Source of the DNA: an uncultured Planctomycetota bacterium
Lineage (GTDB): Bacteria > Planctomycetota > PLA2 > JAEUHO01
Reading direction: 5' to 3'
DNA: 64,000 nt
Assembly: GCA_963752285.1 (NCBI GenBank)
Contig: CAVVXN010000001.1
Coordinates: 512,001 to 576,000 of the forward strand
This document shows positions 1 through 64,000 of this stretch, one piece after another (the stretch's first letter is position 1; each line of letters opens with the position of its first letter). The position numbers and the translations under genes were made by a program. Under the pieces are notes generated by a model, which did not search any database, was not told the origin of the DNA, and worked only from the letters and a program-made list of their open reading frames with translations.

Positions 1-1904
1 AGGAGCCGCGCGCGGTCCTCCGCGCGGGCCTGGACCTGCTCCGCCCGGACCTCGTCGCTCGGGAAGAGGTCGAGCGAATCGCGCAGCGCGAGGTCCACCC
101 CCTCCCACCAGCCCGCGAGCGTCGGCAGGTCGTGCGTCGTCACCGCGACCAGCGCCTGCCGCGGCAGCTCCGCCGGCGCGAGGTACGCGCCGGACTCGTC
201 CTTCAGGAACACGAGGAGGCGGTACGAGAGGGCGCCCAGGTCGCGAAGGCGCGTGCGGATCTCGTCGGGCACGGTGCCGAGGTCCTCGCCGATCACGAGG
301 CACTGGTTTCGGACGCTCTCGAGCGCCAGGATCCCGAGCAGGTCGTCCACCGGGTACCGGACGTACGCGCCCTCGGCCGCGCCTCGTCCCGGCGGGATCC
401 AAAACAGGCGGAGCAGCGCCATCACGTGATCGACGCGGAGTGCGCCCGCGTGCCGCATCGCCGAGCGAAGGCACGCGGAGAACGGCTCGTAGCCCGCGGC
501 CGAGAGCCGCGACGGGACCCACGGCGGGAGGCCCCAGTCCTGGCCCTTCAGGTTGAAGTCGTCCGGGGGCGCGCCGAAGCCGGCGCCCCGCGCGAAGAGC
601 TCGGGCTGCCACCAGCACTCGAACCCGGACCGGTCCACGCCCACGGCGAGGTCCTGGTAGAGACCCACCCGGAGCCCCAGGTCGAGGGCGCGCCGGCCGA
701 CCGCGGCGAGCTGTTCGTCCGCGAGGAGCTGGACGTACTCGACGAACCCGACCTCGTCCGGATGGGCCTCCCTCCATGCCGCAACCTCGGGCGAGTCGGC
801 GCGCCGGTACGCCTCCGGCCAGACGGGCCAGCCCCACAGCGCCGGGTCCACGCGGCGGAAGTGACGCTCGAGCGCCTCGAAGACCGCGAAGCCCGAGAGC
901 GCCTCGCCGCGCGCGCGACGGAACGCCTCGAACGCGCGTCCGCGCGGCGTGTCGCGGTCGAGGTGCCGCTCCCGGAAGTGCGCCCAGAGGATCTCCAGCA
1001 CCTCGCGCTTGAGGGCCGCCACCTCGGGCCAGTCCACGAGCGCGCCCGTGCGCGCGGCGAGCCGGCGGGCGCGGTGGTCGGAGGCGTCGATGCGCGCCTG
1101 CGCCTCGGGGCAGGTCTCGAGCTCGGGCACGGCCTCGACGTCCACGTAGACGGGGTTCAGGAAGAGACGCGTCGAGGGGCTGTACGGGCTCGCCTGTCCG
1201 GGCCGCTCGGGGAAGAGCGCGTGGAGCGGGTTCACGCCGACGATGCCGGCGCCGGCCCGGCCCGCCACTTCGACGAGCCGGGCGAGGGTCGAGAGGTCTC
1301 CGGCGCCCCAGTCGCGACCGCCGCGGAGCGCGTACACCTGCGCGGCCGGGCCCCACGTGCGTCCGCCGCGCGCGAGGCCGTCGGGCACGTAGCAGCGGTC
1401 CGGCACGACGACGAGCCGCGTGCTCGCACGCGGCGCGTCCGGTCCCTCGGCGCCGACCTCGAGCCGGTGGTAGCCGAGGGGGAGCGTCCCGGCGACCACG
1501 AGACGGCGCCGCACGCGCGCGCGGCCGTCCACCTCCCGGGCGCCCTCCGCGGCGAGGTCCGCAGGTACGAAACGGCCCTCGCGGACGTTCCCGTCCTCCT
1601 CGGCGACCCGCCACCGGTGCGCCGCGCCCTCGTCGGACGCGGCCACCACCACGGGGACCTCGATCCGCCCGGCCGAGCGACGGGCCATGACCACGGGAGG
1701 GAGGGCGCGGCGCCACCCGTCCTCTTCCCGCCGGGCGAGCGCCTCTGCCGCCTCGTCGTCGTCGGTGGCCGGGACGCCCATCGCCGAGAGGAGCGCCCGC
1801 GCGGTCCCGGGCTCGAGGGCGTGGGTCCGCCCCCAGATGTCCTGGTACTCGGGCTCGATCCCGAGCGCCCGCGCGAGGCGGAGGAGGGGGCCGGTCTCGT
1901 TCAC
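1..1904 (-). CDS. malQ: 4-alpha-glucanotransferase (amylomaltase, GH77), 3' end outside window
   Basis: Manual translation from GTG 1904 (overlaps treZ stop): WGPAAQVYALR..DWGAGD, SPYSPSTRLFLNP, YQDLAVG, GAPPDDFNLKGQDWG, RVDHVM, VIGEDLG, TTHDLPT. Missing from the ORF track because no stop lies in the window. Confidence 0.93.
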   Translation of the reverse strand, partial: MNETGPLLRLARALGIEPEYQDIWGRTHALEPGTARALLSAMGVPATDDDEAAEALARREEDGWRRALPPVVMARRSAGRIEVPVVVAASDEGAAHRWRVAEEDGNVREGRFVPADLAAEGAREVDGRARVRRRLVVAGTLPLGYHRLEVGAEGPDAPRASTRLVVVPDRCYVPDGLARGGRTWGPAAQVYALRGGRDWGAGDLSTLARLVEVAGRAGAGIVGVNPLHALFPERPGQASPYSPSTRLFLNPVYVDVEAVPELETCPEAQARIDASDHRARRLAARTGALVDWPEVAALKREVLEILWAHFRERHLDRDTPRGRAFEAFRRARGEALSGFAVFEALERHFRRVDPALWGWPVWPEAYRRADSPEVAAWREAHPDEVGFVEYVQLLADEQLAAVGRRALDLGLRVGLYQDLAVGVDRSGFECWWQPELFARGAGFGAPPDDFNLKGQDWGLPPWVPSRLSAAGYEPFSACLRSAMRHAGALRVDHVMALLRLFWIPPGRGAAEGAYVRYPVDDLLGILALESVRNQCLVIGEDLGTVPDEIRTRLRDLGALSYRLLVFLKDESGAYLAPAELPRQALVAVTTHDLPTLAGWWEGVDLALRDSLDLFPSDEVRAEQVQARAEDRARL

Positions 1905-3787
1905 GTCGCGTCGCGCCGGCTCGTCGCCGACGCGCGTACCGGACCGGGGTCGAGGTACCACGCGGTGGTCGAGCCGGGCAGGTGGACGCCGTCCGACGCG
2001 GGATCGCTCGCGTAGAGCGCAGGTCCGGCGGGCCGGTCCGGGAACGCGACCGCGTCCTGCCCGAGGTTCGTGCGAAGCGTCAATGCGCCGCCGTCCGAGA
2101 AGGGCCAGACGACCTCGAGCCCGCCGGAGCCGGCGCGCCGTGTCCGGGCCGTTCCCGGCTCGATCGCCAAAAGACGCGGGACGACTTCGCCGCGGCGCAG
2201 CGCCAGGAGGTGCCGGTAGCGCTCGCGCCAGCGCGCCGGCCCGTCGGTTCGGGGCTGGACCGACGCGAGGACCGCCGATCCGAACGTCGCCTCCGCGTTC
2301 GGGTCGGGGATCCGCGCGCGCGCCGCGGGCGCGTCGAGCCCCGGCCAGCGGGCGAGCTCCTGCCGCCTGCCCTCGGCCACCGCCCGCGCGAGGTCGCCCT
2401 CGAAGTCGCAGAAGAAGGGAAAGGGCCGCTCGGACCCGATCTCCTCGCCCATGAAGAGGAGCGGCACGAGCGGCGAGAGGAGCAGGAGCGCCACGGCGGC
2501 GTGGACCGCGCGCTCGCTCGCCAGCACGGACAGACGCTCGCCGAGCGGGCGGTTCCCGACCTGGTCGTGGTTCTGCAGGAACGCGACGAACGCGGTGGGC
2601 GGGAGGCCGTGGGTCGGCTCGCCGCGCGGACGTCCGCCGCGGAAGGGCGAGGGCTCGCCCTGCCACGCGAAGCCCTCGGCGAGTGCGCGGGCGAGGTGGT
2701 CGAGGGGCGCGTCGGCGAAGTCGCCGTAGGGGCCCGTCGCCTCGCCCGTCAGCGCGACGTGGAGGGCGTGGTGCACGTCGTCGTCCCACTGCGCGACGTA
2801 GAGACGGGGCGCGCCCCGGTCGTCCCGGCGGAGCCAGCGGGTCTCGTTGTGGTCGTTCTCGATGACGAGGTGGACCGCGCGCTCGCGTCCTGGGCCGGCG
2901 TGCGCGGCCTGGGCGAGCTCCTCCAGGAACGACGGGGCGGTCTCGTCGTGGATCGCGTGGACCGAGTCGATCCGAAGCCCGTCGAGGGCGTACTCCTCGA
3001 GCCAGTAGAGCGCGTTGTGGACGAAGAAGTCGCGGACGGTTCGGCGGCGCGGGCCCTCGAAGTCGATGGCCGCGCCCCAGGGGGTGGGGTGGCGGTCCGT
3101 GAAGAAGGGCCTCGCGTACCTCCACAGGTAGTTCCCGTCGGGGCCGAAGTGGTTGTAGACGACGTCGAGGAACACCATCAGGCCACGCGCGTGCGCGGCC
3201 TCCACGAGCGCCTTCAGGTCGTCGGGGACCCCGTACGTGCGGTCGGGCGCGTAGGGGAGCACGCCGTCGTAGCCCCAGCTCCGCCGTCCCGGGAAGTCCG
3301 CGACGGGCATGAGCTCGACCGCCGTCACGCCGAGGTCGGCGAGCGCGTCGAGCCGCGCGATCGCGGCGCGAAACGTCCCCTCGGGCGTGAACGCGCCGAC
3401 GTGCACCTCGTAGAGGACCGTCTCCTCCCACGGGCGTCCGCGCCAGTCCGCGTCGCCCCACGCGTACGCGCGCGGATCGACGACGAGGCTCGGTCCGTGG
3501 ACGTCGTCCTGCTGCGCCCGCGAGGCCGGGTCGGGCACGAGGAGGCCGTCGTCCACCTCGTACCGGTACGGCGTGCCGGCCGGCGCTGCCTCCGTACCCT
3601 CCCACCAGCCGTCGTCCGCGCGGTCGAGGTCCACGCGGCGCTCCGCCGCGCCCAGTCGGAGACGGATCCGCCGCGCGTCGGGCGCCCAGAGGCGGAAGCG
3701 GACCGTGCCGTCGGAACGCACCTCGGCTCCGAAGGGCATCGCGTGCGCCCGCGAACGACCCCGCTCGGGCGCGGGCGGTCCGGTCAC
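1901..3787 (-). CDS. treZ: malto-oligosyltrehalose trehalohydrolase (GH13)
   Basis: C-terminal part of ORF 1901..5467: [61 protein letters not shown] start overlaps the glgB stop; alternative ATG at 3739. Confidence 0.93.
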
Positions 3788-5729
3788 GAACGCCCCTCCT
3801 TGAACACCACGAGACCGAGCGGGGGGAGCGTGACGACGAGGGAGTCGAAGAACCCCCCGTGCGCGACGGGCACGCTCTCGACGCCGCCGAGGTTGCCCTG
3901 CCCGCTGCCGCCGTAGATCTCGGCGTCGCTGTTCAGGACCTCGTCCCAGCGGCCGGGCACGGGCACGCCGACCCGGTAGCTGTGCCTCGGGATCGGCGTG
4001 AAGTTCCCGACGACGACGATCGTCTCGCCCTCGCCGTCCGCGCGCCGGAGCCACGAGAGGACGCTCTGCTCGCTGTCGTGGCAGTCGATCCACCGGAAGC
4101 CGTCGGGCTGGTGGTCCTTCCGGTAGAGCGCCGGCTCGCCCCGGAGCAGGGTGTTCAGGTCGCGAACGAAGCGCTGGAGGCCGGACGAGCGCGGGCCCTC
4201 TTCGAGGAGGTGCCAGTCGATGCTCGCGTCGTGGTCCCACTCGCGCGCCTGGCCGATCTCGCCCCCCATGAAGAGGAGCTTCTTTCCCGGGTGCGTCCAC
4301 ATGTAGCCGAGCATCAGGCGGAGGTTCGCGAACCGCTGCCACTCGTCGCCCGGCATCTTCCGGAGCAGCGAGCCCTTCCCGTGGACCACCTCGTCGTGCG
4401 ACAGCGGCAGCACGAAGTTCTCGTGGAAGGCGTACATCATGCTGAACGTCAGGTCGTTGTGGTGGTACTTGCGGTGGATCGGGTCGTGGCCGAAGTAGCC
4501 CAGCGTGTCGTGCATCCACCCCATGTTCCACTTGAAGCCGAAGCCGAGGCCGCCGAGGTACACGGGGCGCGAGACCATCGGCCAGCTCGTAGACTCCTCG
4601 GCGATGGTGACGGCGCCGGGATGCCGTTCGTAGACGAGGGTGTTGAACCGCTTCAGGAACTCGATCGCCTCGAGGTTCTCGCGGCCGCCGAACCGGTTCG
4701 GCACCCACTCGCCCTCCCGGCGCGAGTAGTCGAGATACAGCATCGAGGCCACGGCGTCCACGCGGAGGCCGTCCACGTGGTAGACCTCGAGCCAGAAGAG
4801 GGCGTTCGCGAGGAGGAAGTTCGTCACCTCGTTGCGGCCGTAGTTGAAGATCAGCGTGCCCCAGTCCTGGTGCTCGCCCTGACGGGGATCGGCGTGCTCG
4901 TAGAGGTGCGTGCCGTCGAAGTAGCCGAGCCCGTGCTCGTCCTTGGGGAAGTGCGCGGGGACCCAGTCGAGGATGACCCCGACGCCCGCCTGGTGGAGCG
5001 TGTCTACGAGCTCCATGAAGTCGGTGGGGGAGCCGTGCCGCGCGGTGGGCGCGTAGTACCCGATGGTCTGGTAGCCCCACGAGCCCGCGAAGGGGTGCTC
5101 CGTGATCGGAAGGAGCTCGACGTGGGTGAAGCCCATCGACGTGCAGTACTCCACGAGCGCGTGGGCCAGCTCGCGGTAGGAGAGTGGCCGGTCGCCTTCG
5201 GCCAAAACGCGCCGCCACGAGCCCAGGTGGACCTCGTAGACGGTCATCGGCCCGGCGAGGGGGTCCTCGGCCGCGCGCCGTTCCATCCAGGCGGCGTCGC
5301 GCCACGCGTGGCGCGAGAGATCGCAGACCCGGGACGCGGTCCGCGGGGGCGGCTCGAACGAGAACGCGTACGGGTCGGCCTTCTCGACGTGATATCCGTT
5401 CACGCGGGAGCGGATGGCGTACTTGTAGAGCGCCCCCTCGCCGACGCCTTCGACGAACGCCGTCCACACCCCGCTCTCTCCGGCCGGGCGCATCGGGACT
5501 TGGCCTTCGACCCAGTCGTTGAAGTCGCCGACCACCGAGACGCGCTCGGCGTTGGGCGCCCAGACGGCGAAGTGTGTCCCGCGCCGTCCGGAGATCTCGA
5601 TCTCGTGCGCGCCGAGCTTCTCCCAGGTGCGGTAGTGGGTGCCCTCGCCGAGAAGGTAGAGGTCGTCGTCGGTCAGAAGGCCGCCGTAGCGACGGGCCTT
5701 CGTCCGGGCGCCTTCGGGCCGCGTCGCGC

Positions 5730-5733
<4 letters not shown>
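3784..5733 (-). CDS. glgB: 1,4-alpha-glucan branching enzyme
   Basis: [70 protein letters not shown] 5733 overlaps the treS stop. Confidence 0.96.
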
Positions 5734-9013
<3,280 letters not shown>

Positions 9014-9017
<4 letters not shown>

Positions 9018-11077
9018 GTGAAGTAGTCGAAGTCCCGCTCGGTGCGCGTCTTGCGTCGGAGTCGGAAGACGTGCGCCGGCATCTCGTGCGGATCGAGGCG
9101 CACGTAGTTCCGGGCGCCCGTCCACAGGTAGCGCCCGCCGCCGACGAGGTCGTGCATCTGGTACGTCTCGCGTTCGCCGAGACCGAGGTCCGCGACCGGG
9201 ACGTCGATCCAGCCGTCGTGCACGTGGTGCGGGTCCAGGTTCGCGACCACGAGGACCACGTTCGAGCGGTCGGACGTGAACCGCGAGTAGAAGATCAACT
9301 GCTCGTTGTCCACCTCGTGGAAGGCCACGCCGCGGCCGGACCAAAGCGCGGGGTTCTCCCGCCGGACCTGGTTCACACGCCGGATCAGGTCGCGGAGGTT
9401 TCCCGGTGTTCCCCAGTCCCGGCGTCGGATCTGGTACTTCTCCGAGTCGCGGTACTCCTCGGTGCCCGGGACCGCGTCGTTCTCGCAGACCTCGAACCCG
9501 CTGTACACGCCGTAGCTCGGCGAGAGGGTCGCGGCGAGCACCAGACGGACCTGGAACGCCGCGCGCCCGCCGATCTGCAGGTACTCGGGCAGGATGTCGG
9601 GCGTGTTCGCGAAGAAGTTCGGCCGGAAGAACTCCGCCGTCTCGCCGCAGGCGAGGCTCGTCACGTACTCGGCGAGCTCGCGCTTCCCGTTCCGCCACGT
9701 GAAATACGTGTAGGACTGGTCGAAGCCGACCTTCGCCAGGGCGTGCATCATCTTGGGGCGGGTGAACGCCTCCGCCAGGAACACGACCTCGCGATGGACG
9801 CGCTTCACCTCCCCGATCATCCAGCCCCAGAACGGGATCGGCTTCGTGTGCGGGTTGTCCACGCGAAAGACGCGGACGCCGCGCGCCGCCCAGAAGAGCG
9901 CCACGTCCCGGAGCGCTTCCCAAAGGCCGTGCCAATCCTCGCACGCGAAGTCGAGCGGGTAGATGTCCTGGTACTGCTTGGGCGGGTTCTCGGCGTGCTT
10001 GACGGTCCCGTCCGGGCGGTGCCGGAACCAGCCGGGGTGCTCCTGCACCCAGGGGTGGTCGGGCGAGCACTGGAACGCGAGGTCGAGCGCGAGCTCGAGC
10101 CCGGCCGCGCGTACCGCGTCGTGGAAGCGGTCGAAGTCGTCGAGCGTGCCGAGGTCCGGGTGGACGGCCGTGTGACCGCCCTCCGCGGCCCCGATGGCCC
10201 ACGGGCTCCCCGGGTCCCCGGGGCCGGCGGCGAGCGCGTTGTTCGGGCCCTTGCGGTGGCTCCTTCCGATCGGATGGATCGGAGGGAGGTACAGCACGTC
10301 GAAGCCCATGCCCGCCACGTCCGGGATGTGCGCCGCGGCGTCCGCGAAGGACGCGCCTCGCGTCGGATCTCCGCCCGCCGAGCGCGGGAACATCTCGTAC
10401 CAGGCTCCGTACGCCGCGCGCTCGCGGTTCACGTCCACGACGAGCTCCGGCGCCCACGTCGTCGAGCGGGCGCGGTCGGGCCAGCGGTCCATCACCTCGG
10501 CGAGCGCCGCCGCGGACGCGCGGCCGACGCGCTCCTTCGGCGGCGTTTGCGCCTCGAGCTCCGACGCGAAGCCGCACAGCGCGTCCCGGTCGGCGCCCGT
10601 CGCGCGGTCCGCGGCCTCGCGGACGATCGCCGCGCCCTCGAGGAGGTCGCTCTCGACGTCCTGCCCCGCGTCCCACTTCTTCGCGAGCGCCTCGCGCCAG
10701 CCGGCGAACCGGTCGATCCAGGCCTCCACCGTGTACCGGTGGGGCTCGAGCCGCTCGACGACGAAGCGGCCGCGCCACCGGTCGTTCCCCTGGTTCGTCA
10801 TCGGCGCCTCGCGCCACGCGTCGTCCGACGCGGCGCGGTGCCGGACGACCGCCCGGAGCGTCTCGTGCCCGTCCGAGAGGACGTCCGCCGAGACGACGAC
10901 GTCCTCGCCGACCACGCGCTTCACCGGGTACCGTCCGTCCTCGACCCTCGGCTCCACTCCGGCGACCCAGACGCGTCGTACGGCGTCGCCCGGCGGCGGG
11001 CCGCCGCCCGGCCCGCGGCTCGAATCGCGCTCCATCGCGCGCTTCGGGGCGCGTTCGGGGACCGGGGCCGCGCTCAC
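9014..11077 (-). CDS. glgE: alpha-1,4-glucan:maltose-1-phosphate maltosyltransferase
   Basis: [65 protein letters not shown] start overlaps the upstream stop; alternative ATG 11035. Confidence 0.95.
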
Positions 11078-12298
11078 GACGACGCCCTCCGCCGCCGGGC
11101 GGCTTCCCCGTAGACCTCGATCACCTGCGCCGCCACGACGTCCCAGCCGAAACGCGCCCGGACGTGCCGCCGGCCCGCGCGGCCCATGGCGTCGCGTCGC
11201 GACGGGTCCGCCAGGAGCGCCGAGAGGGCCCGGGCCAGGGCGTCGTGGAACGCGGCGGGGTCGGCCGGCTCGCCGGACCCGTCCCCGGCGGGCTCGAAGC
11301 CGACGAGGATTCCCGTCTCGCCGTCCACCACGACGTCCGGGATGCCGCCCACCCGGCTCGCCACGACCGGCGTCTCGCACGCCATCGCCTCGAGGTTGAT
11401 CAGGCCGAACGGCTCGTAGACCGAGGGACAGCAGAAGACCGCGGCGTGGGCGTAGAGGGCGACCGCGTCCTCGCGCGACACGTGGCGGTCGATCCGGACC
11501 ACGCCGCGGCGCCGGCGCCCGAGCCGTCTTCATCCCCTCCTCCACCTCCCGCTCGACGGCCGGGGCGTCCGCGGCGGACGCGCAGACCACGACGCCCACC
11601 TCCGGCGGGAGGCGGTCGGCCGCGGCGAGGAAGTGGGTGATGCCCTTCTGGCGGCTGACACGGCCCAGGAACAGCACGTACGGGACGTCGGGGTCCACGC
11701 CGAGCGCGCGGACGCGCGCCGGCGCCGACACGGGACGGTAGGCCTCGGTGTCCACGCCGTTCGGGACGACGTGCGTGCGCTCGGAGCGCACGTCGTAGTG
11801 ACGGAGCATCTCGTCCCGGTCTCGCCGCGAGACGCAGATCACCGCGTCGGCGCGTTCCAGCGTGGTCCGCTCGACCCATCGGGACAGGTCGTAGCCGCGC
11901 CCGAGCCGCTCGCGCTTCCACGGCCGGAGCGGCTCGAGCGAGTGCACGGTCACCACCAGGGGCGTGCCCCAGCAGATCTGCGCGAGCGTCCCGCCGAAGT
12001 GGGCGTACCAGGTGTGGCAGTGCACGACGTCGGCCTCGATCGGCTCCGCGGCGAAGAGCAGGTCCGTGTAGAGCGCGCACAGCGCGTCGGCGGGACCGCC
12101 CGGGGCGGCGCCCGCGAAGGGACCGCGGTCGGGGTAGCCCCGCACGCGGAGCCGGGGCGCGGTCGCGTCCTGCTCGCCGAAGCAGCGCACCTCGACGTCG
12201 ATCGAGCGCGCGAGCTCGCGCGCGAGGAACTCGACGTGCACGCCGGCCCCGCCGTACACGTGGGGGGGGTACTCGCGGGTCATCAGGACGGCTTTCAC
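11074..12298 (-). pseudogene. glgA: glycogen synthase / maltose-1-phosphate synthase (GlgM-type GT4) with a +1 frameshift near 11528
   Basis: N-half (TREYPPHVYGGAGVHV, HCHTWYA, HSLEPLRPWK, GRVSRQKG) and C-half (CPSVYEPFGLINLEAMACETPVV) are in different frames; span 1225 = 3n+1. Could be a sequencing error. Confidence 0.85.
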
Positions 12299-14439
12299 GC
12301 GTGCTCCGGCTGGCCCCGCGCGGGCCGGAATACGGCGACGCTCTGCGGGGCGAGGCGGTAGTGCTCGGCGCGGCGCCACAGGCGGCGGCGTTCGTCCGCG
12401 GCGCGCTCGATCGCGGTGTCGAGGAGGCGTTCCCAGCGGAGCACACGGTCGTACGCGGGCAGCCGGAAGACGCGTTCCCGCGGCGCGGCGGAGAGGAGAA
12501 GCAGCAGCGGGTCGCCCGACACGGGACGGCCGCGCGCATCGACCTCGTCGATCGCGGCCTCGGAGAAGACGACCGCGACGCTCCGGCACGACGGGTCGTG
12601 CCAGTCGGCCTGCGTCATCTCGCGTCCCGACGCGTGGTACCAGATCAGGTCGCGGGCCGCGCCCTGCTCGCGCGCCGCCTCGAAGAAGCGTCGCCGGTGC
12701 AGCACGGGCTGCTCGCGGCGCAGGGCGATCACGCGGCGGACGAAGTGGAGGAACCGCAGCCGCTCCTCGTCGAGACTCCAGTCGTGCCAGCTCGTCGGGT
12801 TGTCCTGGCAGTACGCGTTGTTGTTCCCGCCCTGCGACCGCCCGATCTCGTCGCCACCGGAGATCATCGGGACGCCGAGCGACATGAGGAGCGTGGTCAC
12901 GAGGTTGCGCATCTGCCGCCAGCGGAGCGCCGAGAGCGCGGGGTCGTCGGTCGGCCCCTCGGCGCCCCCGTTCGAGGAGAGGTTGTGGGACTCCCCGTCG
13001 CGGTTGTCCTCTCCGTTGGCCTCGTTGTGCTTGCGCTCGTACGAGACGAGGTCGCGGAGGGTGAACCCGTCGTGCGCAGTGACGAAGTTGATGCTCGCGA
13101 CCGGCCGCCGGCCGCTGTACTCGTACAGGTCGCTGCTCCCCGAGAGTCGCGTCGCGAGCTCGCCGAGCCGGCCCTCGTCGCCACGCCAGAAGCTGCGGAC
13201 CGCGTCGCGGTACTTGCCGTTCCACTCGGTCCAGTGCACGGGGAACCGTCCGACCTGGTACCCTCCCTCGCCGAGGTCCCAGGGTTCCGCGATGAGCTTC
13301 ACCTGCGAGATGACCGGGTCCTGGTGGATGATGTCGAAGAACGCGCCGAGGCGATCCACGTCGTACAGCTCGCGGGCCAACGCGCTCGCGAGGTCGAAGC
13401 GGAACCCGTCCACGTGCATCTCGGCGATCCAGTACCGGAGGCTGTCCATGATGAGCTGGAGGACCTGCGGCGACTGCATGTTGAGCGTGTTCCCGCAGCC
13501 CGTGAAGTCGAGGTAGCGGCGCCGGTCGCCGTCCACGAGGCGGTAGTACGCGACGTTGTCGATGCCGCGGAGCGACAGGGTCGGACCGAGGTGGTTGCCC
13601 TCGGCCGTGTGGTTGTAGACGACGTCGAGGATGACCTCGAGGCCGGCCGCGTGGAGTCGGCGCACCATGGTCTTGAACTCGCGCACCGCGTCGAGCGCCG
13701 CGCCGGCGGAGGCGTACCGCACGTCCGGCGCGAAGAACGCGAGCGGGTCGTAGCCCCAGTAGTTGGTGAGCCCGCGCTGGAGCAGGCGCCGGTCGTCCAC
13801 GTGGTGCTGGACCGGCATCAGCTCCACGGCCGTGACCCCGAGCTCGAGCAGGTGCCGAACGATCGGGTCGCTGGCGAGGCCCGCGTAGGTGCCCCGGAGC
13901 TCCGGAGGCACCTCGGGGTGGCGCATGGTGAGCCCGCGGACGTGCGTCTCGTAGATGACCGTCTCGTGCCAGGGCGTGTTCGGGCGCGCCTCCGCGCCCC
14001 ACGTGAACGCCGGGTCCACGACGGCGCAGAGCGGAGCGAACGGGGCGCTGTCGCGCTCGTCCTTCGCCAGGTCCTGCTCCGCCGAGCCGAGCGGGTACGC
14101 GTACATCGCGTCGTCCCAGCGCGTCTTCCGGTGGACGGCCTTCGCGTAGGGATCGGTGAGCAGCTTGCTCGCGTTGAACCGCGCGCCCACCCGGGGGTCG
14201 TAGGGACCGTGGACCCGGTAGCCGTAGAGCTGGCCGGGACGTGCGTCCGGCAGGTACCCGTGCCAGACGTGGTCGGTCCACTCGGGGAGCGCGATGCGGT
14301 GGCGCTCGCCGCGGTCTCCGATCTCGTCGAAGAGGCAGAGCTCGACGCGGTCCGCGTGCTCCGAGAAGAGCGAGAAATTGACGCCCATCCCGTCCCAGGT
14401 CGCACCGAGCGGATACGGCTTTCCGGGCCAGACGTGCAT
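12295..14439 (-). CDS. glgX: glycogen debranching enzyme / isoamylase
   Basis: WPGKPYPLGATWDG, NYWGYD, DVVYNHTAEG, DGFRFDLA, LIAEPWD, NFVTAHDGFTL, GNNNAYCQDN. Confidence 0.96.
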   Translation of the reverse strand: MHVWPGKPYPLGATWDGMGVNFSLFSEHADRVELCLFDEIGDRGERHRIALPEWTDHVWHGYLPDARPGQLYGYRVHGPYDPRVGARFNASKLLTDPYAKAVHRKTRWDDAMYAYPLGSAEQDLAKDERDSAPFAPLCAVVDPAFTWGAEARPNTPWHETVIYETHVRGLTMRHPEVPPELRGTYAGLASDPIVRHLLELGVTAVELMPVQHHVDDRRLLQRGLTNYWGYDPLAFFAPDVRYASAGAALDAVREFKTMVRRLHAAGLEVILDVVYNHTAEGNHLGPTLSLRGIDNVAYYRLVDGDRRRYLDFTGCGNTLNMQSPQVLQLIMDSLRYWIAEMHVDGFRFDLASALARELYDVDRLGAFFDIIHQDPVISQVKLIAEPWDLGEGGYQVGRFPVHWTEWNGKYRDAVRSFWRGDEGRLGELATRLSGSSDLYEYSGRRPVASINFVTAHDGFTLRDLVSYERKHNEANGEDNRDGESHNLSSNGGAEGPTDDPALSALRWRQMRNLVTTLLMSLGVPMISGGDEIGRSQGGNNNAYCQDNPTSWHDWSLDEERLRFLHFVRRVIALRREQPVLHRRRFFEAAREQGAARDLIWYHASGREMTQADWHDPSCRSVAVVFSEAAIDEVDARGRPVSGDPLLLLLSAAPRERVFRLPAYDRVLRWERLLDTAIERAADERRRLWRRAEHYRLAPQSVAVFRPARGQPEHA

Positions 14440-14582
14440 CGAGCAGCCGATCATACCGAGGCGGAAGAGCCCGACCAACCGGTCGGGTCGTGTTGGCGCG
14501 TGGTCCGACGCGCAGAGACGCGCGCTCGCGCGCGCGAGCGATCTACGTGCCGCCGGGACCGTCGTCCGGGCGGAACCTTCGA

Positions 14583-15731
14583 TCACGGCGGCGAATCGCT
14601 CCCGATCTTCACCGGAACCACGATCTCGCGTCGGCTCCGGACGACCTTCACCTGGACGACGTCACCCGGGGACTTGCCGTCGAGGACGTCGAAGAGGTCG
14701 GTCTGGCTCCGCACGCGGTGGCCGTCGATCGCCACGATGACGTCGCCGAGGATCAGCTCGCCCGTGCGCCGGTCGAGGCTCAGCCCGCGCAGGCCCGCGG
14801 CGGCCCCGGGGCCGCCCTCGTACACCTGGCGGACGAGCAGGCCGTCGATGCCGATCCCCCCCACCTGACCCGGCTCGAGCACCGAGACGCCGAGACCGGG
14901 GCTCTCCGGCTTCTCGCCCCGGATCAGCATCGGCACGATCCGGTTCACGGTGTCGATCGGCACGGCGAACCCCACGCCGGCGGACCCGCCCGAGGGGCTC
15001 ACGATCGCCGTGTTGACCCCGATGACGCGCCCCGCGCTGTCGAGCAGGGGACCGCCGGAGTTCCCGGGGTTGATCGCGGCGTCCGTCTGGATCACGTCGC
15101 GGATCAGGTGGTGCGTCTTGGAGCGGATCTCACGGCCGAGCCCGCTGATGATTCCCGAGGTCATGGTGTGGTCGAGGCCGAACGGGTTCCCGATCGCGAA
15201 CACGATCTGACCCACCTGGAGGTCCTTCGAGGTCCCGATCGCGACGGGCGGTAGCTTCGAGGGGTCGATGCCGTCCACCGCGAGTACCGCGAGGTCCTTG
15301 TCGGGCGCGGTGCCGACGAGGTCGGCGTGCGCCGTGGTCCCGTCGCCGAGCGTCACCGTGAACCGGTCGCCGCCGTTGACGACGTGGAAGTTCGTGACGA
15401 TGTAGCCCCGGTCGTCCCACACGAACCCCGAGGCCTCGCCCTGGGCGACCTCGGCCAGGTTGAAGTCCCAGTCGCGGACCAGGGCGAGGTTCCGGATGTG
15501 GACGACGGACGGGGCCACCCGGCGGTTGATGCGGATGCCGAGGTCCTCGACCGGTTGGAGGTCGGGCCGGGGGGTGACGGCCCGCGGGACGGCGTCGGGG
15601 TCGTGGAGGGCCGGCGGCGGCCGGAGCCACCGGTCCCAGACGAGGACGCCGACCGCGACCACGAGGATCACGGTCAAGAGGGGGAAGGCGGGGCGCGGGC
15701 GGCCGAAACGGGGGTCGTGAGCGAGGTCCAT
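14583..15731 (-). CDS. HtrA/DegP-family (S1C) serine protease with PDZ domain, membrane anchored
   Basis: N-terminal TM; TNFHVV, DLAVL, IQTDAAINPGNSGGPL; C-terminal PDZ (GPGAAAGLRG, GDVIVAIDG). Confidence 0.92.
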   Translation of the reverse strand: MDLAHDPRFGRPRPAFPLLTVILVVAVGVLVWDRWLRPPPALHDPDAVPRAVTPRPDLQPVEDLGIRINRRVAPSVVHIRNLALVRDWDFNLAEVAQGEASGFVWDDRGYIVTNFHVVNGGDRFTVTLGDGTTAHADLVGTAPDKDLAVLAVDGIDPSKLPPVAIGTSKDLQVGQIVFAIGNPFGLDHTMTSGIISGLGREIRSKTHHLIRDVIQTDAAINPGNSGGPLLDSAGRVIGVNTAIVSPSGGSAGVGFAVPIDTVNRIVPMLIRGEKPESPGLGVSVLEPGQVGGIGIDGLLVRQVYEGGPGAAAGLRGLSLDRRTGELILGDVIVAIDGHRVRSQTDLFDVLDGKSPGDVVQVKVVRSRREIVVPVKIGSDSPP

Positions 15732-15852
15732 CCCGTCCTTCTATCGCCTGGGGCGGGCGCACATCGGCTTCGGGCCGGGGCGGACTCGGGCTCAACGCGC
15801 GCGCCCGCCGGCCGACCCAAGGGGATGCCCCCTCGCGGGGACGGGATTCCCC

Positions 15853-17946
15853 ATGCCCCTGAAGCTCCTCCTCGGCCTCCTCGCGCTGCCGCCCCTCTGG
15901 TTCGGCGAGGTGCCCGTCGCGTCGCACCTCGAGCCCGGCACGCTCGCCGGCGTCGTCCACGTGACGGCCGGCCCGAGCAGCGGGAGCGCGTTCCTGCTCG
16001 CCTACGGAGACGGCCGGTACCTGGTGACGGCGCGACACGTGGTCTCCCCCGCCCTCGACGAGCCGGGGACCCCCCTCACGTTCCGCGTGGGCGGGCGGCG
16101 GGGCCGTCCGATCCGGGAGGTCGCCCTGCTCGCCGACGACGCGCGCACGGACGTGGCCGTGTTCACCTTCGCGGACGACCCGCAGGTCCCGTACTTCCCC
16201 GAAGGCGCGGGCCTCGTGCCCGAGAACGACCTGGAGCTCGCCACCTCGGTCTTCCTGATCGGGTACCCGGCGTCGCTCAAGCAGACGTACGGATCGTCCG
16301 AGCTCCGCGTCGTCGGCGGGTGGGTGGCGGGCCTCGAGAAGCGGGTCCCCGGCTCGACGGTCGAGTACGTGGACCTCGACATGCCCGCCGTCGAGCACGG
16401 CCACTCCGGCGGGCCCATCGTCCGGCTCCAGCAGCGCGTGGTCGCGATGGCCGTGCAGCGGCGCACGGGGAGCGTCAGTCCCACGATCGGGGCCACGTAC
16501 GCCGTGCCCATCAAGTACGTGACGTCCTTGATCGACGGGACGCCCGTGGACGAGGACCTGACCGACCTCGACGAGATGCTCCGCGACACGACGCTCGTCT
16601 GCGGGGTCTGCCTCGAGGGGAAGAACGACTACGACGTCTGGGCGCAACGGATCCACCGCGAGACGGGCGAGGCCCTGTGGGGCGACCAGGGCATCGCCGT
16701 CGCGTCGTCCCGCCTGTCCGAGGCGCGGTGCGTCTCCGTCCCGTCGCTGGCGGGCAGCGTCCTCGTGGTGCACACGATCGAACAGTCGGACGGGTCGGAC
16801 GCCGACGTCCTCGTGCAGCGCGTCTCCCGCTACGGCGAGCTCCTCTTCGAGGAGGGTCGCTCGAGCCTTCCGGTGGCGGGCACGGCGCGTCCCGAGCGCG
16901 CGCCCGACGCCGTCTCCGACGGCCTCGGCGGCGCCGTCGTCACGTGGGAGGTCGAGCTCCAGGGGGGCGACCGCGACGTGTACGCCCAGCGCATCGACCC
17001 GGACGGGGCGCCGCGCTGGGGGAAGGACGGCGTCGGCGTGGGCACGGCCGGCGTCCCCGAGACCGCGCCCTCGCTGGTGCCCGACGGCTCGGGCGGCGCC
17101 ATCGTCGTGTTCGAGCGCCACCTGCCCGGCGGCGACGTGGACGTCGTGGCGCAGCGGGTGGACGGGGACGGCCGCCTCGCCTGGCTCTCGGGGACGCGGT
17201 CCCTCGAGGTCGCCGCCTCGGCCCGGCGCGAGGAGCATCCCCGCGCGGTCCCCGACGGCGCGGGCGGGGCGATCGTCGTGTTCGACGCCGACGCGCCCGA
17301 CGGCGGCCGCGCGGTGTGCGCGCAGCGGGTCTCGGTGCACGGCGACCTCTTGTGGAACGGCGGGGCGCCGGTCCGGCTCTCGACCTGGCGCGCCACGGGC
17401 GCTCGCACCGCGGCCGACGTGGTCCCCGACGGTCGCGGGGGCGCCTTCGTCGCGTTCGAGGTCCTGACGAGCGACGACCCCGAGGACTCCGACGACGTGG
17501 ACCTCGCGGTGCAGCACGTGACCGAGTCGGGAGCGCTCGCGTGGGGCGACGCCGAGGACGGCGATCGCGCGGGCGTACTCGCGGCGAGCACCCGGTTCGC
17601 CGAGCGCGCCCCGAGGCTCGTGGCGGACGGCGAGGGCGGGGCGGTGGTCGCGTACGTGTCGGGCAGCGAGAACGGCGACCTCGACGTCTGGGCCCAGCGC
17701 GTCGGAGCGGACGGCGCGCTCCGCTGGTACGGCGGGCGGCGGTCCGCGGAGGTGGCGCTCACGTTCCTCTCGGAGCACACGATCTCGCTCGTCGAACGCA
17801 GCCGGGACCGCGTGATCCTCTGCTTCGAGATCGACCGCGAGGACGGCCGTCCCAGCGTGGGCTGCCAGGCGCTCGACCTCGACACGGGGCGAGCGCTCTA
17901 CGGCGGGGGGAAGCTGCCGGTCCTGGTGGTGGAACCGGCGGACTAG
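15853..17946 (+). CDS. secreted trypsin-like serine protease with C-terminal repeat (putative beta-propeller) domain
   Basis: Signal-like N-terminus; LVTARHVV, DVAV, GHSGGP triad motifs; 7-8 repeats of DVxAQRVxxxGxxxW..DGxGGA. Confidence 0.72.
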   Translation: MPLKLLLGLLALPPLWFGEVPVASHLEPGTLAGVVHVTAGPSSGSAFLLAYGDGRYLVTARHVVSPALDEPGTPLTFRVGGRRGRPIREVALLADDARTDVAVFTFADDPQVPYFPEGAGLVPENDLELATSVFLIGYPASLKQTYGSSELRVVGGWVAGLEKRVPGSTVEYVDLDMPAVEHGHSGGPIVRLQQRVVAMAVQRRTGSVSPTIGATYAVPIKYVTSLIDGTPVDEDLTDLDEMLRDTTLVCGVCLEGKNDYDVWAQRIHRETGEALWGDQGIAVASSRLSEARCVSVPSLAGSVLVVHTIEQSDGSDADVLVQRVSRYGELLFEEGRSSLPVAGTARPERAPDAVSDGLGGAVVTWEVELQGGDRDVYAQRIDPDGAPRWGKDGVGVGTAGVPETAPSLVPDGSGGAIVVFERHLPGGDVDVVAQRVDGDGRLAWLSGTRSLEVAASARREEHPRAVPDGAGGAIVVFDADAPDGGRAVCAQRVSVHGDLLWNGGAPVRLSTWRATGARTAADVVPDGRGGAFVAFEVLTSDDPEDSDDVDLAVQHVTESGALAWGDAEDGDRAGVLAASTRFAERAPRLVADGEGGAVVAYVSGSENGDLDVWAQRVGADGALRWYGGRRSAEVALTFLSEHTISLVERSRDRVILCFEIDREDGRPSVGCQALDLDTGRALYGGGKLPVLVVEPAD

Positions 17947-17956
17947 CCGACCCGGC

Positions 17957-19861
17957 TCAGCGCGGCCGGGCGGCGATCCGGGCGGCGGCGTCCACGCGGA
18001 CGTACTCGAACCAGCGCGGACACAGCTCGTTTCCGCGGAAGTTGTGGACCCAGGCGTGGACGGCGTCGAGCTCGAGCCGACGGAACTCGAGCCGCCACGG
18101 GCAGTCCTGCGCGAGGATCTCCTGCATCTCGCGGTAGAGCTTCGTCCGCTCGTCGCCCGGGGGGAGCGAGCGGGCGGCCTCGAAGGCCTCGTCGTACTCC
18201 GGGTTCTGGTACCCGCCGGCCAGCGCGTCGGGATGTCCCGGCGCGTAGAAGAGGTCGAGGAACGCGCGGGCGTCCGGGTAGTCGGCCTCCCACGAGGCGC
18301 GCCACGTCCGCGCCGCGCCGGACTGGATCCGGCGGGCCATCTCGGGCCAGGTCACGTAGACCGGAGCGAGCGAGAGACCGATCGACTTCGCCGCCTCCCC
18401 GAGGCGGCGGAACGCCTCGCGCGTGCCGGGGTGGTCGAGGACGTCCATCTCGATCGGGCCCGGGCCACCGTCCGCGAGGACGCCCGCCTCCGCGAGCACC
18501 TCGCGGGCGGCGCCGAGCGCCTGGTCCATCGACTCGTCGGCCTGCCGGATCCAGGGGGCCATGAACGTCGGGTCCGACTCGGGGAACTCGTCGAGCAGGA
18601 TCCCCTCCACCGGCAGGGCGGCGCCGCGGTACAGGTCGTGGATCGCCCACGCCGCGTCGTCCGCGAGCGAGAGCGCGCGCCGGAGCGCGGTGCCCTTCTC
18701 GCCGGCGGGGCGCCCGAGCACCGGGTCGGACATGCGGTACGCGAGGTAGAAGATCTCGAGGCGGGGGCGCGCCTCGAGACCGATCCCCCGCTCCGCGAGG
18801 CCGGGCCGGAGCGACCGCGTCGTCGGGTCGATCGTCGCGGGCACCTCGGCGGGCGGGACGGTCGCCACGTCACAGCGGCCCGCGAGGAACGCGGCCCACG
18901 CCTGCTTCGGGTCGGTCACGAACGTGATCGCGACGCGCGGCGAGAGCGGAAGCCGTCGGCCGGCGTCCGCGAGGTACCCCGCCTCGGCGTCGCCGCGGCG
19001 GCCCCGGGCCGGATACGTGCGCTCGCGGTACGTCTCGCTCGCGCCGAGCACGAGGCTCCGCCCCGGCGAGAAGACCTCCACGACGTACGGGCCGGTCGTG
19101 ACCGCGTGCTCGCCGAAGCGTTCGCCGTACCGGCGCACGGCCTCGGGCGGGTAGATCGACGCGAGCGGCGAGGCCAGGAGCCAGCGGAGCTCGGGGCAGG
19201 GTCGCACGAGCGTGAGCCGGACCGTGTGGGCGTCCACCGCGGCGACGCCCGGCACCGCGGGATAGCCGGCGCCGGGCCCGTAGTCGGTCCGCCGCGGGTC
19301 GGGCGTCTGCCGGGCCGACGCCTCCAGGAACGCGTCCGCGCCGGTCACCCGTCCCCCGAAGAGGTAGCGACCGTTCGTTCCGACCCGCGCGTCGAGCAGT
19401 CGCAGGAGCGAGAAGACGACGTCGTTCGCCACGAGCGCGCGCGTGCGCGACGCGCCGAAGCACGGGTCGGGCGCGTAGCGGACGCCCTCGCGGAGGCGGA
19501 TCGTCCAGGTGAGGCCGTCCTTCGAGACCTCGGGCGGCGCGGCCGCGAGCGACGGCTCGAGTCGGTACGGGCGCGCGAGGTGGTCGTACGCGTAGAGACG
19601 GTCGTAGACGTTGGCGACGATCGTGCGCGCCATCGCGCCGGTCGCGGCCGCGGGGTCGAGGCTCGTCACGGCCTCCGCGAAGGTCAGGTCGAGCGTGCCG
19701 CTCGGCTCCGCGGCGCGCCCGGGCCGCAGGGGGCCGAGCAAGGCCGCCGCGGCGAGGAGCGGTGGGAGGGTCCATGCGAGGCGACGCCCGCGCCCGGCGC
19801 GACCCCGCGTGGGCGGGCGGGATGCGCCGCGCCGGGCGCGCGCCTCGCGGGGCGGGGTCAT
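17957..19861 (-). CDS. ABC transporter substrate-binding protein, family 5 (OppA/DppA-like)
   Basis: SLDPA, NVYDRLYAYDHL, PEVSKDGLTWTIRLREGV, TGPY, WEADYPD, YQNPEYD. ATG overlaps the upstream stop. Confidence 0.88.
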   Translation of the reverse strand: MTPPREARARRGASRPPTRGRAGRGRRLAWTLPPLLAAAALLGPLRPGRAAEPSGTLDLTFAEAVTSLDPAAATGAMARTIVANVYDRLYAYDHLARPYRLEPSLAAAPPEVSKDGLTWTIRLREGVRYAPDPCFGASRTRALVANDVVFSLLRLLDARVGTNGRYLFGGRVTGADAFLEASARQTPDPRRTDYGPGAGYPAVPGVAAVDAHTVRLTLVRPCPELRWLLASPLASIYPPEAVRRYGERFGEHAVTTGPYVVEVFSPGRSLVLGASETYRERTYPARGRRGDAEAGYLADAGRRLPLSPRVAITFVTDPKQAWAAFLAGRCDVATVPPAEVPATIDPTTRSLRPGLAERGIGLEARPRLEIFYLAYRMSDPVLGRPAGEKGTALRRALSLADDAAWAIHDLYRGAALPVEGILLDEFPESDPTFMAPWIRQADESMDQALGAAREVLAEAGVLADGGPGPIEMDVLDHPGTREAFRRLGEAAKSIGLSLAPVYVTWPEMARRIQSGAARTWRASWEADYPDARAFLDLFYAPGHPDALAGGYQNPEYDEAFEAARSLPPGDERTKLYREMQEILAQDCPWRLEFRRLELDAVHAWVHNFRGNELCPRWFEYVRVDAAARIAARPR

Positions 19862-20988
19862 CCGCCGCTCCCGGCCGCCGGGGTCGGCGCCCGCCAGACG
19901 AGGTCGAGTCCCCGGGGGGTCGTGAGGATCTCCGACACCCGCCCGGGCTCCAGCTCGGGCACCGCGCCCAGGAGCGCCCCGAGGGCCTCCTTCGTGACGC
20001 CTCCGCCGGCCGGCGCGGTCTCGGCGTCCTCCGACCGACACGCGGCCTCGAGCGGGAAGTACGCGTCGCCCTTCTCCACCGCCTTCTTCACGTCCTTCAG
20101 GACCTTCTGGGCGGCGGCCTTCGACCGCTTCACGCCGTCCGCGCCCTCGGCGCCCTTGAAGCGGACGAGGATGTGGTGGTACGGGCCCTCCCGCCCTTTC
20201 GCCTGCCGCGGCACGTGCGCCTCGCCCCCGCGCGCCCCGCGCGCGAGGATCCAGTCGAAGCCGAGCGCGAGGTAGTCGTCCTCGGGCACCTCGTGGCCGA
20301 GGCCCTCGACGGTGAAGAACGCGCACGCGCCCTTCGACCGCTTCTTCGCGAGGCGCTCGAGGTACGCCTCGACGTCGGGGATCCGCGACGCGTTCGGGTC
20401 GTCGAGCCCGAGGAACGCGCACACGCGCAGGTCCTGGTGGCGCGTGTCGGGGATCTCGGGGGCCGCGGTCGTGAGTCCGCCCGCGTAGAGGCCAGGCGCG
20501 CGGGCCAGCGTCTCGAGCGTCATCGTTCCGCCGGCGGAGTGACCCCAGAGGATCACGCGGTCCTTCGCGATCGGCCGCGTCTCGACCACGTGCTTCGTGA
20601 GGGCGACCACGGTGTCCACGTCCTCGGCGCCCCACATGAAGCCCGGGCGCCCCTCGGCCACCACGGCCTCGTGTCCGGCCACCACGAGGCACCACGCGCC
20701 GCGCGCGCCGAGGAGGTTCGACATCGCGAAGTTCTTGGGATTGCCGCCCGCGCCGTGGAGCCCTACCACGAGGTCGGCCGGCTTCCCGGACCCCGCCCCG
20801 TCCGCCTCCCGCCCGGGAGGGGCCATCAGCCAGCCCTGGGCCGTGGGCGCGCCCTCGATCTCCAGGTGGGTCCACTCGCCGTCGGGGGCCTCGACGACGA
20901 CCACCTTCGGCTCGCCTCGGGCCGCGGCCCAAGAGCCGGACAGGAGGGCGAGGAGGGCGAGGCCGAGGAGGAGGACGGGCGGGCGCAC
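19858..20988 (-). CDS. secreted alpha/beta-hydrolase fused to parvulin (PpiC)-like domain
   Basis: Signal peptide; LHGAGG, GHSAGG nucleophile elbow, GLDDP, GLGHEV; C-terminal HHILVRF..SED..PAGG..PGRVSEILTTPRG. Confidence 0.72.
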   Translation of the reverse strand: MRPPVLLLGLALLALLSGSWAAARGEPKVVVVEAPDGEWTHLEIEGAPTAQGWLMAPPGREADGAGSGKPADLVVGLHGAGGNPKNFAMSNLLGARGAWCLVVAGHEAVVAEGRPGFMWGAEDVDTVVALTKHVVETRPIAKDRVILWGHSAGGTMTLETLARAPGLYAGGLTTAAPEIPDTRHQDLRVCAFLGLDDPNASRIPDVEAYLERLAKKRSKGACAFFTVEGLGHEVPEDDYLALGFDWILARGARGGEAHVPRQAKGREGPYHHILVRFKGAEGADGVKRSKAAAQKVLKDVKKAVEKGDAYFPLEAACRSEDAETAPAGGGVTKEALGALLGAVPELEPGRVSEILTTPRGLDLVWRAPTPAAGSGG

Positions 20989-21020
20989 CGCGCCCGATCA
21001 TACGTCCCGGCCGGTCGGGG

Positions 21021-21926
21021 TCAGAGGGTCGCCAGGAGGTCCTTCGCCTTCGCCTCGAGGTCCGTGCCCTTGAGCTTCGAGGCGAGGCGCCTCAGCTCGC
21101 TCTTCACGGCGATCGGGTCGCTCGCGGCCTTCGTGCGGATCTCCTCGATCTTCGCGTCGGCCACCGCCAGGATGTCGGTCTTGGCCTTCTCGACGTGGGC
21201 CGTGACGTCCTCCGGCGCATCCTTCACCTTCGAGGTGGCGTGCTGGAGGATCTGGACGGCCTTCGCGTAGTCCTCCTTGGCCGCCTTGGCCCAGGCGTCG
21301 TCCTCGGCCTCGAGGATCTTCTGCCAGGCCTTGGGCGAGAAGCCCTCGCCGTGCTCCTTCTGGAGCGACTTCGTCACCTCCTCGATGTCCTCCATGATCG
21401 ACTTCGCGCTGTGCCCGCCGCCCTCGTAGCGCTTGAGCTCGGTCAGGGTGAAGGGGTCCACGAGGCAGGTGAAGGGGATCTTGCCGGTGTCGTTGTAGGT
21501 CCCGGCCTTGCTCGACGCGAGCGCGAGCATCTCGGCCGGGGTGAGTCCCGGGAACTCCACGAGGCACTCGACCTCCTGGCCCCGGGCGGTCGTCTTGTAC
21601 GTGGCGGCCTTCGGGCTCTTCTCGTCGATGCCCTCCTGGAGACGCTCGAGCGCGATCACCTCGACCGTGTGCTCGCGCGCGAAGGCGATGTACTTGTCGT
21701 TGCACATCAGGGAGGCGTGCATCCCCCAGCACGGTCCGCAGTAGAAGCCGTGGTTGTGGACCACGATCGGAACGTGGAGGAGCTTGGCCTCGGCGACCGC
21801 GTCGTCCCAGGAGTGCGCGAGCCGGACGCAGTCTACGGGCTCGCCCTCCTTCGCGGCCGCGGCCGACGAGACGCCGGCCACGACGGCGAACGCGAGGAGC
21901 ATGGCACAGACGGGGCGGATGGACAT
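21021..21926 (-). CDS. secreted thioredoxin-fold protein (CGPC) with helical C-terminal domain
   Basis: Signal peptide; SWDDAVAEAK..PIVV..FYCGPC, cis-Pro-like KIPFT; Lys/Ala-rich helical tail. Confidence 0.6.
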   Translation of the reverse strand: MSIRPVCAMLLAFAVVAGVSSAAAAKEGEPVDCVRLAHSWDDAVAEAKLLHVPIVVHNHGFYCGPCWGMHASLMCNDKYIAFAREHTVEVIALERLQEGIDEKSPKAATYKTTARGQEVECLVEFPGLTPAEMLALASSKAGTYNDTGKIPFTCLVDPFTLTELKRYEGGGHSAKSIMEDIEEVTKSLQKEHGEGFSPKAWQKILEAEDDAWAKAAKEDYAKAVQILQHATSKVKDAPEDVTAHVEKAKTDILAVADAKIEEIRTKAASDPIAVKSELRRLASKLKGTDLEAKAKDLLATL

Positions 21927-22216
21927 GCCGGAGACTCCCTTCGAGCGCGCGATCTCTGCGCGCACGCACTTGATTTCTACCACCGCGTCGGACCTCGGCC
22001 ACCGGGCGAACGGCCCCCGGATCGCGTCGGGCGGCCCCGATCGTCCGTGGAGAGGGGGGTCGTGCTCCCTCTTCCCGATGGACCGCGCGCCGCCGATCGT
22101 CGCTCTCGATGCGCGCGGTACCCTCGGGGCCCTCGCGCTCCCCCGCCCGGCCGGGGCGGGGACCGGGAGGACGAGGCAGGTACGCTGGCCGCCCTCGGGC
22201 CGGCCGGGGAGGACGG

Positions 22217-23584
22217 ATGAGCCGCATCTACGACTCGATCCTCGAGGCGATCGGGAACACCCCCCTGGTGCGTCTCCGCCGGATCGGCCGCTCGACCGGC
22301 TGCGAGATCCTCGTCAAGTGCGAGTTCATGAACGCCGGCGGCTCGGTCAAGGACCGCATCGGCCGGCGGATGGTCGAGGTGGCGCAGGCCTCGGGGCGCA
22401 TCCGCCCCGGCGACACCCTGATCGAGCCGACGAGCGGGAACACCGGGATCGGCATGGCCCTCGCGGCGGCGGTCTACGGTTACCGCATGATCGTCACGAT
22501 GCCCGAGAAGATGAGCCGCGAGAAGCAGGTCGTGCTCGAGGCGCTCGGCGCGGAGATCATCCGGACGCCGACCGAGGCGGCGTGGGACGCGCCGGAGAGC
22601 CACATCGGCGTGGCGAAAGAGCTCCAGCGGATCCTCCCGAACGCGCACATCCTCGACCAGTACACGAACCCGGACAACCCGCTCGCGCACTACGAGGGGA
22701 CCGGTCAGGAGATCCTCGATCAGACGGGGGGCGCGCTCGACTTCCTCGTCCTGACCGCCGGCACCGGCGGGACGATCACCGGTGCGGCGCGGATGGTGAA
22801 GGAGCACGTGCCCACCTGCCGCATCGTCGGCGTGGACCCGGTGGGGTCGATCCTCGCGGGGCCCGGTCCGATCGGCGCGTACAAGGTCGAGGGGATCGGC
22901 TACGACTTCGTCCCGGACGTCCTCGACCAGGGCGTGGTGGACGAGTGGATCAAGACCGAGGACCGCGAGTCGTTCCTCATGGCGCGCCGCCTGATCCGCC
23001 AGGAGGCGATGCTCTGCGGCGGGAGCAGCGGCGCCGCCGTGTGGGCCGCGGTCGAGATCGCCCGGCGCCACGGTCCCGGGAAGCGCATCGTGACGATGGC
23101 CTGCGACTCCGTCCGCAACTACATGACGAAGTTCCTCGACGACCGCTGGATGCGCGAGAACGGCTTCACGGAGCGAACGTGGGAGACCGCGACGCTCGGC
23201 GACGTCCTCCGCTCGGCGCCCCGCCGCCCGCTGGTGACGGCCGGGAGCGGCGAGCCGGTGGGGGCGGTCGTGGAGCGCATGAAGAAGGAGGCGGTCAGCC
23301 AGGTCCCGGTCGTGGACGACGGCCACCTGGTCGGGATCGTGACCGAGACCGACCTGCTCCGGGGTCTCCTCGAGGGGCGCGCGCGGCCCGAGCAGCGGGT
23401 GGCCGAGGTGATGTTCCGCGGCGTGCGCACGGTCCCCGAGCACGAGGACGCCGGGGTGCTCAACGATCTCTTCGCCGATGGGTACGTCGCGCTGGTCGTG
23501 GACGAGGAGGAGGGCCTCGCCGGGATCCTGACGCGGCTCGACCTGGTCGAGTACCTGACGCGCACGTCCGGCTCGGGTCGGTAG
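22217..23584 (+). CDS. cbs: cystathionine beta-synthase (PLP) with CBS domains
   Basis: IGNTPLVRL, GGSVKDRIG, IEPTSGNTG, AGTGGT, YKVEGIGYDF, DSVRNYMTKF, C-terminal CBS pair; GGAGG RBS. Confidence 0.93.
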   Translation: MSRIYDSILEAIGNTPLVRLRRIGRSTGCEILVKCEFMNAGGSVKDRIGRRMVEVAQASGRIRPGDTLIEPTSGNTGIGMALAAAVYGYRMIVTMPEKMSREKQVVLEALGAEIIRTPTEAAWDAPESHIGVAKELQRILPNAHILDQYTNPDNPLAHYEGTGQEILDQTGGALDFLVLTAGTGGTITGAARMVKEHVPTCRIVGVDPVGSILAGPGPIGAYKVEGIGYDFVPDVLDQGVVDEWIKTEDRESFLMARRLIRQEAMLCGGSSGAAVWAAVEIARRHGPGKRIVTMACDSVRNYMTKFLDDRWMRENGFTERTWETATLGDVLRSAPRRPLVTAGSGEPVGAVVERMKKEAVSQVPVVDDGHLVGIVTETDLLRGLLEGRARPEQRVAEVMFRGVRTVPEHEDAGVLNDLFADGYVALVVDEEEGLAGILTRLDLVEYLTRTSGSGR

Positions 23585-23660
23585 CGCGTCGCCGGATGGA
23601 CGCCGGCTCGGCCTGTGACGGAATGGGCCGAAGCCCCGGACTCGATTCCTCCGCCGGCTC

Positions 23661-25028
23661 TCAGGCCACCGGGCGGTGGATGTCGTAGCGCTTGATCTTC
23701 TCGTAGAGCGTCGAGCGGTCGATGCCGAGGATCTCGGCCGCGGCCTTCACGTTCCCCTCCGTGCGCTCGAGCGTGGTCTCGATCGCGCGGCGCTCGATGT
23801 CCCTGAGGCTCATGTTGGCGGGCGGCGCCCAGCCCGTGCGCTCCTCCTGGCGGCGCTTGAGGAACGAGAAGTCGTCCTCGGTCAGGATGCGGTCCCGCGC
23901 GATCACGATGGCGCGTTCGATGGCGTTCACGAGCTCGCGCACGTTGCCCGGCCAGTCGTACGAGGCGAGGAGACGCAGCGCGGGTTCCGAGATGTCGGTC
24001 ACCTCCTTGCCGAGCTCCGCGGAGATCCGCTCGACGGAGCTGCGCGCCAGGAGCGGGATGTCCTCCACGCGCTCGCGAAGCGGCGGGATGTGGATGGTGA
24101 TCACGTTCAGTCGGTAGAAGAGGTCGTCACGGAACTTGCCCTCGCGTACGGCCTCCTGCAGGTTCACGTTCGAGGCGGCCACGACGCGGACGTCCACCTC
24201 GATCTCGTCGTTGCCCCCGACGCGGCAGAAGCGGCGCTCCTGCAGCACCCGCAGCAGCTCCACCTGGAGCTTCGGCGAGATGTCCCCGATCTCGTCGAGG
24301 AAGATCGTGCCTCCGTTCGCCTGCTCGAACTTCCCCTTGCGCTGCCCGACGGCGCCCGTGAAGGCCCCCTTCTCGTGGCCGAAGAGCTCCGACTCGAGCA
24401 GGGTCTCGGCGAGCGCGGTGCAGGGGACGGCGACGAACGGCGCGTCCTTTCGTTCGCTCGAGGCGTGGATCGCGCGGGCCACCATCTCCTTGCCCGTCCC
24501 GCTCTCGCCCTGGATGAGCACGGTGCTCCGGAGACCGCCGACGTTCTCGACGAGGGCGAAGATCTCGTGCATCGTCGCGCTCTTGCTCACCATGTCGTGA
24601 AAGGTCCACTGTTTGGCGAGTCGCTTCCGGAGCAGGAGGTTCTCCCGCTGGAGGTTCTTGATCCGGAGGATCCGGTCCACGATGAGGGAGAGCTCGTTCG
24701 GGTTGCAGGGCTTGACGATGTACTCCTGCGCGCCCTCCTTGATGGCCGTCACCGCCGTGTCCACCGTCGCGTAGGCCGTCACGATCACGATCGCCGCGTC
24801 CGGCTGCATCGTGCGGATCTCGCGCATCGTCTCGATGCCGTCCATTCCGGGGGGCATCTTGAGGTCGAGGAAGTACACGACGTACTCGCGGGCCCGCGCC
24901 TTCTCGACCGCCTCCTCGCCCGAGGCCGCGGTCTCGACGGCGTGGCCGTCCTCGCTCAGCCAGACGGCGATGGACTCGCGTTGGACCGGCTCGTCGTCCA
25001 CGACCAGGATGCGGGCTCTCGTGTTCAT
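23661..25028 (-). CDS. sigma54-dependent response regulator (NtrC/AtoC family)
   Basis: Receiver (VVDDE, DLKMP), AAA+ GESGTGKE, GAFTGA, FLDEIG, WPGNVREL, Fis-type HTH. Confidence 0.95.
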   Translation of the reverse strand: MNTRARILVVDDEPVQRESIAVWLSEDGHAVETAASGEEAVEKARAREYVVYFLDLKMPPGMDGIETMREIRTMQPDAAIVIVTAYATVDTAVTAIKEGAQEYIVKPCNPNELSLIVDRILRIKNLQRENLLLRKRLAKQWTFHDMVSKSATMHEIFALVENVGGLRSTVLIQGESGTGKEMVARAIHASSERKDAPFVAVPCTALAETLLESELFGHEKGAFTGAVGQRKGKFEQANGGTIFLDEIGDISPKLQVELLRVLQERRFCRVGGNDEIEVDVRVVAASNVNLQEAVREGKFRDDLFYRLNVITIHIPPLRERVEDIPLLARSSVERISAELGKEVTDISEPALRLLASYDWPGNVRELVNAIERAIVIARDRILTEDDFSFLKRRQEERTGWAPPANMSLRDIERRAIETTLERTEGNVKAAAEILGIDRSTLYEKIKRYDIHRPVA

Positions 25029-25041
25029 GGTGCGCTCGGTT

Positions 25042-26709
25042 TCATGGTGCGCTCCTCTCGGGGCCCGGCGGTTCGGGCGGGGCCGGTGCGGCCGGCTCCG
25101 GCGGCGCCGCGCGCTTGAGCGAGACGGGATGGAGCGGCAGCCGGACGGTGAACGTGGCGCCGTTCCCGAGCTCGCTCCTCACGCTCAGCCGCCCGCCGTG
25201 GGCCTGCACGATCCCGTAGGCGACCGACAGCCCCAGCCCGACGCCCTTCGCGCCCTGCTTCGTGGAGAAGAACGGGTCGAAGATCCGGGAGACGATGTCC
25301 GCGGCGATGCCCGGGCCCGAGTCCTTGACCTCGAGCAGGACCATGTCGGAATCGACGTCGAGCCCCGTCGAGACGGCGAGGCGCCCGCCGTCCTTCATCG
25401 CCTCGACGGCGTTCAGCGCGAGGTTCATGACGACCTGCTCGATCTGCGAGGCGTCGCAGGGGACGGGCGGGAGGCCGGGGGCGAGCGAGAGGACGAGCTC
25501 GATCCGGGAGAGCTCCACGCGGTGCTCCACGATCTCGAGCGTGACCTCGACGATCTGGTTCAGGTCGGCGTGCGCGCGCTGCGGCGTGGAGCGTCGCGAG
25601 AAGGCGAGCAGGTCGCGCACGATCTTGCCCGCGCGCGCGGACTCGTCGGCGATCTGGCCGAGGTGGCGCCGGAACGCCGGCAGGCGGTCCGCGGGGACCC
25701 CGTCCTCGCCGAGGATCCGCTGGAGGAACATCGCCAGGTTGTGGACCGCCGAGATGGGGTTGTTGACCTCGTGGGCGACGCTCGCCGAGAGCTGTCCGAG
25801 GGAGGCCAAGCGGTCGCTCTGGACCAGCGCGGCCTGCGCGACCTCGAGCTTTCGGGTGCGCACCTCGACCTCCTGCTCGAGCCTGTCGGTGAAGCGTGCG
25901 TTCGCGTCCCGCGCTTCGCGCAGGCGTTCCCGCATCGTCTCGAACGACGCCGCCAGGTCGCCGAGCTCGGTGTGGGTCCGGACCCGGATCGGGTGGTCGA
26001 GGTCTTGCGCCGCCACCCTCCGCGTGCTCTCGATGAGGTCGCGGATCGGCCGCGCGACGAACCGCGACACGAAGAAGGTGATCAGCGCTCCGATCACCAG
26101 CACCTTGAGCACCGCGAGCCCCGCGGCTCGCGCCTGCATGTTCGAGAGCTCCTGGTCGAGATGGCCGAGGTCGAGGGCCACGTCGAGCACGCCGAGCACC
26201 CGGTGCCGCGGGTCGTGGGCGTGGCACGCCGTCGTGCTGCACGAGGGCTCGTTGAAGAAGGCCGTGACCATGGCGATCACGCGGTGCCCGTCGGGGGCGT
26301 CGAAGAACCGCGCGCGGCGTTCCGGGGCGATCTGGACCTCGGGCGGGTTCGTGCGGTGGCACACCTGGCAGGCGTCCGACTCGAGCCCGGCCGTCGGGGC
26401 GACCACGGGGTCCGTCGAGTAGGTGACGCGCCCCGTCCGGTTGAAGAGGCGGATCGAGCGGACCCCGTGGCGCGTCGCGATGGCGCGCATCACGTCGTAC
26501 GCGTCCTCCTTGCGGCCCGCCTGCATCGCGTGCCAGGTGGCGCTCGTGATGCTCCGGGAGAGCTGGTCCGCGGCCTGGATCTTCTCCTCGACGACCTGCC
26601 GCTCCAGCTCCGTGGCGCTCATCCAGGCCGAGAACCCGCACTCGATGGCCACGAAGAGGGTGAGAGCCAGGATCAGTCTCGGGGCGAGCCGGCGCGAGAA
26701 CCACCTCAT
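25042..26709 (-). CDS. sensor histidine kinase with HAMP and periplasmic haem-c motifs
   Basis: Two TMs; CQVCH and CSTTACH in the sensor domain; HAMP; AHEVNNP, NLALNA, DSGPGI, GVGLGL. Confidence 0.92.
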   Translation of the reverse strand: MRWFSRRLAPRLILALTLFVAIECGFSAWMSATELERQVVEEKIQAADQLSRSITSATWHAMQAGRKEDAYDVMRAIATRHGVRSIRLFNRTGRVTYSTDPVVAPTAGLESDACQVCHRTNPPEVQIAPERRARFFDAPDGHRVIAMVTAFFNEPSCSTTACHAHDPRHRVLGVLDVALDLGHLDQELSNMQARAAGLAVLKVLVIGALITFFVSRFVARPIRDLIESTRRVAAQDLDHPIRVRTHTELGDLAASFETMRERLREARDANARFTDRLEQEVEVRTRKLEVAQAALVQSDRLASLGQLSASVAHEVNNPISAVHNLAMFLQRILGEDGVPADRLPAFRRHLGQIADESARAGKIVRDLLAFSRRSTPQRAHADLNQIVEVTLEIVEHRVELSRIELVLSLAPGLPPVPCDASQIEQVVMNLALNAVEAMKDGGRLAVSTGLDVDSDMVLLEVKDSGPGIAADIVSRIFDPFFSTKQGAKGVGLGLSVAYGIVQAHGGRLSVRSELGNGATFTVRLPLHPVSLKRAAPPEPAAPAPPEPPGPERSAP

Positions 26710-26915
26710 CGTCCGTCCGTCCCGCCTGCGCTTCCGAGGGGTCGGCGCGATCGCTGCATGGCTCGCTCTTGGGGAGCGCGCGCGGCGCGGTCCCGGTTGC
26801 CACATCGTACCCGCGGCCGTGTCGTGAGCCGTCTCGCGACGCGGTGCTCCGTGGGATTCAGTCGAGGTAAGCCCTTCGGACGCAAACGAACGTCACCCTC
26901 CTCGCGACGCGCCGC

Positions 26916-26953
26916 TGTCGGCGAATCCGACCCGCGCGTCTGGGATTCCGGCA
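26916..26953. promoter_or_regulatory. putative tandem upstream activator sites for the sigma54 activator
   Basis: Imperfect palindromes TGTCGGCGAATCCGACC (26916-26932) and CGTCTGGGATTCCGGCA (26937-26953), starts 21 bp apart, about 100 bp upstream of the -24/-12 element. Confidence 0.5.
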
Positions 26954-27052
26954 CCGCCGCGCGCGGTCCACGACCGGGTGCCGGTGCGCCTGCCGACGCA
27001 TGTGTCGTGGGTGCCACGAGATGCGTCGATGTGCGCGCGGCGAACGCCCGCG

Positions 27053-27067
27053 GGGCACGGGTCGTGC
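27053..27067 (+). promoter_or_regulatory. putative sigma54 -24/-12 promoter
   Basis: GGGCACGGGTCGTGC matches TGGCACG-N4-TTGC with exact GG-N10-GC spacing; adjacent divergent sigma54 regulator. Confidence 0.6.
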
Positions 27068-27124
27068 CGGTGCGAGGGTCGGGAAGGGCACAACGAGCCC
27101 TTCCCTCCGACCCGGAGAGCCGCC

Positions 27125-27379
27125 ATGCACGTCATCGCCGCCTCGCTCGACGCGCTCCTGATCCTGAACGTGGTGCTCGCGGCGCTCGTCGCGGGCGCCG
27201 TCGTGAGCGTCGCCGTCGCCGTCGCGCTCGACCTCGCGGAGCGCCGCCGGTGGCGGGTGATGGTCCCGCCGTGCTGGCCACCCCCCGGCGTGGACCCACG
27301 TGACGCGTACGCCGACGAGCTCCGGCGGCCGCCGACCCGTTCCGGGCGGGCCCCGAGCCACGGAGGAGGGAAGCGATGA
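27125..27379 (+). CDS. small single-TM hypothetical protein
   Basis: GGAGAG RBS before ATG; hydrophobic N-terminus; stop overlaps the next ATG (ATGA). Confidence 0.55.
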   Translation: MHVIAASLDALLILNVVLAALVAGAVVSVAVAVALDLAERRRWRVMVPPCWPPPGVDPRDAYADELRRPPTRSGRAPSHGGGKR

Positions 27380-28197
27380 GTCAAGAAACCGCCACGGCGA
27401 GCGCCCAGAGCCACGGGCTGCTCTTCGACATGGTGCGGTGCGCCGGATGCCGGAAGTGCATCGGCGCGTGCCTCGAGAAGCAGGGGTTCCCCGGCGATCC
27501 GAAGGACGTGAAGGAACTCTCCGCCCACGCCTACACCGCGATGACCGACTTCGACGACCACCATCTCCGGAACATGTGCCGGCACTGCCTCGTGCCCTCG
27601 TGCGCGAGCGTCTGCCCGGTCGGCGCGCTCCAGAAGACCGCCGAGGGCCCGGTGACCTACGACAAGGACAAGTGCATCGGGTGTCGCTACTGCATGATCG
27701 CGTGCCCGTTCAACATCCCGCGGTACGAGTGGAACGAGCCCGTTCCCGCGGTCCGCAAGTGCGACATGTGCATCGACCGGATCCGCAAAGGCGAGGTGCC
27801 GGCGTGCGCGGCGGCCTGCCCCTACGAGGCGACGGTGTTCGGCACCCGCGAGGAGCTCCTCGAGATGGCGCACGCGCGCATCGAGGAGGACCCGGATGAG
27901 TACTACGACCACGTCTACGGCGAGCACGAGATCGGCGGGACGTCGGTGCTCTTCCTGGCGCCGAAGCCCGAGCCGGCGATCGGATACAAGCCGATCCTCG
28001 GCGACAAGCCGCTGCCGGGACTCACGATGAAGCAGCTCGACCGGCTCCCCGCGATCATCGTCGGGGGGAGCGCGGCGATGCTCGCGATCTGGTGGATCAC
28101 GAACCGACGCGACGAGGTTCGCGCCTGGGAGGCCAGCCGGTCCGACGAGGCGGGCTGGCGTCCGATCGACGGGAGGAACGGCCATGACCGCGCCTAG
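27376..28197 (+). CDS. hybA: 4x[4Fe-4S] electron-transfer protein (HybA/FdnH/HmcB-like) with C-terminal TM
   Basis: CAGCRKCIGAC, CRHCLVPSCASVCP, CIGCRYCMIACP, KCDMC..PACAAACP; YGEHEIGGTSVL. Confidence 0.85.
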   Translation: MSQETATASAQSHGLLFDMVRCAGCRKCIGACLEKQGFPGDPKDVKELSAHAYTAMTDFDDHHLRNMCRHCLVPSCASVCPVGALQKTAEGPVTYDKDKCIGCRYCMIACPFNIPRYEWNEPVPAVRKCDMCIDRIRKGEVPACAAACPYEATVFGTREELLEMAHARIEEDPDEYYDHVYGEHEIGGTSVLFLAPKPEPAIGYKPILGDKPLPGLTMKQLDRLPAIIVGGSAAMLAIWWITNRRDEVRAWEASRSDEAGWRPIDGRNGHDRA

Positions 28198-29455
28198 CGT
28201 TCGCGAGAAGCCCTACCGGCTGAGCTTCTGGAAGGGCATGTTCTTCGTCATCGTGGCCGTGGGCCTCGGCGCGACGATCGTGCGCATGATCGAGGGGCTG
28301 GGGGCCGTCACGAACCTCTCCGACAAGTACCCGTGGGGGCTCTGGAAGGCCTTCAACGTCCTCGTGGCGATCGGCCTCGGGGGGGCCGGGTTCACGATCA
28401 TGGGCACGGTGTACGTGTTCAACGCGCGCCGGTACCGTGCGATCGTGAGGCCGGTCGTGCTGATGGCCTTCCTGGCGTACCTGAGCGCGTCCTTCTCGCT
28501 CTTCCTCGACATCGGGAAGCCCTGGGCGATCTGGCACCCGATCGTCATGTGGAACCCCCACTCGGTCCTCTTCGAGGTCGCGTGGTGCCTGATGCTCTAC
28601 ACGTGCGTGCTCACCTTGGAGGGGTCGGGCATGCTCTTCGAGCGGTGGAAGTGGCACCGGATGGCGCGCATCCAGCACGCGGTGACGCTACCGATCGTGA
28701 TCCTGGGCGTCGTGCTCTCCACGCTGCACCAGTCGTCGCTCGGCGCGCTCTTCCTCATCGTTCCCGGGAAGCTCCACGGGCTCTGGTACACGGAGCTGCT
28801 GCCGCTCCTCTTCTTCATCTCCGCGATCTGCATGGGACTGGCCATGGTGGTGGTCCTCGCCCGTCTGGCCACGCGGGGGCTCGGGCACGCGATCGACCCG
28901 ACGGTGCTCGGGCGTCTGGCTCGGATCCTCGTCGCGATGCTCTGGGTCTACGGCGTGACGCGCGTCTACGACCTGGGCGTGAAGGGCAACCTGCCGCTCG
29001 CGTTCCGCTTCGACTACGAGTCCGTCATGTTCCTCGTCGAGTTCGCGCTCGGCGTGGTCCTGCCCGCGGTGCTCCTGACGTTCCCGAAGATCCGGACCAG
29101 CGCGAAGGGACTCTACGCGAGCGGCGTCCTCGTGATCTTCGGCTTCATCGCGAACCGGCTCAACGTGAGCATCACCGGGTTCGAGGCGGCGCAGGGCGGA
29201 CACTACGTCCCCGCGTGGCCCGAGATGTTCGTCACCCTGATGGTCGTCGCGCTCTGCTTCGGCGCCTACACCTTCGGCGCGCGGTACCTGGACGTGTTCG
29301 CCTCGAACGGGCACGACCACGGGCGAAGCCCGCTCGGCCCGCACGGCGGCGGGGACCGGCGCGGCCGGGCGCGGCCGCCGGCGCGCGTCGAGGCCGACAT
29401 CGCCCCCTGGGAGCGCCGGATCCGCGGCGCGGTGCCGGATCCGCGTCGCAACTGA
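28184..29455 (+). CDS. hybB: NrfD/PsrC-family membrane subunit (HybB/HmcC-like)
   Basis: GLGAVTNLSDKYPWGLW, DIGKPW, SVLFEVAWC, LSTLHQSSLG, NRLNV; many TMs. Confidence 0.88.
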   Translation: MTAPSVREKPYRLSFWKGMFFVIVAVGLGATIVRMIEGLGAVTNLSDKYPWGLWKAFNVLVAIGLGGAGFTIMGTVYVFNARRYRAIVRPVVLMAFLAYLSASFSLFLDIGKPWAIWHPIVMWNPHSVLFEVAWCLMLYTCVLTLEGSGMLFERWKWHRMARIQHAVTLPIVILGVVLSTLHQSSLGALFLIVPGKLHGLWYTELLPLLFFISAICMGLAMVVVLARLATRGLGHAIDPTVLGRLARILVAMLWVYGVTRVYDLGVKGNLPLAFRFDYESVMFLVEFALGVVLPAVLLTFPKIRTSAKGLYASGVLVIFGFIANRLNVSITGFEAAQGGHYVPAWPEMFVTLMVVALCFGAYTFGARYLDVFASNGHDHGRSPLGPHGGGDRRGRARPPARVEADIAPWERRIRGAVPDPRRN

Positions 29456-29482
29456 GGGGGGGCTCGCCCTCCGGCCGACGCG

Positions 29483-30898
29483 TCAGCGCGCGCCGCCGCC
29501 CGCCCGGGCCGCGGCGCGCGCGTCCGTTCGGCAGTCGTCGCGGCTCGCGATCACGTCCATCTCGCCGCGCCCGTCGAGCGCGCGGCGCAAGGCGTCCACG
29601 CCTTTTGCCACCTGGTCCCGCTCCCGTTCGGGGAAGCGGAGTCGGATCGTCATGTCGCAGCGGTCTCCCTCGATGGCGCCGACGAGGCGCGGCGCGAGGA
29701 GGTCCACGATCTCCGACGCGTGCTGGAACCGGTCGGCGGGGCGCTTCTTCGTCGTGCGGCGGATCACCTCCGCGACGTCCTCCGGCACGTTCACAATCCG
29801 CTCCGCGGGGTCCGGGAACGGCTCCTTCAGATGGGCGTCGAAGATCCGCTCGATCTCGCGGTACGGGAACGGGGAACAGCCGGTGAGCAGGCGGTAGGCC
29901 GTCGCGCCGAGCGAGTAGAGGTCGGAGCGCCCGTCCACGGGTCGGCCCTCGATCGCCTCGGGCGCCACGTACGCGGGGCTGCAGAGCAGCTCTTCGTCCG
30001 GGTCGGTCTTCCGGTCCACCTGCCCGGTCGCGATGCCGAAGTCCACGAGGCGCAGGCTGCCGTCGGGGAGGAGGAAGAGGTTGCTCGGCTTGAGGTCGCG
30101 GTGCACGACGCCGAGGTCGTGGGCGTACGCGAGCGCCGAGGCGACCTCGTAGAGCACGCGACGCACGGCGTCGCCGTCGAGCGGGCCCTCGCGCGTCAGG
30201 TGTCGCTCGAGGTCGGTCCCCTCGAGCCGCTCCATGACGATGAAGTAGGTTCGGTACGCCTCCTCCATGTCGTAGACCTGCACGATGTTCTCGTGGCGGA
30301 GGGAGGCGAGGACGCGGGCCTCGTTCCGGAAGCGCTGGCACATGTCGCCGTGGAAGACGAGCGAGTGCGAGAGCATCTTCACGGCGACGGGTCGTCGCAT
30401 CTCGACGTGGTAGCCCTCGAACACCGTGGCCATGCTGCCGCGGCCGAGCACCCCGACGAGGTGGTACTTGCCCACCCGGCGCATCGTGTCCGACTCGAGG
30501 ATCCGTCTCCCCAGGATCTCGGTCAGGAACGCGGCCAGCGGGGGGTGGGCGCGGAGCTGCGCTTCCAGGTGCTCCCGCTCGATCACCATGCAGGAGCATT
30601 CGGAGACCGCCACCACGTCCGCGGTGCGGGGCTGCCCCGTGAGGAGCGCCATCTCGCCGAAGAGGTCACCCTGGCCGAGGTGCGTGGTGAAGCGGACGCG
30701 GCCGTCGTCGCCGGGGACGCGGATCTCGACCTGGCCCTCCAGGATCACGAACATCGCGTCGCCCGGCTCCCCGCACCGGACGATCGTGGTCCCCGGCGGG
30801 TACACCCTCCGCTCCGAGCGCTCCAGCAGGCGGTGGGCCTCCTCGCGCGACAGGGTGTGGAACGCGTCGAGGCTGCGGAGGAAGGTGAGCTCGGCCAT
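29483..30898 (-). CDS. cyclic-nucleotide-binding domain + Ser/Thr protein kinase
   Basis: cNMP cassette FGEMALLTGQPRTADV; kinase LGRGSMATV, VAVK, HRDLKPSN, DFG, APE, SDLYSLG. No TM seen. Confidence 0.92.
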   Translation of the reverse strand: MAELTFLRSLDAFHTLSREEAHRLLERSERRVYPPGTTIVRCGEPGDAMFVILEGQVEIRVPGDDGRVRFTTHLGQGDLFGEMALLTGQPRTADVVAVSECSCMVIEREHLEAQLRAHPPLAAFLTEILGRRILESDTMRRVGKYHLVGVLGRGSMATVFEGYHVEMRRPVAVKMLSHSLVFHGDMCQRFRNEARVLASLRHENIVQVYDMEEAYRTYFIVMERLEGTDLERHLTREGPLDGDAVRRVLYEVASALAYAHDLGVVHRDLKPSNLFLLPDGSLRLVDFGIATGQVDRKTDPDEELLCSPAYVAPEAIEGRPVDGRSDLYSLGATAYRLLTGCSPFPYREIERIFDAHLKEPFPDPAERIVNVPEDVAEVIRRTTKKRPADRFQHASEIVDLLAPRLVGAIEGDRCDMTIRLRFPERERDQVAKGVDALRRALDGRGEMDVIASRDDCRTDARAAARAGGGAR

Positions 30899-31049
30899 GT
30901 CCACGGAATGATACCGCCCGCCCGCGCCCGGATCGGCCCCCTCTGATCGTCCAACCGCCGCCCGAGGCTTGACCGAGTTCGACGGGGGCGGAATCGTTCG
31001 GATCGCCCCGCCCGGGCCCCCGGACCCGTTCTGGTATCTTCCCGGCCCC

Positions 31050-32162
31050 ATGGAAGCGCGCGCCGTCTTCGATCAGAGCCTCGGGTACTTCCTTCGCCCC
31101 ATCGCCGACCTGTTGGACGACGCGTCCGTCAGCGAGGTGATGATCAACGGCCCGGACACGATCTACGTGGAGCGGAAGGGCAAGCTCGAGCGGGTCCCGA
31201 ACCGGTTCCCGGGCCACCACGACCTCCTCGCGTGCGCCCGCAACATCGCGCAGTTCTCGGGCAAGCGGATCGACGAGTTCGTCCCCCGATTCGACGGGCG
31301 GCTCCCCGACGGCTCCCGCGTGCACGTGGTCCTGCCGCCGTGCGGGCGGAACGGGATCACGGTCGCGATCCGCAAGTTCTCGAAGTCCACGCTCACCCTC
31401 GACCGTCTCGTCGAGTACGGATCGCTCTCGCCCCAGGGGCGCGAGCTCCTGGGCCTCCTCGTCTCCCTCGACAAGAACATCGTCGTCTCGGGGGGGACGG
31501 GCAGCGGGAAGACGGCGCTCCTGAACGCGCTCTCCGGGGCCATTCCCGGCCACGACCGGATCATCGTGATCGAGGACACCTCGGAGCTGCAGCTCCAGCA
31601 GGAGCACGTGGTCTCGCTCGAGGCGCGGGCTGCCGACCGGTACGGCCGGGGCGCCGTGACGATCCGGGACCTACTGCACTCCTCCCTGCGTCTGCGGCCG
31701 GACCGGATCATCGTCGGCGAGTGCCGCGGCGGCGAGGCGCTCGACATGATGCAGGCGATGAACTCGGGGCACGCGGGGTCCATGACCACCCTCCACGCGA
31801 ACAGCCCGCGCGACGCGCTGGCCCGCCTCGAGACCCTGGCCCTGCAGGCGGACGTGGAGATCCCGCTCCTCGCCATGCGGGCCCAGATCGCCTCCGCGGT
31901 GCACGTGATCCTGCAGACCGACCGGCTGTCGGACGGGAGCCGCAAGGTGGTGAACGTCAGCGAGGTCCTCCCGCTCGACACCGAGGGCCGCTACCAGACC
32001 CAGGACGTGATGACCTTCGTCCACGAGGGGAAGGACCCCCTCGGGAAGGTGCTCGGCCAGCACCGGCTCGCGAGCCAGGTCCCCACGTTCTGGCCGGAGG
32101 TCGCCGCCCGGGGGTTCGCCGCCTCCCTCGTCCATCTGAAGGACGCGTACGCGGCCGCGTAA
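31050..32162 (+). CDS. cpaF: CpaF/TadA pilus assembly ATPase (short form)
   Basis: VSEVMING, RLPDGSRV, Walker A GGTGSGKT, IEDTSEL, LRLRPDRIIVGECRG, MNSGH, TLHAN. Confidence 0.93.
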   Translation: MEARAVFDQSLGYFLRPIADLLDDASVSEVMINGPDTIYVERKGKLERVPNRFPGHHDLLACARNIAQFSGKRIDEFVPRFDGRLPDGSRVHVVLPPCGRNGITVAIRKFSKSTLTLDRLVEYGSLSPQGRELLGLLVSLDKNIVVSGGTGSGKTALLNALSGAIPGHDRIIVIEDTSELQLQQEHVVSLEARAADRYGRGAVTIRDLLHSSLRLRPDRIIVGECRGGEALDMMQAMNSGHAGSMTTLHANSPRDALARLETLALQADVEIPLLAMRAQIASAVHVILQTDRLSDGSRKVVNVSEVLPLDTEGRYQTQDVMTFVHEGKDPLGKVLGQHRLASQVPTFWPEVAARGFAASLVHLKDAYAAA

Positions 32163-32244
32163 GTCGTGGCCCGCCCGTTTCCAACGGGCGGGGTTTGGGT
32201 CGAAGGTCCCGAGACGGGTGGGGTGGCCATCGGCTCGGGGTTCG

Positions 32245-32273
32245 TTGATTCTGACTCGCGGGATCCGTACGAT
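32245..32273 (+). promoter_or_regulatory. putative sigma70 promoter of the pilin/tad operon
   Basis: TTGATT-17 bp-TACGAT in the intergenic gap upstream of the pilin genes. Confidence 0.55.
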
Positions 32274-32378
32274 CCCGCCCCCCCGCGGTCCCTCGGGGTG
32301 GGGCGCCGCGGGTCTTGGATGGTGGTCTCTCGCGGCCGGCTGGCACGAGCTCGGCGGCCGGGATGGGAGGAGTTCGGG

Positions 32379-32594
32379 ATGGCGAAGCGGAGGTCGGTGG
32401 CCGGGGTCGTGGGGCGGCTCGGACGGGCCCTCCACGGGCTCCACGCCGACGAGCGGGCGACCTCGGACGTGGAGTACATCCTCCTCACGGCCATGGTGGT
32501 CCTCCCGCTCTTCGCCGTCCCTCCGCTCATCATGTCCGCGAACGTGGATTTCTTCGACCGGGTCGAGCCTTGGGTCGACCTCCCCTTCCCCTGA
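32379..32594 (+). CDS. Flp-like pilin (probable minor pilin)
   Basis: GGAGGAG RBS; LHADERA^TSDVEY followed by a hydrophobic helix; 71 aa. Confidence 0.75.
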   Translation: MAKRRSVAGVVGRLGRALHGLHADERATSDVEYILLTAMVVLPLFAVPPLIMSANVDFFDRVEPWVDLPFP

Positions 32595-32629
32595 TCCGTC
32601 CGGGTGGGGGCGACACTCTAGGAGAACGC

Positions 32630-32863
32630 ATGCTGACGAGGCAGAAGGTGGTGGACGCGCTGGAGCGCCTCCACCGAGACGAGCAGGGCGACGAGGGCGT
32701 CAACAAGATCCTGATCATCGCGATGATCGTGATCCCCCTCGTGATCGTCCTGATCGCGTTCGGCGGGACGATCAAGGAATTCTTCGTCAAGGCCTGGGAA
32801 GACCTGACCGGACACAGCGTGGGCGAGGCGACGTTCGGCTCCGGCGGCGGCACGGGTCCCTAA
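32630..32863 (+). CDS. Flp-like pilin (probable major pilin, atypical +5 residue)
   Basis: AGGAGA RBS; LHRDEQG^DEGVNKILIIAMIVIPLVIVLIAF; 77 aa; followed by a hairpin and the prepilin peptidase gene. Confidence 0.75.
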   Translation: MLTRQKVVDALERLHRDEQGDEGVNKILIIAMIVIPLVIVLIAFGGTIKEFFVKAWEDLTGHSVGEATFGSGGGTGP

Positions 32864-32883
32864 CGGCCGCTCGCGGGGCGGGC

Positions 32884-32915
32884 CGGGGGACCGGGAACGG
32901 CTCCCCGGTCTCCCG
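32884..32915 (+). terminator. GC-rich stem-loop after pilin gene (attenuator or mRNA stabiliser)
   Basis: CGGGGGACCGGG-8 nt-CCCGGTCTCCCG, 12-bp stem with one G-U pair; no U-tract. Confidence 0.45.
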
Positions 32916-32941
32916 ACGCCATCGACTTCGGGAAGGCCTCC

Positions 32942-33481
32942 ATGGACGCCGGACTGCTGACCTTCGACCTCCCGCTCCTCGCGGTGGCGACCGCCGCCGC
33001 CGTGACGGACGTCCGGGAGGGAAAGGTCTACAACCGGCTCACCTACCCGGCGGTCCTGCTGGCCTTCGGCCTCCACGCCCTGGTCCGGCCGCCGGGTCTC
33101 GGACTCGGCGGGGCCGCGGAAGGCTTCCTCGTGGGTTTCGTCCCCATGTTCGTCGCCTACGCCGCGGGCGGCCTCGGCGGGGGCGACGTGAAGCTGATGA
33201 CCGCCGTGGGCACGTTCCTCGGGCCGTTGCTCGCGGTGTACGCGCTGCTCTACACCTTCCTGTCCGGAGCGGTCCTCTGCCTCATGCTGATCGTCTACCA
33301 GGAAGGCCCCGCCGGCCTCGGGCGACGCCTGCGCCACCTCGGCGCGGGTGAGGACGGGACCGGGCGCCTCGCGCTCCGGTTCCCCTTCGCCGCGGCGGTG
33401 TGGCTCGGGGTGGTCTGGGTCCTGGTCGAGCGGTACGTGGGGGCGAGCCTCGCCGACGTGCTCCTGAGGTCGGTGTCGTGA
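32942..33481 (+). CDS. cpaA: A24 prepilin peptidase (TadV/CpaA)
   Basis: AVTDVREGKVYNRLT, GLGGGDVKL, FPFA; multiple TMs. Confidence 0.9.
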   Translation: MDAGLLTFDLPLLAVATAAAVTDVREGKVYNRLTYPAVLLAFGLHALVRPPGLGLGGAAEGFLVGFVPMFVAYAAGGLGGGDVKLMTAVGTFLGPLLAVYALLYTFLSGAVLCLMLIVYQEGPAGLGRRLRHLGAGEDGTGRLALRFPFAAAVWLGVVWVLVERYVGASLADVLLRSVS

Positions 33482-34320
33482 CGCTCGCCGCCTCCCCGGT
33501 CGCCGGCCTCGGACCCGTGCTCGCGTCCGGGCTCGCCCGGCCGCTGCCCAGCGGGTTCTGGTGGTGCGTCGCGGGCCTGGTCGCCTGCGGGGGGGCCGGG
33601 CTCCTCGCCTTCTCGATCCTGCTCCGCCGCGTGCGCCTCGCGCGCGTGAGACGCCTCGCCGCCAGCGAGGACGGGACGACGATCGTCGAGTTCCCGTTCG
33701 CGATGCTCACGCTCGTCCTGATGACCACCCTCACGTGGCAGCTCGGGTTCATGGCGAGCGCGTACCTCGTCGTGGACTACGCGGCCTACGCGGCCGTTCG
33801 GGCGGCCATCGTCCAGATCCCGCCCAAGCGGAGCAACGACGAGCCGGCGAACAAGATCAAGGACATCTCGTTCAAGGGCTCCGACAAGGGCAGCGACATC
33901 GAGGACGCGGCGATCTTCGTGTGCTACCCGATCTCCGGGACGTACACGAACGCGGCGGCGGGCTCCGCGCAGATCCCCATCCTCGACGAGGTGAAGAAGG
34001 TGCCCGGCTGGGACACGGTCGCGAAGGCCTTGGGCCCGCTCACGTTCGCCCTGCGGTACGTGTACGCGATGGAGAACACGAGCGCGCGGCTCGTGGTGGA
34101 CGGCCAGGACTCCGGCGCGAAGGAGTTCTCCGCCGGCGATCTCCTGACCGTGCAGGTCGTCCACCAGTTCAGTCTGCGCGTACCGATCGCGGAGCGGCTG
34201 TTCGGGAAGCTCAGCTTCCCCGCGGGCTACACGACCGCCCTCGAGGCCAAGGCCTCGATGCTCTTCGAGGGCGCGAACGAGCAGGTGCCCGCCGACGCGC
34301 CCTCGGGGGCCCAGCCGTGA
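33478..34320 (+). CDS. TadE-like pseudopilin with N-terminal extension
   Basis: SEDG^TTIVEF, hydrophobic helix, YAAYAAVRAA; GTGA overlap with cpaA. Confidence 0.8.
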   Translation: MTLAASPVAGLGPVLASGLARPLPSGFWWCVAGLVACGGAGLLAFSILLRRVRLARVRRLAASEDGTTIVEFPFAMLTLVLMTTLTWQLGFMASAYLVVDYAAYAAVRAAIVQIPPKRSNDEPANKIKDISFKGSDKGSDIEDAAIFVCYPISGTYTNAAAGSAQIPILDEVKKVPGWDTVAKALGPLTFALRYVYAMENTSARLVVDGQDSGAKEFSAGDLLTVQVVHQFSLRVPIAERLFGKLSFPAGYTTALEAKASMLFEGANEQVPADAPSGAQP

Positions 34321-35963
34321 CGCCCGGCTTCGACCCCTTCGACCGCTTGGACGGACCGCGCGACGCGCGCCCGGACCCGGACGCGGCGCTGCCGGCGCAC
34401 GCCGCGGGGGAGCGGGGCGGGCTCGTCGGCCTCCACCGGGACCGGCGGGCGCAGATCCTGCCCCTCGTCTTCTTCATGGGGATCGCGTTCTTCACGAGCG
34501 TCGTCCTCGTGCTGAACACCGGTCGGACCACGGTCCGGCGCATCCGCGCGCAGAACGCCGTAGACGCGGCCGTGGTGTCGGGCGCGAACGCCGTCGCGCG
34601 CGGCATGAACTACGTGGCGTCCAACAACATCTCGATCTCGAAGCTGCTCGCGACGGTCGTGATCCTCCGTGCGTTCGGGCCCGCGATCGACGACGCGAAC
34701 GCCACGCTCGACGTCTGGCAGGCGATCGGCGAGGCGCTGGAGGACATGGCCGCCGTGCCCTACGTGGGGCCCGCGCTGGCGGCTGCGGGCGCCGCCATCC
34801 TGGTCAAGGTCGAGATCGAACGGGCCATCCTCGAGGTCCTCGAGCCGATCGTGGACGGGCTGAAGGACGTGTGGGACGGGGACAACGAGAGCGGGGTCGC
34901 CTGGATCCTCATCCGCGCCCTCCACTACCTGGGCGTCGGCACGGTGTACGCCACGCCCGTCCTCGCCCAGTGGACGACCGTCAGCGTCTACAACAAGAAC
35001 GTCTCGCCGGAGAGCGGCGCCGCGTGGATGCTGCCGCTGTACCCGAACCTGCCCGCCTGCGAGGGCAAGTTCGCCGACTTCTACGACTGGACGAAACACT
35101 GGGTCGAGGAGATGGCCGACCCGATCTACATCGCGGGCTGGGCCCTCCTCACCCTCTCGATGTTCCCGCTCTGGTACAAGGCCCACCTCACGTCCGAGCT
35201 GAACCAACTCTTCACCGGGACGGGAACGGACACGAACGTGGACGACCCCGACACGAAGAAGATGCAGGAGCTGAACAAGGAGCTCGACAAGAAGAACGCC
35301 GAGCTGACCCAGCTCGAGAACGAGCGCGTGAAGCTCCAGGGGGAGCTGGACGACCTGAAGAAGCGCAAGGCCGATGGCGAGAAGGGTCTCGACGACGACA
35401 TCCAGAAGAAGCAGCAGGAGGTGACCGCGAAGGAGGGCGAGATCGAGAAGAAGCGCGACGAGATCAAGGACATCCAGGACCAGATCCAGGAGATCAACGA
35501 CCGCCGGACCCAGCAGGGCGGAAAGCCCCCCGACGACTTCAACGGCGACCTGGGCGGCATGCAGGGGTCGGCGCAGGACCGGGACTGGCCCCACCCGTGG
35601 CTCCTCGACGGCTCGAAGTACCCCGACTCCTTCTCGTACGTCGGGATCGGCTGGCGCACGCTCGGCACCCCGCTCGTCCCCGTCAAGTTCCAGAACCTGA
35701 TCTCGCAGGGTTTCACGTACGCCGCCGCACGCGTCTACAACAGCACGCAGGCCGACCTGTGGACCGCGGACTGGCGCGCGCGACTCGTCAAGGTGGACGC
35801 CAACATGCTGTCGAACCCGATCGGCACGCTCCCCCACAAGTGCGGGGAGCAGGGCGGCAGCGGAGGATCCGAGATCTCCCAGAACGGGCCCGACGGCCAG
35901 CCCGACGCGAACGGGCTCGCCGACCAGCTGAACACCTTCCTCGGCTTCCTGAACAAGCACTGA
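34317..35963 (+). CDS. TadG-like tip pilin/adhesin with coiled-coil insertion
   Basis: HRDRRA^QILPLVFF, AQNAVDAAVVSGA, WTADWRARL near the C-terminus; E/K-rich coiled coil. Confidence 0.78.
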   Translation: MTPGFDPFDRLDGPRDARPDPDAALPAHAAGERGGLVGLHRDRRAQILPLVFFMGIAFFTSVVLVLNTGRTTVRRIRAQNAVDAAVVSGANAVARGMNYVASNNISISKLLATVVILRAFGPAIDDANATLDVWQAIGEALEDMAAVPYVGPALAAAGAAILVKVEIERAILEVLEPIVDGLKDVWDGDNESGVAWILIRALHYLGVGTVYATPVLAQWTTVSVYNKNVSPESGAAWMLPLYPNLPACEGKFADFYDWTKHWVEEMADPIYIAGWALLTLSMFPLWYKAHLTSELNQLFTGTGTDTNVDDPDTKKMQELNKELDKKNAELTQLENERVKLQGELDDLKKRKADGEKGLDDDIQKKQQEVTAKEGEIEKKRDEIKDIQDQIQEINDRRTQQGGKPPDDFNGDLGGMQGSAQDRDWPHPWLLDGSKYPDSFSYVGIGWRTLGTPLVPVKFQNLISQGFTYAAARVYNSTQADLWTADWRARLVKVDANMLSNPIGTLPHKCGEQGGSGGSEISQNGPDGQPDANGLADQLNTFLGFLNKH

Positions 35964-36580
35964 TGCGGACGACCCGACCCACGCCCCCGACCCCCCGGCG
36001 CACGAGGCGCGGCCGCGACCGCGGCTCGGCCACGGTCGAGATCATGCTCTCCGTGCCCTTCCTCGTGGTCTTCTCGCTCTTCGCGTTCGACTTCGCCCGG
36101 GGCTACCTCTCGGCGCAGCGCGGCCTCCGCGCGGCGCGGCAGGTCGCGTGGATGTACTCGCGACACCTCGACGACTCGAGCAAGCCCGACGTGCCGAACG
36201 ACCAGACGCTCCTCGCCACGCACTTCGACGGCAAGGGCGGCGCCGTGACGCACGCCACGTCCACGGAGCAGGAGAAGCTGCCCGGCCCCCTGTCGTTCCT
36301 GTCCGACGTCGGAGACGCGCTCAGCGACATCATGAACGTCTTCGACAACGACAGCCGTCTCGGCTCGTACTTCTCGTTCATGACGGGCAACATCGAGATG
36401 GAGAAGGGGACCGTGACGCAGGGCGTGACGGGCCTCTGGCGCTTCGCGCAGGGCACGACGATGACCCAGAACCACTGGGTCGCGCTCCGCTCCTGGCGCG
36501 AGGAGGATCCCGGCCGCCACGTCGGCTGGTGGGACCCGTTCGTCGCGATCGTGGACGCCATCACCCCCAAGTCGGACTGA
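35963..36580 (+). CDS. TadE-like pseudopilin
   Basis: RDRG^SATVEIMLSVPFLVV, AARQVAW; TGATG coupling to the upstream gene. Confidence 0.78.
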   Translation: MRTTRPTPPTPRRTRRGRDRGSATVEIMLSVPFLVVFSLFAFDFARGYLSAQRGLRAARQVAWMYSRHLDDSSKPDVPNDQTLLATHFDGKGGAVTHATSTEQEKLPGPLSFLSDVGDALSDIMNVFDNDSRLGSYFSFMTGNIEMEKGTVTQGVTGLWRFAQGTTMTQNHWVALRSWREEDPGRHVGWWDPFVAIVDAITPKSD

Positions 36581-36596
36581 GAGGGAGCCGAGCCCG

Positions 36597-37511
36597 ATGA
36601 CCGTGCCGTGGATCCCGCCGCCGGGGACGAAGCCGCGACCGGGGAACGTCGTGCTCATGGCGCTGACGGGCGCGCTCTTCGCCGCGGGCGCCGTGATGAT
36701 GGCGGGCTGGCTCAGGGACCGCGGCACGGCCCTCGACGCCGCGCCCCCGCCGCCGCCGCCCCAGGCGCGGTCCGTCGTAACGCGCCTCGACCCGAGGGTC
36801 GAAGCCTTCCTCGGCGGCGGCGTCTCGTGGGGGCCGGAAAAGCGCGACTGGTTCGGGCCGAGCCCCGCCGTGCTCGTGAGCGGCCACGCGGAGGCGTCGC
36901 CCCGCGAGGTCTTCCGCGCGATGGTGGGAGAGCCCCTCGACGACGAGGCCGTCCAGGCCGCGATCCGGAAGGGCCCGTCCGCGGCCGTGGCCCTCCGGAG
37001 CCAGCTCACGATCGGCGTGATGCCCCAGGGGGCGTTCCTCCTGCGTCTCGCGCCCGATCTCGACGCGGCGCGTCACGGGCGCCTGGCCACGGAGCCCGGC
37101 GCCGTCACGCTCGCGTTCCCGGCCGCGAGCGGCTGGGACTACGTGACGTGGGTGTTCCCACGCGGCCTCTCGCTCGACGGCCTGCCGGACGCCTACCGGG
37201 CCCCGCCGCGCGCGCTCGACGACCTCGGCGCCGCGGCGGTCGCGCGACTCGAGCCGGTGTTCCAGGTGAACGCCGGCGTGGGCGGCGGGCCGCGTACGGT
37301 CCTGTGCCGCGCCCGCGGGCGCGCGGGGGACGCGGTCTCCGAGGTGGCCGGCGCCCTGATCGGGACCGGGTGGACCTCGCGGTACGGAGAGGAGCACCAC
37401 GAGGGCGGCCTCGTGCGCGTGCTCGAGGACGGCCGCCGCCAGGTGTGGCTCGCGGCGGCGGACGAGGACCAGGACGGGGGCCTCGTGAGCGTGGTCGTGG
37501 GATCTCTCTAG
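36597..37511 (+). CDS. hypothetical membrane-anchored protein in tad operon
   Basis: 304-aa ORF with N-terminal TM and Pro-rich linker, filling the operon gap. Confidence 0.65.
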   Translation: MTVPWIPPPGTKPRPGNVVLMALTGALFAAGAVMMAGWLRDRGTALDAAPPPPPPQARSVVTRLDPRVEAFLGGGVSWGPEKRDWFGPSPAVLVSGHAEASPREVFRAMVGEPLDDEAVQAAIRKGPSAAVALRSQLTIGVMPQGAFLLRLAPDLDAARHGRLATEPGAVTLAFPAASGWDYVTWVFPRGLSLDGLPDAYRAPPRALDDLGAAAVARLEPVFQVNAGVGGGPRTVLCRARGRAGDAVSEVAGALIGTGWTSRYGEEHHEGGLVRVLEDGRRQVWLAAADEDQDGGLVSVVVGSL

Positions 37512-37525
37512 GACGGAGCGCTTCG

Positions 37526-38224
37526 ATGAAATCGAACAAGACGATCGTGATCGCCATCGTGCTGGGCGTGATCGCGGTGTACCTCGTGAACTCGCACGTG
37601 AGCGAACTCGAGACGAAGGCCGCCGAGCCGAAGGTGACCTTCTTCCAGGCCGCCGCCGACATCGCGCCCGGGCGCCTCGTGAAGGAGGCGCTGAAGCAGA
37701 AGCTGCTCGTCCCCTTGCGGGAGATCCCCGTCTCGTTCGCGAAGCACTACCCGCAGGCGATCGACGGGGACGAGTACTCGCAGTGGGCGGACAGCCAGAT
37801 CGTCCGGGCGATCCCCGCCGGCGAGTTCCTGCGCCTGTACCACGTGCAGGGCTCGAACGCGATGGAGCTCGCACGCATGATCCCGGCGGGCCAGACGACC
37901 GTCACGATCGCCGCGTCCCAGGAGACGGCGGTGGGATTCCTCGCCGCCCCGGGCGACCTGGTGGACGTGTACTACACGGTCCTCAAGAAGGACCCCACGA
38001 AGCCCGGCGGACAGGACGCCGAGGTCGTGCCGGTGGCCGAGAACATGACGATCTTCGCCGTGGACGACTACTACGGCACGAAGGCGGAGCTCGTCCGGCC
38101 GCGCGGCCAGGCGTACTCGTCCATCACCCTCGTGGGTCCCCGACCGGAGATCGACAAGGTGAGGGGCGCCACCCGTCTCGGGAAGCTCACCCTGGCCCTT
38201 CCCTCCCAGGCCCCCGCGCAGTGA
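37526..38224 (+). CDS. cpaB: Flp pilus assembly protein CpaB/RcpC
   Basis: N-terminal TM; SAF-like AAADIAPG..IPAGE; RcpC-like VGFLAAPGDLVDV, IFAVD, GKLTLAL. Confidence 0.85.
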   Translation: MKSNKTIVIAIVLGVIAVYLVNSHVSELETKAAEPKVTFFQAAADIAPGRLVKEALKQKLLVPLREIPVSFAKHYPQAIDGDEYSQWADSQIVRAIPAGEFLRLYHVQGSNAMELARMIPAGQTTVTIAASQETAVGFLAAPGDLVDVYYTVLKKDPTKPGGQDAEVVPVAENMTIFAVDDYYGTKAELVRPRGQAYSSITLVGPRPEIDKVRGATRLGKLTLALPSQAPAQ

Positions 38225-38267
38225 GCGCGTAGGCGACCTGGGCCGTCCGAGGAAGGAGGCTTCGCAC

Positions 38268-40142
38268 ATGGGCTTCGCGCTCCGCGTGTTCGACGGCGAG
38301 CGACAGACCGTCCGGGTCCAGCAGATCGACGCGACGAGCGTCAAGATCGGCCGCACGGAGGCATGCGACATCGTCCTCGCGAGTCCGTACGTGTCGCGCG
38401 AGCAGGCGGTCATCCGCGCGCTCGACGGCCGGTACGTCTTCGAGTCCGTGGGGCGCAACCCGAGCTTCGTGAACGGCAAGGAGATCCACTCGGGGCAGAC
38501 CGTCGAGGTCGAGCCCGACGACGAGATCCGGATCGCGGAGTTCTCGATCTACATCGAGGGGGCGAAGCGGCGGAAGGAAGACGAGTTCGACGTCGCGGGC
38601 GCGCTCGCCGCGATCGAGCTCGGGCTGCACTCGCGCCTCCTCGAGAGCGTGGATCTGCGCGAGCTCGGTCGGAGCGGCGTCTCGGAGGACACGAACCCGA
38701 AGCTCCGTCTCGCGCTGGAGGACCTGGTCCGCGCCGCCGTGCCGGAACAGGGCGGCGGGATGGCGCCGGAGGTGCTGGCGCACGCGCTCCGGGAGTGCCT
38801 GTACAGCGAGATCGTGCAGGAGGTCCTGGCCCGCGCGGCGGGGCCGGGGGGGGCCGACCAGACCGGCGGCTTCGCGGGAAAGCTCGACGCGATGCTCTCG
38901 ACGGTCGTGAACTCCTTCTGCAAGCGCCTCGAGATCGAGGGCACGAAGAAGTCGGTCCGGCAGGACCTGCGCCGCGTGGACCAGGGGTTCTCCGCCGTCT
39001 TCGACGCGTTCGTGGGCGGCGCGGCCCCGGAGCTCAAGACGCTCATCGTCCGCCGCTTCCTCACGCGCGAGATCATGAACCTCGTGTGCGGGTTCGGTCC
39101 CCTCCAGGACCTGCTCGAGCTCCCCAACACGAGCGAGATCATGGTGGTCCACAAGGACCTCATCTACATCGAGCGCGAGGGCGTCCTCGAGCGGCTCCAC
39201 CGCACGTTCATCACCGACGAGATCCTCGTCAGCGTGATTCAGCGCATCGTCGAGCCCCTCGGGCGTCGGATCGACCGCTCCACGCCGCTCGTGGACGCGC
39301 GCCTCCCCGACGGCTCCCGCGTGAACGCGGTGATTCCGCCGCTCGCCGTGAAGGGCCCCTGCCTCACGATCCGGCGGTTCTCGAAGACCCCGCTCACCGC
39401 CGCCGACCTCGTCCGCTTCGGGTCGCTGACCGAGCCGGCCGTCGAGTTCCTGAAGGCCTGCGTGCACGGGCGCAAGAACATGATCATCTCCGGGGGCACC
39501 GGTTCCGGCAAGACGACGCTCCTCAACGTCCTCTCGGCCTTCATCCCCGAGGACGAGCGGATCGTGACCATCGAGGACTCCGCCGAGCTGCAGCTCCGGC
39601 AGGCCCACGTCGTGACGCTCGAGACGCGGCCGCCGAACGTGGAGGGCAAGGGCGCGTACACGATCCGCGACCTGGTCCGCAACGCGCTGCGCATGCGGCC
39701 CGACCGCGTGATCGTCGGTGAGTGCCGCGGCGGCGAGTCGCTCGACATGCTCCAGGCCATGAACACGGGGCACGACGGTTCGCTCACGACCCTCCACGCG
39801 AACTCCCCCGAGGACGCCATGCTGCGCCTCGAGACGATGGTGCTGGAGGCCGTGGACCTCCCCGTCCGGGCGATCCGCAGCCAGATCGAGGCCGCCGTGC
39901 ACGTGATCGTGCAGGCGTCGCGGCTGGCGTCCGGGAAGCGCATGGTCACCCACATCTCCGAGGTGGTCGGCATGGACCCGGAGGACGGTCGCATCCTCAC
40001 GAACGACATCTTCGAGGAGCGGGACGGCCAGCTCCTGCAGAGCGGCTACCTGCCCACGTTCGTCGGGGACCTCGTGGACAAGGGGTACATCGATCCGGGC
40101 GTGCTCTTCGCCGCGTCCGTGGAAGAGGAGGCCTCCGCATGA
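38268..40142 (+). CDS. cpaF: FHA-domain-fused CpaF/TadA ATPase
   Basis: N-terminal FHA (KIGR..DIVL..VSRE..VNG); GFGPLQDLL, GGTGSGKTT, LRMRPDRVIVGECRG, MNTGHDG. Confidence 0.93.
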   Translation: MGFALRVFDGERQTVRVQQIDATSVKIGRTEACDIVLASPYVSREQAVIRALDGRYVFESVGRNPSFVNGKEIHSGQTVEVEPDDEIRIAEFSIYIEGAKRRKEDEFDVAGALAAIELGLHSRLLESVDLRELGRSGVSEDTNPKLRLALEDLVRAAVPEQGGGMAPEVLAHALRECLYSEIVQEVLARAAGPGGADQTGGFAGKLDAMLSTVVNSFCKRLEIEGTKKSVRQDLRRVDQGFSAVFDAFVGGAAPELKTLIVRRFLTREIMNLVCGFGPLQDLLELPNTSEIMVVHKDLIYIEREGVLERLHRTFITDEILVSVIQRIVEPLGRRIDRSTPLVDARLPDGSRVNAVIPPLAVKGPCLTIRRFSKTPLTAADLVRFGSLTEPAVEFLKACVHGRKNMIISGGTGSGKTTLLNVLSAFIPEDERIVTIEDSAELQLRQAHVVTLETRPPNVEGKGAYTIRDLVRNALRMRPDRVIVGECRGGESLDMLQAMNTGHDGSLTTLHANSPEDAMLRLETMVLEAVDLPVRAIRSQIEAAVHVIVQASRLASGKRMVTHISEVVGMDPEDGRILTNDIFEERDGQLLQSGYLPTFVGDLVDKGYIDPGVLFAASVEEEASA

Positions 40143-40993
40143 GCCTACTGGCGGTCGCCCAGGACATGCTCCCGACCGATGTCGTCGTGTTCCTCGCGGC
40201 GGCGGCGATCGTGTTCGCCGTGAGCGGTCGCATCGGGACCTGGATGGAGCGACGCAGGGCGCGCGCGCTCTCTCTCCAGCTCCAGCTGCGGCAGGAGGGC
40301 GGGGTCGGCTTCCAGGTGTACGGCCCTCCGGTCATCGCGCTCTTCATCTTCGCCGTCACGGTCGCCATGGGGCTCTCGATCCTCGGGCTGATCGTGGCGT
40401 TCGCGGTGTTCAAGGCGCTCGACGCGCTGCCCAAGATGCTCGCGAAGCGGAGACACCGCCGGTTCGACGAGCAGCTCCCGGACGCGCTCACGGCCCTCGC
40501 GAACAGCCTGAAGGCCGGGCTCTCGCTGCCGCAGGCGGTGGCGCTCGTGGCGCGCGACATGCCGTCCCCGACCCGCGAGGAGTTCGCGGAGATCCAGCGG
40601 TCCTACGAGATGGGGAAGCCCATCGAGCAGGCCGTGGACGACGCCCGCGACCGGGTGCGCAGCCGCAACTTCGAGCTCGCCGTGACCGCCTTCCGCGTCG
40701 GGAAGGAGCGGGGCGGCAACCTCGCGGACGTGTTCGAGAAGATCTCCGACTCCATCCGCGAGATCTGGCGACTCGAGGAGCACATCCGTACCGTCTCGAC
40801 GCAGGGCCGTTCGAGCGCGCGCTTCATGACGTTCATGCCGGGCGTGTTCCTGGTCCTGCTCTACTTCATGGACTCCGAGTCCACGCTCCTGATGTTCAAG
40901 GACCCCGTCGGGCTGGTGATCCTGAGCATCGTGCTGGTTTTCAACCTGATCGGCCACCTCTGGATCCGGAAGATCCTGAGCGTGGACATCTGA
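40139..40993 (+). CDS. tadB: TadB inner-membrane platform protein (T2SSF)
   Basis: FDEQLPDAL, LKAGLSLPQA, GGNLADV, QGRSSA; TMs. Confidence 0.9.
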   Translation: MSLLAVAQDMLPTDVVVFLAAAAIVFAVSGRIGTWMERRRARALSLQLQLRQEGGVGFQVYGPPVIALFIFAVTVAMGLSILGLIVAFAVFKALDALPKMLAKRRHRRFDEQLPDALTALANSLKAGLSLPQAVALVARDMPSPTREEFAEIQRSYEMGKPIEQAVDDARDRVRSRNFELAVTAFRVGKERGGNLADVFEKISDSIREIWRLEEHIRTVSTQGRSSARFMTFMPGVFLVLLYFMDSESTLLMFKDPVGLVILSIVLVFNLIGHLWIRKILSVDI

Positions 40994-41009
40994 GGGGAGG
41001 AGGAAGGCC

Positions 41010-41903
41010 ATGCTGCTCGCAGCCGACGTGGTGATCTTCCTGGCCGTGTTCCTCGTGGTCATGTCGGTGGGCAGGATCGCGGAGTTCCGCTACGACTACA
41101 CCCTCGTGGCCGACATCCTGGCGGAGCGCCGCCGGAAGGCCCTCGACGAGGCGCCGCTCCGCCGCCTCCTCGACCCGCTCGTCGTCGGGCTGTCCATCGT
41201 CGTGCGGCGCCTCGGGCTCGCGGGGCTCCGCGCCCGCGTGCAGCACGAGCTCATGCAGGCGGGGAACCCCTGGGGCTACCGGCCCGAGGAGTACATCGCG
41301 TGGTCGATGTCCCTCGCGCTCGTGGTCGGCGGGGGCGTCGCGGGAGCCCTTCTGGTCACGGGCCGCTTCAACGTGTTCTTTCCCCTGCTCGCCACGGCGA
41401 TCGTGTACCTGGCCACGATGCAGGGGCTCAAGTCGCGCGGCGACCGCCGCCGCGTCGAGCTCGAGCGCCAGCTTCCCTACTTCCTCGACCTGACGTCGCT
41501 CTCGATGGGCGCGGGCGCCACGTTCCTGCAGGCGTGCGAGTCGGCGATCCAGCGGCCCACGAAGGGCCCCCTCGAGGAAGAGGTCGAGCTCATGCTCCGC
41601 GAGATCCAGGCCGGCACGCCCATGGGGCAGGCGCTCCAGAACATGACGAAGCGCATCGAGAGCGCCGAGCTCGCCCAGATGATCCAGGCGGTGCACCAGG
41701 GCGAGGAGCTCGGCACGCCCCTCGTCCGGGTCTTCGAACAGCAGGCGGACCTGAACCGCTACCGGCGCAGCAAGCGGGGCGAGCAGATCGCCGCGAAGCT
41801 CCCGAACCGCCTCGCCGTGCCCACTGTGTTCCTCATGCTCGCCGTGTTCCTGCTGCTGTTCGGCCCGATCATCATCAAGGCGACGCGTGGAGGGCTGGCC
41901 TGA
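41010..41903 (+). CDS. tadC: TadC inner-membrane platform protein (T2SSF)
   Basis: LPYFLDLTSL, GPLEEE, ELGTPL, C-terminal TM ending GPII. Confidence 0.9.
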   Translation: MLLAADVVIFLAVFLVVMSVGRIAEFRYDYTLVADILAERRRKALDEAPLRRLLDPLVVGLSIVVRRLGLAGLRARVQHELMQAGNPWGYRPEEYIAWSMSLALVVGGGVAGALLVTGRFNVFFPLLATAIVYLATMQGLKSRGDRRRVELERQLPYFLDLTSLSMGAGATFLQACESAIQRPTKGPLEEEVELMLREIQAGTPMGQALQNMTKRIESAELAQMIQAVHQGEELGTPLVRVFEQQADLNRYRRSKRGEQIAAKLPNRLAVPTVFLMLAVFLLLFGPIIIKATRGGLA

Positions 41904-42889
41904 TGTCGAAGGTCAAGGACGCACAGGAGAACGCGCTCCACACGATGCTCCGCATCGAGGCGCCCCAGGGGCGCGTCTCGCTCGTGGACCTCATGGGGGA
42001 CTCGTATCTCGTCGGTCGAGGGGACCCCACCGGGGTCAGCCGCGTCGACTTCCAGATCCCCGAGGACGAGTTTCTGTCGCGCGTCCACGCCAAGATCGAG
42101 CGGGACGGGGAGGGTGGGTACCTCGTCGAGAACCTGAGCCCGAACGGCACCCTGGTGGACGGCGCGCTGATCAAGCGGCCGACGCTGCTCAAGGGCAAGA
42201 CGAAGATCGAGATCGGTCAGGGGACGACGCTCACCTTCCTCGTCGTGACGGCCGACGAGCGGAAGCGGCTGTTCGAGGAACAGTCGGGCGTCAAGGAGCG
42301 CCAGGCCGAGACCGGCGGCGGTCTCGAGGCGCCCGAGAAGAAGTCGTTCCTGCAGCGACCCGTCTTCCTCGGGCTCGTCGTGTTCTACGGGCTCCTCGCG
42401 GTCGTGGTGCTGTCGATGCTGGGCCAGAAGAAGGCCACGGTGCTCGACCCGGGCAAGGGCCCGTACTTCGGCGACTTGATGCACGGTCCCGTCTCGACGC
42501 AGCGTCCGGAGATCGACGCCGACGCGATCGCGGACACGATGTGGAAGGAAGCGCTGGCGAAGCACGGCGAGCCGGTCGTGGACGAGGGCGGTCACGCGTA
42601 CATGCTGGTGCTGGCCGCGCAACGCGTCGCGGGCGTGCTGGGCTATCCGACGCTCCAGGCCGCCCTCGACAAGCGCGAGGGGTTCGCGCAGAAAGCGAAG
42701 CTCGTGCTCGACGACCTCGAGAAGCGGGTCCAGGCCGACCACGAGCTCGGCCAGAAATTCATCGACGGGCGCCACTGGGCGCTCGCCTACGACGTGTACA
42801 AGCGGATGGCCGCCGCGGTCCCCGACAACCGCTCCAAGGTCCGGGAGTTCGCCCTGGACCGCGTGGAGAGGCTGGGGCCGATGCGCTGA
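41903..42889 (+). CDS. FHA-domain membrane protein
   Basis: Canonical FHA residues VGR, SRVHA, SPNGT; central TM; helical C-terminal domain. Confidence 0.85.
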   Translation: MSKVKDAQENALHTMLRIEAPQGRVSLVDLMGDSYLVGRGDPTGVSRVDFQIPEDEFLSRVHAKIERDGEGGYLVENLSPNGTLVDGALIKRPTLLKGKTKIEIGQGTTLTFLVVTADERKRLFEEQSGVKERQAETGGGLEAPEKKSFLQRPVFLGLVVFYGLLAVVVLSMLGQKKATVLDPGKGPYFGDLMHGPVSTQRPEIDADAIADTMWKEALAKHGEPVVDEGGHAYMLVLAAQRVAGVLGYPTLQAALDKREGFAQKAKLVLDDLEKRVQADHELGQKFIDGRHWALAYDVYKRMAAAVPDNRSKVREFALDRVERLGPMR

Positions 42890-43030
42890 CCGTCGGGCGC
42901 TTGACAGGGACCGGCGGTTCGTGGTCAACGGAGGTTTCGCGCCGTCCTCGGGCCTCGGGGCCCGCGAGCGGGACGACGCGGGGGGCGCCCCGCCCGAGGG
43001 GGCGACCCAGGTCGATGGGAGAACGAAATC

Positions 43031-45904
43031 GTGGGGCAGACGTTCGACGCCGATCGCGATCTGACGGGCGAGGAGGTGGGGGGGCGGTACGTGCTCCTCG
43101 CGCGCATCTCCTCGAGCCCTCGCTCGTCGGTGTACCAGGCCCAGGACACCAAGCTCATGCGCCGCGTCGCCGTGCGCTTCCCGGGGCGCGAGGCGCTCGC
43201 GGCGGCGGGGTTCGCCGAGCGGTTCCAGCGGGTCGTCCGCTCGGTCTCGGACCTCCAGCACGACGGGCTCGTCGGCGTCGTGGACTTCGGCGAGCACGGC
43301 GAGCTCCCGTACGCCGTCGTCCACCACGTGGGGGGCGAGAGCCTGGCCCAGCGCCTCGGGGCGAGGCAGGCCCCCCAGAGCCCGGCCGAGGTCGTCGCGT
43401 GGATCCACCCGGTCGCCGCCGCGCTCGACTACGTGCACGAGAAGGGCGAGGCGCACGGTGCCGTGGGGCCGAGGACGGTCCTCCTCGACAAGCCGCCCTC
43501 CACGCGGGCCTACCTGGCCGATTTCACCGTCCGCCGGGCGCTCAGCGACCAGCGACCCGACCCGAAGGACGATCAGCGCGGGCTCGCCGCCGCGGCCCTG
43601 GCCGCCCTCACGGGGAAGGCGCCGCTGGCCCCGGGCCAGACCGCGCCGTCGCTCTCCGGCGTCGTCCCCGACGCCGCCGCCAAGGCCCTGGCCCGGGCCC
43701 TCGACCCGGACCGCGCGAAGCGGTTCGAGAGCGCGGGCGCCTTCGCGGCGGCGTTCAGCTCGGGTCTCGCCGCCACATCCGCCACGCCGAAGGGCGGCGC
43801 GCCGAAGGGCGGCGCCAAGGCCGCGGCCAAGGGGGCGCCGATGGCGACGGTGTCGGACTCCGACACCCTCGGCTTCGGCCGGCCGCGGCCGGCCGCGGCG
43901 GAGGCCCCCGCGCCCGCCCCCGCGGGCGACGGGGACCCGCACGCGACGCGCGGCATCGTCATGCGCGGGCGCAAGAAGAGCAGCATGCCGATGGTGCTCC
44001 TCCTCGTGGTGCTGGTCGTGGGGGCGATCGCGTTCGTCGCCGTCCAGAACGGGGGCAGCGGGAACCAGCAGAAGAAGGTGGACGACAACGTCGCCCCGAC
44101 GCTCAAGGTCGTCCAGCCGGTGGACGGCTTCCGCACGAACGCGCCCGACGCCACGGTCGCGGGCACCTGCGACGATCCGAAGGCCATCCTCACCGTGGAC
44201 GACGCGACGGTTCCCATTCAGCCGGACGGGACGTTCCGCACGGTCACTCGCATCCCCAAGGAGGGCGAGCAGACGATCCGCGTGAAGGCGACCGACCAGG
44301 CCGGGAACGCCACCCTCCAGACGGTGAGCGTCGTGCGCGACTCCAAGCCGCCGACGCTGACCATGCTCGGGCCCGACGCGAAGACCCTCATGACGCCCAC
44401 GACGGCGCCCACGATCACGGTCGAGGGCCAGGTCGGCGAGCCGGACGCCGAGGTCGAGGTCGCCGGCCAGAAGGTGACCGTGGACCCCGACGGCAAGTTC
44501 AAGGCCGAGGTCGAGATCCCCGACGACGGCGCGAACACGATCACGATCGTGGCGCGCGACGACCTGGGCAACGAGTCGAAACAGCAGGTGGTGGCCCATC
44601 GGCGGCTGGTCATCTGCTGCGACACGCTCGCCATCACCTCGCCGCTCGACGGGACGGCGACCCGGGAGTCGTCCATCGAGGTGACGGGGCTCATGGAGGA
44701 CCCGCGCGCGAGCGTGAAGGTGAACGGCCAGGCCGTGACCGTCGGACGCGACGGCGTGTTCCGGGGCACGGTGCCGCTCGAGGGGGAGGGCGAGCACGAG
44801 ATCGTCGTGGAGGCCTCCGACCCGAAGGGCCACCACGGGACCGCGCGCGTGCGCATCACCCGAGACCTGACCCCTCCCGTACTCCAGATCACCGAGCCGA
44901 AGTTCTGGGTCCGCAACGCGGATCGCGTCCTCGGGACGTCGTCGGGTCCGCTCAACCTGAGCGGGACGGTGGCGGACGGGACACGGTGCAGCCTGTACGT
45001 GAACGGGCTGCTCGGGAGCGTGACGGGGAAGACGTGGAACGCCACGATCAACCTCTCCGTCGGGGAGCAGCTCGTGAACATCTGGGCCGTGGACGCGGCG
45101 GGGAACCGCTCGGACCCCCTCGTGTTCAAGGTCACGATCCCGCGCGCCACCATCTCGGGTCTCACCTACAAGGGCGAGAACGAGAAGGGGTATCAGGAGT
45201 TCACGCTCGACAAGGACCCGACCGTCGTGCTCGTCCTCGTCCCCGAGGGCGGGTACGTGCGTGGCGGCATGATCGGCGACCCCGACGTGCAGCCCGACGA
45301 GATGCCCCAGCAGCGCATCATCATCGGGGCGTTCCTCGTCGCGAAGGGCGAGACGACGTGGTCCCAGTACCTCCGGTTCTGCAAGGACAGTGGCCACGCG
45401 CTCCCTCCGGGCGTGGAGGAGAAGGGTCTGCTCCTCGACCACCCCGTGAACCAAGTCACGTTCGACGACGCCATGGCCTACTGCAAGTGGGCCGGACTGC
45501 GACTCCCCACCGAGAGCGAATGGGAGCGGGCCGTCCGCTTCCGTTCCGAGGACACGATCTGGCCGTGGGGGTCCAAGTGGGACCCGAAGGCGGCGAACAT
45601 GGCCGGCATCCGCGGCAACACCACTTCCGTGTCCGCGTACCCCGCGACCGGCGACCTGCTCCTCCTCGACGCGGCGGGCAACGTGTCCGAGTGGTGCGCG
45701 GACTGGTACGCCGCGGACGCCTACAGCGAGATGCCCGTGAAGGATCCGCAGGGCCCGAAGAGCGGGACGAAGCGCGTCGTCCGCGGCGGGAGCTGGCGTG
45801 ACAAGTCGGAGCGCGGCCGCTGCTCGGACCGGGAGGGCGAAGATCCCTCGGCCCGTTCGAACTGGATCGGCTTCCGCGTGGCGGCGAGCGTGGGCGCGAA
45901 GTGA
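43031..45904 (+). CDS. pseudokinase + TM + Ig-like repeats + FGE-sulfatase (SUMF1) domain protein
   Basis: Degenerate kinase N-terminus; TM; four ~90-aa beta-rich repeats; RLPTESEWE, GNVSEW, RGGSW, IGFR. Confidence 0.85.
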   Translation: MGQTFDADRDLTGEEVGGRYVLLARISSSPRSSVYQAQDTKLMRRVAVRFPGREALAAAGFAERFQRVVRSVSDLQHDGLVGVVDFGEHGELPYAVVHHVGGESLAQRLGARQAPQSPAEVVAWIHPVAAALDYVHEKGEAHGAVGPRTVLLDKPPSTRAYLADFTVRRALSDQRPDPKDDQRGLAAAALAALTGKAPLAPGQTAPSLSGVVPDAAAKALARALDPDRAKRFESAGAFAAAFSSGLAATSATPKGGAPKGGAKAAAKGAPMATVSDSDTLGFGRPRPAAAEAPAPAPAGDGDPHATRGIVMRGRKKSSMPMVLLLVVLVVGAIAFVAVQNGGSGNQQKKVDDNVAPTLKVVQPVDGFRTNAPDATVAGTCDDPKAILTVDDATVPIQPDGTFRTVTRIPKEGEQTIRVKATDQAGNATLQTVSVVRDSKPPTLTMLGPDAKTLMTPTTAPTITVEGQVGEPDAEVEVAGQKVTVDPDGKFKAEVEIPDDGANTITIVARDDLGNESKQQVVAHRRLVICCDTLAITSPLDGTATRESSIEVTGLMEDPRASVKVNGQAVTVGRDGVFRGTVPLEGEGEHEIVVEASDPKGHHGTARVRITRDLTPPVLQITEPKFWVRNADRVLGTSSGPLNLSGTVADGTRCSLYVNGLLGSVTGKTWNATINLSVGEQLVNIWAVDAAGNRSDPLVFKVTIPRATISGLTYKGENEKGYQEFTLDKDPTVVLVLVPEGGYVRGGMIGDPDVQPDEMPQQRIIIGAFLVAKGETTWSQYLRFCKDSGHALPPGVEEKGLLLDHPVNQVTFDDAMAYCKWAGLRLPTESEWERAVRFRSEDTIWPWGSKWDPKAANMAGIRGNTTSVSAYPATGDLLLLDAAGNVSEWCADWYAADAYSEMPVKDPQGPKSGTKRVVRGGSWRDKSERGRCSDREGEDPSARSNWIGFRVAASVGAK

Positions 45905-45922
45905 GCGACCGGCGAGCGCCCT

Positions 45923-46600
45923 CTACTGCAGGAACTGCGACTCGAGCCCGCCCAGGTCGTCCACGTACCACGCGCTCGTCTGGTGGTAGTTCCGCACGTC
46001 GCTCGCGGGGATCCGCTGCTCGCTCCGCGCGCCGTTCGGGTCCTGGCGATACCAGACCACGTACGAGCCGTCGGACTGCCGGTCGGCCCCGAAGAGCGGG
46101 TCGCTCGTGAAGCCCCAGTAGGGCTCCGCCTGGCCGTTCACCGAGAGCTCCCACTTCGTCAGGCGCACCATCTGCAAGTTCGCGGACCGCGCGAGCGGGC
46201 CCCCGGAGGTGACGACCGTGGCCATCACGCGGTCGGGCCCCGTCGGCTGGGTCTGGCGCACGATCGCGGTCTGGAGGAGGTTCTCCGCCGCACGCACCCG
46301 CGGGTCGTTCCGGTAGGCCTGGCGGGCCGCGGTGTAGTCGGCGAGGTCGATCGTGCGGCCGGCCTGCTGGCCCAGGCGTCGCTTGAGGTCGGGGCTCAGG
46401 ATGTCCCACTCGCCCGCGGGGTCGCCCCGCCGCGCGAACTGCTTGAACATCTCCACCGTGCCGGCCGGAGTCTCGCGGCTGGGCGGGGCGGCCTGCCGCG
46501 GCGAGAAGCAACCCCCGAGCGCCAGAGCGCCGAGGAGCCCGAAGACGACGTGGACTCGCACGAGAAGCCTCCCGTCCCGCCCCGCAGGGGGGCTCACCAC
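45923..46600 (-). CDS. hypothetical lipoprotein
   Basis: Lipobox-like LALGG^C after a hydrophobic stretch; exact start uncertain. Confidence 0.65.
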   Translation of the reverse strand: MVSPPAGRDGRLLVRVHVVFGLLGALALGGCFSPRQAAPPSRETPAGTVEMFKQFARRGDPAGEWDILSPDLKRRLGQQAGRTIDLADYTAARQAYRNDPRVRAAENLLQTAIVRQTQPTGPDRVMATVVTSGGPLARSANLQMVRLTKWELSVNGQAEPYWGFTSDPLFGADRQSDGSYVVWYRQDPNGARSEQRIPASDVRNYHQTSAWYVDDLGGLESQFLQ

Positions 46601-46661
46601 AGCCTACCCACAGATCGCCACGGCCGACAGCGTGCCGGCGGGGGGGCCGAAGTGCCCGCCG

Positions 46662-47147
46662 TCAGTCGCCCTCGGCATCCTCCGGGGCGGCGCCTTGGCC
46701 CTCGCGCTCCGGGTGCGCTCCGCGGGGGAACGAGGCCTCGAGCCCCTGCGAGAGGGCCGCGCGGTCCGCGTCCGAGAGGCGGGCGTCGGGGTGGAGGAGC
46801 AGGTAGTTGGAGGGGGGCATGTCTCCCGACCTCACCTCCTCGGCGGCGTCGTCGGCGTGCCGCTGGGGCTGGTCGAATCGCGAGAAGTTGAGGTGGCGGC
46901 GCCCCTCCTCGACGTCGTCCGTCACCAGCCAGGAGACCGGTGCGACCCAGGCGTACCACGGCCATCTCGTCTCGTTGCTGTGGCAGTCGAAGCAGGCCTT
47001 CCGGGCGAGGGCCTCCGTCGCCGGCGCGTTCCACGGGGGCCCCTTGACCACGGGGGGGTTCTTCGAGGGGCGGCCGAGGGGCAGCGCCTGGATCAAGACG
47101 GCCACGACGGCCAGCCCGATGAAGGTCCATTTCGCAAGGCGGCGCAT
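46662..47147 (-). CDS. haem-binding domain c-type cytochrome (Haem_bd)
   Basis: KACFDCHSNETRWPWYAWVAPVSW, LNFS, MPP..Y...HP; AGGAG RBS. Confidence 0.88.
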   Translation of the reverse strand: MRRLAKWTFIGLAVVAVLIQALPLGRPSKNPPVVKGPPWNAPATEALARKACFDCHSNETRWPWYAWVAPVSWLVTDDVEEGRRHLNFSRFDQPQRHADDAAEEVRSGDMPPSNYLLLHPDARLSDADRAALSQGLEASFPRGAHPEREGQGAAPEDAEGD

Positions 47148-47218
47148 GTCGGTCTCCTCCCGTGACGGCGGCGAACGCGCCCGCCCGTAGAATCCGCGGC
47201 GGGAGGGTTTGGACCCCC

Positions 47219-50200
47219 GTGCCCCTCGACGCGTTCCTCGACCCGAGCTGCGGCTGCCTCGTCCTGGCGAACGACTCGGACGTCTACGATACGGTGCTCC
47301 GGCGCGCCGTCGAGACGGCGAGCCTCTCGGACGGCCGGTCGCTCGTCCCGGTCCGGGGCGATCCCGCCGACCCCGACTCCGTGTTCGCCGACGAGACCCT
47401 CCGCGCGCTCGAGTGGGGGGTGGCGATGATCGTGGACCTCGTCGGTACGGTTCCCGACGTCTTCCGACTCGTCCGGTGGCACGCCCGCGCCCGCACCCGG
47501 AGCGTCCTGCTGCTCCGACGGGGCCGGACCGCGCTCCCCTTCGAGGTCCACGAGCTCCCGGTCCGGCCGTACGAGCCCAGCGACCTCGAGGGACGGCCCG
47601 CCACCCGCACCCGCGTCGCGACGTGGGCGAGCGCCGCGGCCGCAGCCCGCGCCGACGAGGGCCCTGCGAACGTCCGGCTCACGCGGCTCCGCGACGCGCT
47701 CGCGGTCCGGCGCCGTCGCGAGCAGAACGGCGTGTACGACGCTCTCGTCCTCGCCGACCGCGACGTGCTCGAGGGGAACGCGCCCGGCGCGCTCCGTGCG
47801 ATGGACCACGCGCTGGCCGCCGAGCCGACGGCGCCCGACCTGCTGCTGAGGACCGCGCTGCTCCTGCGCGAAGGCGCGCGCTACCCCGAGGCGGCGGAGC
47901 TCCTGGAGCGCGCCGTCCGCTCGGCGCCGGCGCGCGCCGCGTGCTGGCGGGAGCTCGGGATCGCGCGCGACCGCGCCGGCCTCCCCGGTGCCGAGGACGC
48001 GCTGCGCCGCGCGGTCGCGATCACGGAGGACTACGAGGCGCTCGTGTCCCTCGCGCTGCTTTGCGCGCGGAATGAGACGTCGGACGACGAGCCCGCGCGC
48101 CTCCTCGAGCGCGCCATCGACGTCGCCGAGGGCCAGCTGAACCTCGTTCTGCCCGCGCTCGTGCACCGCGCGGGCCGCGAGGGGCGCATCCGGCTGACGA
48201 ACCCCGAGCGAGAGCGCGTGCTCCGGGTGCTCGAGATCCGCGCCGGACAGGCGCTCGGGGACCCCGCCGAGGACGCACCCTGGAGCCACTTCGACGCGGC
48301 CCGCGCGCACCTCCTCCTGGGCGATGGCGCGGCCGCGCTCGCGGTCGTGAGCGCGGCGCGACCCCACCTGCACGCCGCCTGGAACGCCGACACCTTCGCC
48401 CGCAGCCTGGACGCGCTCGAGCGCGCGGGCGCCGGGGTCGGGCCGCTCCGTGAGGTCCTGGGCCTCCGCGCGCGCACCGTCCGGACCGTCGGGCCGGTCG
48501 TGCCCGTCCCGCCCCGCTTCACCGTGGCGGCGCGTCCGCCGGCGTGGTTCGCCGAGAACGTCCCGTGCATGGCGGCGTGCCCGGTCGGGACCGACGCCGG
48601 GGCGTACGTGCACCACCTCGCGGAGGGGCGCTACGCGGAGGCGTTCCACGCCGCGCGCGCGCCCAACCCCTTCGCCTCCGTGTGCGCGCGCGTGTGCGCC
48701 GCGCCGTGCGAGGACGCGTGCCGGCGCGGGCGCGTGGACGAGCCGGTGGCGATCCGGCCGCTCAAGCGGTTCCTGACCGAACGCTTCGGGGCCGAGAGCC
48801 CCGACAACCGCGTCGGACAGGTGCTGGCCGCGGACCGGGCGCCGTGCATCGAGGGCGAGGCGTACGGCAGTCACCTGAGGAAGATGGGGGGCCCCGCGCC
48901 GGGGACCGGACCGAAGGTCGTGATCGTCGGCGGCGGGCCCGCCGGGCTCGCGTGCGCGCACGACCTCGCGCTGCTCGGCTACCGGCCGACGGTGTTCGAG
49001 GCCTCGAACGCGCTCGGCGGGATGATCCGCCACGGGATCCCGGTGTACCGCTTGCCGCGCGAGCTCATCGACCGCGAGATCGACGAGATCCTCCGCCTGG
49101 GCGTCGAGGTCCGTCTCGAGTGCGCCCTCGGCCGCGACCGCACGCTCGAGAGCCTCCTCGCGTCCGAGTACGAGGCCGCGTTCCTCGCCTCCGGCGCGGG
49201 TCGGGGGCGATTCCTCGACGTGGAGGGCGCGGACCTCGACGGCGTCGTTCGCGCGATCGAGTACCTGATCAACGTGAACCGCGGCTACAAGGTCGAGCTC
49301 GGCCAGCGGGTCGTGGTGGTCGGCGGCGGGAACGTCGCGCTGGACGTCGCGCGCACGGCGCGCCGCGGACGCCCGCCGGCGGACGCCGGCGCCGGGCGCT
49401 CGCTCACGGATCTCGGCGGCGCGCTGCCCACGCGCTTCCTCCGGTCCGCCTTCCGCGGCGACGAACGCGAGGTCCACGTCGTCGCACGCCAGCCCATGGG
49501 CGGGTGGCCCGCGGAGCGGAGCGTGCACGGCGCCGAGGAGCTCATGGAGGCGCGTCGCGAGGGCGTCGTCTTCCATCCCCTGCGCGGTGTGCGCCGCATC
49601 CGGGGCGAAGACGGGCGCGTGGCGGGCGTCGAGCTCGCCGAGGTCGTGCAGATCCGCGACGCGTCCGGGCGGTACGCGCCGTCCTACGGCGCCCACGCCG
49701 CCGAGTCGATCGCCTGCGACACGGTGGTCCTCGCGGTCGGGCAGGAGCCGGAGCTCGACTACCTCGAGGGAACGCGCTCGCTCGCGCGCACGAAGGACGG
49801 GCTCGTCGAGGTGGACCGCGCGACGCTCGCGACGAGCCTGCCCGGCGTGTTCGCGGGCGGGGACGCCGCGTTCGGGCCGCGAACCCTGATCGAGGCCGTG
49901 GCCGACGGCAAGCGTGCGGCGCGCGGGATCCACGCCTTCCTCCGCTCGGCCGCCAGCGCCGGGCCGCCGGCGCGGCACGTCCGCTTCACGGAGGTCCCGC
50001 CGCGGGCGGTCCCCACCGAGGCGGGGTACGACGCGATCGAGCGCGTCGCGCCCCCGTCCTCGGGCCTCGACCGCCGGACGGGCATCGCGGAGGTGGAGTC
50101 GGGGTACGACGAGGCGGAGGCGAGGCGGCAGGCGGCCCGGTGCCTCGTCTGCCACGTACAGACCGTGTACGACGGCTCGCGGTGCATCGCCTGCGGCCGG

Positions 50201-50425
50201 TGCACCGACGTCTGCCCCTACGCGTGCCTCTCCTTCGTCCGGCCGGACGAGACGGACCTCCAGGGGATCGACCCCCGGGCCGTCGGGGGCGCCCCGGCCG
50301 AGGCCGTGTATCTCGTGAAGGACGAGGACCGCTGCATCCGCTGCGGCCTCTGCGCGGAGCGGTGCCCGACCGGCGCGATGACGATGGAGCGGCTCGAGAT
50401 GTCCGTGGCGGGTGTGGGCGGATGA
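47219..50425 (+). CDS. TPR-type N-terminal extension + GltD/NfnB-like FAD/NAD(P) oxidoreductase + 2x[4Fe-4S]
   Basis: PCMAACP, CARVCAAPCEDACRR, GGGPAG, GGGNVA, FAGGD, RCLVC, CIACGRCTDVCP, CIRCGLCAERCP. Start GTG 47219 (after TAGAAT and GGGAGG) or 47162. Confidence 0.88.
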   Translation: MPLDAFLDPSCGCLVLANDSDVYDTVLRRAVETASLSDGRSLVPVRGDPADPDSVFADETLRALEWGVAMIVDLVGTVPDVFRLVRWHARARTRSVLLLRRGRTALPFEVHELPVRPYEPSDLEGRPATRTRVATWASAAAAARADEGPANVRLTRLRDALAVRRRREQNGVYDALVLADRDVLEGNAPGALRAMDHALAAEPTAPDLLLRTALLLREGARYPEAAELLERAVRSAPARAACWRELGIARDRAGLPGAEDALRRAVAITEDYEALVSLALLCARNETSDDEPARLLERAIDVAEGQLNLVLPALVHRAGREGRIRLTNPERERVLRVLEIRAGQALGDPAEDAPWSHFDAARAHLLLGDGAAALAVVSAARPHLHAAWNADTFARSLDALERAGAGVGPLREVLGLRARTVRTVGPVVPVPPRFTVAARPPAWFAENVPCMAACPVGTDAGAYVHHLAEGRYAEAFHAARAPNPFASVCARVCAAPCEDACRRGRVDEPVAIRPLKRFLTERFGAESPDNRVGQVLAADRAPCIEGEAYGSHLRKMGGPAPGTGPKVVIVGGGPAGLACAHDLALLGYRPTVFEASNALGGMIRHGIPVYRLPRELIDREIDEILRLGVEVRLECALGRDRTLESLLASEYEAAFLASGAGRGRFLDVEGADLDGVVRAIEYLINVNRGYKVELGQRVVVVGGGNVALDVARTARRGRPPADAGAGRSLTDLGGALPTRFLRSAFRGDEREVHVVARQPMGGWPAERSVHGAEELMEARREGVVFHPLRGVRRIRGEDGRVAGVELAEVVQIRDASGRYAPSYGAHAAESIACDTVVLAVGQEPELDYLEGTRSLARTKDGLVEVDRATLATSLPGVFAGGDAAFGPRTLIEAVADGKRAARGIHAFLRSAASAGPPARHVRFTEVPPRAVPTEAGYDAIERVAPPSSGLDRRTGIAEVESGYDEAEARRQAARCLVCHVQTVYDGSRCIACGRCTDVCPYACLSFVRPDETDLQGIDPRAVGGAPAEAVYLVKDEDRCIRCGLCAERCPTGAMTMERLEMSVAGVGG

Positions 50426-50937
50426 GCGCGCCGCGGGACGAGTCCACGAGGCGCGCGCTGCTCTCGCGGGTGGCCGTGTGGGGCGCCGGCCTCGGCGTCG
50501 CCGGGCACGTGGTCGCCTGGACCAGCGCGCTGGCCCCGAAGGTCACGTACGAGCCCTCGCCGCGCCGGCGGATCGGCCGCCCCGACCGGTTTCCCGAGGG
50601 ACACACGTTCCTGCCCGACGAGCGCGTGTTCGTCCTCCGGCACGGCGCGTCCTTCCGCGTGCTGTCGGCCGTGTGCACCCACCTCGGGTGCACGGTGGGG
50701 GTGGAGGGAGAGGGCTATCACTGTCCCTGCCACGGGAGCCGCTTCGACGCGGAGGGGAAGAACACGGGCGGGCCCGCGCCGAGTCCCCTCGCCTGGCGTC
50801 CGGTCGTCCGGGGGCCGGGCGGCGTGCTCGTGGTGGACCTCTCGCGCGAGGTCGGTCCCCAAGTGACGCTCGAGGTGCCGCCGAGCGCACCGGCCGACGC
50901 GCCGCCGTCCGCCGCGCCGGAGGGCTCCGGAGGGTGA
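50422..50937 (+). CDS. Rieske [2Fe-2S] protein
   Basis: Tat-like TRRALL; CTHLGC and CPCHGSRF; GPAP; ATGA overlap. Confidence 0.92.
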   Translation: MSAPRDESTRRALLSRVAVWGAGLGVAGHVVAWTSALAPKVTYEPSPRRRIGRPDRFPEGHTFLPDERVFVLRHGASFRVLSAVCTHLGCTVGVEGEGYHCPCHGSRFDAEGKNTGGPAPSPLAWRPVVRGPGGVLVVDLSREVGPQVTLEVPPSAPADAPPSAAPEGSGG

Positions 50938-52259
50938 GCGGGGACGGGCGCTCCCCGGGGCCGCGGCCCTTCTGGACCCTGTTCCCGCGGACGCCGCGCG
51001 AGTCGTCGGACGCGGTCGTCCGAAACCTCGCCCTCCACGCGTTTCCCGCCCGCGTCACGAAGGCCTCGCTCTCGTGGATCGCGAGCGGGTGGCTCGGCGC
51101 GATCTCGCTCCACCTCTTCCTCGTGCTCTCGGCGACCGGGGTCCTCCTCCTCTTCGTCTACGTCCCGAGCGTCGAGCGCGCGTACGCCTCCGTCAAGGAC
51201 ATCGAGTTCACCGTGCGATTCGGCGCGTGGATCCGGGGGACGCACCGCGTCGCCGCGCACCTGATGGTGGTCGCCGTCGTGCTCCACATGGTGCGCGTGT
51301 TCCTCACCGGCGCGTACAAGCGCGAGGGGCCGCCGGGGTCGTTCCGTCCGCTCAACTGGTGGCTCGGGCTCGCGCTCCTCCTCGTCACGCTCGGTCTGTC
51401 GTTCACGGGGTATCTCCTGCCCTGGGACCAGCTCGCGTACTGGGCCGTCACCGTGGGCACGCGGATCGCGGCCGCCGTCCCCGTCGTCGGCGAAGGGGCC
51501 CGCCGGCTGCTCCTCGGCGGCGACGAGGTCGGCCAGGCGGCCCTCCTGCGCTTCTACGTGCTGCACGCGTTCGTGCTGCCGATGGTCGCGACGCTCCTCG
51601 CCGCGTGGCACTTCTGGCGGATCCGGAAGGACGGCGGCCTCGCCGCGGGCGCGCGCGTCGCGACCGAGGCGCGGCGCGCGACGGTCGCGAGCCCGCCGAC
51701 GGCGGGGAAGACGTACACCCTCCTCGGCGCCACCCAGGGCGGAACGGTCGAGTCGTTCGCGCCCGCGGCCCTGCTCGACCGAGAGAGCGTGCACGGCGTG
51801 CCCGCGCTGCCCCGCCGCGGCCTCGCCACGTTCCTCGCGGTGCTCGCGTTCACGAGCCTCGTCGGACTGCTCCTGCACGCGCCCCTCGAGGAGGCGGCCA
51901 ACGCCGCGGTCACGCCGAACCCGGCGAAGGCACCGTGGTACTTCCTCTGGCTCCAGGAGCTCGTGTCGATCCTGACGTTCCGCGTGGGCTCGTTCGTCGT
52001 GAACGGGACGCTCCTGGGAGGCATCGTCCTCCCCGGCGTGCTGCTCGCGCTCCTCGCGGCCTGGCCCCTCCTCGACAAGAGCCCCGCGGAGGCGGCGGGC
52101 GTGTGGTTCCACCCCTCGCGCCGCCGGCAGGTCCGCGTATTCCTGCTCGGCCTCGCGATCGTCGTCGTGCTGATGCTGATCGGCACGTTCTTCCGCGGAC
52201 CGCACTGGTCCTGGGTCTGGCCCTGGCGCGGCGCGCCCGCGCCGCCGTCTTGGGTCTGA
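50934..52259 (+). CDS. cytochrome b (b6 and subunit IV regions fused) of a Rieske/cyt b complex
   Basis: HRVAAHLMVVAVVLH, FTGYLLPWDQLAYWA, RFYVLH..WH, Qo-type PNPAKAPWYF. Confidence 0.92.
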   Translation: MSGDGRSPGPRPFWTLFPRTPRESSDAVVRNLALHAFPARVTKASLSWIASGWLGAISLHLFLVLSATGVLLLFVYVPSVERAYASVKDIEFTVRFGAWIRGTHRVAAHLMVVAVVLHMVRVFLTGAYKREGPPGSFRPLNWWLGLALLLVTLGLSFTGYLLPWDQLAYWAVTVGTRIAAAVPVVGEGARRLLLGGDEVGQAALLRFYVLHAFVLPMVATLLAAWHFWRIRKDGGLAAGARVATEARRATVASPPTAGKTYTLLGATQGGTVESFAPAALLDRESVHGVPALPRRGLATFLAVLAFTSLVGLLLHAPLEEAANAAVTPNPAKAPWYFLWLQELVSILTFRVGSFVVNGTLLGGIVLPGVLLALLAAWPLLDKSPAEAAGVWFHPSRRRQVRVFLLGLAIVVVLMLIGTFFRGPHWSWVWPWRGAPAPPSWV

Positions 52260-52270
52260 GGGCACCGGCC

Positions 52271-53161
52271 GTGACGCTTCCCCCGATCTCGCCCTTGGAC
52301 CGCCGCCGCGCGCGGGCCGACCGCTGGATGATCGCCGTGTCGGGCCTCGTGCTGGTCCTCGCCGTGGCCGTCGCGGTGATCGACGAGGCGACGCCCGGGT
52401 GGGCGCGGTACCAGGCCGAGGCGCGCGGCCTCGCTGCGCCCCACGGCATCGAGGTCGCGGAGGGCATCCAGCAGATCTGGATCCCCGAGATCTCCCGCGT
52501 GGACCGCTGCGTGACCTGCCACGTCACGATCGAGGCCGGGCCGGAGCTCGCCGACGCGCCGAACCCCGTCCGCTCGCACCCGCGCCCCGAGCTGCTAGTC
52601 GCGCACCCGGTCGAACGCTTCGGCTGCACCCTGTGTCACGGGGGACAGGGCGCGGCGACGAGCCTCGCCGACGCGCACGGCGACGTCCCGTTCTGGGACG
52701 AGCCCCTCCTCGACGGGCGCCGTGCGCGCACGTACGGCCTCACCGCCTCCGACCTCCTGGAGATGCGGTGCAACGTCTGCCACCGCCGGGACACGAAGGT
52801 CGAGGGCATGCCGCTCCTCGACGCCGCCAAGGCCGAGGTCGCGAAGCGACGCTGCGTCCGGTGTCACGTGCTCGACGGCGAAGGCGGGACCCGCGGGCCC
52901 GACCTGACGTACGAGGGCGACAAGCACCCGACCCGGTACGACCTTCCCGAGAGTCTCGTCGGCACGCGTTCCGCGCTCCGGTGGCACGTGGAGCACTTCC
53001 TCGACCCCAAGCGCATGTCGCCGGGCACCGAGATGCCGAAGTTCACGCTGACCGACCGTCAGGCCGCGGGCCTCGCGCTGCTCGTCCTGTCGTGGCGGCG
53101 CCCGCGCCTTCCCGCGTCGTGGCTCCCGTCGCCGACCTGCACGCCGGCCGGGGGACCGTAG
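52271..53161 (+). CDS. membrane-anchored tetrahaem cytochrome c
   Basis: TM followed by CVTCH, CTLCH, CNVCH, CVRCH; GPDL, MP. Confidence 0.88.
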   Translation: MTLPPISPLDRRRARADRWMIAVSGLVLVLAVAVAVIDEATPGWARYQAEARGLAAPHGIEVAEGIQQIWIPEISRVDRCVTCHVTIEAGPELADAPNPVRSHPRPELLVAHPVERFGCTLCHGGQGAATSLADAHGDVPFWDEPLLDGRRARTYGLTASDLLEMRCNVCHRRDTKVEGMPLLDAAKAEVAKRRCVRCHVLDGEGGTRGPDLTYEGDKHPTRYDLPESLVGTRSALRWHVEHFLDPKRMSPGTEMPKFTLTDRQAAGLALLVLSWRRPRLPASWLPSPTCTPAGGP

Positions 53162-53192
53162 GCGCCAGCGTTGCGGCGGCGCGTCCCCGGCC

Positions 53193-55256
53193 TCACCCGA
53201 CGTTCAGCTTGGAGAGGAAGTCGTCGAGCGCCTTCTTCGCGTCGGCTTCGCTCTGCTGGAGGGCTTCGATGCGGTTCCTGAGGCCCTCGATCTGCGACTC
53301 CTGCTCGCCGAGCTTCTTCAGGTACCTCGCGTAGAGGTCCGACGCCCGGTCGATGGCCTGCATGTTCTGGCGGATCCGGTTCTGCTCGCTCTCGATCGTC
53401 CGGACCTGGTTCTCCAACGCCTCCCGCTGCCGGACGATCTCCTGGAGGTCCGCGTTCATCTGCGCGGCCTGCTGGAGCGCCTTCTTCACGTCGTCGCTCA
53501 CCGAGGGCGCGCGCAGGTAGATCGCGATCAGGTCCTGGCGCAGGTTCGTCATCGCGATCTGCTGCGCCCAGACGCGCTCCTGCACCACCGAGAGGGCCTG
53601 TCCGCCCTTCGCCGGCAGGATCACGCGGAACCGGTACTGCCCGCGGGTCTTCTCCGCCGGCTCGTCGGGCGAGATGAGCTTCCAGTCGGGGTCGATGGGC
53701 TGGGCGACGAGCAGCGTGCGCTCCTTGTCGTCGTCGTTCTTCGCGGTGTACGTGCGCTCCACGCGCTGCTTGTACGTCGTGCGGAGGACTCCCTTTTGGA
53801 TGCGCACGAAGAGCAGGTCCTCGGGCCGGCTCTTCGACTCGACGGCCACCTCGACCTCGAGGTCCATGGCGTACGTGAGCAGTCGCTTCCCGCCGGCGGG
53901 CAGGTCGCCGAGGAGGGCGTCGCCGGCGTACGTCCCGCCGTCGAACACGGTGACCGGGCCCTGCATGAGGTGCAGCGCGGTGTCGTTGTCGAGCTGGACG
54001 CCGTTCAGCGGGTGCGTCGCGTCCACGGCGGGGTCGTAGATCGAGACCTTCTCGGCCTTCACGTCCGACCCCACGATCGGGATCATCGCCGAGCGCTGGC
54101 GACCGAGGTGGACCGGGTTCTCGATGACGTACTGGAACAGCTCGCCGACCTCCGCGCCCGCGGCCTGCGCCTCGCCGCCCTGGAGGAACGCCGCGCCCTC
54201 CGCCGGCTCCATGGCGGGCGTGGCCGCCGGGGCGGGCGCCGCGCCCGGGCGGGCCCCCGCGCCGCCTCGGCGCAGCGCGTTCTGGCGGTCCGACGACTTC
54301 TCCTTGGCCGCGTCCATGAGCTCGGCCAGGTCGCGCTCGTAGCGCTGCGGGGCCACCCCGGGGCGCAGCTCGGGCTGGACCACCGGGCGCTTGGCGTAGA
54401 GCGGCTCGTAGAGGTTCATGACGAACGAGACGGGCGCCCCGCTCACGAGCGTCAGGTTCACGCCGTCCCAGTCGCGGTTCGTCGTGTTCTCGACGATCGC
54501 CCAGCCCTGGAGGTACGCGGTCCCCTTCGATCCGAGCACGAGGCGGTAGCTCGTCTTCCAGACTGGCGTCGCCTGGACGTAGCCGACGCGGACCGGACGC
54601 GCGCCGGCACCGGTGAACTCGAACGTGACCGTCTTCTTCTGGTTGTCGCGACCCGCCGAGAGGATCGCCAGCGCCTGGCGCATCTCCTGGTCGAGGCGCA
54701 GGTCGAGCAGGCGCACCGTGCGGATCGCGTCGAACGGGATGCTCCGGATCCCTTTGTCGGTCAGGATGTTCAGGTGCTCGGCCGGGACGGGCTTGTCGTC
54801 GATCGCCACCACGCGCGTCTGGACGCTCAGGATGGTCCCCTGCACGGGCTCGGGCGTCTCGACGTAGACCGCCTCCCCGCGGAGCTGCTTGAAGAGGTCG
54901 GCGAGGGTCAGGTTCTCGGTGAGGTCGATCGCGAACGACTGCAGCGCCTTCGAGACGGGATCGCGGGAGCCGTACGTGATCGCCGAGATGCGGCCGCCCG
55001 CCTCGTCGCGTACGACCATGCTCTTCAGCAGGTCGTTCACGTCGTCCACGTCGAAGGTCAGGGTCACCTTCTGGTCGCCCTGGATCGTGGCGCGGTGCTC
55101 GAAGTACCCGACGCCCGACGTGAAGAGCGTGACCTTCTGGAGCGGAAGCTGGCTCTCCTCCTCGGCCTTCGCGTCGCCTTCCGCGTGGGCCGCGGGGAGG
55201 AAGAGGCCGAGACCGAGGATGCTCGCGAGAACGACGGCGGACGGACGAACGCGCAT
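53193..55256 (-). CDS. DUF4139-family secreted protein
   Basis: Signal peptide; LPLQKVTLFTSGVGYFEH, NDLLKS, PVWKTSYRL, QGWAIVEN; C-terminal coiled coil. Confidence 0.8.
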   Translation of the reverse strand: MRVRPSAVVLASILGLGLFLPAAHAEGDAKAEEESQLPLQKVTLFTSGVGYFEHRATIQGDQKVTLTFDVDDVNDLLKSMVVRDEAGGRISAITYGSRDPVSKALQSFAIDLTENLTLADLFKQLRGEAVYVETPEPVQGTILSVQTRVVAIDDKPVPAEHLNILTDKGIRSIPFDAIRTVRLLDLRLDQEMRQALAILSAGRDNQKKTVTFEFTGAGARPVRVGYVQATPVWKTSYRLVLGSKGTAYLQGWAIVENTTNRDWDGVNLTLVSGAPVSFVMNLYEPLYAKRPVVQPELRPGVAPQRYERDLAELMDAAKEKSSDRQNALRRGGAGARPGAAPAPAATPAMEPAEGAAFLQGGEAQAAGAEVGELFQYVIENPVHLGRQRSAMIPIVGSDVKAEKVSIYDPAVDATHPLNGVQLDNDTALHLMQGPVTVFDGGTYAGDALLGDLPAGGKRLLTYAMDLEVEVAVESKSRPEDLLFVRIQKGVLRTTYKQRVERTYTAKNDDDKERTLLVAQPIDPDWKLISPDEPAEKTRGQYRFRVILPAKGGQALSVVQERVWAQQIAMTNLRQDLIAIYLRAPSVSDDVKKALQQAAQMNADLQEIVRQREALENQVRTIESEQNRIRQNMQAIDRASDLYARYLKKLGEQESQIEGLRNRIEALQQSEADAKKALDDFLSKLNVG

Positions 55257-55345
55257 GGGACTCCCTCCGGGGACGCCGCGCCCTCGCGGCAGGGTCCCCA
55301 GGGTACTCCCGCGCGACGGCGTGCCCCCGCCGGCGCCGCGGCTCC

Positions 55346-56596
55346 TCAGCCGAGGAGCGCCTCGACGGCGTCCGCCGCGCGCGACGGGGCGTCCGCCCCG
55401 TCGGCCAGTCGCGGCGCCAGGCGCGCGGCGCGTTCGCGGTATCCGTCGTCGCCGAGCAGAGCCTCCAGCGCGTCGGCTGCGCGGCGCGCGTCGTACCGCG
55501 TGGGCAGGACCCAGCGCGCGACGCCGAGGGCCACGAGCCGGTCGGTGTTGTCGGCCTGGTCGAACGCGTACGGCGTCGTGATCTGCGGGACCCCCGCGGC
55601 CAACGCCTCCGCGGCCGTGCCGATGCCGCCGTGGTGCACGATCGCGGCGGCGCGAGGGAACAGCCGCGAGAACGGCGCGTACGCCACGACGTGCACGTGC
55701 GCTCTACGGCACGATTCGGGAATCTCTTCCTGGCCCGCCGTGACGAGGACCGCGCGCCGGCCGATGCGGCTCGTGGCCTCGACCGACGCGACGAAGAACC
55801 CCGCCGCGTGTCGGTTCGCCGTCCCCGCGGTGAACACGATCGGCGCGTCCCCGGCGTCGAGGAACGCGCTCGTCGCCGGCGCGAGGTCGTCGGCGCTCGG
55901 TTCGCGCAGGAACCCGACGGCGCGCGTCTGTGCGGGCCAGTCGGGCTGCGGCGCCCCGAACCACGGCGGGAACGCCGCGAGCACGAGCTCGGGCGCGTGC
56001 ATCCATCGATGAAGGACGCGGTGGACCGGCCCCAGCCCGTGGGCCGCGCGGAACCGGTCGAGCGCGGGCGTGAGCGCCGGATCGAGGAGGAACCGGTCGA
56101 TCGCCCACCGCGAGAGACGTCGCGTCCAGAGCGGCGCCCACCGCTTCGGGCGACCGGGTCGGAACGCCGGGGGCTCCCGGAGCGGCCGGAAGGCGCTCGG
56201 GCTCAGGTGGACGGAGACGCCGGGGACGTGGTTCGCCTCCATGTAGACGCGCGCCGCGAAGGCGAGCGTCGTCCCGACGACCACCGTCCGACCGGGTCGG
56301 TGGAGCTCGTCGATCGCCTCCCACGTGGGCTCGAGCGAGGCGCCGATCGCGCGGGCCACGACGGAGAGGCTCCGGCGCGGGTGCCAGAGGTCGGGGTCGG
56401 CCACGGCCTCGTCGTATGCGGCGCGGGAGCCCACCACGTGGGACGCGAGGCCCGCCGCCTGGGCGAGCCCCTCGTGAACCTCCGCGAGGGCGACCACCAC
56501 GTCGTGCCCCCGGCGACGGAGCGCGCGGCCGAGCACGAGGAGGGGCATGACGTCTCCCCCGGATCCCAGAGGGCACAAGACGAACCGCCAGTGCAC
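55346..56596 (-). CDS. GT1-family glycosyltransferase (RhlB/MGT-like)
   Basis: GSGGDVMP, VHHGGIGT..LAAGVPQ..FDQADN; GGAGG RBS before GTG. Confidence 0.88.
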   Translation of the reverse strand: MHWRFVLCPLGSGGDVMPLLVLGRALRRRGHDVVVALAEVHEGLAQAAGLASHVVGSRAAYDEAVADPDLWHPRRSLSVVARAIGASLEPTWEAIDELHRPGRTVVVGTTLAFAARVYMEANHVPGVSVHLSPSAFRPLREPPAFRPGRPKRWAPLWTRRLSRWAIDRFLLDPALTPALDRFRAAHGLGPVHRVLHRWMHAPELVLAAFPPWFGAPQPDWPAQTRAVGFLREPSADDLAPATSAFLDAGDAPIVFTAGTANRHAAGFFVASVEATSRIGRRAVLVTAGQEEIPESCRRAHVHVVAYAPFSRLFPRAAAIVHHGGIGTAAEALAAGVPQITTPYAFDQADNTDRLVALGVARWVLPTRYDARRAADALEALLGDDGYRERAARLAPRLADGADAPSRAADAVEALLG

Positions 56597-56690
56597 GCCG
56601 TGCCTCCGACCGGTAGGGGACCGCGCGGGATCGGGCCGACGGGACGACACCACCAGAACCAGCACCCCGCAAGCCGGGCGGCGGCGCGAC

Positions 56691-56718
56691 TTGACCCATT
56701 CGCTCGCGCGAATACATT
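56691..56718 (+). promoter_or_regulatory. sigma70 promoter with overlapping ArsR-type operator
   Basis: TTGACC-16 bp-TACATT with inverted repeat ATTCGC-N4-GCGAAT (56698-56713) between -35 and -10. Confidence 0.6.
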
Positions 56719-56789
56719 GGGCCCTTGGGCCCGAGGCAGGCGCGCGCGAGGGCCCGGTTCACCGGGGTGCGGGCGCGTGGGAGGTCTCG

Positions 56790-57554
56790 ATGCGCGCTCG
56801 ATCGCTCCGTGGGCCCGCCCGTTGGCTCCTTGCCGGCCTCGCCGGCCTCGCCGGTCTCGCCAGTCTCGGGGTGGGACTTCCCGCCGCGTGGGCGGCCGCC
56901 GCCCCGGGGGCGGACCTCGCCGCGGCCGCTCGGGACGGCCATGCCGCGTTCGTGGTCGTGACGCAGGGGGCCGCCGCGGGCACCGACCGCGCCGTCGAGA
57001 TCGCGCGGCGCGCGCAAGACCTCGCCCCGGGCGCCGTCGTCGTCGTGGTCGATCGCGCGGACCCGGCGAACGCCGACCTCGTGGAGCGGCTCCGCGTCCT
57101 CGGCGCGCCCGTTCCGTTGCTGCTCGTGGTCGCGCCGAACGGCGTCGTCGCGGGAGGCGCGCTCCTCTCGAACGCCACGCCCGAGGTGCTCGTGCGCCTG
57201 ATCCCGACCCCGAAGAAGGCCGACCTCCTCCTCGCGCTCTCCCACGGCGCTCCGGTGTTCGTCGCGTTCGCGAGCGACGACCAGCCGGAGCGAAGCGCCG
57301 TCTTCGAGGTCTTGAACCAGGCGTTCGACCGTCTCGACAGGAAGTCGGCGACCGTCGTGGTGAACCTGAAGGACGACGCGGAGAAGGCGTTCCTCGCCGA
57401 GATGAAGGTCGATCCGAAGGCCGAGGCGCCGGTCGTCGTGGTCTTCAACGCGAAGGCCCAGAAGACCGAGGTCTTCCGGACGGTCCCGACCGTGGACGCC
57501 CTCGTGAAGGCCGCCACGAAGCAGGCCTCGTGCTGTCCAGGCGGTTCGTGCTGA
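56790..57554 (+). CDS. secreted hypothetical protein (two thioredoxin-like modules?) with C-terminal SCCPGGSC
   Basis: GGGAGG RBS; signal peptide; Cys-rich tail. Confidence 0.7.
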   Translation: MRARSLRGPARWLLAGLAGLAGLASLGVGLPAAWAAAAPGADLAAAARDGHAAFVVVTQGAAAGTDRAVEIARRAQDLAPGAVVVVVDRADPANADLVERLRVLGAPVPLLLVVAPNGVVAGGALLSNATPEVLVRLIPTPKKADLLLALSHGAPVFVAFASDDQPERSAVFEVLNQAFDRLDRKSATVVVNLKDDAEKAFLAEMKVDPKAEAPVVVVFNAKAQKTEVFRTVPTVDALVKAATKQASCCPGGSC

Positions 57555-57576
57555 GCGGCGAGCACCGGGAGCCGCC

Positions 57577-58830
57577 ATGAACCTCCGCTCTCTCGTCCTG
57601 ATCGAGCTGGTCCACCGCAAGTCGCAGCTCGTCTCGGGGTTGCTCGCCATCACGCTGGGCATCGGCGTGGTCGTGGGGATCCAGTCCGTCACGCGCGTGT
57701 CGGAGGTCGCCGTCGCGCTGCGGCTCGACAACCTGGGCGCGAACGTCCTGGTCCTGCCGCAGGCGGCCACCGTGGACGACTACTACACCGCCGACATCGA
57801 CGCGCCGACGATGCCCGAGGACTTCGTGGAGCGCATCGTGACGTCCGCGCTGCCCGGCGTGGACAACCTCTCCCCGAAGCTCACCCGGAGAGCCGTGGTC
57901 GCCGGGCGCTCGGTGGTGCTCACTGGCATCCTGCCCGCGAACGAGATCGCGTCGAAGCCGGTCTGGCAGGAGATCGGGCTCGTCGGCGCCGACCTCCAGC
58001 GCACGTGCGATCCTTCGAGCGGCGCGAACCGGTCGCACGGCTACGAGGACGAGCGCCTGAAGCACAAGGCCGTCGAGTCGCTCGGCGAGGACGAGTGCCT
58101 GGTGGGATCGGCCGCGTCGGAGCGCCTCGGCCTGACGGGGGGGGCGACGGTGGAGGTCCCCCGGACGCCGGGCCCCGACGCGACGCCCCGACCGCCGCGC
58201 CTCTTTTCCGTCGCGCGCCTCCTGCCCGAGACCGGGACCGTGGACGACGACCGGATCTTCGTCCACCTGCGTGCCGCCCAGGACGTCTTCGGCATTCCGG
58301 AGCGCGTGAGCGCGATCGAGATCATGGGGTGCTGCAACGCGATCTCGGAGGGTCTGCTCTCGCGGCTGCGGAACATCCTCCCCGACACGCGCATCACCAC
58401 CGTCCAGCAGATCGTCTCCACGCAGATCGACACGAACCGGCTCATGCGGAAGGTCTCGCTCGCGTTCCTCCTGATCGTGCTGATCGTGGGGGCGATCTCC
58501 ATCGGCAACTTCATGTGGGCCAACGTGAACGAGCGACGCCGCGAGATCGGCGTGCTGAGGCTCATCGGGGCGCGACGTAGCACGATCTGGGGGCTCCTCC
58601 TCGGGAAGGCCCTCGTGCTCGGCGTGCTCGGTGGACTGCTCGGATGGGCGATCGGCACGACGGCCGGCGTCGTGCTCGGGCCCGAGCTCACCGGGCTCGC
58701 CGTTCATCCCGCGCCGGCGCTCCTCCCGGGCGCGGTCGGTCTGTCCCTCGCCGCGGCGTTGCTCGGCTGCGCGGTGCCCGCGTTCCTCGCGGGTCGCATC
58801 GAGCCCTTCGCCCACATGCAGGAGGTGTGA
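57577..58830 (+). CDS. MacB/FtsX-type ABC transporter permease
   Basis: [26 protein letters not shown]; 4-TM layout; extracytoplasmic Cys (TCDP, GCC). Confidence 0.88.
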
Positions 58831-59534
58831 TGATCCTCCGCACGGTCGGACTCGAGAAGTGCTACGTGCGCCGCGGCCGCGCGATCCACGCGCTGGCGGG
58901 CGTGGACCTCGCGGTCGCGAAGGGGAGCTTCGTCACCATCACCGGGCGCTCCGGCGCCGGGAAGTCCACCCTCCTCCTGCTCCTGGGCGGGCTCATCCGT
59001 CCCACGGCCGGCGACATCCGCTACGGGGACCTCTCCCTGACGGCGCTCTCCGACTCCGCGCTCGCGACCTTCCGGCGAGAGCACGTCGGCTTCGTGATGC
59101 AGAGCATGAGCCTCGTTCCCTATCTCACGGCGCTCCAGAACGTCGAGATCGCGCTCTCGCTGCGAGGCTGCGCGGCGACGCACCAGGCGAGCCGCGCCCA
59201 TTCCCTCCTCGAAGAGGTGGGCCTCGCGGACCGCGCGGACCACCTGCCGCGCGAGCTGTCCGTCGGACAGCAGCAGCGCGTCGCGATCGCGCGGGCGTTC
59301 GCGAACGAGCCCGACCTCGTGTTCGCGGACGAGCCGACGGGCAACCTCGACCCCGCCCTCGCGGACGACATCCTCGACCTGCTGACGCGGTGGAACCGCG
59401 AGCAGGGGACGACCGTCGTCATGGTGACGCACAGCCCCGGCGCGGCGGCCCGGGGCTCGGTGCGCGTCCATCTCGAAGCCGGGCGGACCGTCTCGGAGGC
59501 GCCCGTCGGTCCGGCCCCCGTCGGGGCCCGCTGA
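58830..59534 (+). CDS. ABC transporter ATP-binding protein (LolD/MacB-type)
   Basis: [35 protein letters not shown]. Confidence 0.93.
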
Positions 59535-59551
59535 CCGGACCCCCAAGACCG

Positions 59552-59584
59552 CCCGGATCCCCCGGATCCCCCGGATCCCCCGGA
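59552..59584. repeat. 9-bp tandem repeat (CCCGGATCC) x3.7
   Basis: Read directly in the gap between the ABC ATPase and acr3. Confidence 0.85.
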
Positions 59585-59590
59585 GCCCGC

Positions 59591-60691
59591 ATGCCCGTGA
59601 CCCCCACCTGTCGCCCCCGCCGTCTCTCCGTGGTGGATCGCTTCCTCACGGCCTGGATCTTCCTCGCCATGGCGGCCGGTGTGCTCCTGGGCGTCCTCGT
59701 GCCCGGCGTGAAGGACCTGCTCGCCTCCGTCTCGGTGGGGACCACGAACGTACCGATCGCCGTCGGCCTGGTGCTGATGATGTACCCGCCGCTCGCGAAG
59801 GTGCGGTACGAGGCCCTCGGCCGCGTGCTCCGGGACGTCCGCGTGCTCGGGCTCTCGCTCTTCCTCAACTGGGCGGTCGGCCCGGTCCTGATGTTCGGCC
59901 TGGCCGTGCTCCTCCTGCCGGACCACCCCGGCTACATGACCGGCCTGATCCTGATCGGGCTCGCGCGCTGCATCGCGATGGTCATCGTGTGGAACGACCT
60001 CGCGAACGGCGACCGGGAGTACGCCGCGGGCCTCGTCGCGCTGAACAGCATCTTCCAGGTGCTCTTCTACGGCGCGTTCGCCTGGTTCTTCGTGACGGTC
60101 CTGCCCCCCTGGCTCGGCCTCGCGGGGAGCACCGTGCCGGTGACCATGGGGCAGATCGCCGAGAGCGTGGGGATCTACCTCGGCATCCCGTTCGCGCTCG
60201 GCGTCCTCTCCCGGGTCGTCGGCATCCGCGTCTTCGGACGCGTGCGCTTCGAGGGGACCTACCTCCCGCGGATCGGTCGGATCACCCTCTGGGCGCTCCT
60301 GTTCACCATCGTGGTCATGTTCTCGCTCAAGGGCGACTCGATCGTGGCGCTCCCGGGCGACGTCCTTCGTGTGGCGGCTCCCCTGCTCGTCTACTTCGTG
60401 GTCATGTTCCTCGCGAGCTACCTCCTCGCGTGGCGCGCGCGGGCGAGCGCCTCCCAGGCGACCACGCTCGCGTTCACCGCGGCGAGCAACAACTTCGAGC
60501 TCGCGATCGCGGTGGCGGTGGCCGTGTTCGGCCTCGGCTCGGCGGAAGCCTTCGCGTGCGTGATCGGCCCCCTGGTGGAGGTGCCCGTGATGATCGCGCT
60601 CGTCGGCGTGGCGAAGGCCCTCGGCCGTCGCCTCTACGGCGAGGACGTGTCCCGGGCGCTCGCCTCCGCGTGCGAGGGCGAGACGGCCTGA
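59591..60691 (+). CDS. acr3: Acr3-family arsenite efflux permease
   Basis: [47 protein letters not shown]. Confidence 0.95.
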
Positions 60692-61056
60692 GCGTGCGGG
60701 CGCGGCGCCGCGGAGCAGCAGCCCCCCTCCCGGCGCACACGCTCGGCGCGATCCCGGTCCTCCTCCAGCGCGGGCACGGTCTCAAAACAGCTCGAGAGGC
60801 ACGCGAGCAGGCGCTCGTGGAGCTCCCCCGCGGCCGGGGAGAGCCGGTAGTAGCGCCAGCGACCCGACGTACGCCCTTCCACCAGCCCGGCGCGCCGCAG
60901 ACGGAGGAGATGCCGCGACACCGTCGGCTGGGGCAGGTCGAGGATCGTCACGAGGTCGCCCACACAGGTCTCCCCGCCGACGAGGAGATGCAGGATCCTC
61001 AGGCGCGTCTCGTCGGCGAAGGCGCGGAACATGCGATCGGCGCGGGGCGTGTCCAC
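60634..61056 (-). CDS. arsR: ArsR/SmtB transcriptional repressor
   Basis: [27 protein letters not shown]-terminal GGCC; alternative ATG 61032; 3' end overlaps acr3. Confidence 0.88.
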
Positions 61057-61132
61057 CCGCACATCGTACGGCAGACCCGTCCCGCGCGCCGCTGCGGGAC
61101 CGTCCTTCACGCGAGACCGGTCACCGCGCCGG

Positions 61133-62512
61133 TCACCGCGCCGGCGGCCGAACGGGCTTTCCGGCCACGAGGCGCCACACCACCGTGAAGGCCTGGGCGC
61201 TCGTGATGGGTGGGCGCGTGTGCGCGGGTTCGGACACGCGCGGGATCGTCGCGAGCGCGATCGTGCGGAGGAGGACCCCGAGGATCATCGGGAAGCGCAC
61301 GTCGTCGGCGGGCAGCCCGAGGAACGTGAACGCGTGGTTCGCCCCGATGACGTCCGACGCGACGCCGCCCACGACCGCGCCGAGGAAGCCGGCGATCCCC
61401 GCCAGCGCCGACAGACCCGCGAAGAGCGCCGCGCGGCCCTCGCTCGGCGCGTACGCGATCACGAGGTTCGTCTGCGCGACGCCCACGGCGGGCCAGAAGG
61501 ACCCGGCGAAGAGGGCGTCCACGAGGATGGTCCACGGCATGAGCCCGAGGAGGTGGGGAAGGCGGTCGGGCGTCATCACCGACAACAGCGGCTGCCAGAA
61601 CACGCCCACCCAGGCGACGAGGAGGAGGTTCCGGTGTCCGAAGCGGTCGCCGACGCGGCCGAGCAGCGGCGTGACGGCGGTGGACACCGCGAGGGCCACC
61701 CACCCGTACACGACGACGCCCGTCATCGACATGTGCAGGCGGTCCAGGAAGAACGCCATGAACGCGCCGGTCGTGACGCCGGCCGAGCCCGCGAGGGCCA
61801 TCCACGCGATGGCGATGCGGCGGCCCTCGCGACTCGTGAGCGTTCGTCCGATCACGCGCCACCCCGCCGCGGAGAGACGCCGCATCTTGCGCACGGGCTG
61901 GAGGAGGAGCCCGAGCCACGAGAGCCCGCCGAACAGCACGGCCCCGGCCACGAGGACCAGCAGGACCGTGAGGTACGGGCGACCCGGTCCCTCGGCGGCC
62001 CGGACCTGGTCGGCGAGGTGCCCCGCGAGCGAGAGCCCGACCAGGCCGACGACGCCCACGATCGCCGTGCGCACGCCGAAGTACACGCCGCGGATCGGCT
62101 CGGGGACCAGGTCGCTGATCCACGACAGCCACGCGACCGCGCCCGCGAAGTGGACGACGTGGCTCGCCGCGGCGACGCCGAGGAGGAACCACACCCGGCC
62201 CGGTCCCTCCGCGACGCCGGGAACGAGGAGGAGCAGCAGGAGGAGCCACACGCCGCGACTCGCCGCCTCGGCCGCGAGCGCGAGGGGCTTTCGCGCGTCG
62301 CGGGCTTGGAGGTAGCGAGCCGCGAGGAGCCCGCCGACCTGCCCGAGCAGCGGGAGCGCGTTCAGGATCGCCAGGTGGAACGGCCGCGCGCCGAGGGCCA
62401 ACGCGAGGCCGTTCACCACGACGCCGGCCACGACGTTCCAGTACACCGCCCACATCGATCCTTCGAAGATCGAGAGGCGGAGCGCGCGCGCCACGGGCGG
62501 AGCGAGTCGCAT
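61133..62512 (-). CDS. MFS transporter
   Basis: About 12 TMs; WISDLVPEPIRGVYFG, GRVGDRFGHR. Confidence 0.88.
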   Translation of the reverse strand: MRLAPPVARALRLSIFEGSMWAVYWNVVAGVVVNGLALALGARPFHLAILNALPLLGQVGGLLAARYLQARDARKPLALAAEAASRGVWLLLLLLLVPGVAEGPGRVWFLLGVAAASHVVHFAGAVAWLSWISDLVPEPIRGVYFGVRTAIVGVVGLVGLSLAGHLADQVRAAEGPGRPYLTVLLVLVAGAVLFGGLSWLGLLLQPVRKMRRLSAAGWRVIGRTLTSREGRRIAIAWMALAGSAGVTTGAFMAFFLDRLHMSMTGVVVYGWVALAVSTAVTPLLGRVGDRFGHRNLLLVAWVGVFWQPLLSVMTPDRLPHLLGLMPWTILVDALFAGSFWPAVGVAQTNLVIAYAPSEGRAALFAGLSALAGIAGFLGAVVGGVASDVIGANHAFTFLGLPADDVRFPMILGVLLRTIALATIPRVSEPAHTRPPITSAQAFTVVWRLVAGKPVRPPAR

Positions 62513-62686
62513 GGTTGGCGCGGGATCATAGCCGTCGTGGACCGCGCGGGGCCCCATCGGAAGCGCCGCCGGCGGCCACGACGCCGCCCCGCGCGCCCCC
62601 CGCGCCCGAGGCCGCCCGCCGTGGGGCGGCCTCGACGCGCCCCCGGTCGGCCGTCGCCGGCCGGGCGCGTATCGTGACGGGCACCC

Positions 62687-64000
62687 ATGCGGATCGCCCG
62701 CCTCCTCCTCGTCCTCCTCCCCCCCCTGCTCGTCGGCGGCTGCGGGGACGACGCCGCGAAGCCCTTCCCGGGCTACGACGCCAACGGCCGGCCCCTCGCT
62801 CCCGTCGCGCGCCCTGCCGACCCGCCGAACCTCGTCGTGATGGTGATCGACTCGCTACGCCACGACGCGTTCGAGCCCCGCGGCACGGACGGGGGCTCGT
62901 CGCCCGACGGCATTCCCATGCGGCAGGTCGCCTCCTGGGTCGAGGGGAGCGTCGACTTCACCGAGGCGACCGCCGACGCGACGTGGACCCTGCCGTCGGC
63001 GACTTCCATCCTGACGGGGCTCATGCCCAGCGAGCACGGGCTCGTCACCCAGATCGAGGGCCAGCGCCTCCTCAGCCAGATCACGACGTTCGCGGAGGTG
63101 CTGAGCGCCGGGTTCGACTACGACACCGCGGCCTTCGTGGACGGGCCCTGGTACGAGGGAGAGGGGCAGACGCTGCTCCAGGGCTTCCGGTCGATCAGCG
63201 AGAGCTTCTCGCTGCGGGGGATGGCCGGCGACGTGGACCGCTGGGCGCGGTTCCGGGACCCCACGAAGCCGTTCTTCCTCTTCTTCCACACGTACGAGGT
63301 GCACGCGCCGTACGGCTCCGGGAACCACCCGTGGCCGACCCAGAAGCTCTCGGGCGGGGTCCTCACCGAGGAACGGGTCCGCGCGCTCTCGCCGCGCGAC
63401 CAGTACCGGATCATGGACCTTCGCCGCGAGGCCATCCAGGACGTGGACGCGGTGCTCGGCGGCGACGAGGCGATGGCCCGCTACCGGCGCTACGCCTACG
63501 AGGGCTTCGCCGAGCATCCCGATCCGGCGCTCGCACAGGAGCTCTCCGACGCCTACTGGGAGGGCGTGCGCTGGGCGGACGCGATCGTGCGCGACGCGAT
63601 CGACAGCCTCCAGGCGCGGGGCCTCCTCCAGAACACCTTGCTCGTGCTCACGAGCGACCACGGCGAGTCGTTCGGCGAGCACGGAAGGCTCGGGCACGGC
63701 CTCCAGCTCCACGACGAGATCGCCCGCGTCCCCCTCGCGATGCGCGGGCCGCCCCCGTTCGACGAGCCCCGCCGCGTCACGAGCGCGGTCGCGCTCGTGG
63801 ACGTGCTCCCGACGTTCCTGGACCTCGCGAAGATCCCCGCGCTCCCCGGCATCGAGGGGCGCTCGGTGATCCCGGTGGTCGAGGGCCGGGCGACGCGGCC
63901 TCCCGTCCTCCTGGAAGAGCGGCTCGGACCCGACAACACCGGCACGCAGGTCCAGGCCCTGCTCCTCGGCGCCCGCACCGCGAGCTGGAAGTACGAGCTC
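62687..64000 (+). CDS. sulfatase-family lipoprotein, partial
   Basis: Manual translation: lipobox LVGG^C, NLVVMVIDSLRHD, WTLPSATSILTG, TSDHGESFGEHG..GHG; runs off the window end. Confidence 0.88.
   Translation, partial: MRIARLLLVLLPPLLVGGCGDDAAKPFPGYDANGRPLAPVARPADPPNLVVMVIDSLRHDAFEPRGTDGGSSPDGIPMRQVASWVEGSVDFTEATADATWTLPSATSILTGLMPSEHGLVTQIEGQRLLSQITTFAEVLSAGFDYDTAAFVDGPWYEGEGQTLLQGFRSISESFSLRGMAGDVDRWARFRDPTKPFFLFFHTYEVHAPYGSGNHPWPTQKLSGGVLTEERVRALSPRDQYRIMDLRREAIQDVDAVLGGDEAMARYRRYAYEGFAEHPDPALAQELSDAYWEGVRWADAIVRDAIDSLQARGLLQNTLLVLTSDHGESFGEHGRLGHGLQLHDEIARVPLAMRGPPPFDEPRRVTSAVALVDVLPTFLDLAKIPALPGIEGRSVIPVVEGRATRPPVLLEERLGPDNTGTQVQALLLGARTASWKYEL

Follow-up and report, generated by a model that had tools for sequence, protein, structure and literature searches.

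Does the tad-type locus studied here encode an ordinary adhesive pilus, a copy of the Kil apparatus of Myxococcus xanthus, or a machine of its own kind? The window, a 64,000-nucleotide stretch of DNA with a G+C content of about 72%, comes from a planctomycete: the named best matches are to Planctomycetota, and the same-phylum kin of the locus cluster with named Phycisphaeraceae and Planctomycetaceae records, in line with the initial annotation, which had suspected a non-myxobacterial host.

A Tad/Flp operon in Planctomycetota

Genes in the window were called from third-position G+C frame plots, and domains were assigned with Pfam and NCBIfam. The calls place 13 co-oriented, tightly packed genes on the forward strand at positions 31050-42889, in the order short CpaF, a pair of Flp-like prepilins, the prepilin peptidase, TadE/TadG/TadE, a membrane protein of no known family, CpaB, FHA-CpaF, TadB, TadC, and an FHA-TM protein. 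The operon is flanked upstream by a divergent Ser/Thr kinase with a cNMP-binding domain and downstream by a receptor-like pseudokinase. Neighboring genes overlap by 1–4 nt or are separated by gaps of ≤78 nt; the sole larger gap (216 nt) is located 5′ of the first pilin, if ATG 32379 is its start. Pfam and NCBIfam matched a T2SSE/CpaF-type ATPase in two proteins, one of 370 aa and one of 624 aa that carries an FHA domain in its N-terminal part, as well as T2SSF and TadE twice each. The locus is a real type IVc (Tad/Flp) pilus gene cluster of an uncultured planctomycete. All 13 genes and the receptor are colinear in genome G027 of the same order, and the locus is colinear in pieces in G017 and G003 of the same family. 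The gene calls and domain matches bear out what had been read from the letters alone, that is, 13 co-oriented tad-type genes with a short and an FHA-fused CpaF, a second FHA protein with one membrane segment, and five pilin-like genes (two Flp-like, TadE, TadG-like, and TadE); the coordinates of both flanking kinase genes match exactly.

The first Flp-type prepilin (32379..32594, +; 71 aa from ATG, in an ORF open from 32166) features a leader, then A/TSDVEY and a hydrophobic helix, with PFP at the C terminus, and aligns with counterparts in loci L081, L085, L082, and L001. The second (32630..32863, +; 77 aa) is preceded by a good ribosome-binding site, carries an asparagine in place of the usual Glu-5, and is 55–71% identical to its counterparts in L081 and L085. 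Neither small ORF gave a match in the Pfam search; we regard both as pilin-like because they align with Flp-like prepilins of related loci and show a leader followed by a hydrophobic helix. The prepilin peptidase is of the TadV/CpaA type (32942..33481, +; 179 aa; Peptidase_A24, 7e-18). It is followed by a TadE-like minor pilin (33478..34320, +; TadE, 3e-5, above cut-off) that overlaps each neighbor by 4 nt, a large TadG-like minor pilin of 548 aa (34317..35963, +; 8e-5 to Pfam Tad, PF13400, above cut-off, with further weak matches of coiled-coil type) in which a charged coiled-coil insert spans roughly residues 305–400, and a second TadE-like minor pilin (35963..36580, +; TadE, 1e-3, below cut-off) with a colinear counterpart in L081 and L085.

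The next gene (36597..37511, +) encodes a predicted lineage-specific bitopic membrane protein of no known family, for which Pfam and NCBIfam gave no match. The protein is predicted to comprise one transmembrane helix, a proline-rich linker, and two periplasmic α/β domains (AF2 pLDDT 84.9), and it is found in only 32 clusters among 1.84 billion representatives. Its best fold match, PA1624 (Z 8.9), covers residues 199–304 only and is generic; the gene is colinear in G027 and G017. CpaB/RcpC (37526..38224, +; RcpC, 2e-15; TIGR03177, 87 bits against a cut-off of 71) and the platform proteins TadB/CpaG (40139..40993, +; T2SSF, 4e-17; four hydrophobic segments) and TadC/CpaH (41010..41903, +; T2SSF, 7e-14) are also encoded in the operon.

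The operon shares Flp-type pilins, the A24 peptidase, CpaB/RcpC, the CpaF/TadA motor, the TadB and TadC platform, and TadE/F/G minor pilins with the canonical Tad/Flp systems (Caulobacter cpa and Aggregatibacter tad), as these are portrayed in the sections of PMC12019362 and PMC11300603 used here. Canonical loci, according to the same sections, rely on one ATPase that is bifunctional, possess a secretin (CpaC/RcpA) together with a pilotin, and use TadZ/CpaE for placement, whereas secretin, pilotin, and TadZ/CpaE were not found in the planctomycete locus, which in turn possesses an additional ATPase, a pair of FHA domains, and a receptor of kinase type.

As annotated, the Tad machine is therefore incomplete for a diderm. 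Pfam and a local six-frame profile found no secretin in the window-type planctomycete loci examined, and the 89%-complete genome contains neither a CpaC-type N-domain (PF13629) nor a close match to Tad or Kil secretins. A Tad-derived machine without a surface pilus, such as a periplasmic pseudopilus for secretion or envelope remodeling, would explain this gap and would suit the lineage-specific periplasmic proteins of the locus. We nevertheless consider this reading very unlikely. The pilin set is full, six secretin matches above cut-off elsewhere in the still incomplete genome could serve the machine, the local profile was built from only four sequences, and in the cousin loci of Myxococcota a secretin adjoins CpaB.

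Two CpaF motors and the relation to Kil

The short CpaF (31050..32162, +; 370 aa; T2SSE, 4e-57) consists of the N-terminal domain and the ATPase domain only, without FHA domain, linker, or three-helix bundle. It is 50% identical to residues 278–607 of the FHA-CpaF, and its Walker A, Asp box, Walker B, and His box are intact. It aligns to residues 143–499 of the solved Caulobacter CpaF (E 4e-92; VirB11, 5e-36), and its N terminus coincides with the start of the N-terminal domain in that structure. The minimum CpaF architecture given in the part of PMC12019362 drawn upon is 3HB+NTD+CAD, and the short CpaF fits none of the three CpaF classes set out there. The 624-residue motor (38268..40142, +; FHA, 2e-13, residues 25–89; T2SSE, 2e-63; E 8e-102 to the solved CpaF) shares the plan published as “class III CpaF” (FHA-IDR-3HB-NTD-CAD; Yen et al. 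2025, PMC12019362), in which an FHA domain at the N terminus is joined by a long linker to the CpaF core. Whereas class III is described in that portion of the paper as mostly betaproteobacterial, the motor studied here belongs to a separate planctomycete clade.

We calculated a careful 61-row tree and a quick 100-row tree, which recovered the same clades. In the 61-row tree, the FHA-CpaF falls within a clade of 13 planctomycete FHA-CpaFs (support 100/99), whose sister group comprises four CpaFs from Myxococcota MAGs (93/86); three of these four carry an FHA domain, and all four loci contain a short CpaF. In both trees, the short CpaFs, which lack the three-helix bundle, form one clade (100/100, stem 0.59–0.61) common to two phyla, indicating an old, well-separated group rather than the product of a recent duplication. 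Its position relative to the long clade has a support of 49/0 in the 61-row tree and is placed differently in the 100-row tree. When five genomes were searched beyond the locus, the best short-CpaF match was an ORF of 374–412 aa elsewhere in the genome. Neither ATPase groups with the ordinary non-FHA clade, a grouping that would have counted against the initial annotation, and the trees point to a distinct operon lineage in Planctomycetota with cousins in uncultured Myxococcota.

The same annotation had called the locus Kil-like, a label that is not supported if it is taken to mean orthology. The likeness to Kil, as presented in the passages of the Kil papers available to us (Seef et al. 2021, PMC8460266; Herrou et al. 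2025, PMC12075869), is considerable: both systems are Tad-derived, possess a CpaF motor whose N terminus carries an FHA domain (the KilF architecture), contain additional FHA-domain proteins (a Kil hallmark) in a cluster without TadZ, and feature a TadE/F/G-like minor-pilin set, the TadE/G/E genes resembling the Kil “Tips”; upstream phospho-signaling is suspected in both. Acquisition by a planctomycete of a Kil-type apparatus for contact-dependent killing, and its use in predation, would also be compatible with Myxococcota MAGs as the nearest non-planctomycete motor relatives in the 61-row tree, and no well-supported branch of the 100-row tree contradicts a single origin of all FHA-CpaFs. However, the KilF orthologues of Archangium and Citreicoccus (L048 and L072) group elsewhere, with proteobacterial FHA-CpaFs and outside the planctomycete clade, and the cousin loci in Myxococcota MAGs are not Kil loci of the Myxococcaceae. 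An FHA domain was present in 28 of 38 long CpaF N termini scanned, from at least six phyla, so such a fusion does not by itself identify a Kil system.

The layouts differ as well. Kil consists of two clusters with one ATPase, in the accounts consulted, whereas the planctomycete locus is one operon with two. In Kil cluster 1 of Citreicoccus, a secretin adjoins KilF, a cytoplasmic protein carries two FHA domains, and no TadB/C is found nearby; the planctomycete locus, in a host of another phylum, is without secretin, has one FHA-TM protein, and includes a receptor (pseudo)kinase. None of these findings speaks to predation. With its separate ATPase clade, single operon, two ATPases, and lack of a secretin, the locus is a distinct relative, and we rejected a Kil copy; acquisition of the killing apparatus itself has only a slim chance of being correct.

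FHA domains and kinases across the phylum

Directly 3′ of TadC lies the gene for a 328-residue protein (41903..42889, +; FHA, 1e-11) organized as FHA domain, transmembrane segment, and helical periplasmic domain. The GR, SRVH, and NG motifs are present, the model (AF2 pLDDT 85.6) matches the FHA fold with Z 16.3, and the same architecture occurs in 13 other loci. In both FHA domains of the operon, the phospho-Thr pocket retains its Arg, Ser, and Asn.

The cNMP-binding kinase (29483..31051, −; Pfam cNMP_binding, 4e-25; Pkinase, 3e-53) retains VAVK, HRDLKPSN, DFG, and the FGEMAL...RTA cassette and is predicted to be catalytically intact and, with no transmembrane segment, cytoplasmic. Its true start is probably Met-52, near 30898, so that roughly 150 nt separate the kinase from the operon. 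No counterpart is located beside the locus in G027, G017, or G003, and that in a same-genus genome is only 35% identical and located elsewhere; the kinase is a neighbor, not a conserved part of the system.

The downstream receptor (43031..45904, +; assigned by Pfam and by alignment with the intact G027 orthologue) comprises a kinase-like domain, a transmembrane segment, four Glucodextran_B/Ig-like domains, and an FGE-sulfatase domain. Compared with the G027 orthologue, whose Pkinase domain is intact (8e-38), the catalytic Lys is replaced by Arg, HRD by HGA, and DFG by DFT, and the activation segment has lost about 29 residues, features that mark it as a true pseudokinase. The receptor is colinear in G027, where it appears active, and in G003, where it is also dead. 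Synteny of the flanking kinases thus holds for the receptor and fails for the cNMP-binding kinase. Pfam detected no PP2C phosphatase in the window.

We surveyed 301 genomes of the phylum, fetching ∼10 kb on each side of each FHA-CpaF. Full-length FHA-CpaF was found in 18, with a Ser/Thr kinase within about 10 kb in 15 of them, a short CpaF within the fetched stretches in 12, and an FHA-TM gene after TadC likewise in 12, although these counts overstate independence, as some of the 18 are closely related (three from one genus, two from another). The remaining three without an adjoining kinase also lack adjoining TadB/C, and all belong to one family. The operon package recurs across the phylum.

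These counts bear on whether the locus encodes an ordinary adhesive Tad pilus, with kinases as chance neighbors in a kinase-rich genome and the second CpaF as a redundant duplicate without a separate role. The core parts are standard Tad families, the cNMP-binding kinase is not syntenic, the receptor kinase is dead in this genome, and the genome holds 19 FHA and, in 4.64 Mb, 44 Pkinase matches, so that a kinase would occur by chance among about 18 neighbor genes in roughly a fifth of loci. However, a kinase is present in or beside the locus in 15 of 18 genomes, and the places it occupies recur, either behind the peptidase or behind the FHA-TM gene; the conserved FHA-TM architecture after TadC and the age and two-phylum distribution of the short CpaF clade also argue against this explanation, which we regard as unlikely. 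The link to Ser/Thr phospho-signaling proposed in the initial annotation is supported as a conserved one by the kinase and FHA-TM counts.

A probable phosphorylation-gated pilus with a second motor

We found no published description of this operon type in the literature. Most probably, the operon encodes a Tad pilus that is gated by phosphorylation and possesses a second motor, possibly for retraction; the mechanism outlined below is inferred. An operon-linked Ser/Thr kinase would sense a periplasmic or surface cue via its ectodomain and phosphorylate threonines on parts of the machine. The marks would be read by the two FHA domains, of which the motor carries one and the membrane adaptor the other, and this reading may recruit or release the FHA-CpaF at the TadB/C platform, such that pilus extension would be switched by phosphorylation rather than placed by TadZ. 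As the receptor kinase domain is dead in this genome, a different kinase would have to supply the phosphate; the obvious candidate, an unproven guess, is the cNMP-binding kinase next to the operon.

A comparable logic is known from the type VI secretion system of Pseudomonas aeruginosa, in which threonine phosphorylation involves the receptor kinase PpkA, the FHA protein Fha1, and the phosphatase PppA. Threonine-phosphorylation control of that system as such is cited in the sections of PMC8460266 used here. Common to both would be a membrane Ser/Thr kinase with a periplasmic sensor and an FHA scaffold that gates the assembly of an envelope machine. In contrast, the planctomycete machine is a different one, no PP2C was found in the window, the receptor kinase is catalytically dead in this genome, and the motor itself carries one of the FHA domains as a fusion.

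The short CpaF may act as a second motor on the same TadB/C platform. In type IVa pili, PilB and PilT form such a motor pair, two paralogous hexameric ATPases on one platform. Similar to PilB and PilT, the longer planctomycete ATPase has extra N-terminal domains and the shorter consists of N-terminal and ATPase domains only. By this analogy with long PilB and short PilT, the short CpaF would most likely drive retraction, or non-gated extension. PilT is described as a dedicated retraction ATPase in the part of PMC11300603 consulted, and Caulobacter CpaF alone performs both extension and retraction, as stated there and in the corresponding part of PMC12019362. Both planctomycete ATPases are of the CpaF type, not the PilB/PilT type.

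The pilus operon and its two CpaF ATPases

Because the window is ∼72% G+C and plain ORF lists were swamped with spurious frames, genes were called by third-position G+C. Positions 31050–42889 hold 13 genes, all on the + strand. Five of the junctions are overlaps of 1–4 nt and the other gaps measure ≤78 nt, with the one exception of 216 nt ahead of the first pilin gene, if its start is the ATG at 32379. The same orientation is kept by the fourteenth gene (43031–45904, + strand), 141 nt past the operon, and the next gene (45923–46600) lies on the opposite strand. On the upstream side, a divergent gene (29483–31051, − strand) leaves ∼150 nt to the operon if its start is Met-52.

The operon opens with a short CpaF-type ATPase of 370 amino acids (Pfam T2SSE, 4e-57), followed by two small Flp-like prepilins, an A24 prepilin peptidase (Pfam Peptidase_A24, 7e-18), a TadE protein (Pfam TadE), a TadG-like protein of 548 amino acids (34317–35963, + strand; Pfam Tad, PF13400), a second TadE protein (Pfam TadE), and a 304-residue membrane protein of no known Pfam or NCBIfam family. 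CpaB/RcpC (NCBIfam TIGR03177, over cut-off) precedes a long CpaF of 624 amino acids (Pfam T2SSE, 2e-63) that carries an N-terminal FHA domain (2e-13), the adjacent TadB and TadC (Pfam T2SSF, 4e-17 and 7e-14), and a 328-residue protein consisting of an FHA domain (Pfam), a TM helix, and a helical part. The prepilins have no Pfam match and align with two conserved pilin types of related loci; the first features an A/TSDVEY site followed by a hydrophobic helix, and the second is atypical. The divergent gene encodes a cytoplasmic Ser/Thr kinase that has a cNMP-binding domain and intact catalytic motifs, and the fourteenth gene a receptor comprising a kinase-like domain, a TM helix, four Ig-like domains, and an FGE-sulfatase-like domain (Pfam). 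Of the features by which Tad/Flp systems are recognized, the locus lacks the secretin and TadZ/CpaE but has a CpaF/TadA ATPase (here two), TadB with TadC, an Flp prepilin with its A24 peptidase, and CpaB with TadE/F/G proteins. The gene inventory of the initial annotation was thus confirmed as a whole by gene calls and Pfam/NCBIfam searches.

The TadG-like pilin possesses a charged coiled-coil insert (residues ∼305–400) that is rich in Lys, Glu, and Asp and gives weak SMC/Rad50-type matches, which is unusual in a pilus tip protein. Its counterparts in a same-order genome (G027) and a same-family genome (G017) align over residues 33–509.

Both ATPases match the solved CpaF (E = 4e-92 for the short and 8e-102 for the long protein) far better than VirB11. 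The short CpaF aligns with chain residues 143–499 of the solved Caulobacter CpaF and reaches only 5e-36 against VirB11; with residues 278–607 of the long protein it shares 50% identity, and its Walker A, Asp box, Walker B, and His box motifs are intact. NCBIfam does list VirB11/TrbB conjugation ATPase families for it, below their cut-offs; we rejected this assignment because the solved CpaF matched far better and the short CpaF was always found inside Tad loci in a six-frame scan with local profiles.

In CpaF as described by Yen et al. (2025; PMC12019362), the N-terminal domain (NTD) comes after 79 disordered residues and a three-helix bundle (3HB). The bundle is modeled touching the platform, and 3HB, NTD, and ATPase domain (CAD) are given there as the minimum CpaF architecture. 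In all 12 well-called short CpaFs, at most ∼30 residues lie ahead of the NTD, so by its sequence the short CpaF fits none of the three published CpaF classes. The long CpaF possesses the FHA domain and the NTD/CAD core, and its alignment to the solved CpaF begins at chain residue 131; a putative 3HB would fall within its residues 101–258. FHA-fused CpaFs are already named class III (Yen et al. 2025, PMC12019362).

A single bifunctional CpaF/TadA is reported to power both extension and retraction of Tad pili (PMC12019362, PMC11300603). By analogy with PilB and PilT, the short CpaF may represent a second motor that possibly serves retraction. Current descriptions give Tad pili one motor, and an ancient, conserved second CpaF without the 3HB, encoded in the same operon and in two phyla, would open the question of Tad pilus retraction to a direct genetic test. 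Our literature search (supplements aside) found no paper with two CpaFs in one tad locus, returning only the second-locus cpaF2 of Sinorhizobium and unrelated matches, and likewise no paper joining CpaF, FHA, and planctomycetes. The interest of the locus lies mainly in this second motor and in its built-in phospho-signaling.

ATPase phylogeny and comparison with Kil

The initial annotation had proposed a Kil-related pilus in a possibly non-myxobacterial host. The latter part held: the best named matches of the FHA-CpaF are Planctomycetota MAGs (76–77% identity), and in the tree the FHA-CpaFs of two same-phylum genomes adjoin named Phycisphaeraceae and Planctomycetaceae records, which identifies the host as a planctomycete. 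Loci of same-phylum kin also hold the planctomycete-typical PSCyt/PSD genes. DUF1559 (PF07596), searched for as a phylum hallmark, gave no match anywhere, controls included, which makes it uninformative. The genome of the window (4.64 Mb in 5 contigs, 89% complete) has 44 Pkinase and 19 FHA matches, counts that fit the description of planctomycetes as kinase-rich, with kinase-TM-FGE receptors common among them (PMC11032199).

Kil is described as a Tad-like apparatus whose one ATPase, KilF, is fused to FHA and which has many FHA proteins (Seef 2021, PMC8460266; Herrou 2025, PMC12075869). Its genes lie in two clusters, with a short secretin and TadE/F/G-like "Tip" pilins; it has been reported from predatory Myxococcales, Bdellovibrionales, and Bradymonadales, and it kills prey upon contact together with a needleless type III system (PMC8460266, PMC12075869). 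A scan of species-representative genomes yielded 80 loci, including the KilF orthologues of Citreicoccus (L072) and Archangium (L048). By Pfam, the Citreicoccus locus comprises an FHA protein, a secretin with pil_N and BON domains, the FHA-KilF, and a protein with two FHA domains, and TadB/C are absent, which corresponds to the published cluster-1 layout. The window locus and Kil share a CpaF fused to an N-terminal FHA domain. Whereas Kil, as seen in the Citreicoccus locus and in the published account (PMC8460266), has a secretin beside KilF, a multi-FHA cytoplasmic protein, one ATPase, and two clusters, the window locus has two ATPases in one operon, no secretin, and one FHA-TM protein.

The shared fusion is not diagnostic of Kil, because it occurs in at least six phyla. 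Among 38 long CpaF N termini scanned for fused domains, 28 carry FHA, and these come from Planctomycetota, Myxococcota, beta- and gammaproteobacteria, Lentisphaerota, Spirochaetota, and others. The remainder show a weak FHA-like match only (2/38), a ParA/TadZ-like domain (5/38), or no domain (3/38). Three of the five ParA/TadZ-fused CpaFs, which were recognized by CbiA/ParA matches (L007, L017, L055, L061, and L035), stem from Bdellovibrionota-type records; one is labeled Deltaproteobacteria and one Eremiobacterota. These records agree with the TadZA fusion that a 2026 Bdellovibrio preprint (10.64898/2026.07.08.737194) names.

Two trees of the ATPase core were built, a quick one of 100 rows and a careful one of 61 rows with ultrafast bootstrap/SH-aLRT supports, the latter retaining every FHA, short, or TadZ-fused form together with 12 other rows and 2 outgroups; their main clades agree. 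The window FHA-CpaF groups with those of G017 and G027 (100/100), and this group nests in a clade of 13 planctomycete FHA-CpaFs (100/99). The sister of that clade consists of four CpaFs from uncultured Myxococcota (L004, L010, L011, and L032; 93/86), of which three have the FHA domain and all four have a short CpaF in their loci. The KilF pair (100/99) joins L039 (94/84) among proteobacterial FHA-CpaFs. Several branches of moderate support stand between the KilF orthologues and the planctomycete clade, and it is solely these branch supports that separate them. The KilF orthologues fall elsewhere in both trees, and orthology of the ATPase with KilF was not supported; nor does the ATPase group with an ordinary Tad clade, the outcome that the initial annotation had set against its proposal. 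The locus represents a real, well-conserved Tad pilus variant, not a member of Kil.

The short CpaFs (12 or 13 rows) form one clade (100/100) on a long stem. Its placement is unstable, lying beside the long clade of two-motor loci at 49/0 in the careful tree and with the non-FHA clade in the quick tree. Two records sit at odds with their labels: the FHA-CpaF of L009, from a MAG labeled Anaerolineales, nests in the planctomycete clade (96, quick tree), and that of L043, from a MAG labeled Streptomycetaceae, falls among proteobacterial FHA-CpaFs. Either mis-binned contigs or gene transfer would account for these placements.

Conservation of the locus and its flanking kinases

G027 possesses all 13 operon genes and the receptor in identical order, and the same-family genomes G017 and G003 have the same genes on short contigs. 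Across 40 relatives, four have a full-length FHA-CpaF and one a contig-end fragment, and G001, a genome of the same genus (80% complete), has no copy; the FHA-CpaF is thus patchily distributed. When 300 other phylum genomes were sampled evenly, 17 contained the FHA-CpaF, and it is present in 17 of the 191 high-quality genomes when the window's own is counted. Several carriers in the sample (G036, G185, G199, G215, and G231) have genomes on one contig that are 91–99% complete.

Gene content was compared in 18 genomes (these 17 and the window's own) by a six-frame scan with local profiles over ≤10 kb on each side of the motor; three of these genomes belong to one genus and two to another, so the counts are not independent. 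A kinase lies by the FHA-CpaF in 15 of the 18, the other three being of one family and also without TadB/C by the motor. The short CpaF occurs within the fetched stretch in 12 of 18, as does the FHA-TM gene after TadC (12/18). For five genomes without a nearby short CpaF, the best genome-wide candidate is an ORF of 374–412 amino acids with 48–56% identity, in one case only ∼12 kb from the motor; the stretch of a further genome, G291, is incomplete. The species-representative loci were kept separate from these counts because the two sets may overlap.

Two layouts recur. In the window type, the short CpaF comes first, with pilins and peptidase upstream; in the second, CpaB, motor, TadB, TadC, FHA protein, and kinase follow one another, with the short CpaF downstream or elsewhere. 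One genome, G166, holds both (L089, of window type with a short CpaF, and L090, of the CpaB-motor-TadBC-FHA-kinase type). L083, L093, and L095 (G038, G185, and G149, of one family) have the FHA-CpaF without adjoining TadB/TadC or kinase, and the platform genes would therefore lie elsewhere in those genomes; in L083, PSCyt/PSD and DUF1501 genes follow the FHA-CpaF.

The downstream gene had been annotated as a receptor-like pseudokinase, correctly so. Pfam covers only profile positions 13–151 of 263 in its kinase-like domain. Alignment with the colinear orthologue from G027, in which the Pkinase domain is intact (8e-38) with Lys, HRD, DFG, and APE all in place, reveals Lys to Arg (VAVR), HRD to HGA, and DFG to DFT changes and the loss of ∼29 activation-segment residues. 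The domain thus lacks the catalytic Lys, the HRD Asp, the DFG Asp, and the full activation segment of active Hanks-type kinases. The colinear receptor of G003 is also dead, with the same Lys to Arg change, and a separate active kinase of 395 amino acids comes next.

Synteny of the flanking kinases with the locus, which the initial annotation had counted on, was borne out for the receptor (colinear in G027 and G003) and failed for the cNMP kinase, to which nothing next to the locus corresponds in G027, G017, or G003; its sole match in G001 is full-length, 35% identical, and away from the locus. An active soluble kinase adjoins the operon in both genomes with a dead receptor, the window's own and G003. 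This arrangement of pseudokinase and partner kinase is a lead from two related genomes, in which the partner kinases are not orthologous. Across loci, the kinase ectodomains differ, being TPR, CarboxypepD_reg-like, or Ig plus FGE. A Pfam search of the window found no PP2C phosphatase.

Envelope crossing, proposed mechanism, and surroundings

Pfam detected no secretin, TadZ, or pilotin among the locus proteins, and these proteins also gave no CbiA/ParA-type match that would indicate TadZ/CpaE. A six-frame search with a local profile found no secretin at the locus, and window-type planctomycete loci likewise gave none by Pfam or local profile. Secretin genes lie beside CpaB in all four Myxococcota cousins, and a few layout-2 planctomycete loci show weak secretin matches (39–56 bits). 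Elsewhere in the window's genome (89% complete), six secretin matches exceed the cut-off; the genome has no PF13629 match, and neither Tad nor Kil secretins are matched well in it, the best resemblance to KilC being 30%. The sole secretin on the window's contig, a 533-residue ORF, is 440 kb from the pilus operon, and two Ser/Thr kinase matches lie 3–4 kb from it (G000:C1:67948-72557, outside the window). The absence of a secretin from the locus bears on how planctomycetes, with their unusual envelope, display surface fibers.

Two operon proteins have predicted periplasmic parts. The family of the 304-residue protein is very small, with 32 clusters out of 1.84 billion representatives, and the protein atlas shows unnamed clusters only, most commonly from Planctomycetota. 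The protein's predicted fold (pLDDT 84.9) comprises a TM helix and two periplasmic α/β domains with generic structural matches only: Foldseek TM-scores are ∼0.2, and the best match by VIA (Z 8.9), to a generic periplasmic α/β fold, covers only the last 100 residues. For the FHA-TM protein (pLDDT 85.6), the prediction places a TM helix between a canonical FHA domain (Z 16.3) and a periplasmic domain of six helices, for which the protein atlas offers only TPR-like leads below 0.9.

The analysis directly establishes which parts are present, that they are conserved, that the ATPases fall into two distinct clades, and that the receptor kinase is dead; the phospho-Thr pocket residues are intact in both FHA domains. 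In the mechanism we propose, the receptor kinase would mark components of the machine, the FHA domains on the motor and the membrane adaptor would read these marks, FHA docking being dependent on phospho-Thr, and the reading would control whether the long CpaF engages TadB/C. This scheme resembles the kinase/FHA control of Pseudomonas type VI secretion, which Seef et al. (PMC8460266) invoked for Kil. The fixed association of the pilus genes with a receptor Ser/Thr kinase and two FHA readers would be a simple model for switching on an envelope machine without TadZ, and such a phospho-switch may also shed light on the trigger of Kil assembly, a question left open in the Kil papers.

A joint reading that combines two dedicated Tad motors, FHA-gated extension, a pseudokinase relay to a soluble kinase, and secretin-less crossing of the outer membrane appears to us rather unlikely to hold in full. 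According to it, planctomycetes and some uncultured Myxococcota would use two dedicated motors instead of one bifunctional motor; the FHA-gated long CpaF would extend the pilus only after the receptor Ser/Thr kinase has marked the machine, and the stripped-down CpaF without the 3HB would retract it. If true, the two-motor Tad pilus would have arrived convergently at the division of labor between PilB and PilT. The receptor, in this lineage now a pseudokinase, would hand its signal to a separate soluble kinase, here cyclic-nucleotide-gated, and the pilus would therefore respond to a surface cue and a second messenger together. In planctomycetes, it would need no dedicated secretin to cross the outer membrane.

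G+C content is flat across the locus, and a tRNA scan of the window found none and thus gave no hint of an integration site. Among sequencing runs, eight of DNA contained a fraction of 0.06–0.20 of the sampled words, and no RNA run was listed. The scan for sigma-70 promoters and terminators found nothing over shuffles. A TGGCAC-N5-CGGC motif (32341–32355, + strand) lies 24 nt ahead of the ATG of the first pilin, and ∼4 kb upstream of the operon (23661–26805, − strand) are genes for a HAMP histidine kinase and a sigma-54-type response regulator (Response_reg, Sigma54_activat, and HTH_8). The first pilin may be sigma-54-dependent, which is only a weak lead because the promoter pattern shows no signal over the window, with 20 matches where chance would give 33. 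An unusual trio of redox genes (46662–52259) immediately follows the pilus locus on its downstream side; they encode a protein with a heme-binding domain (− strand), a 1087-residue fusion of TPR, Fer4_20, Pyr_redox_2, and 4Fe-4S dicluster domains, and a 615-residue cytochrome b-like protein.
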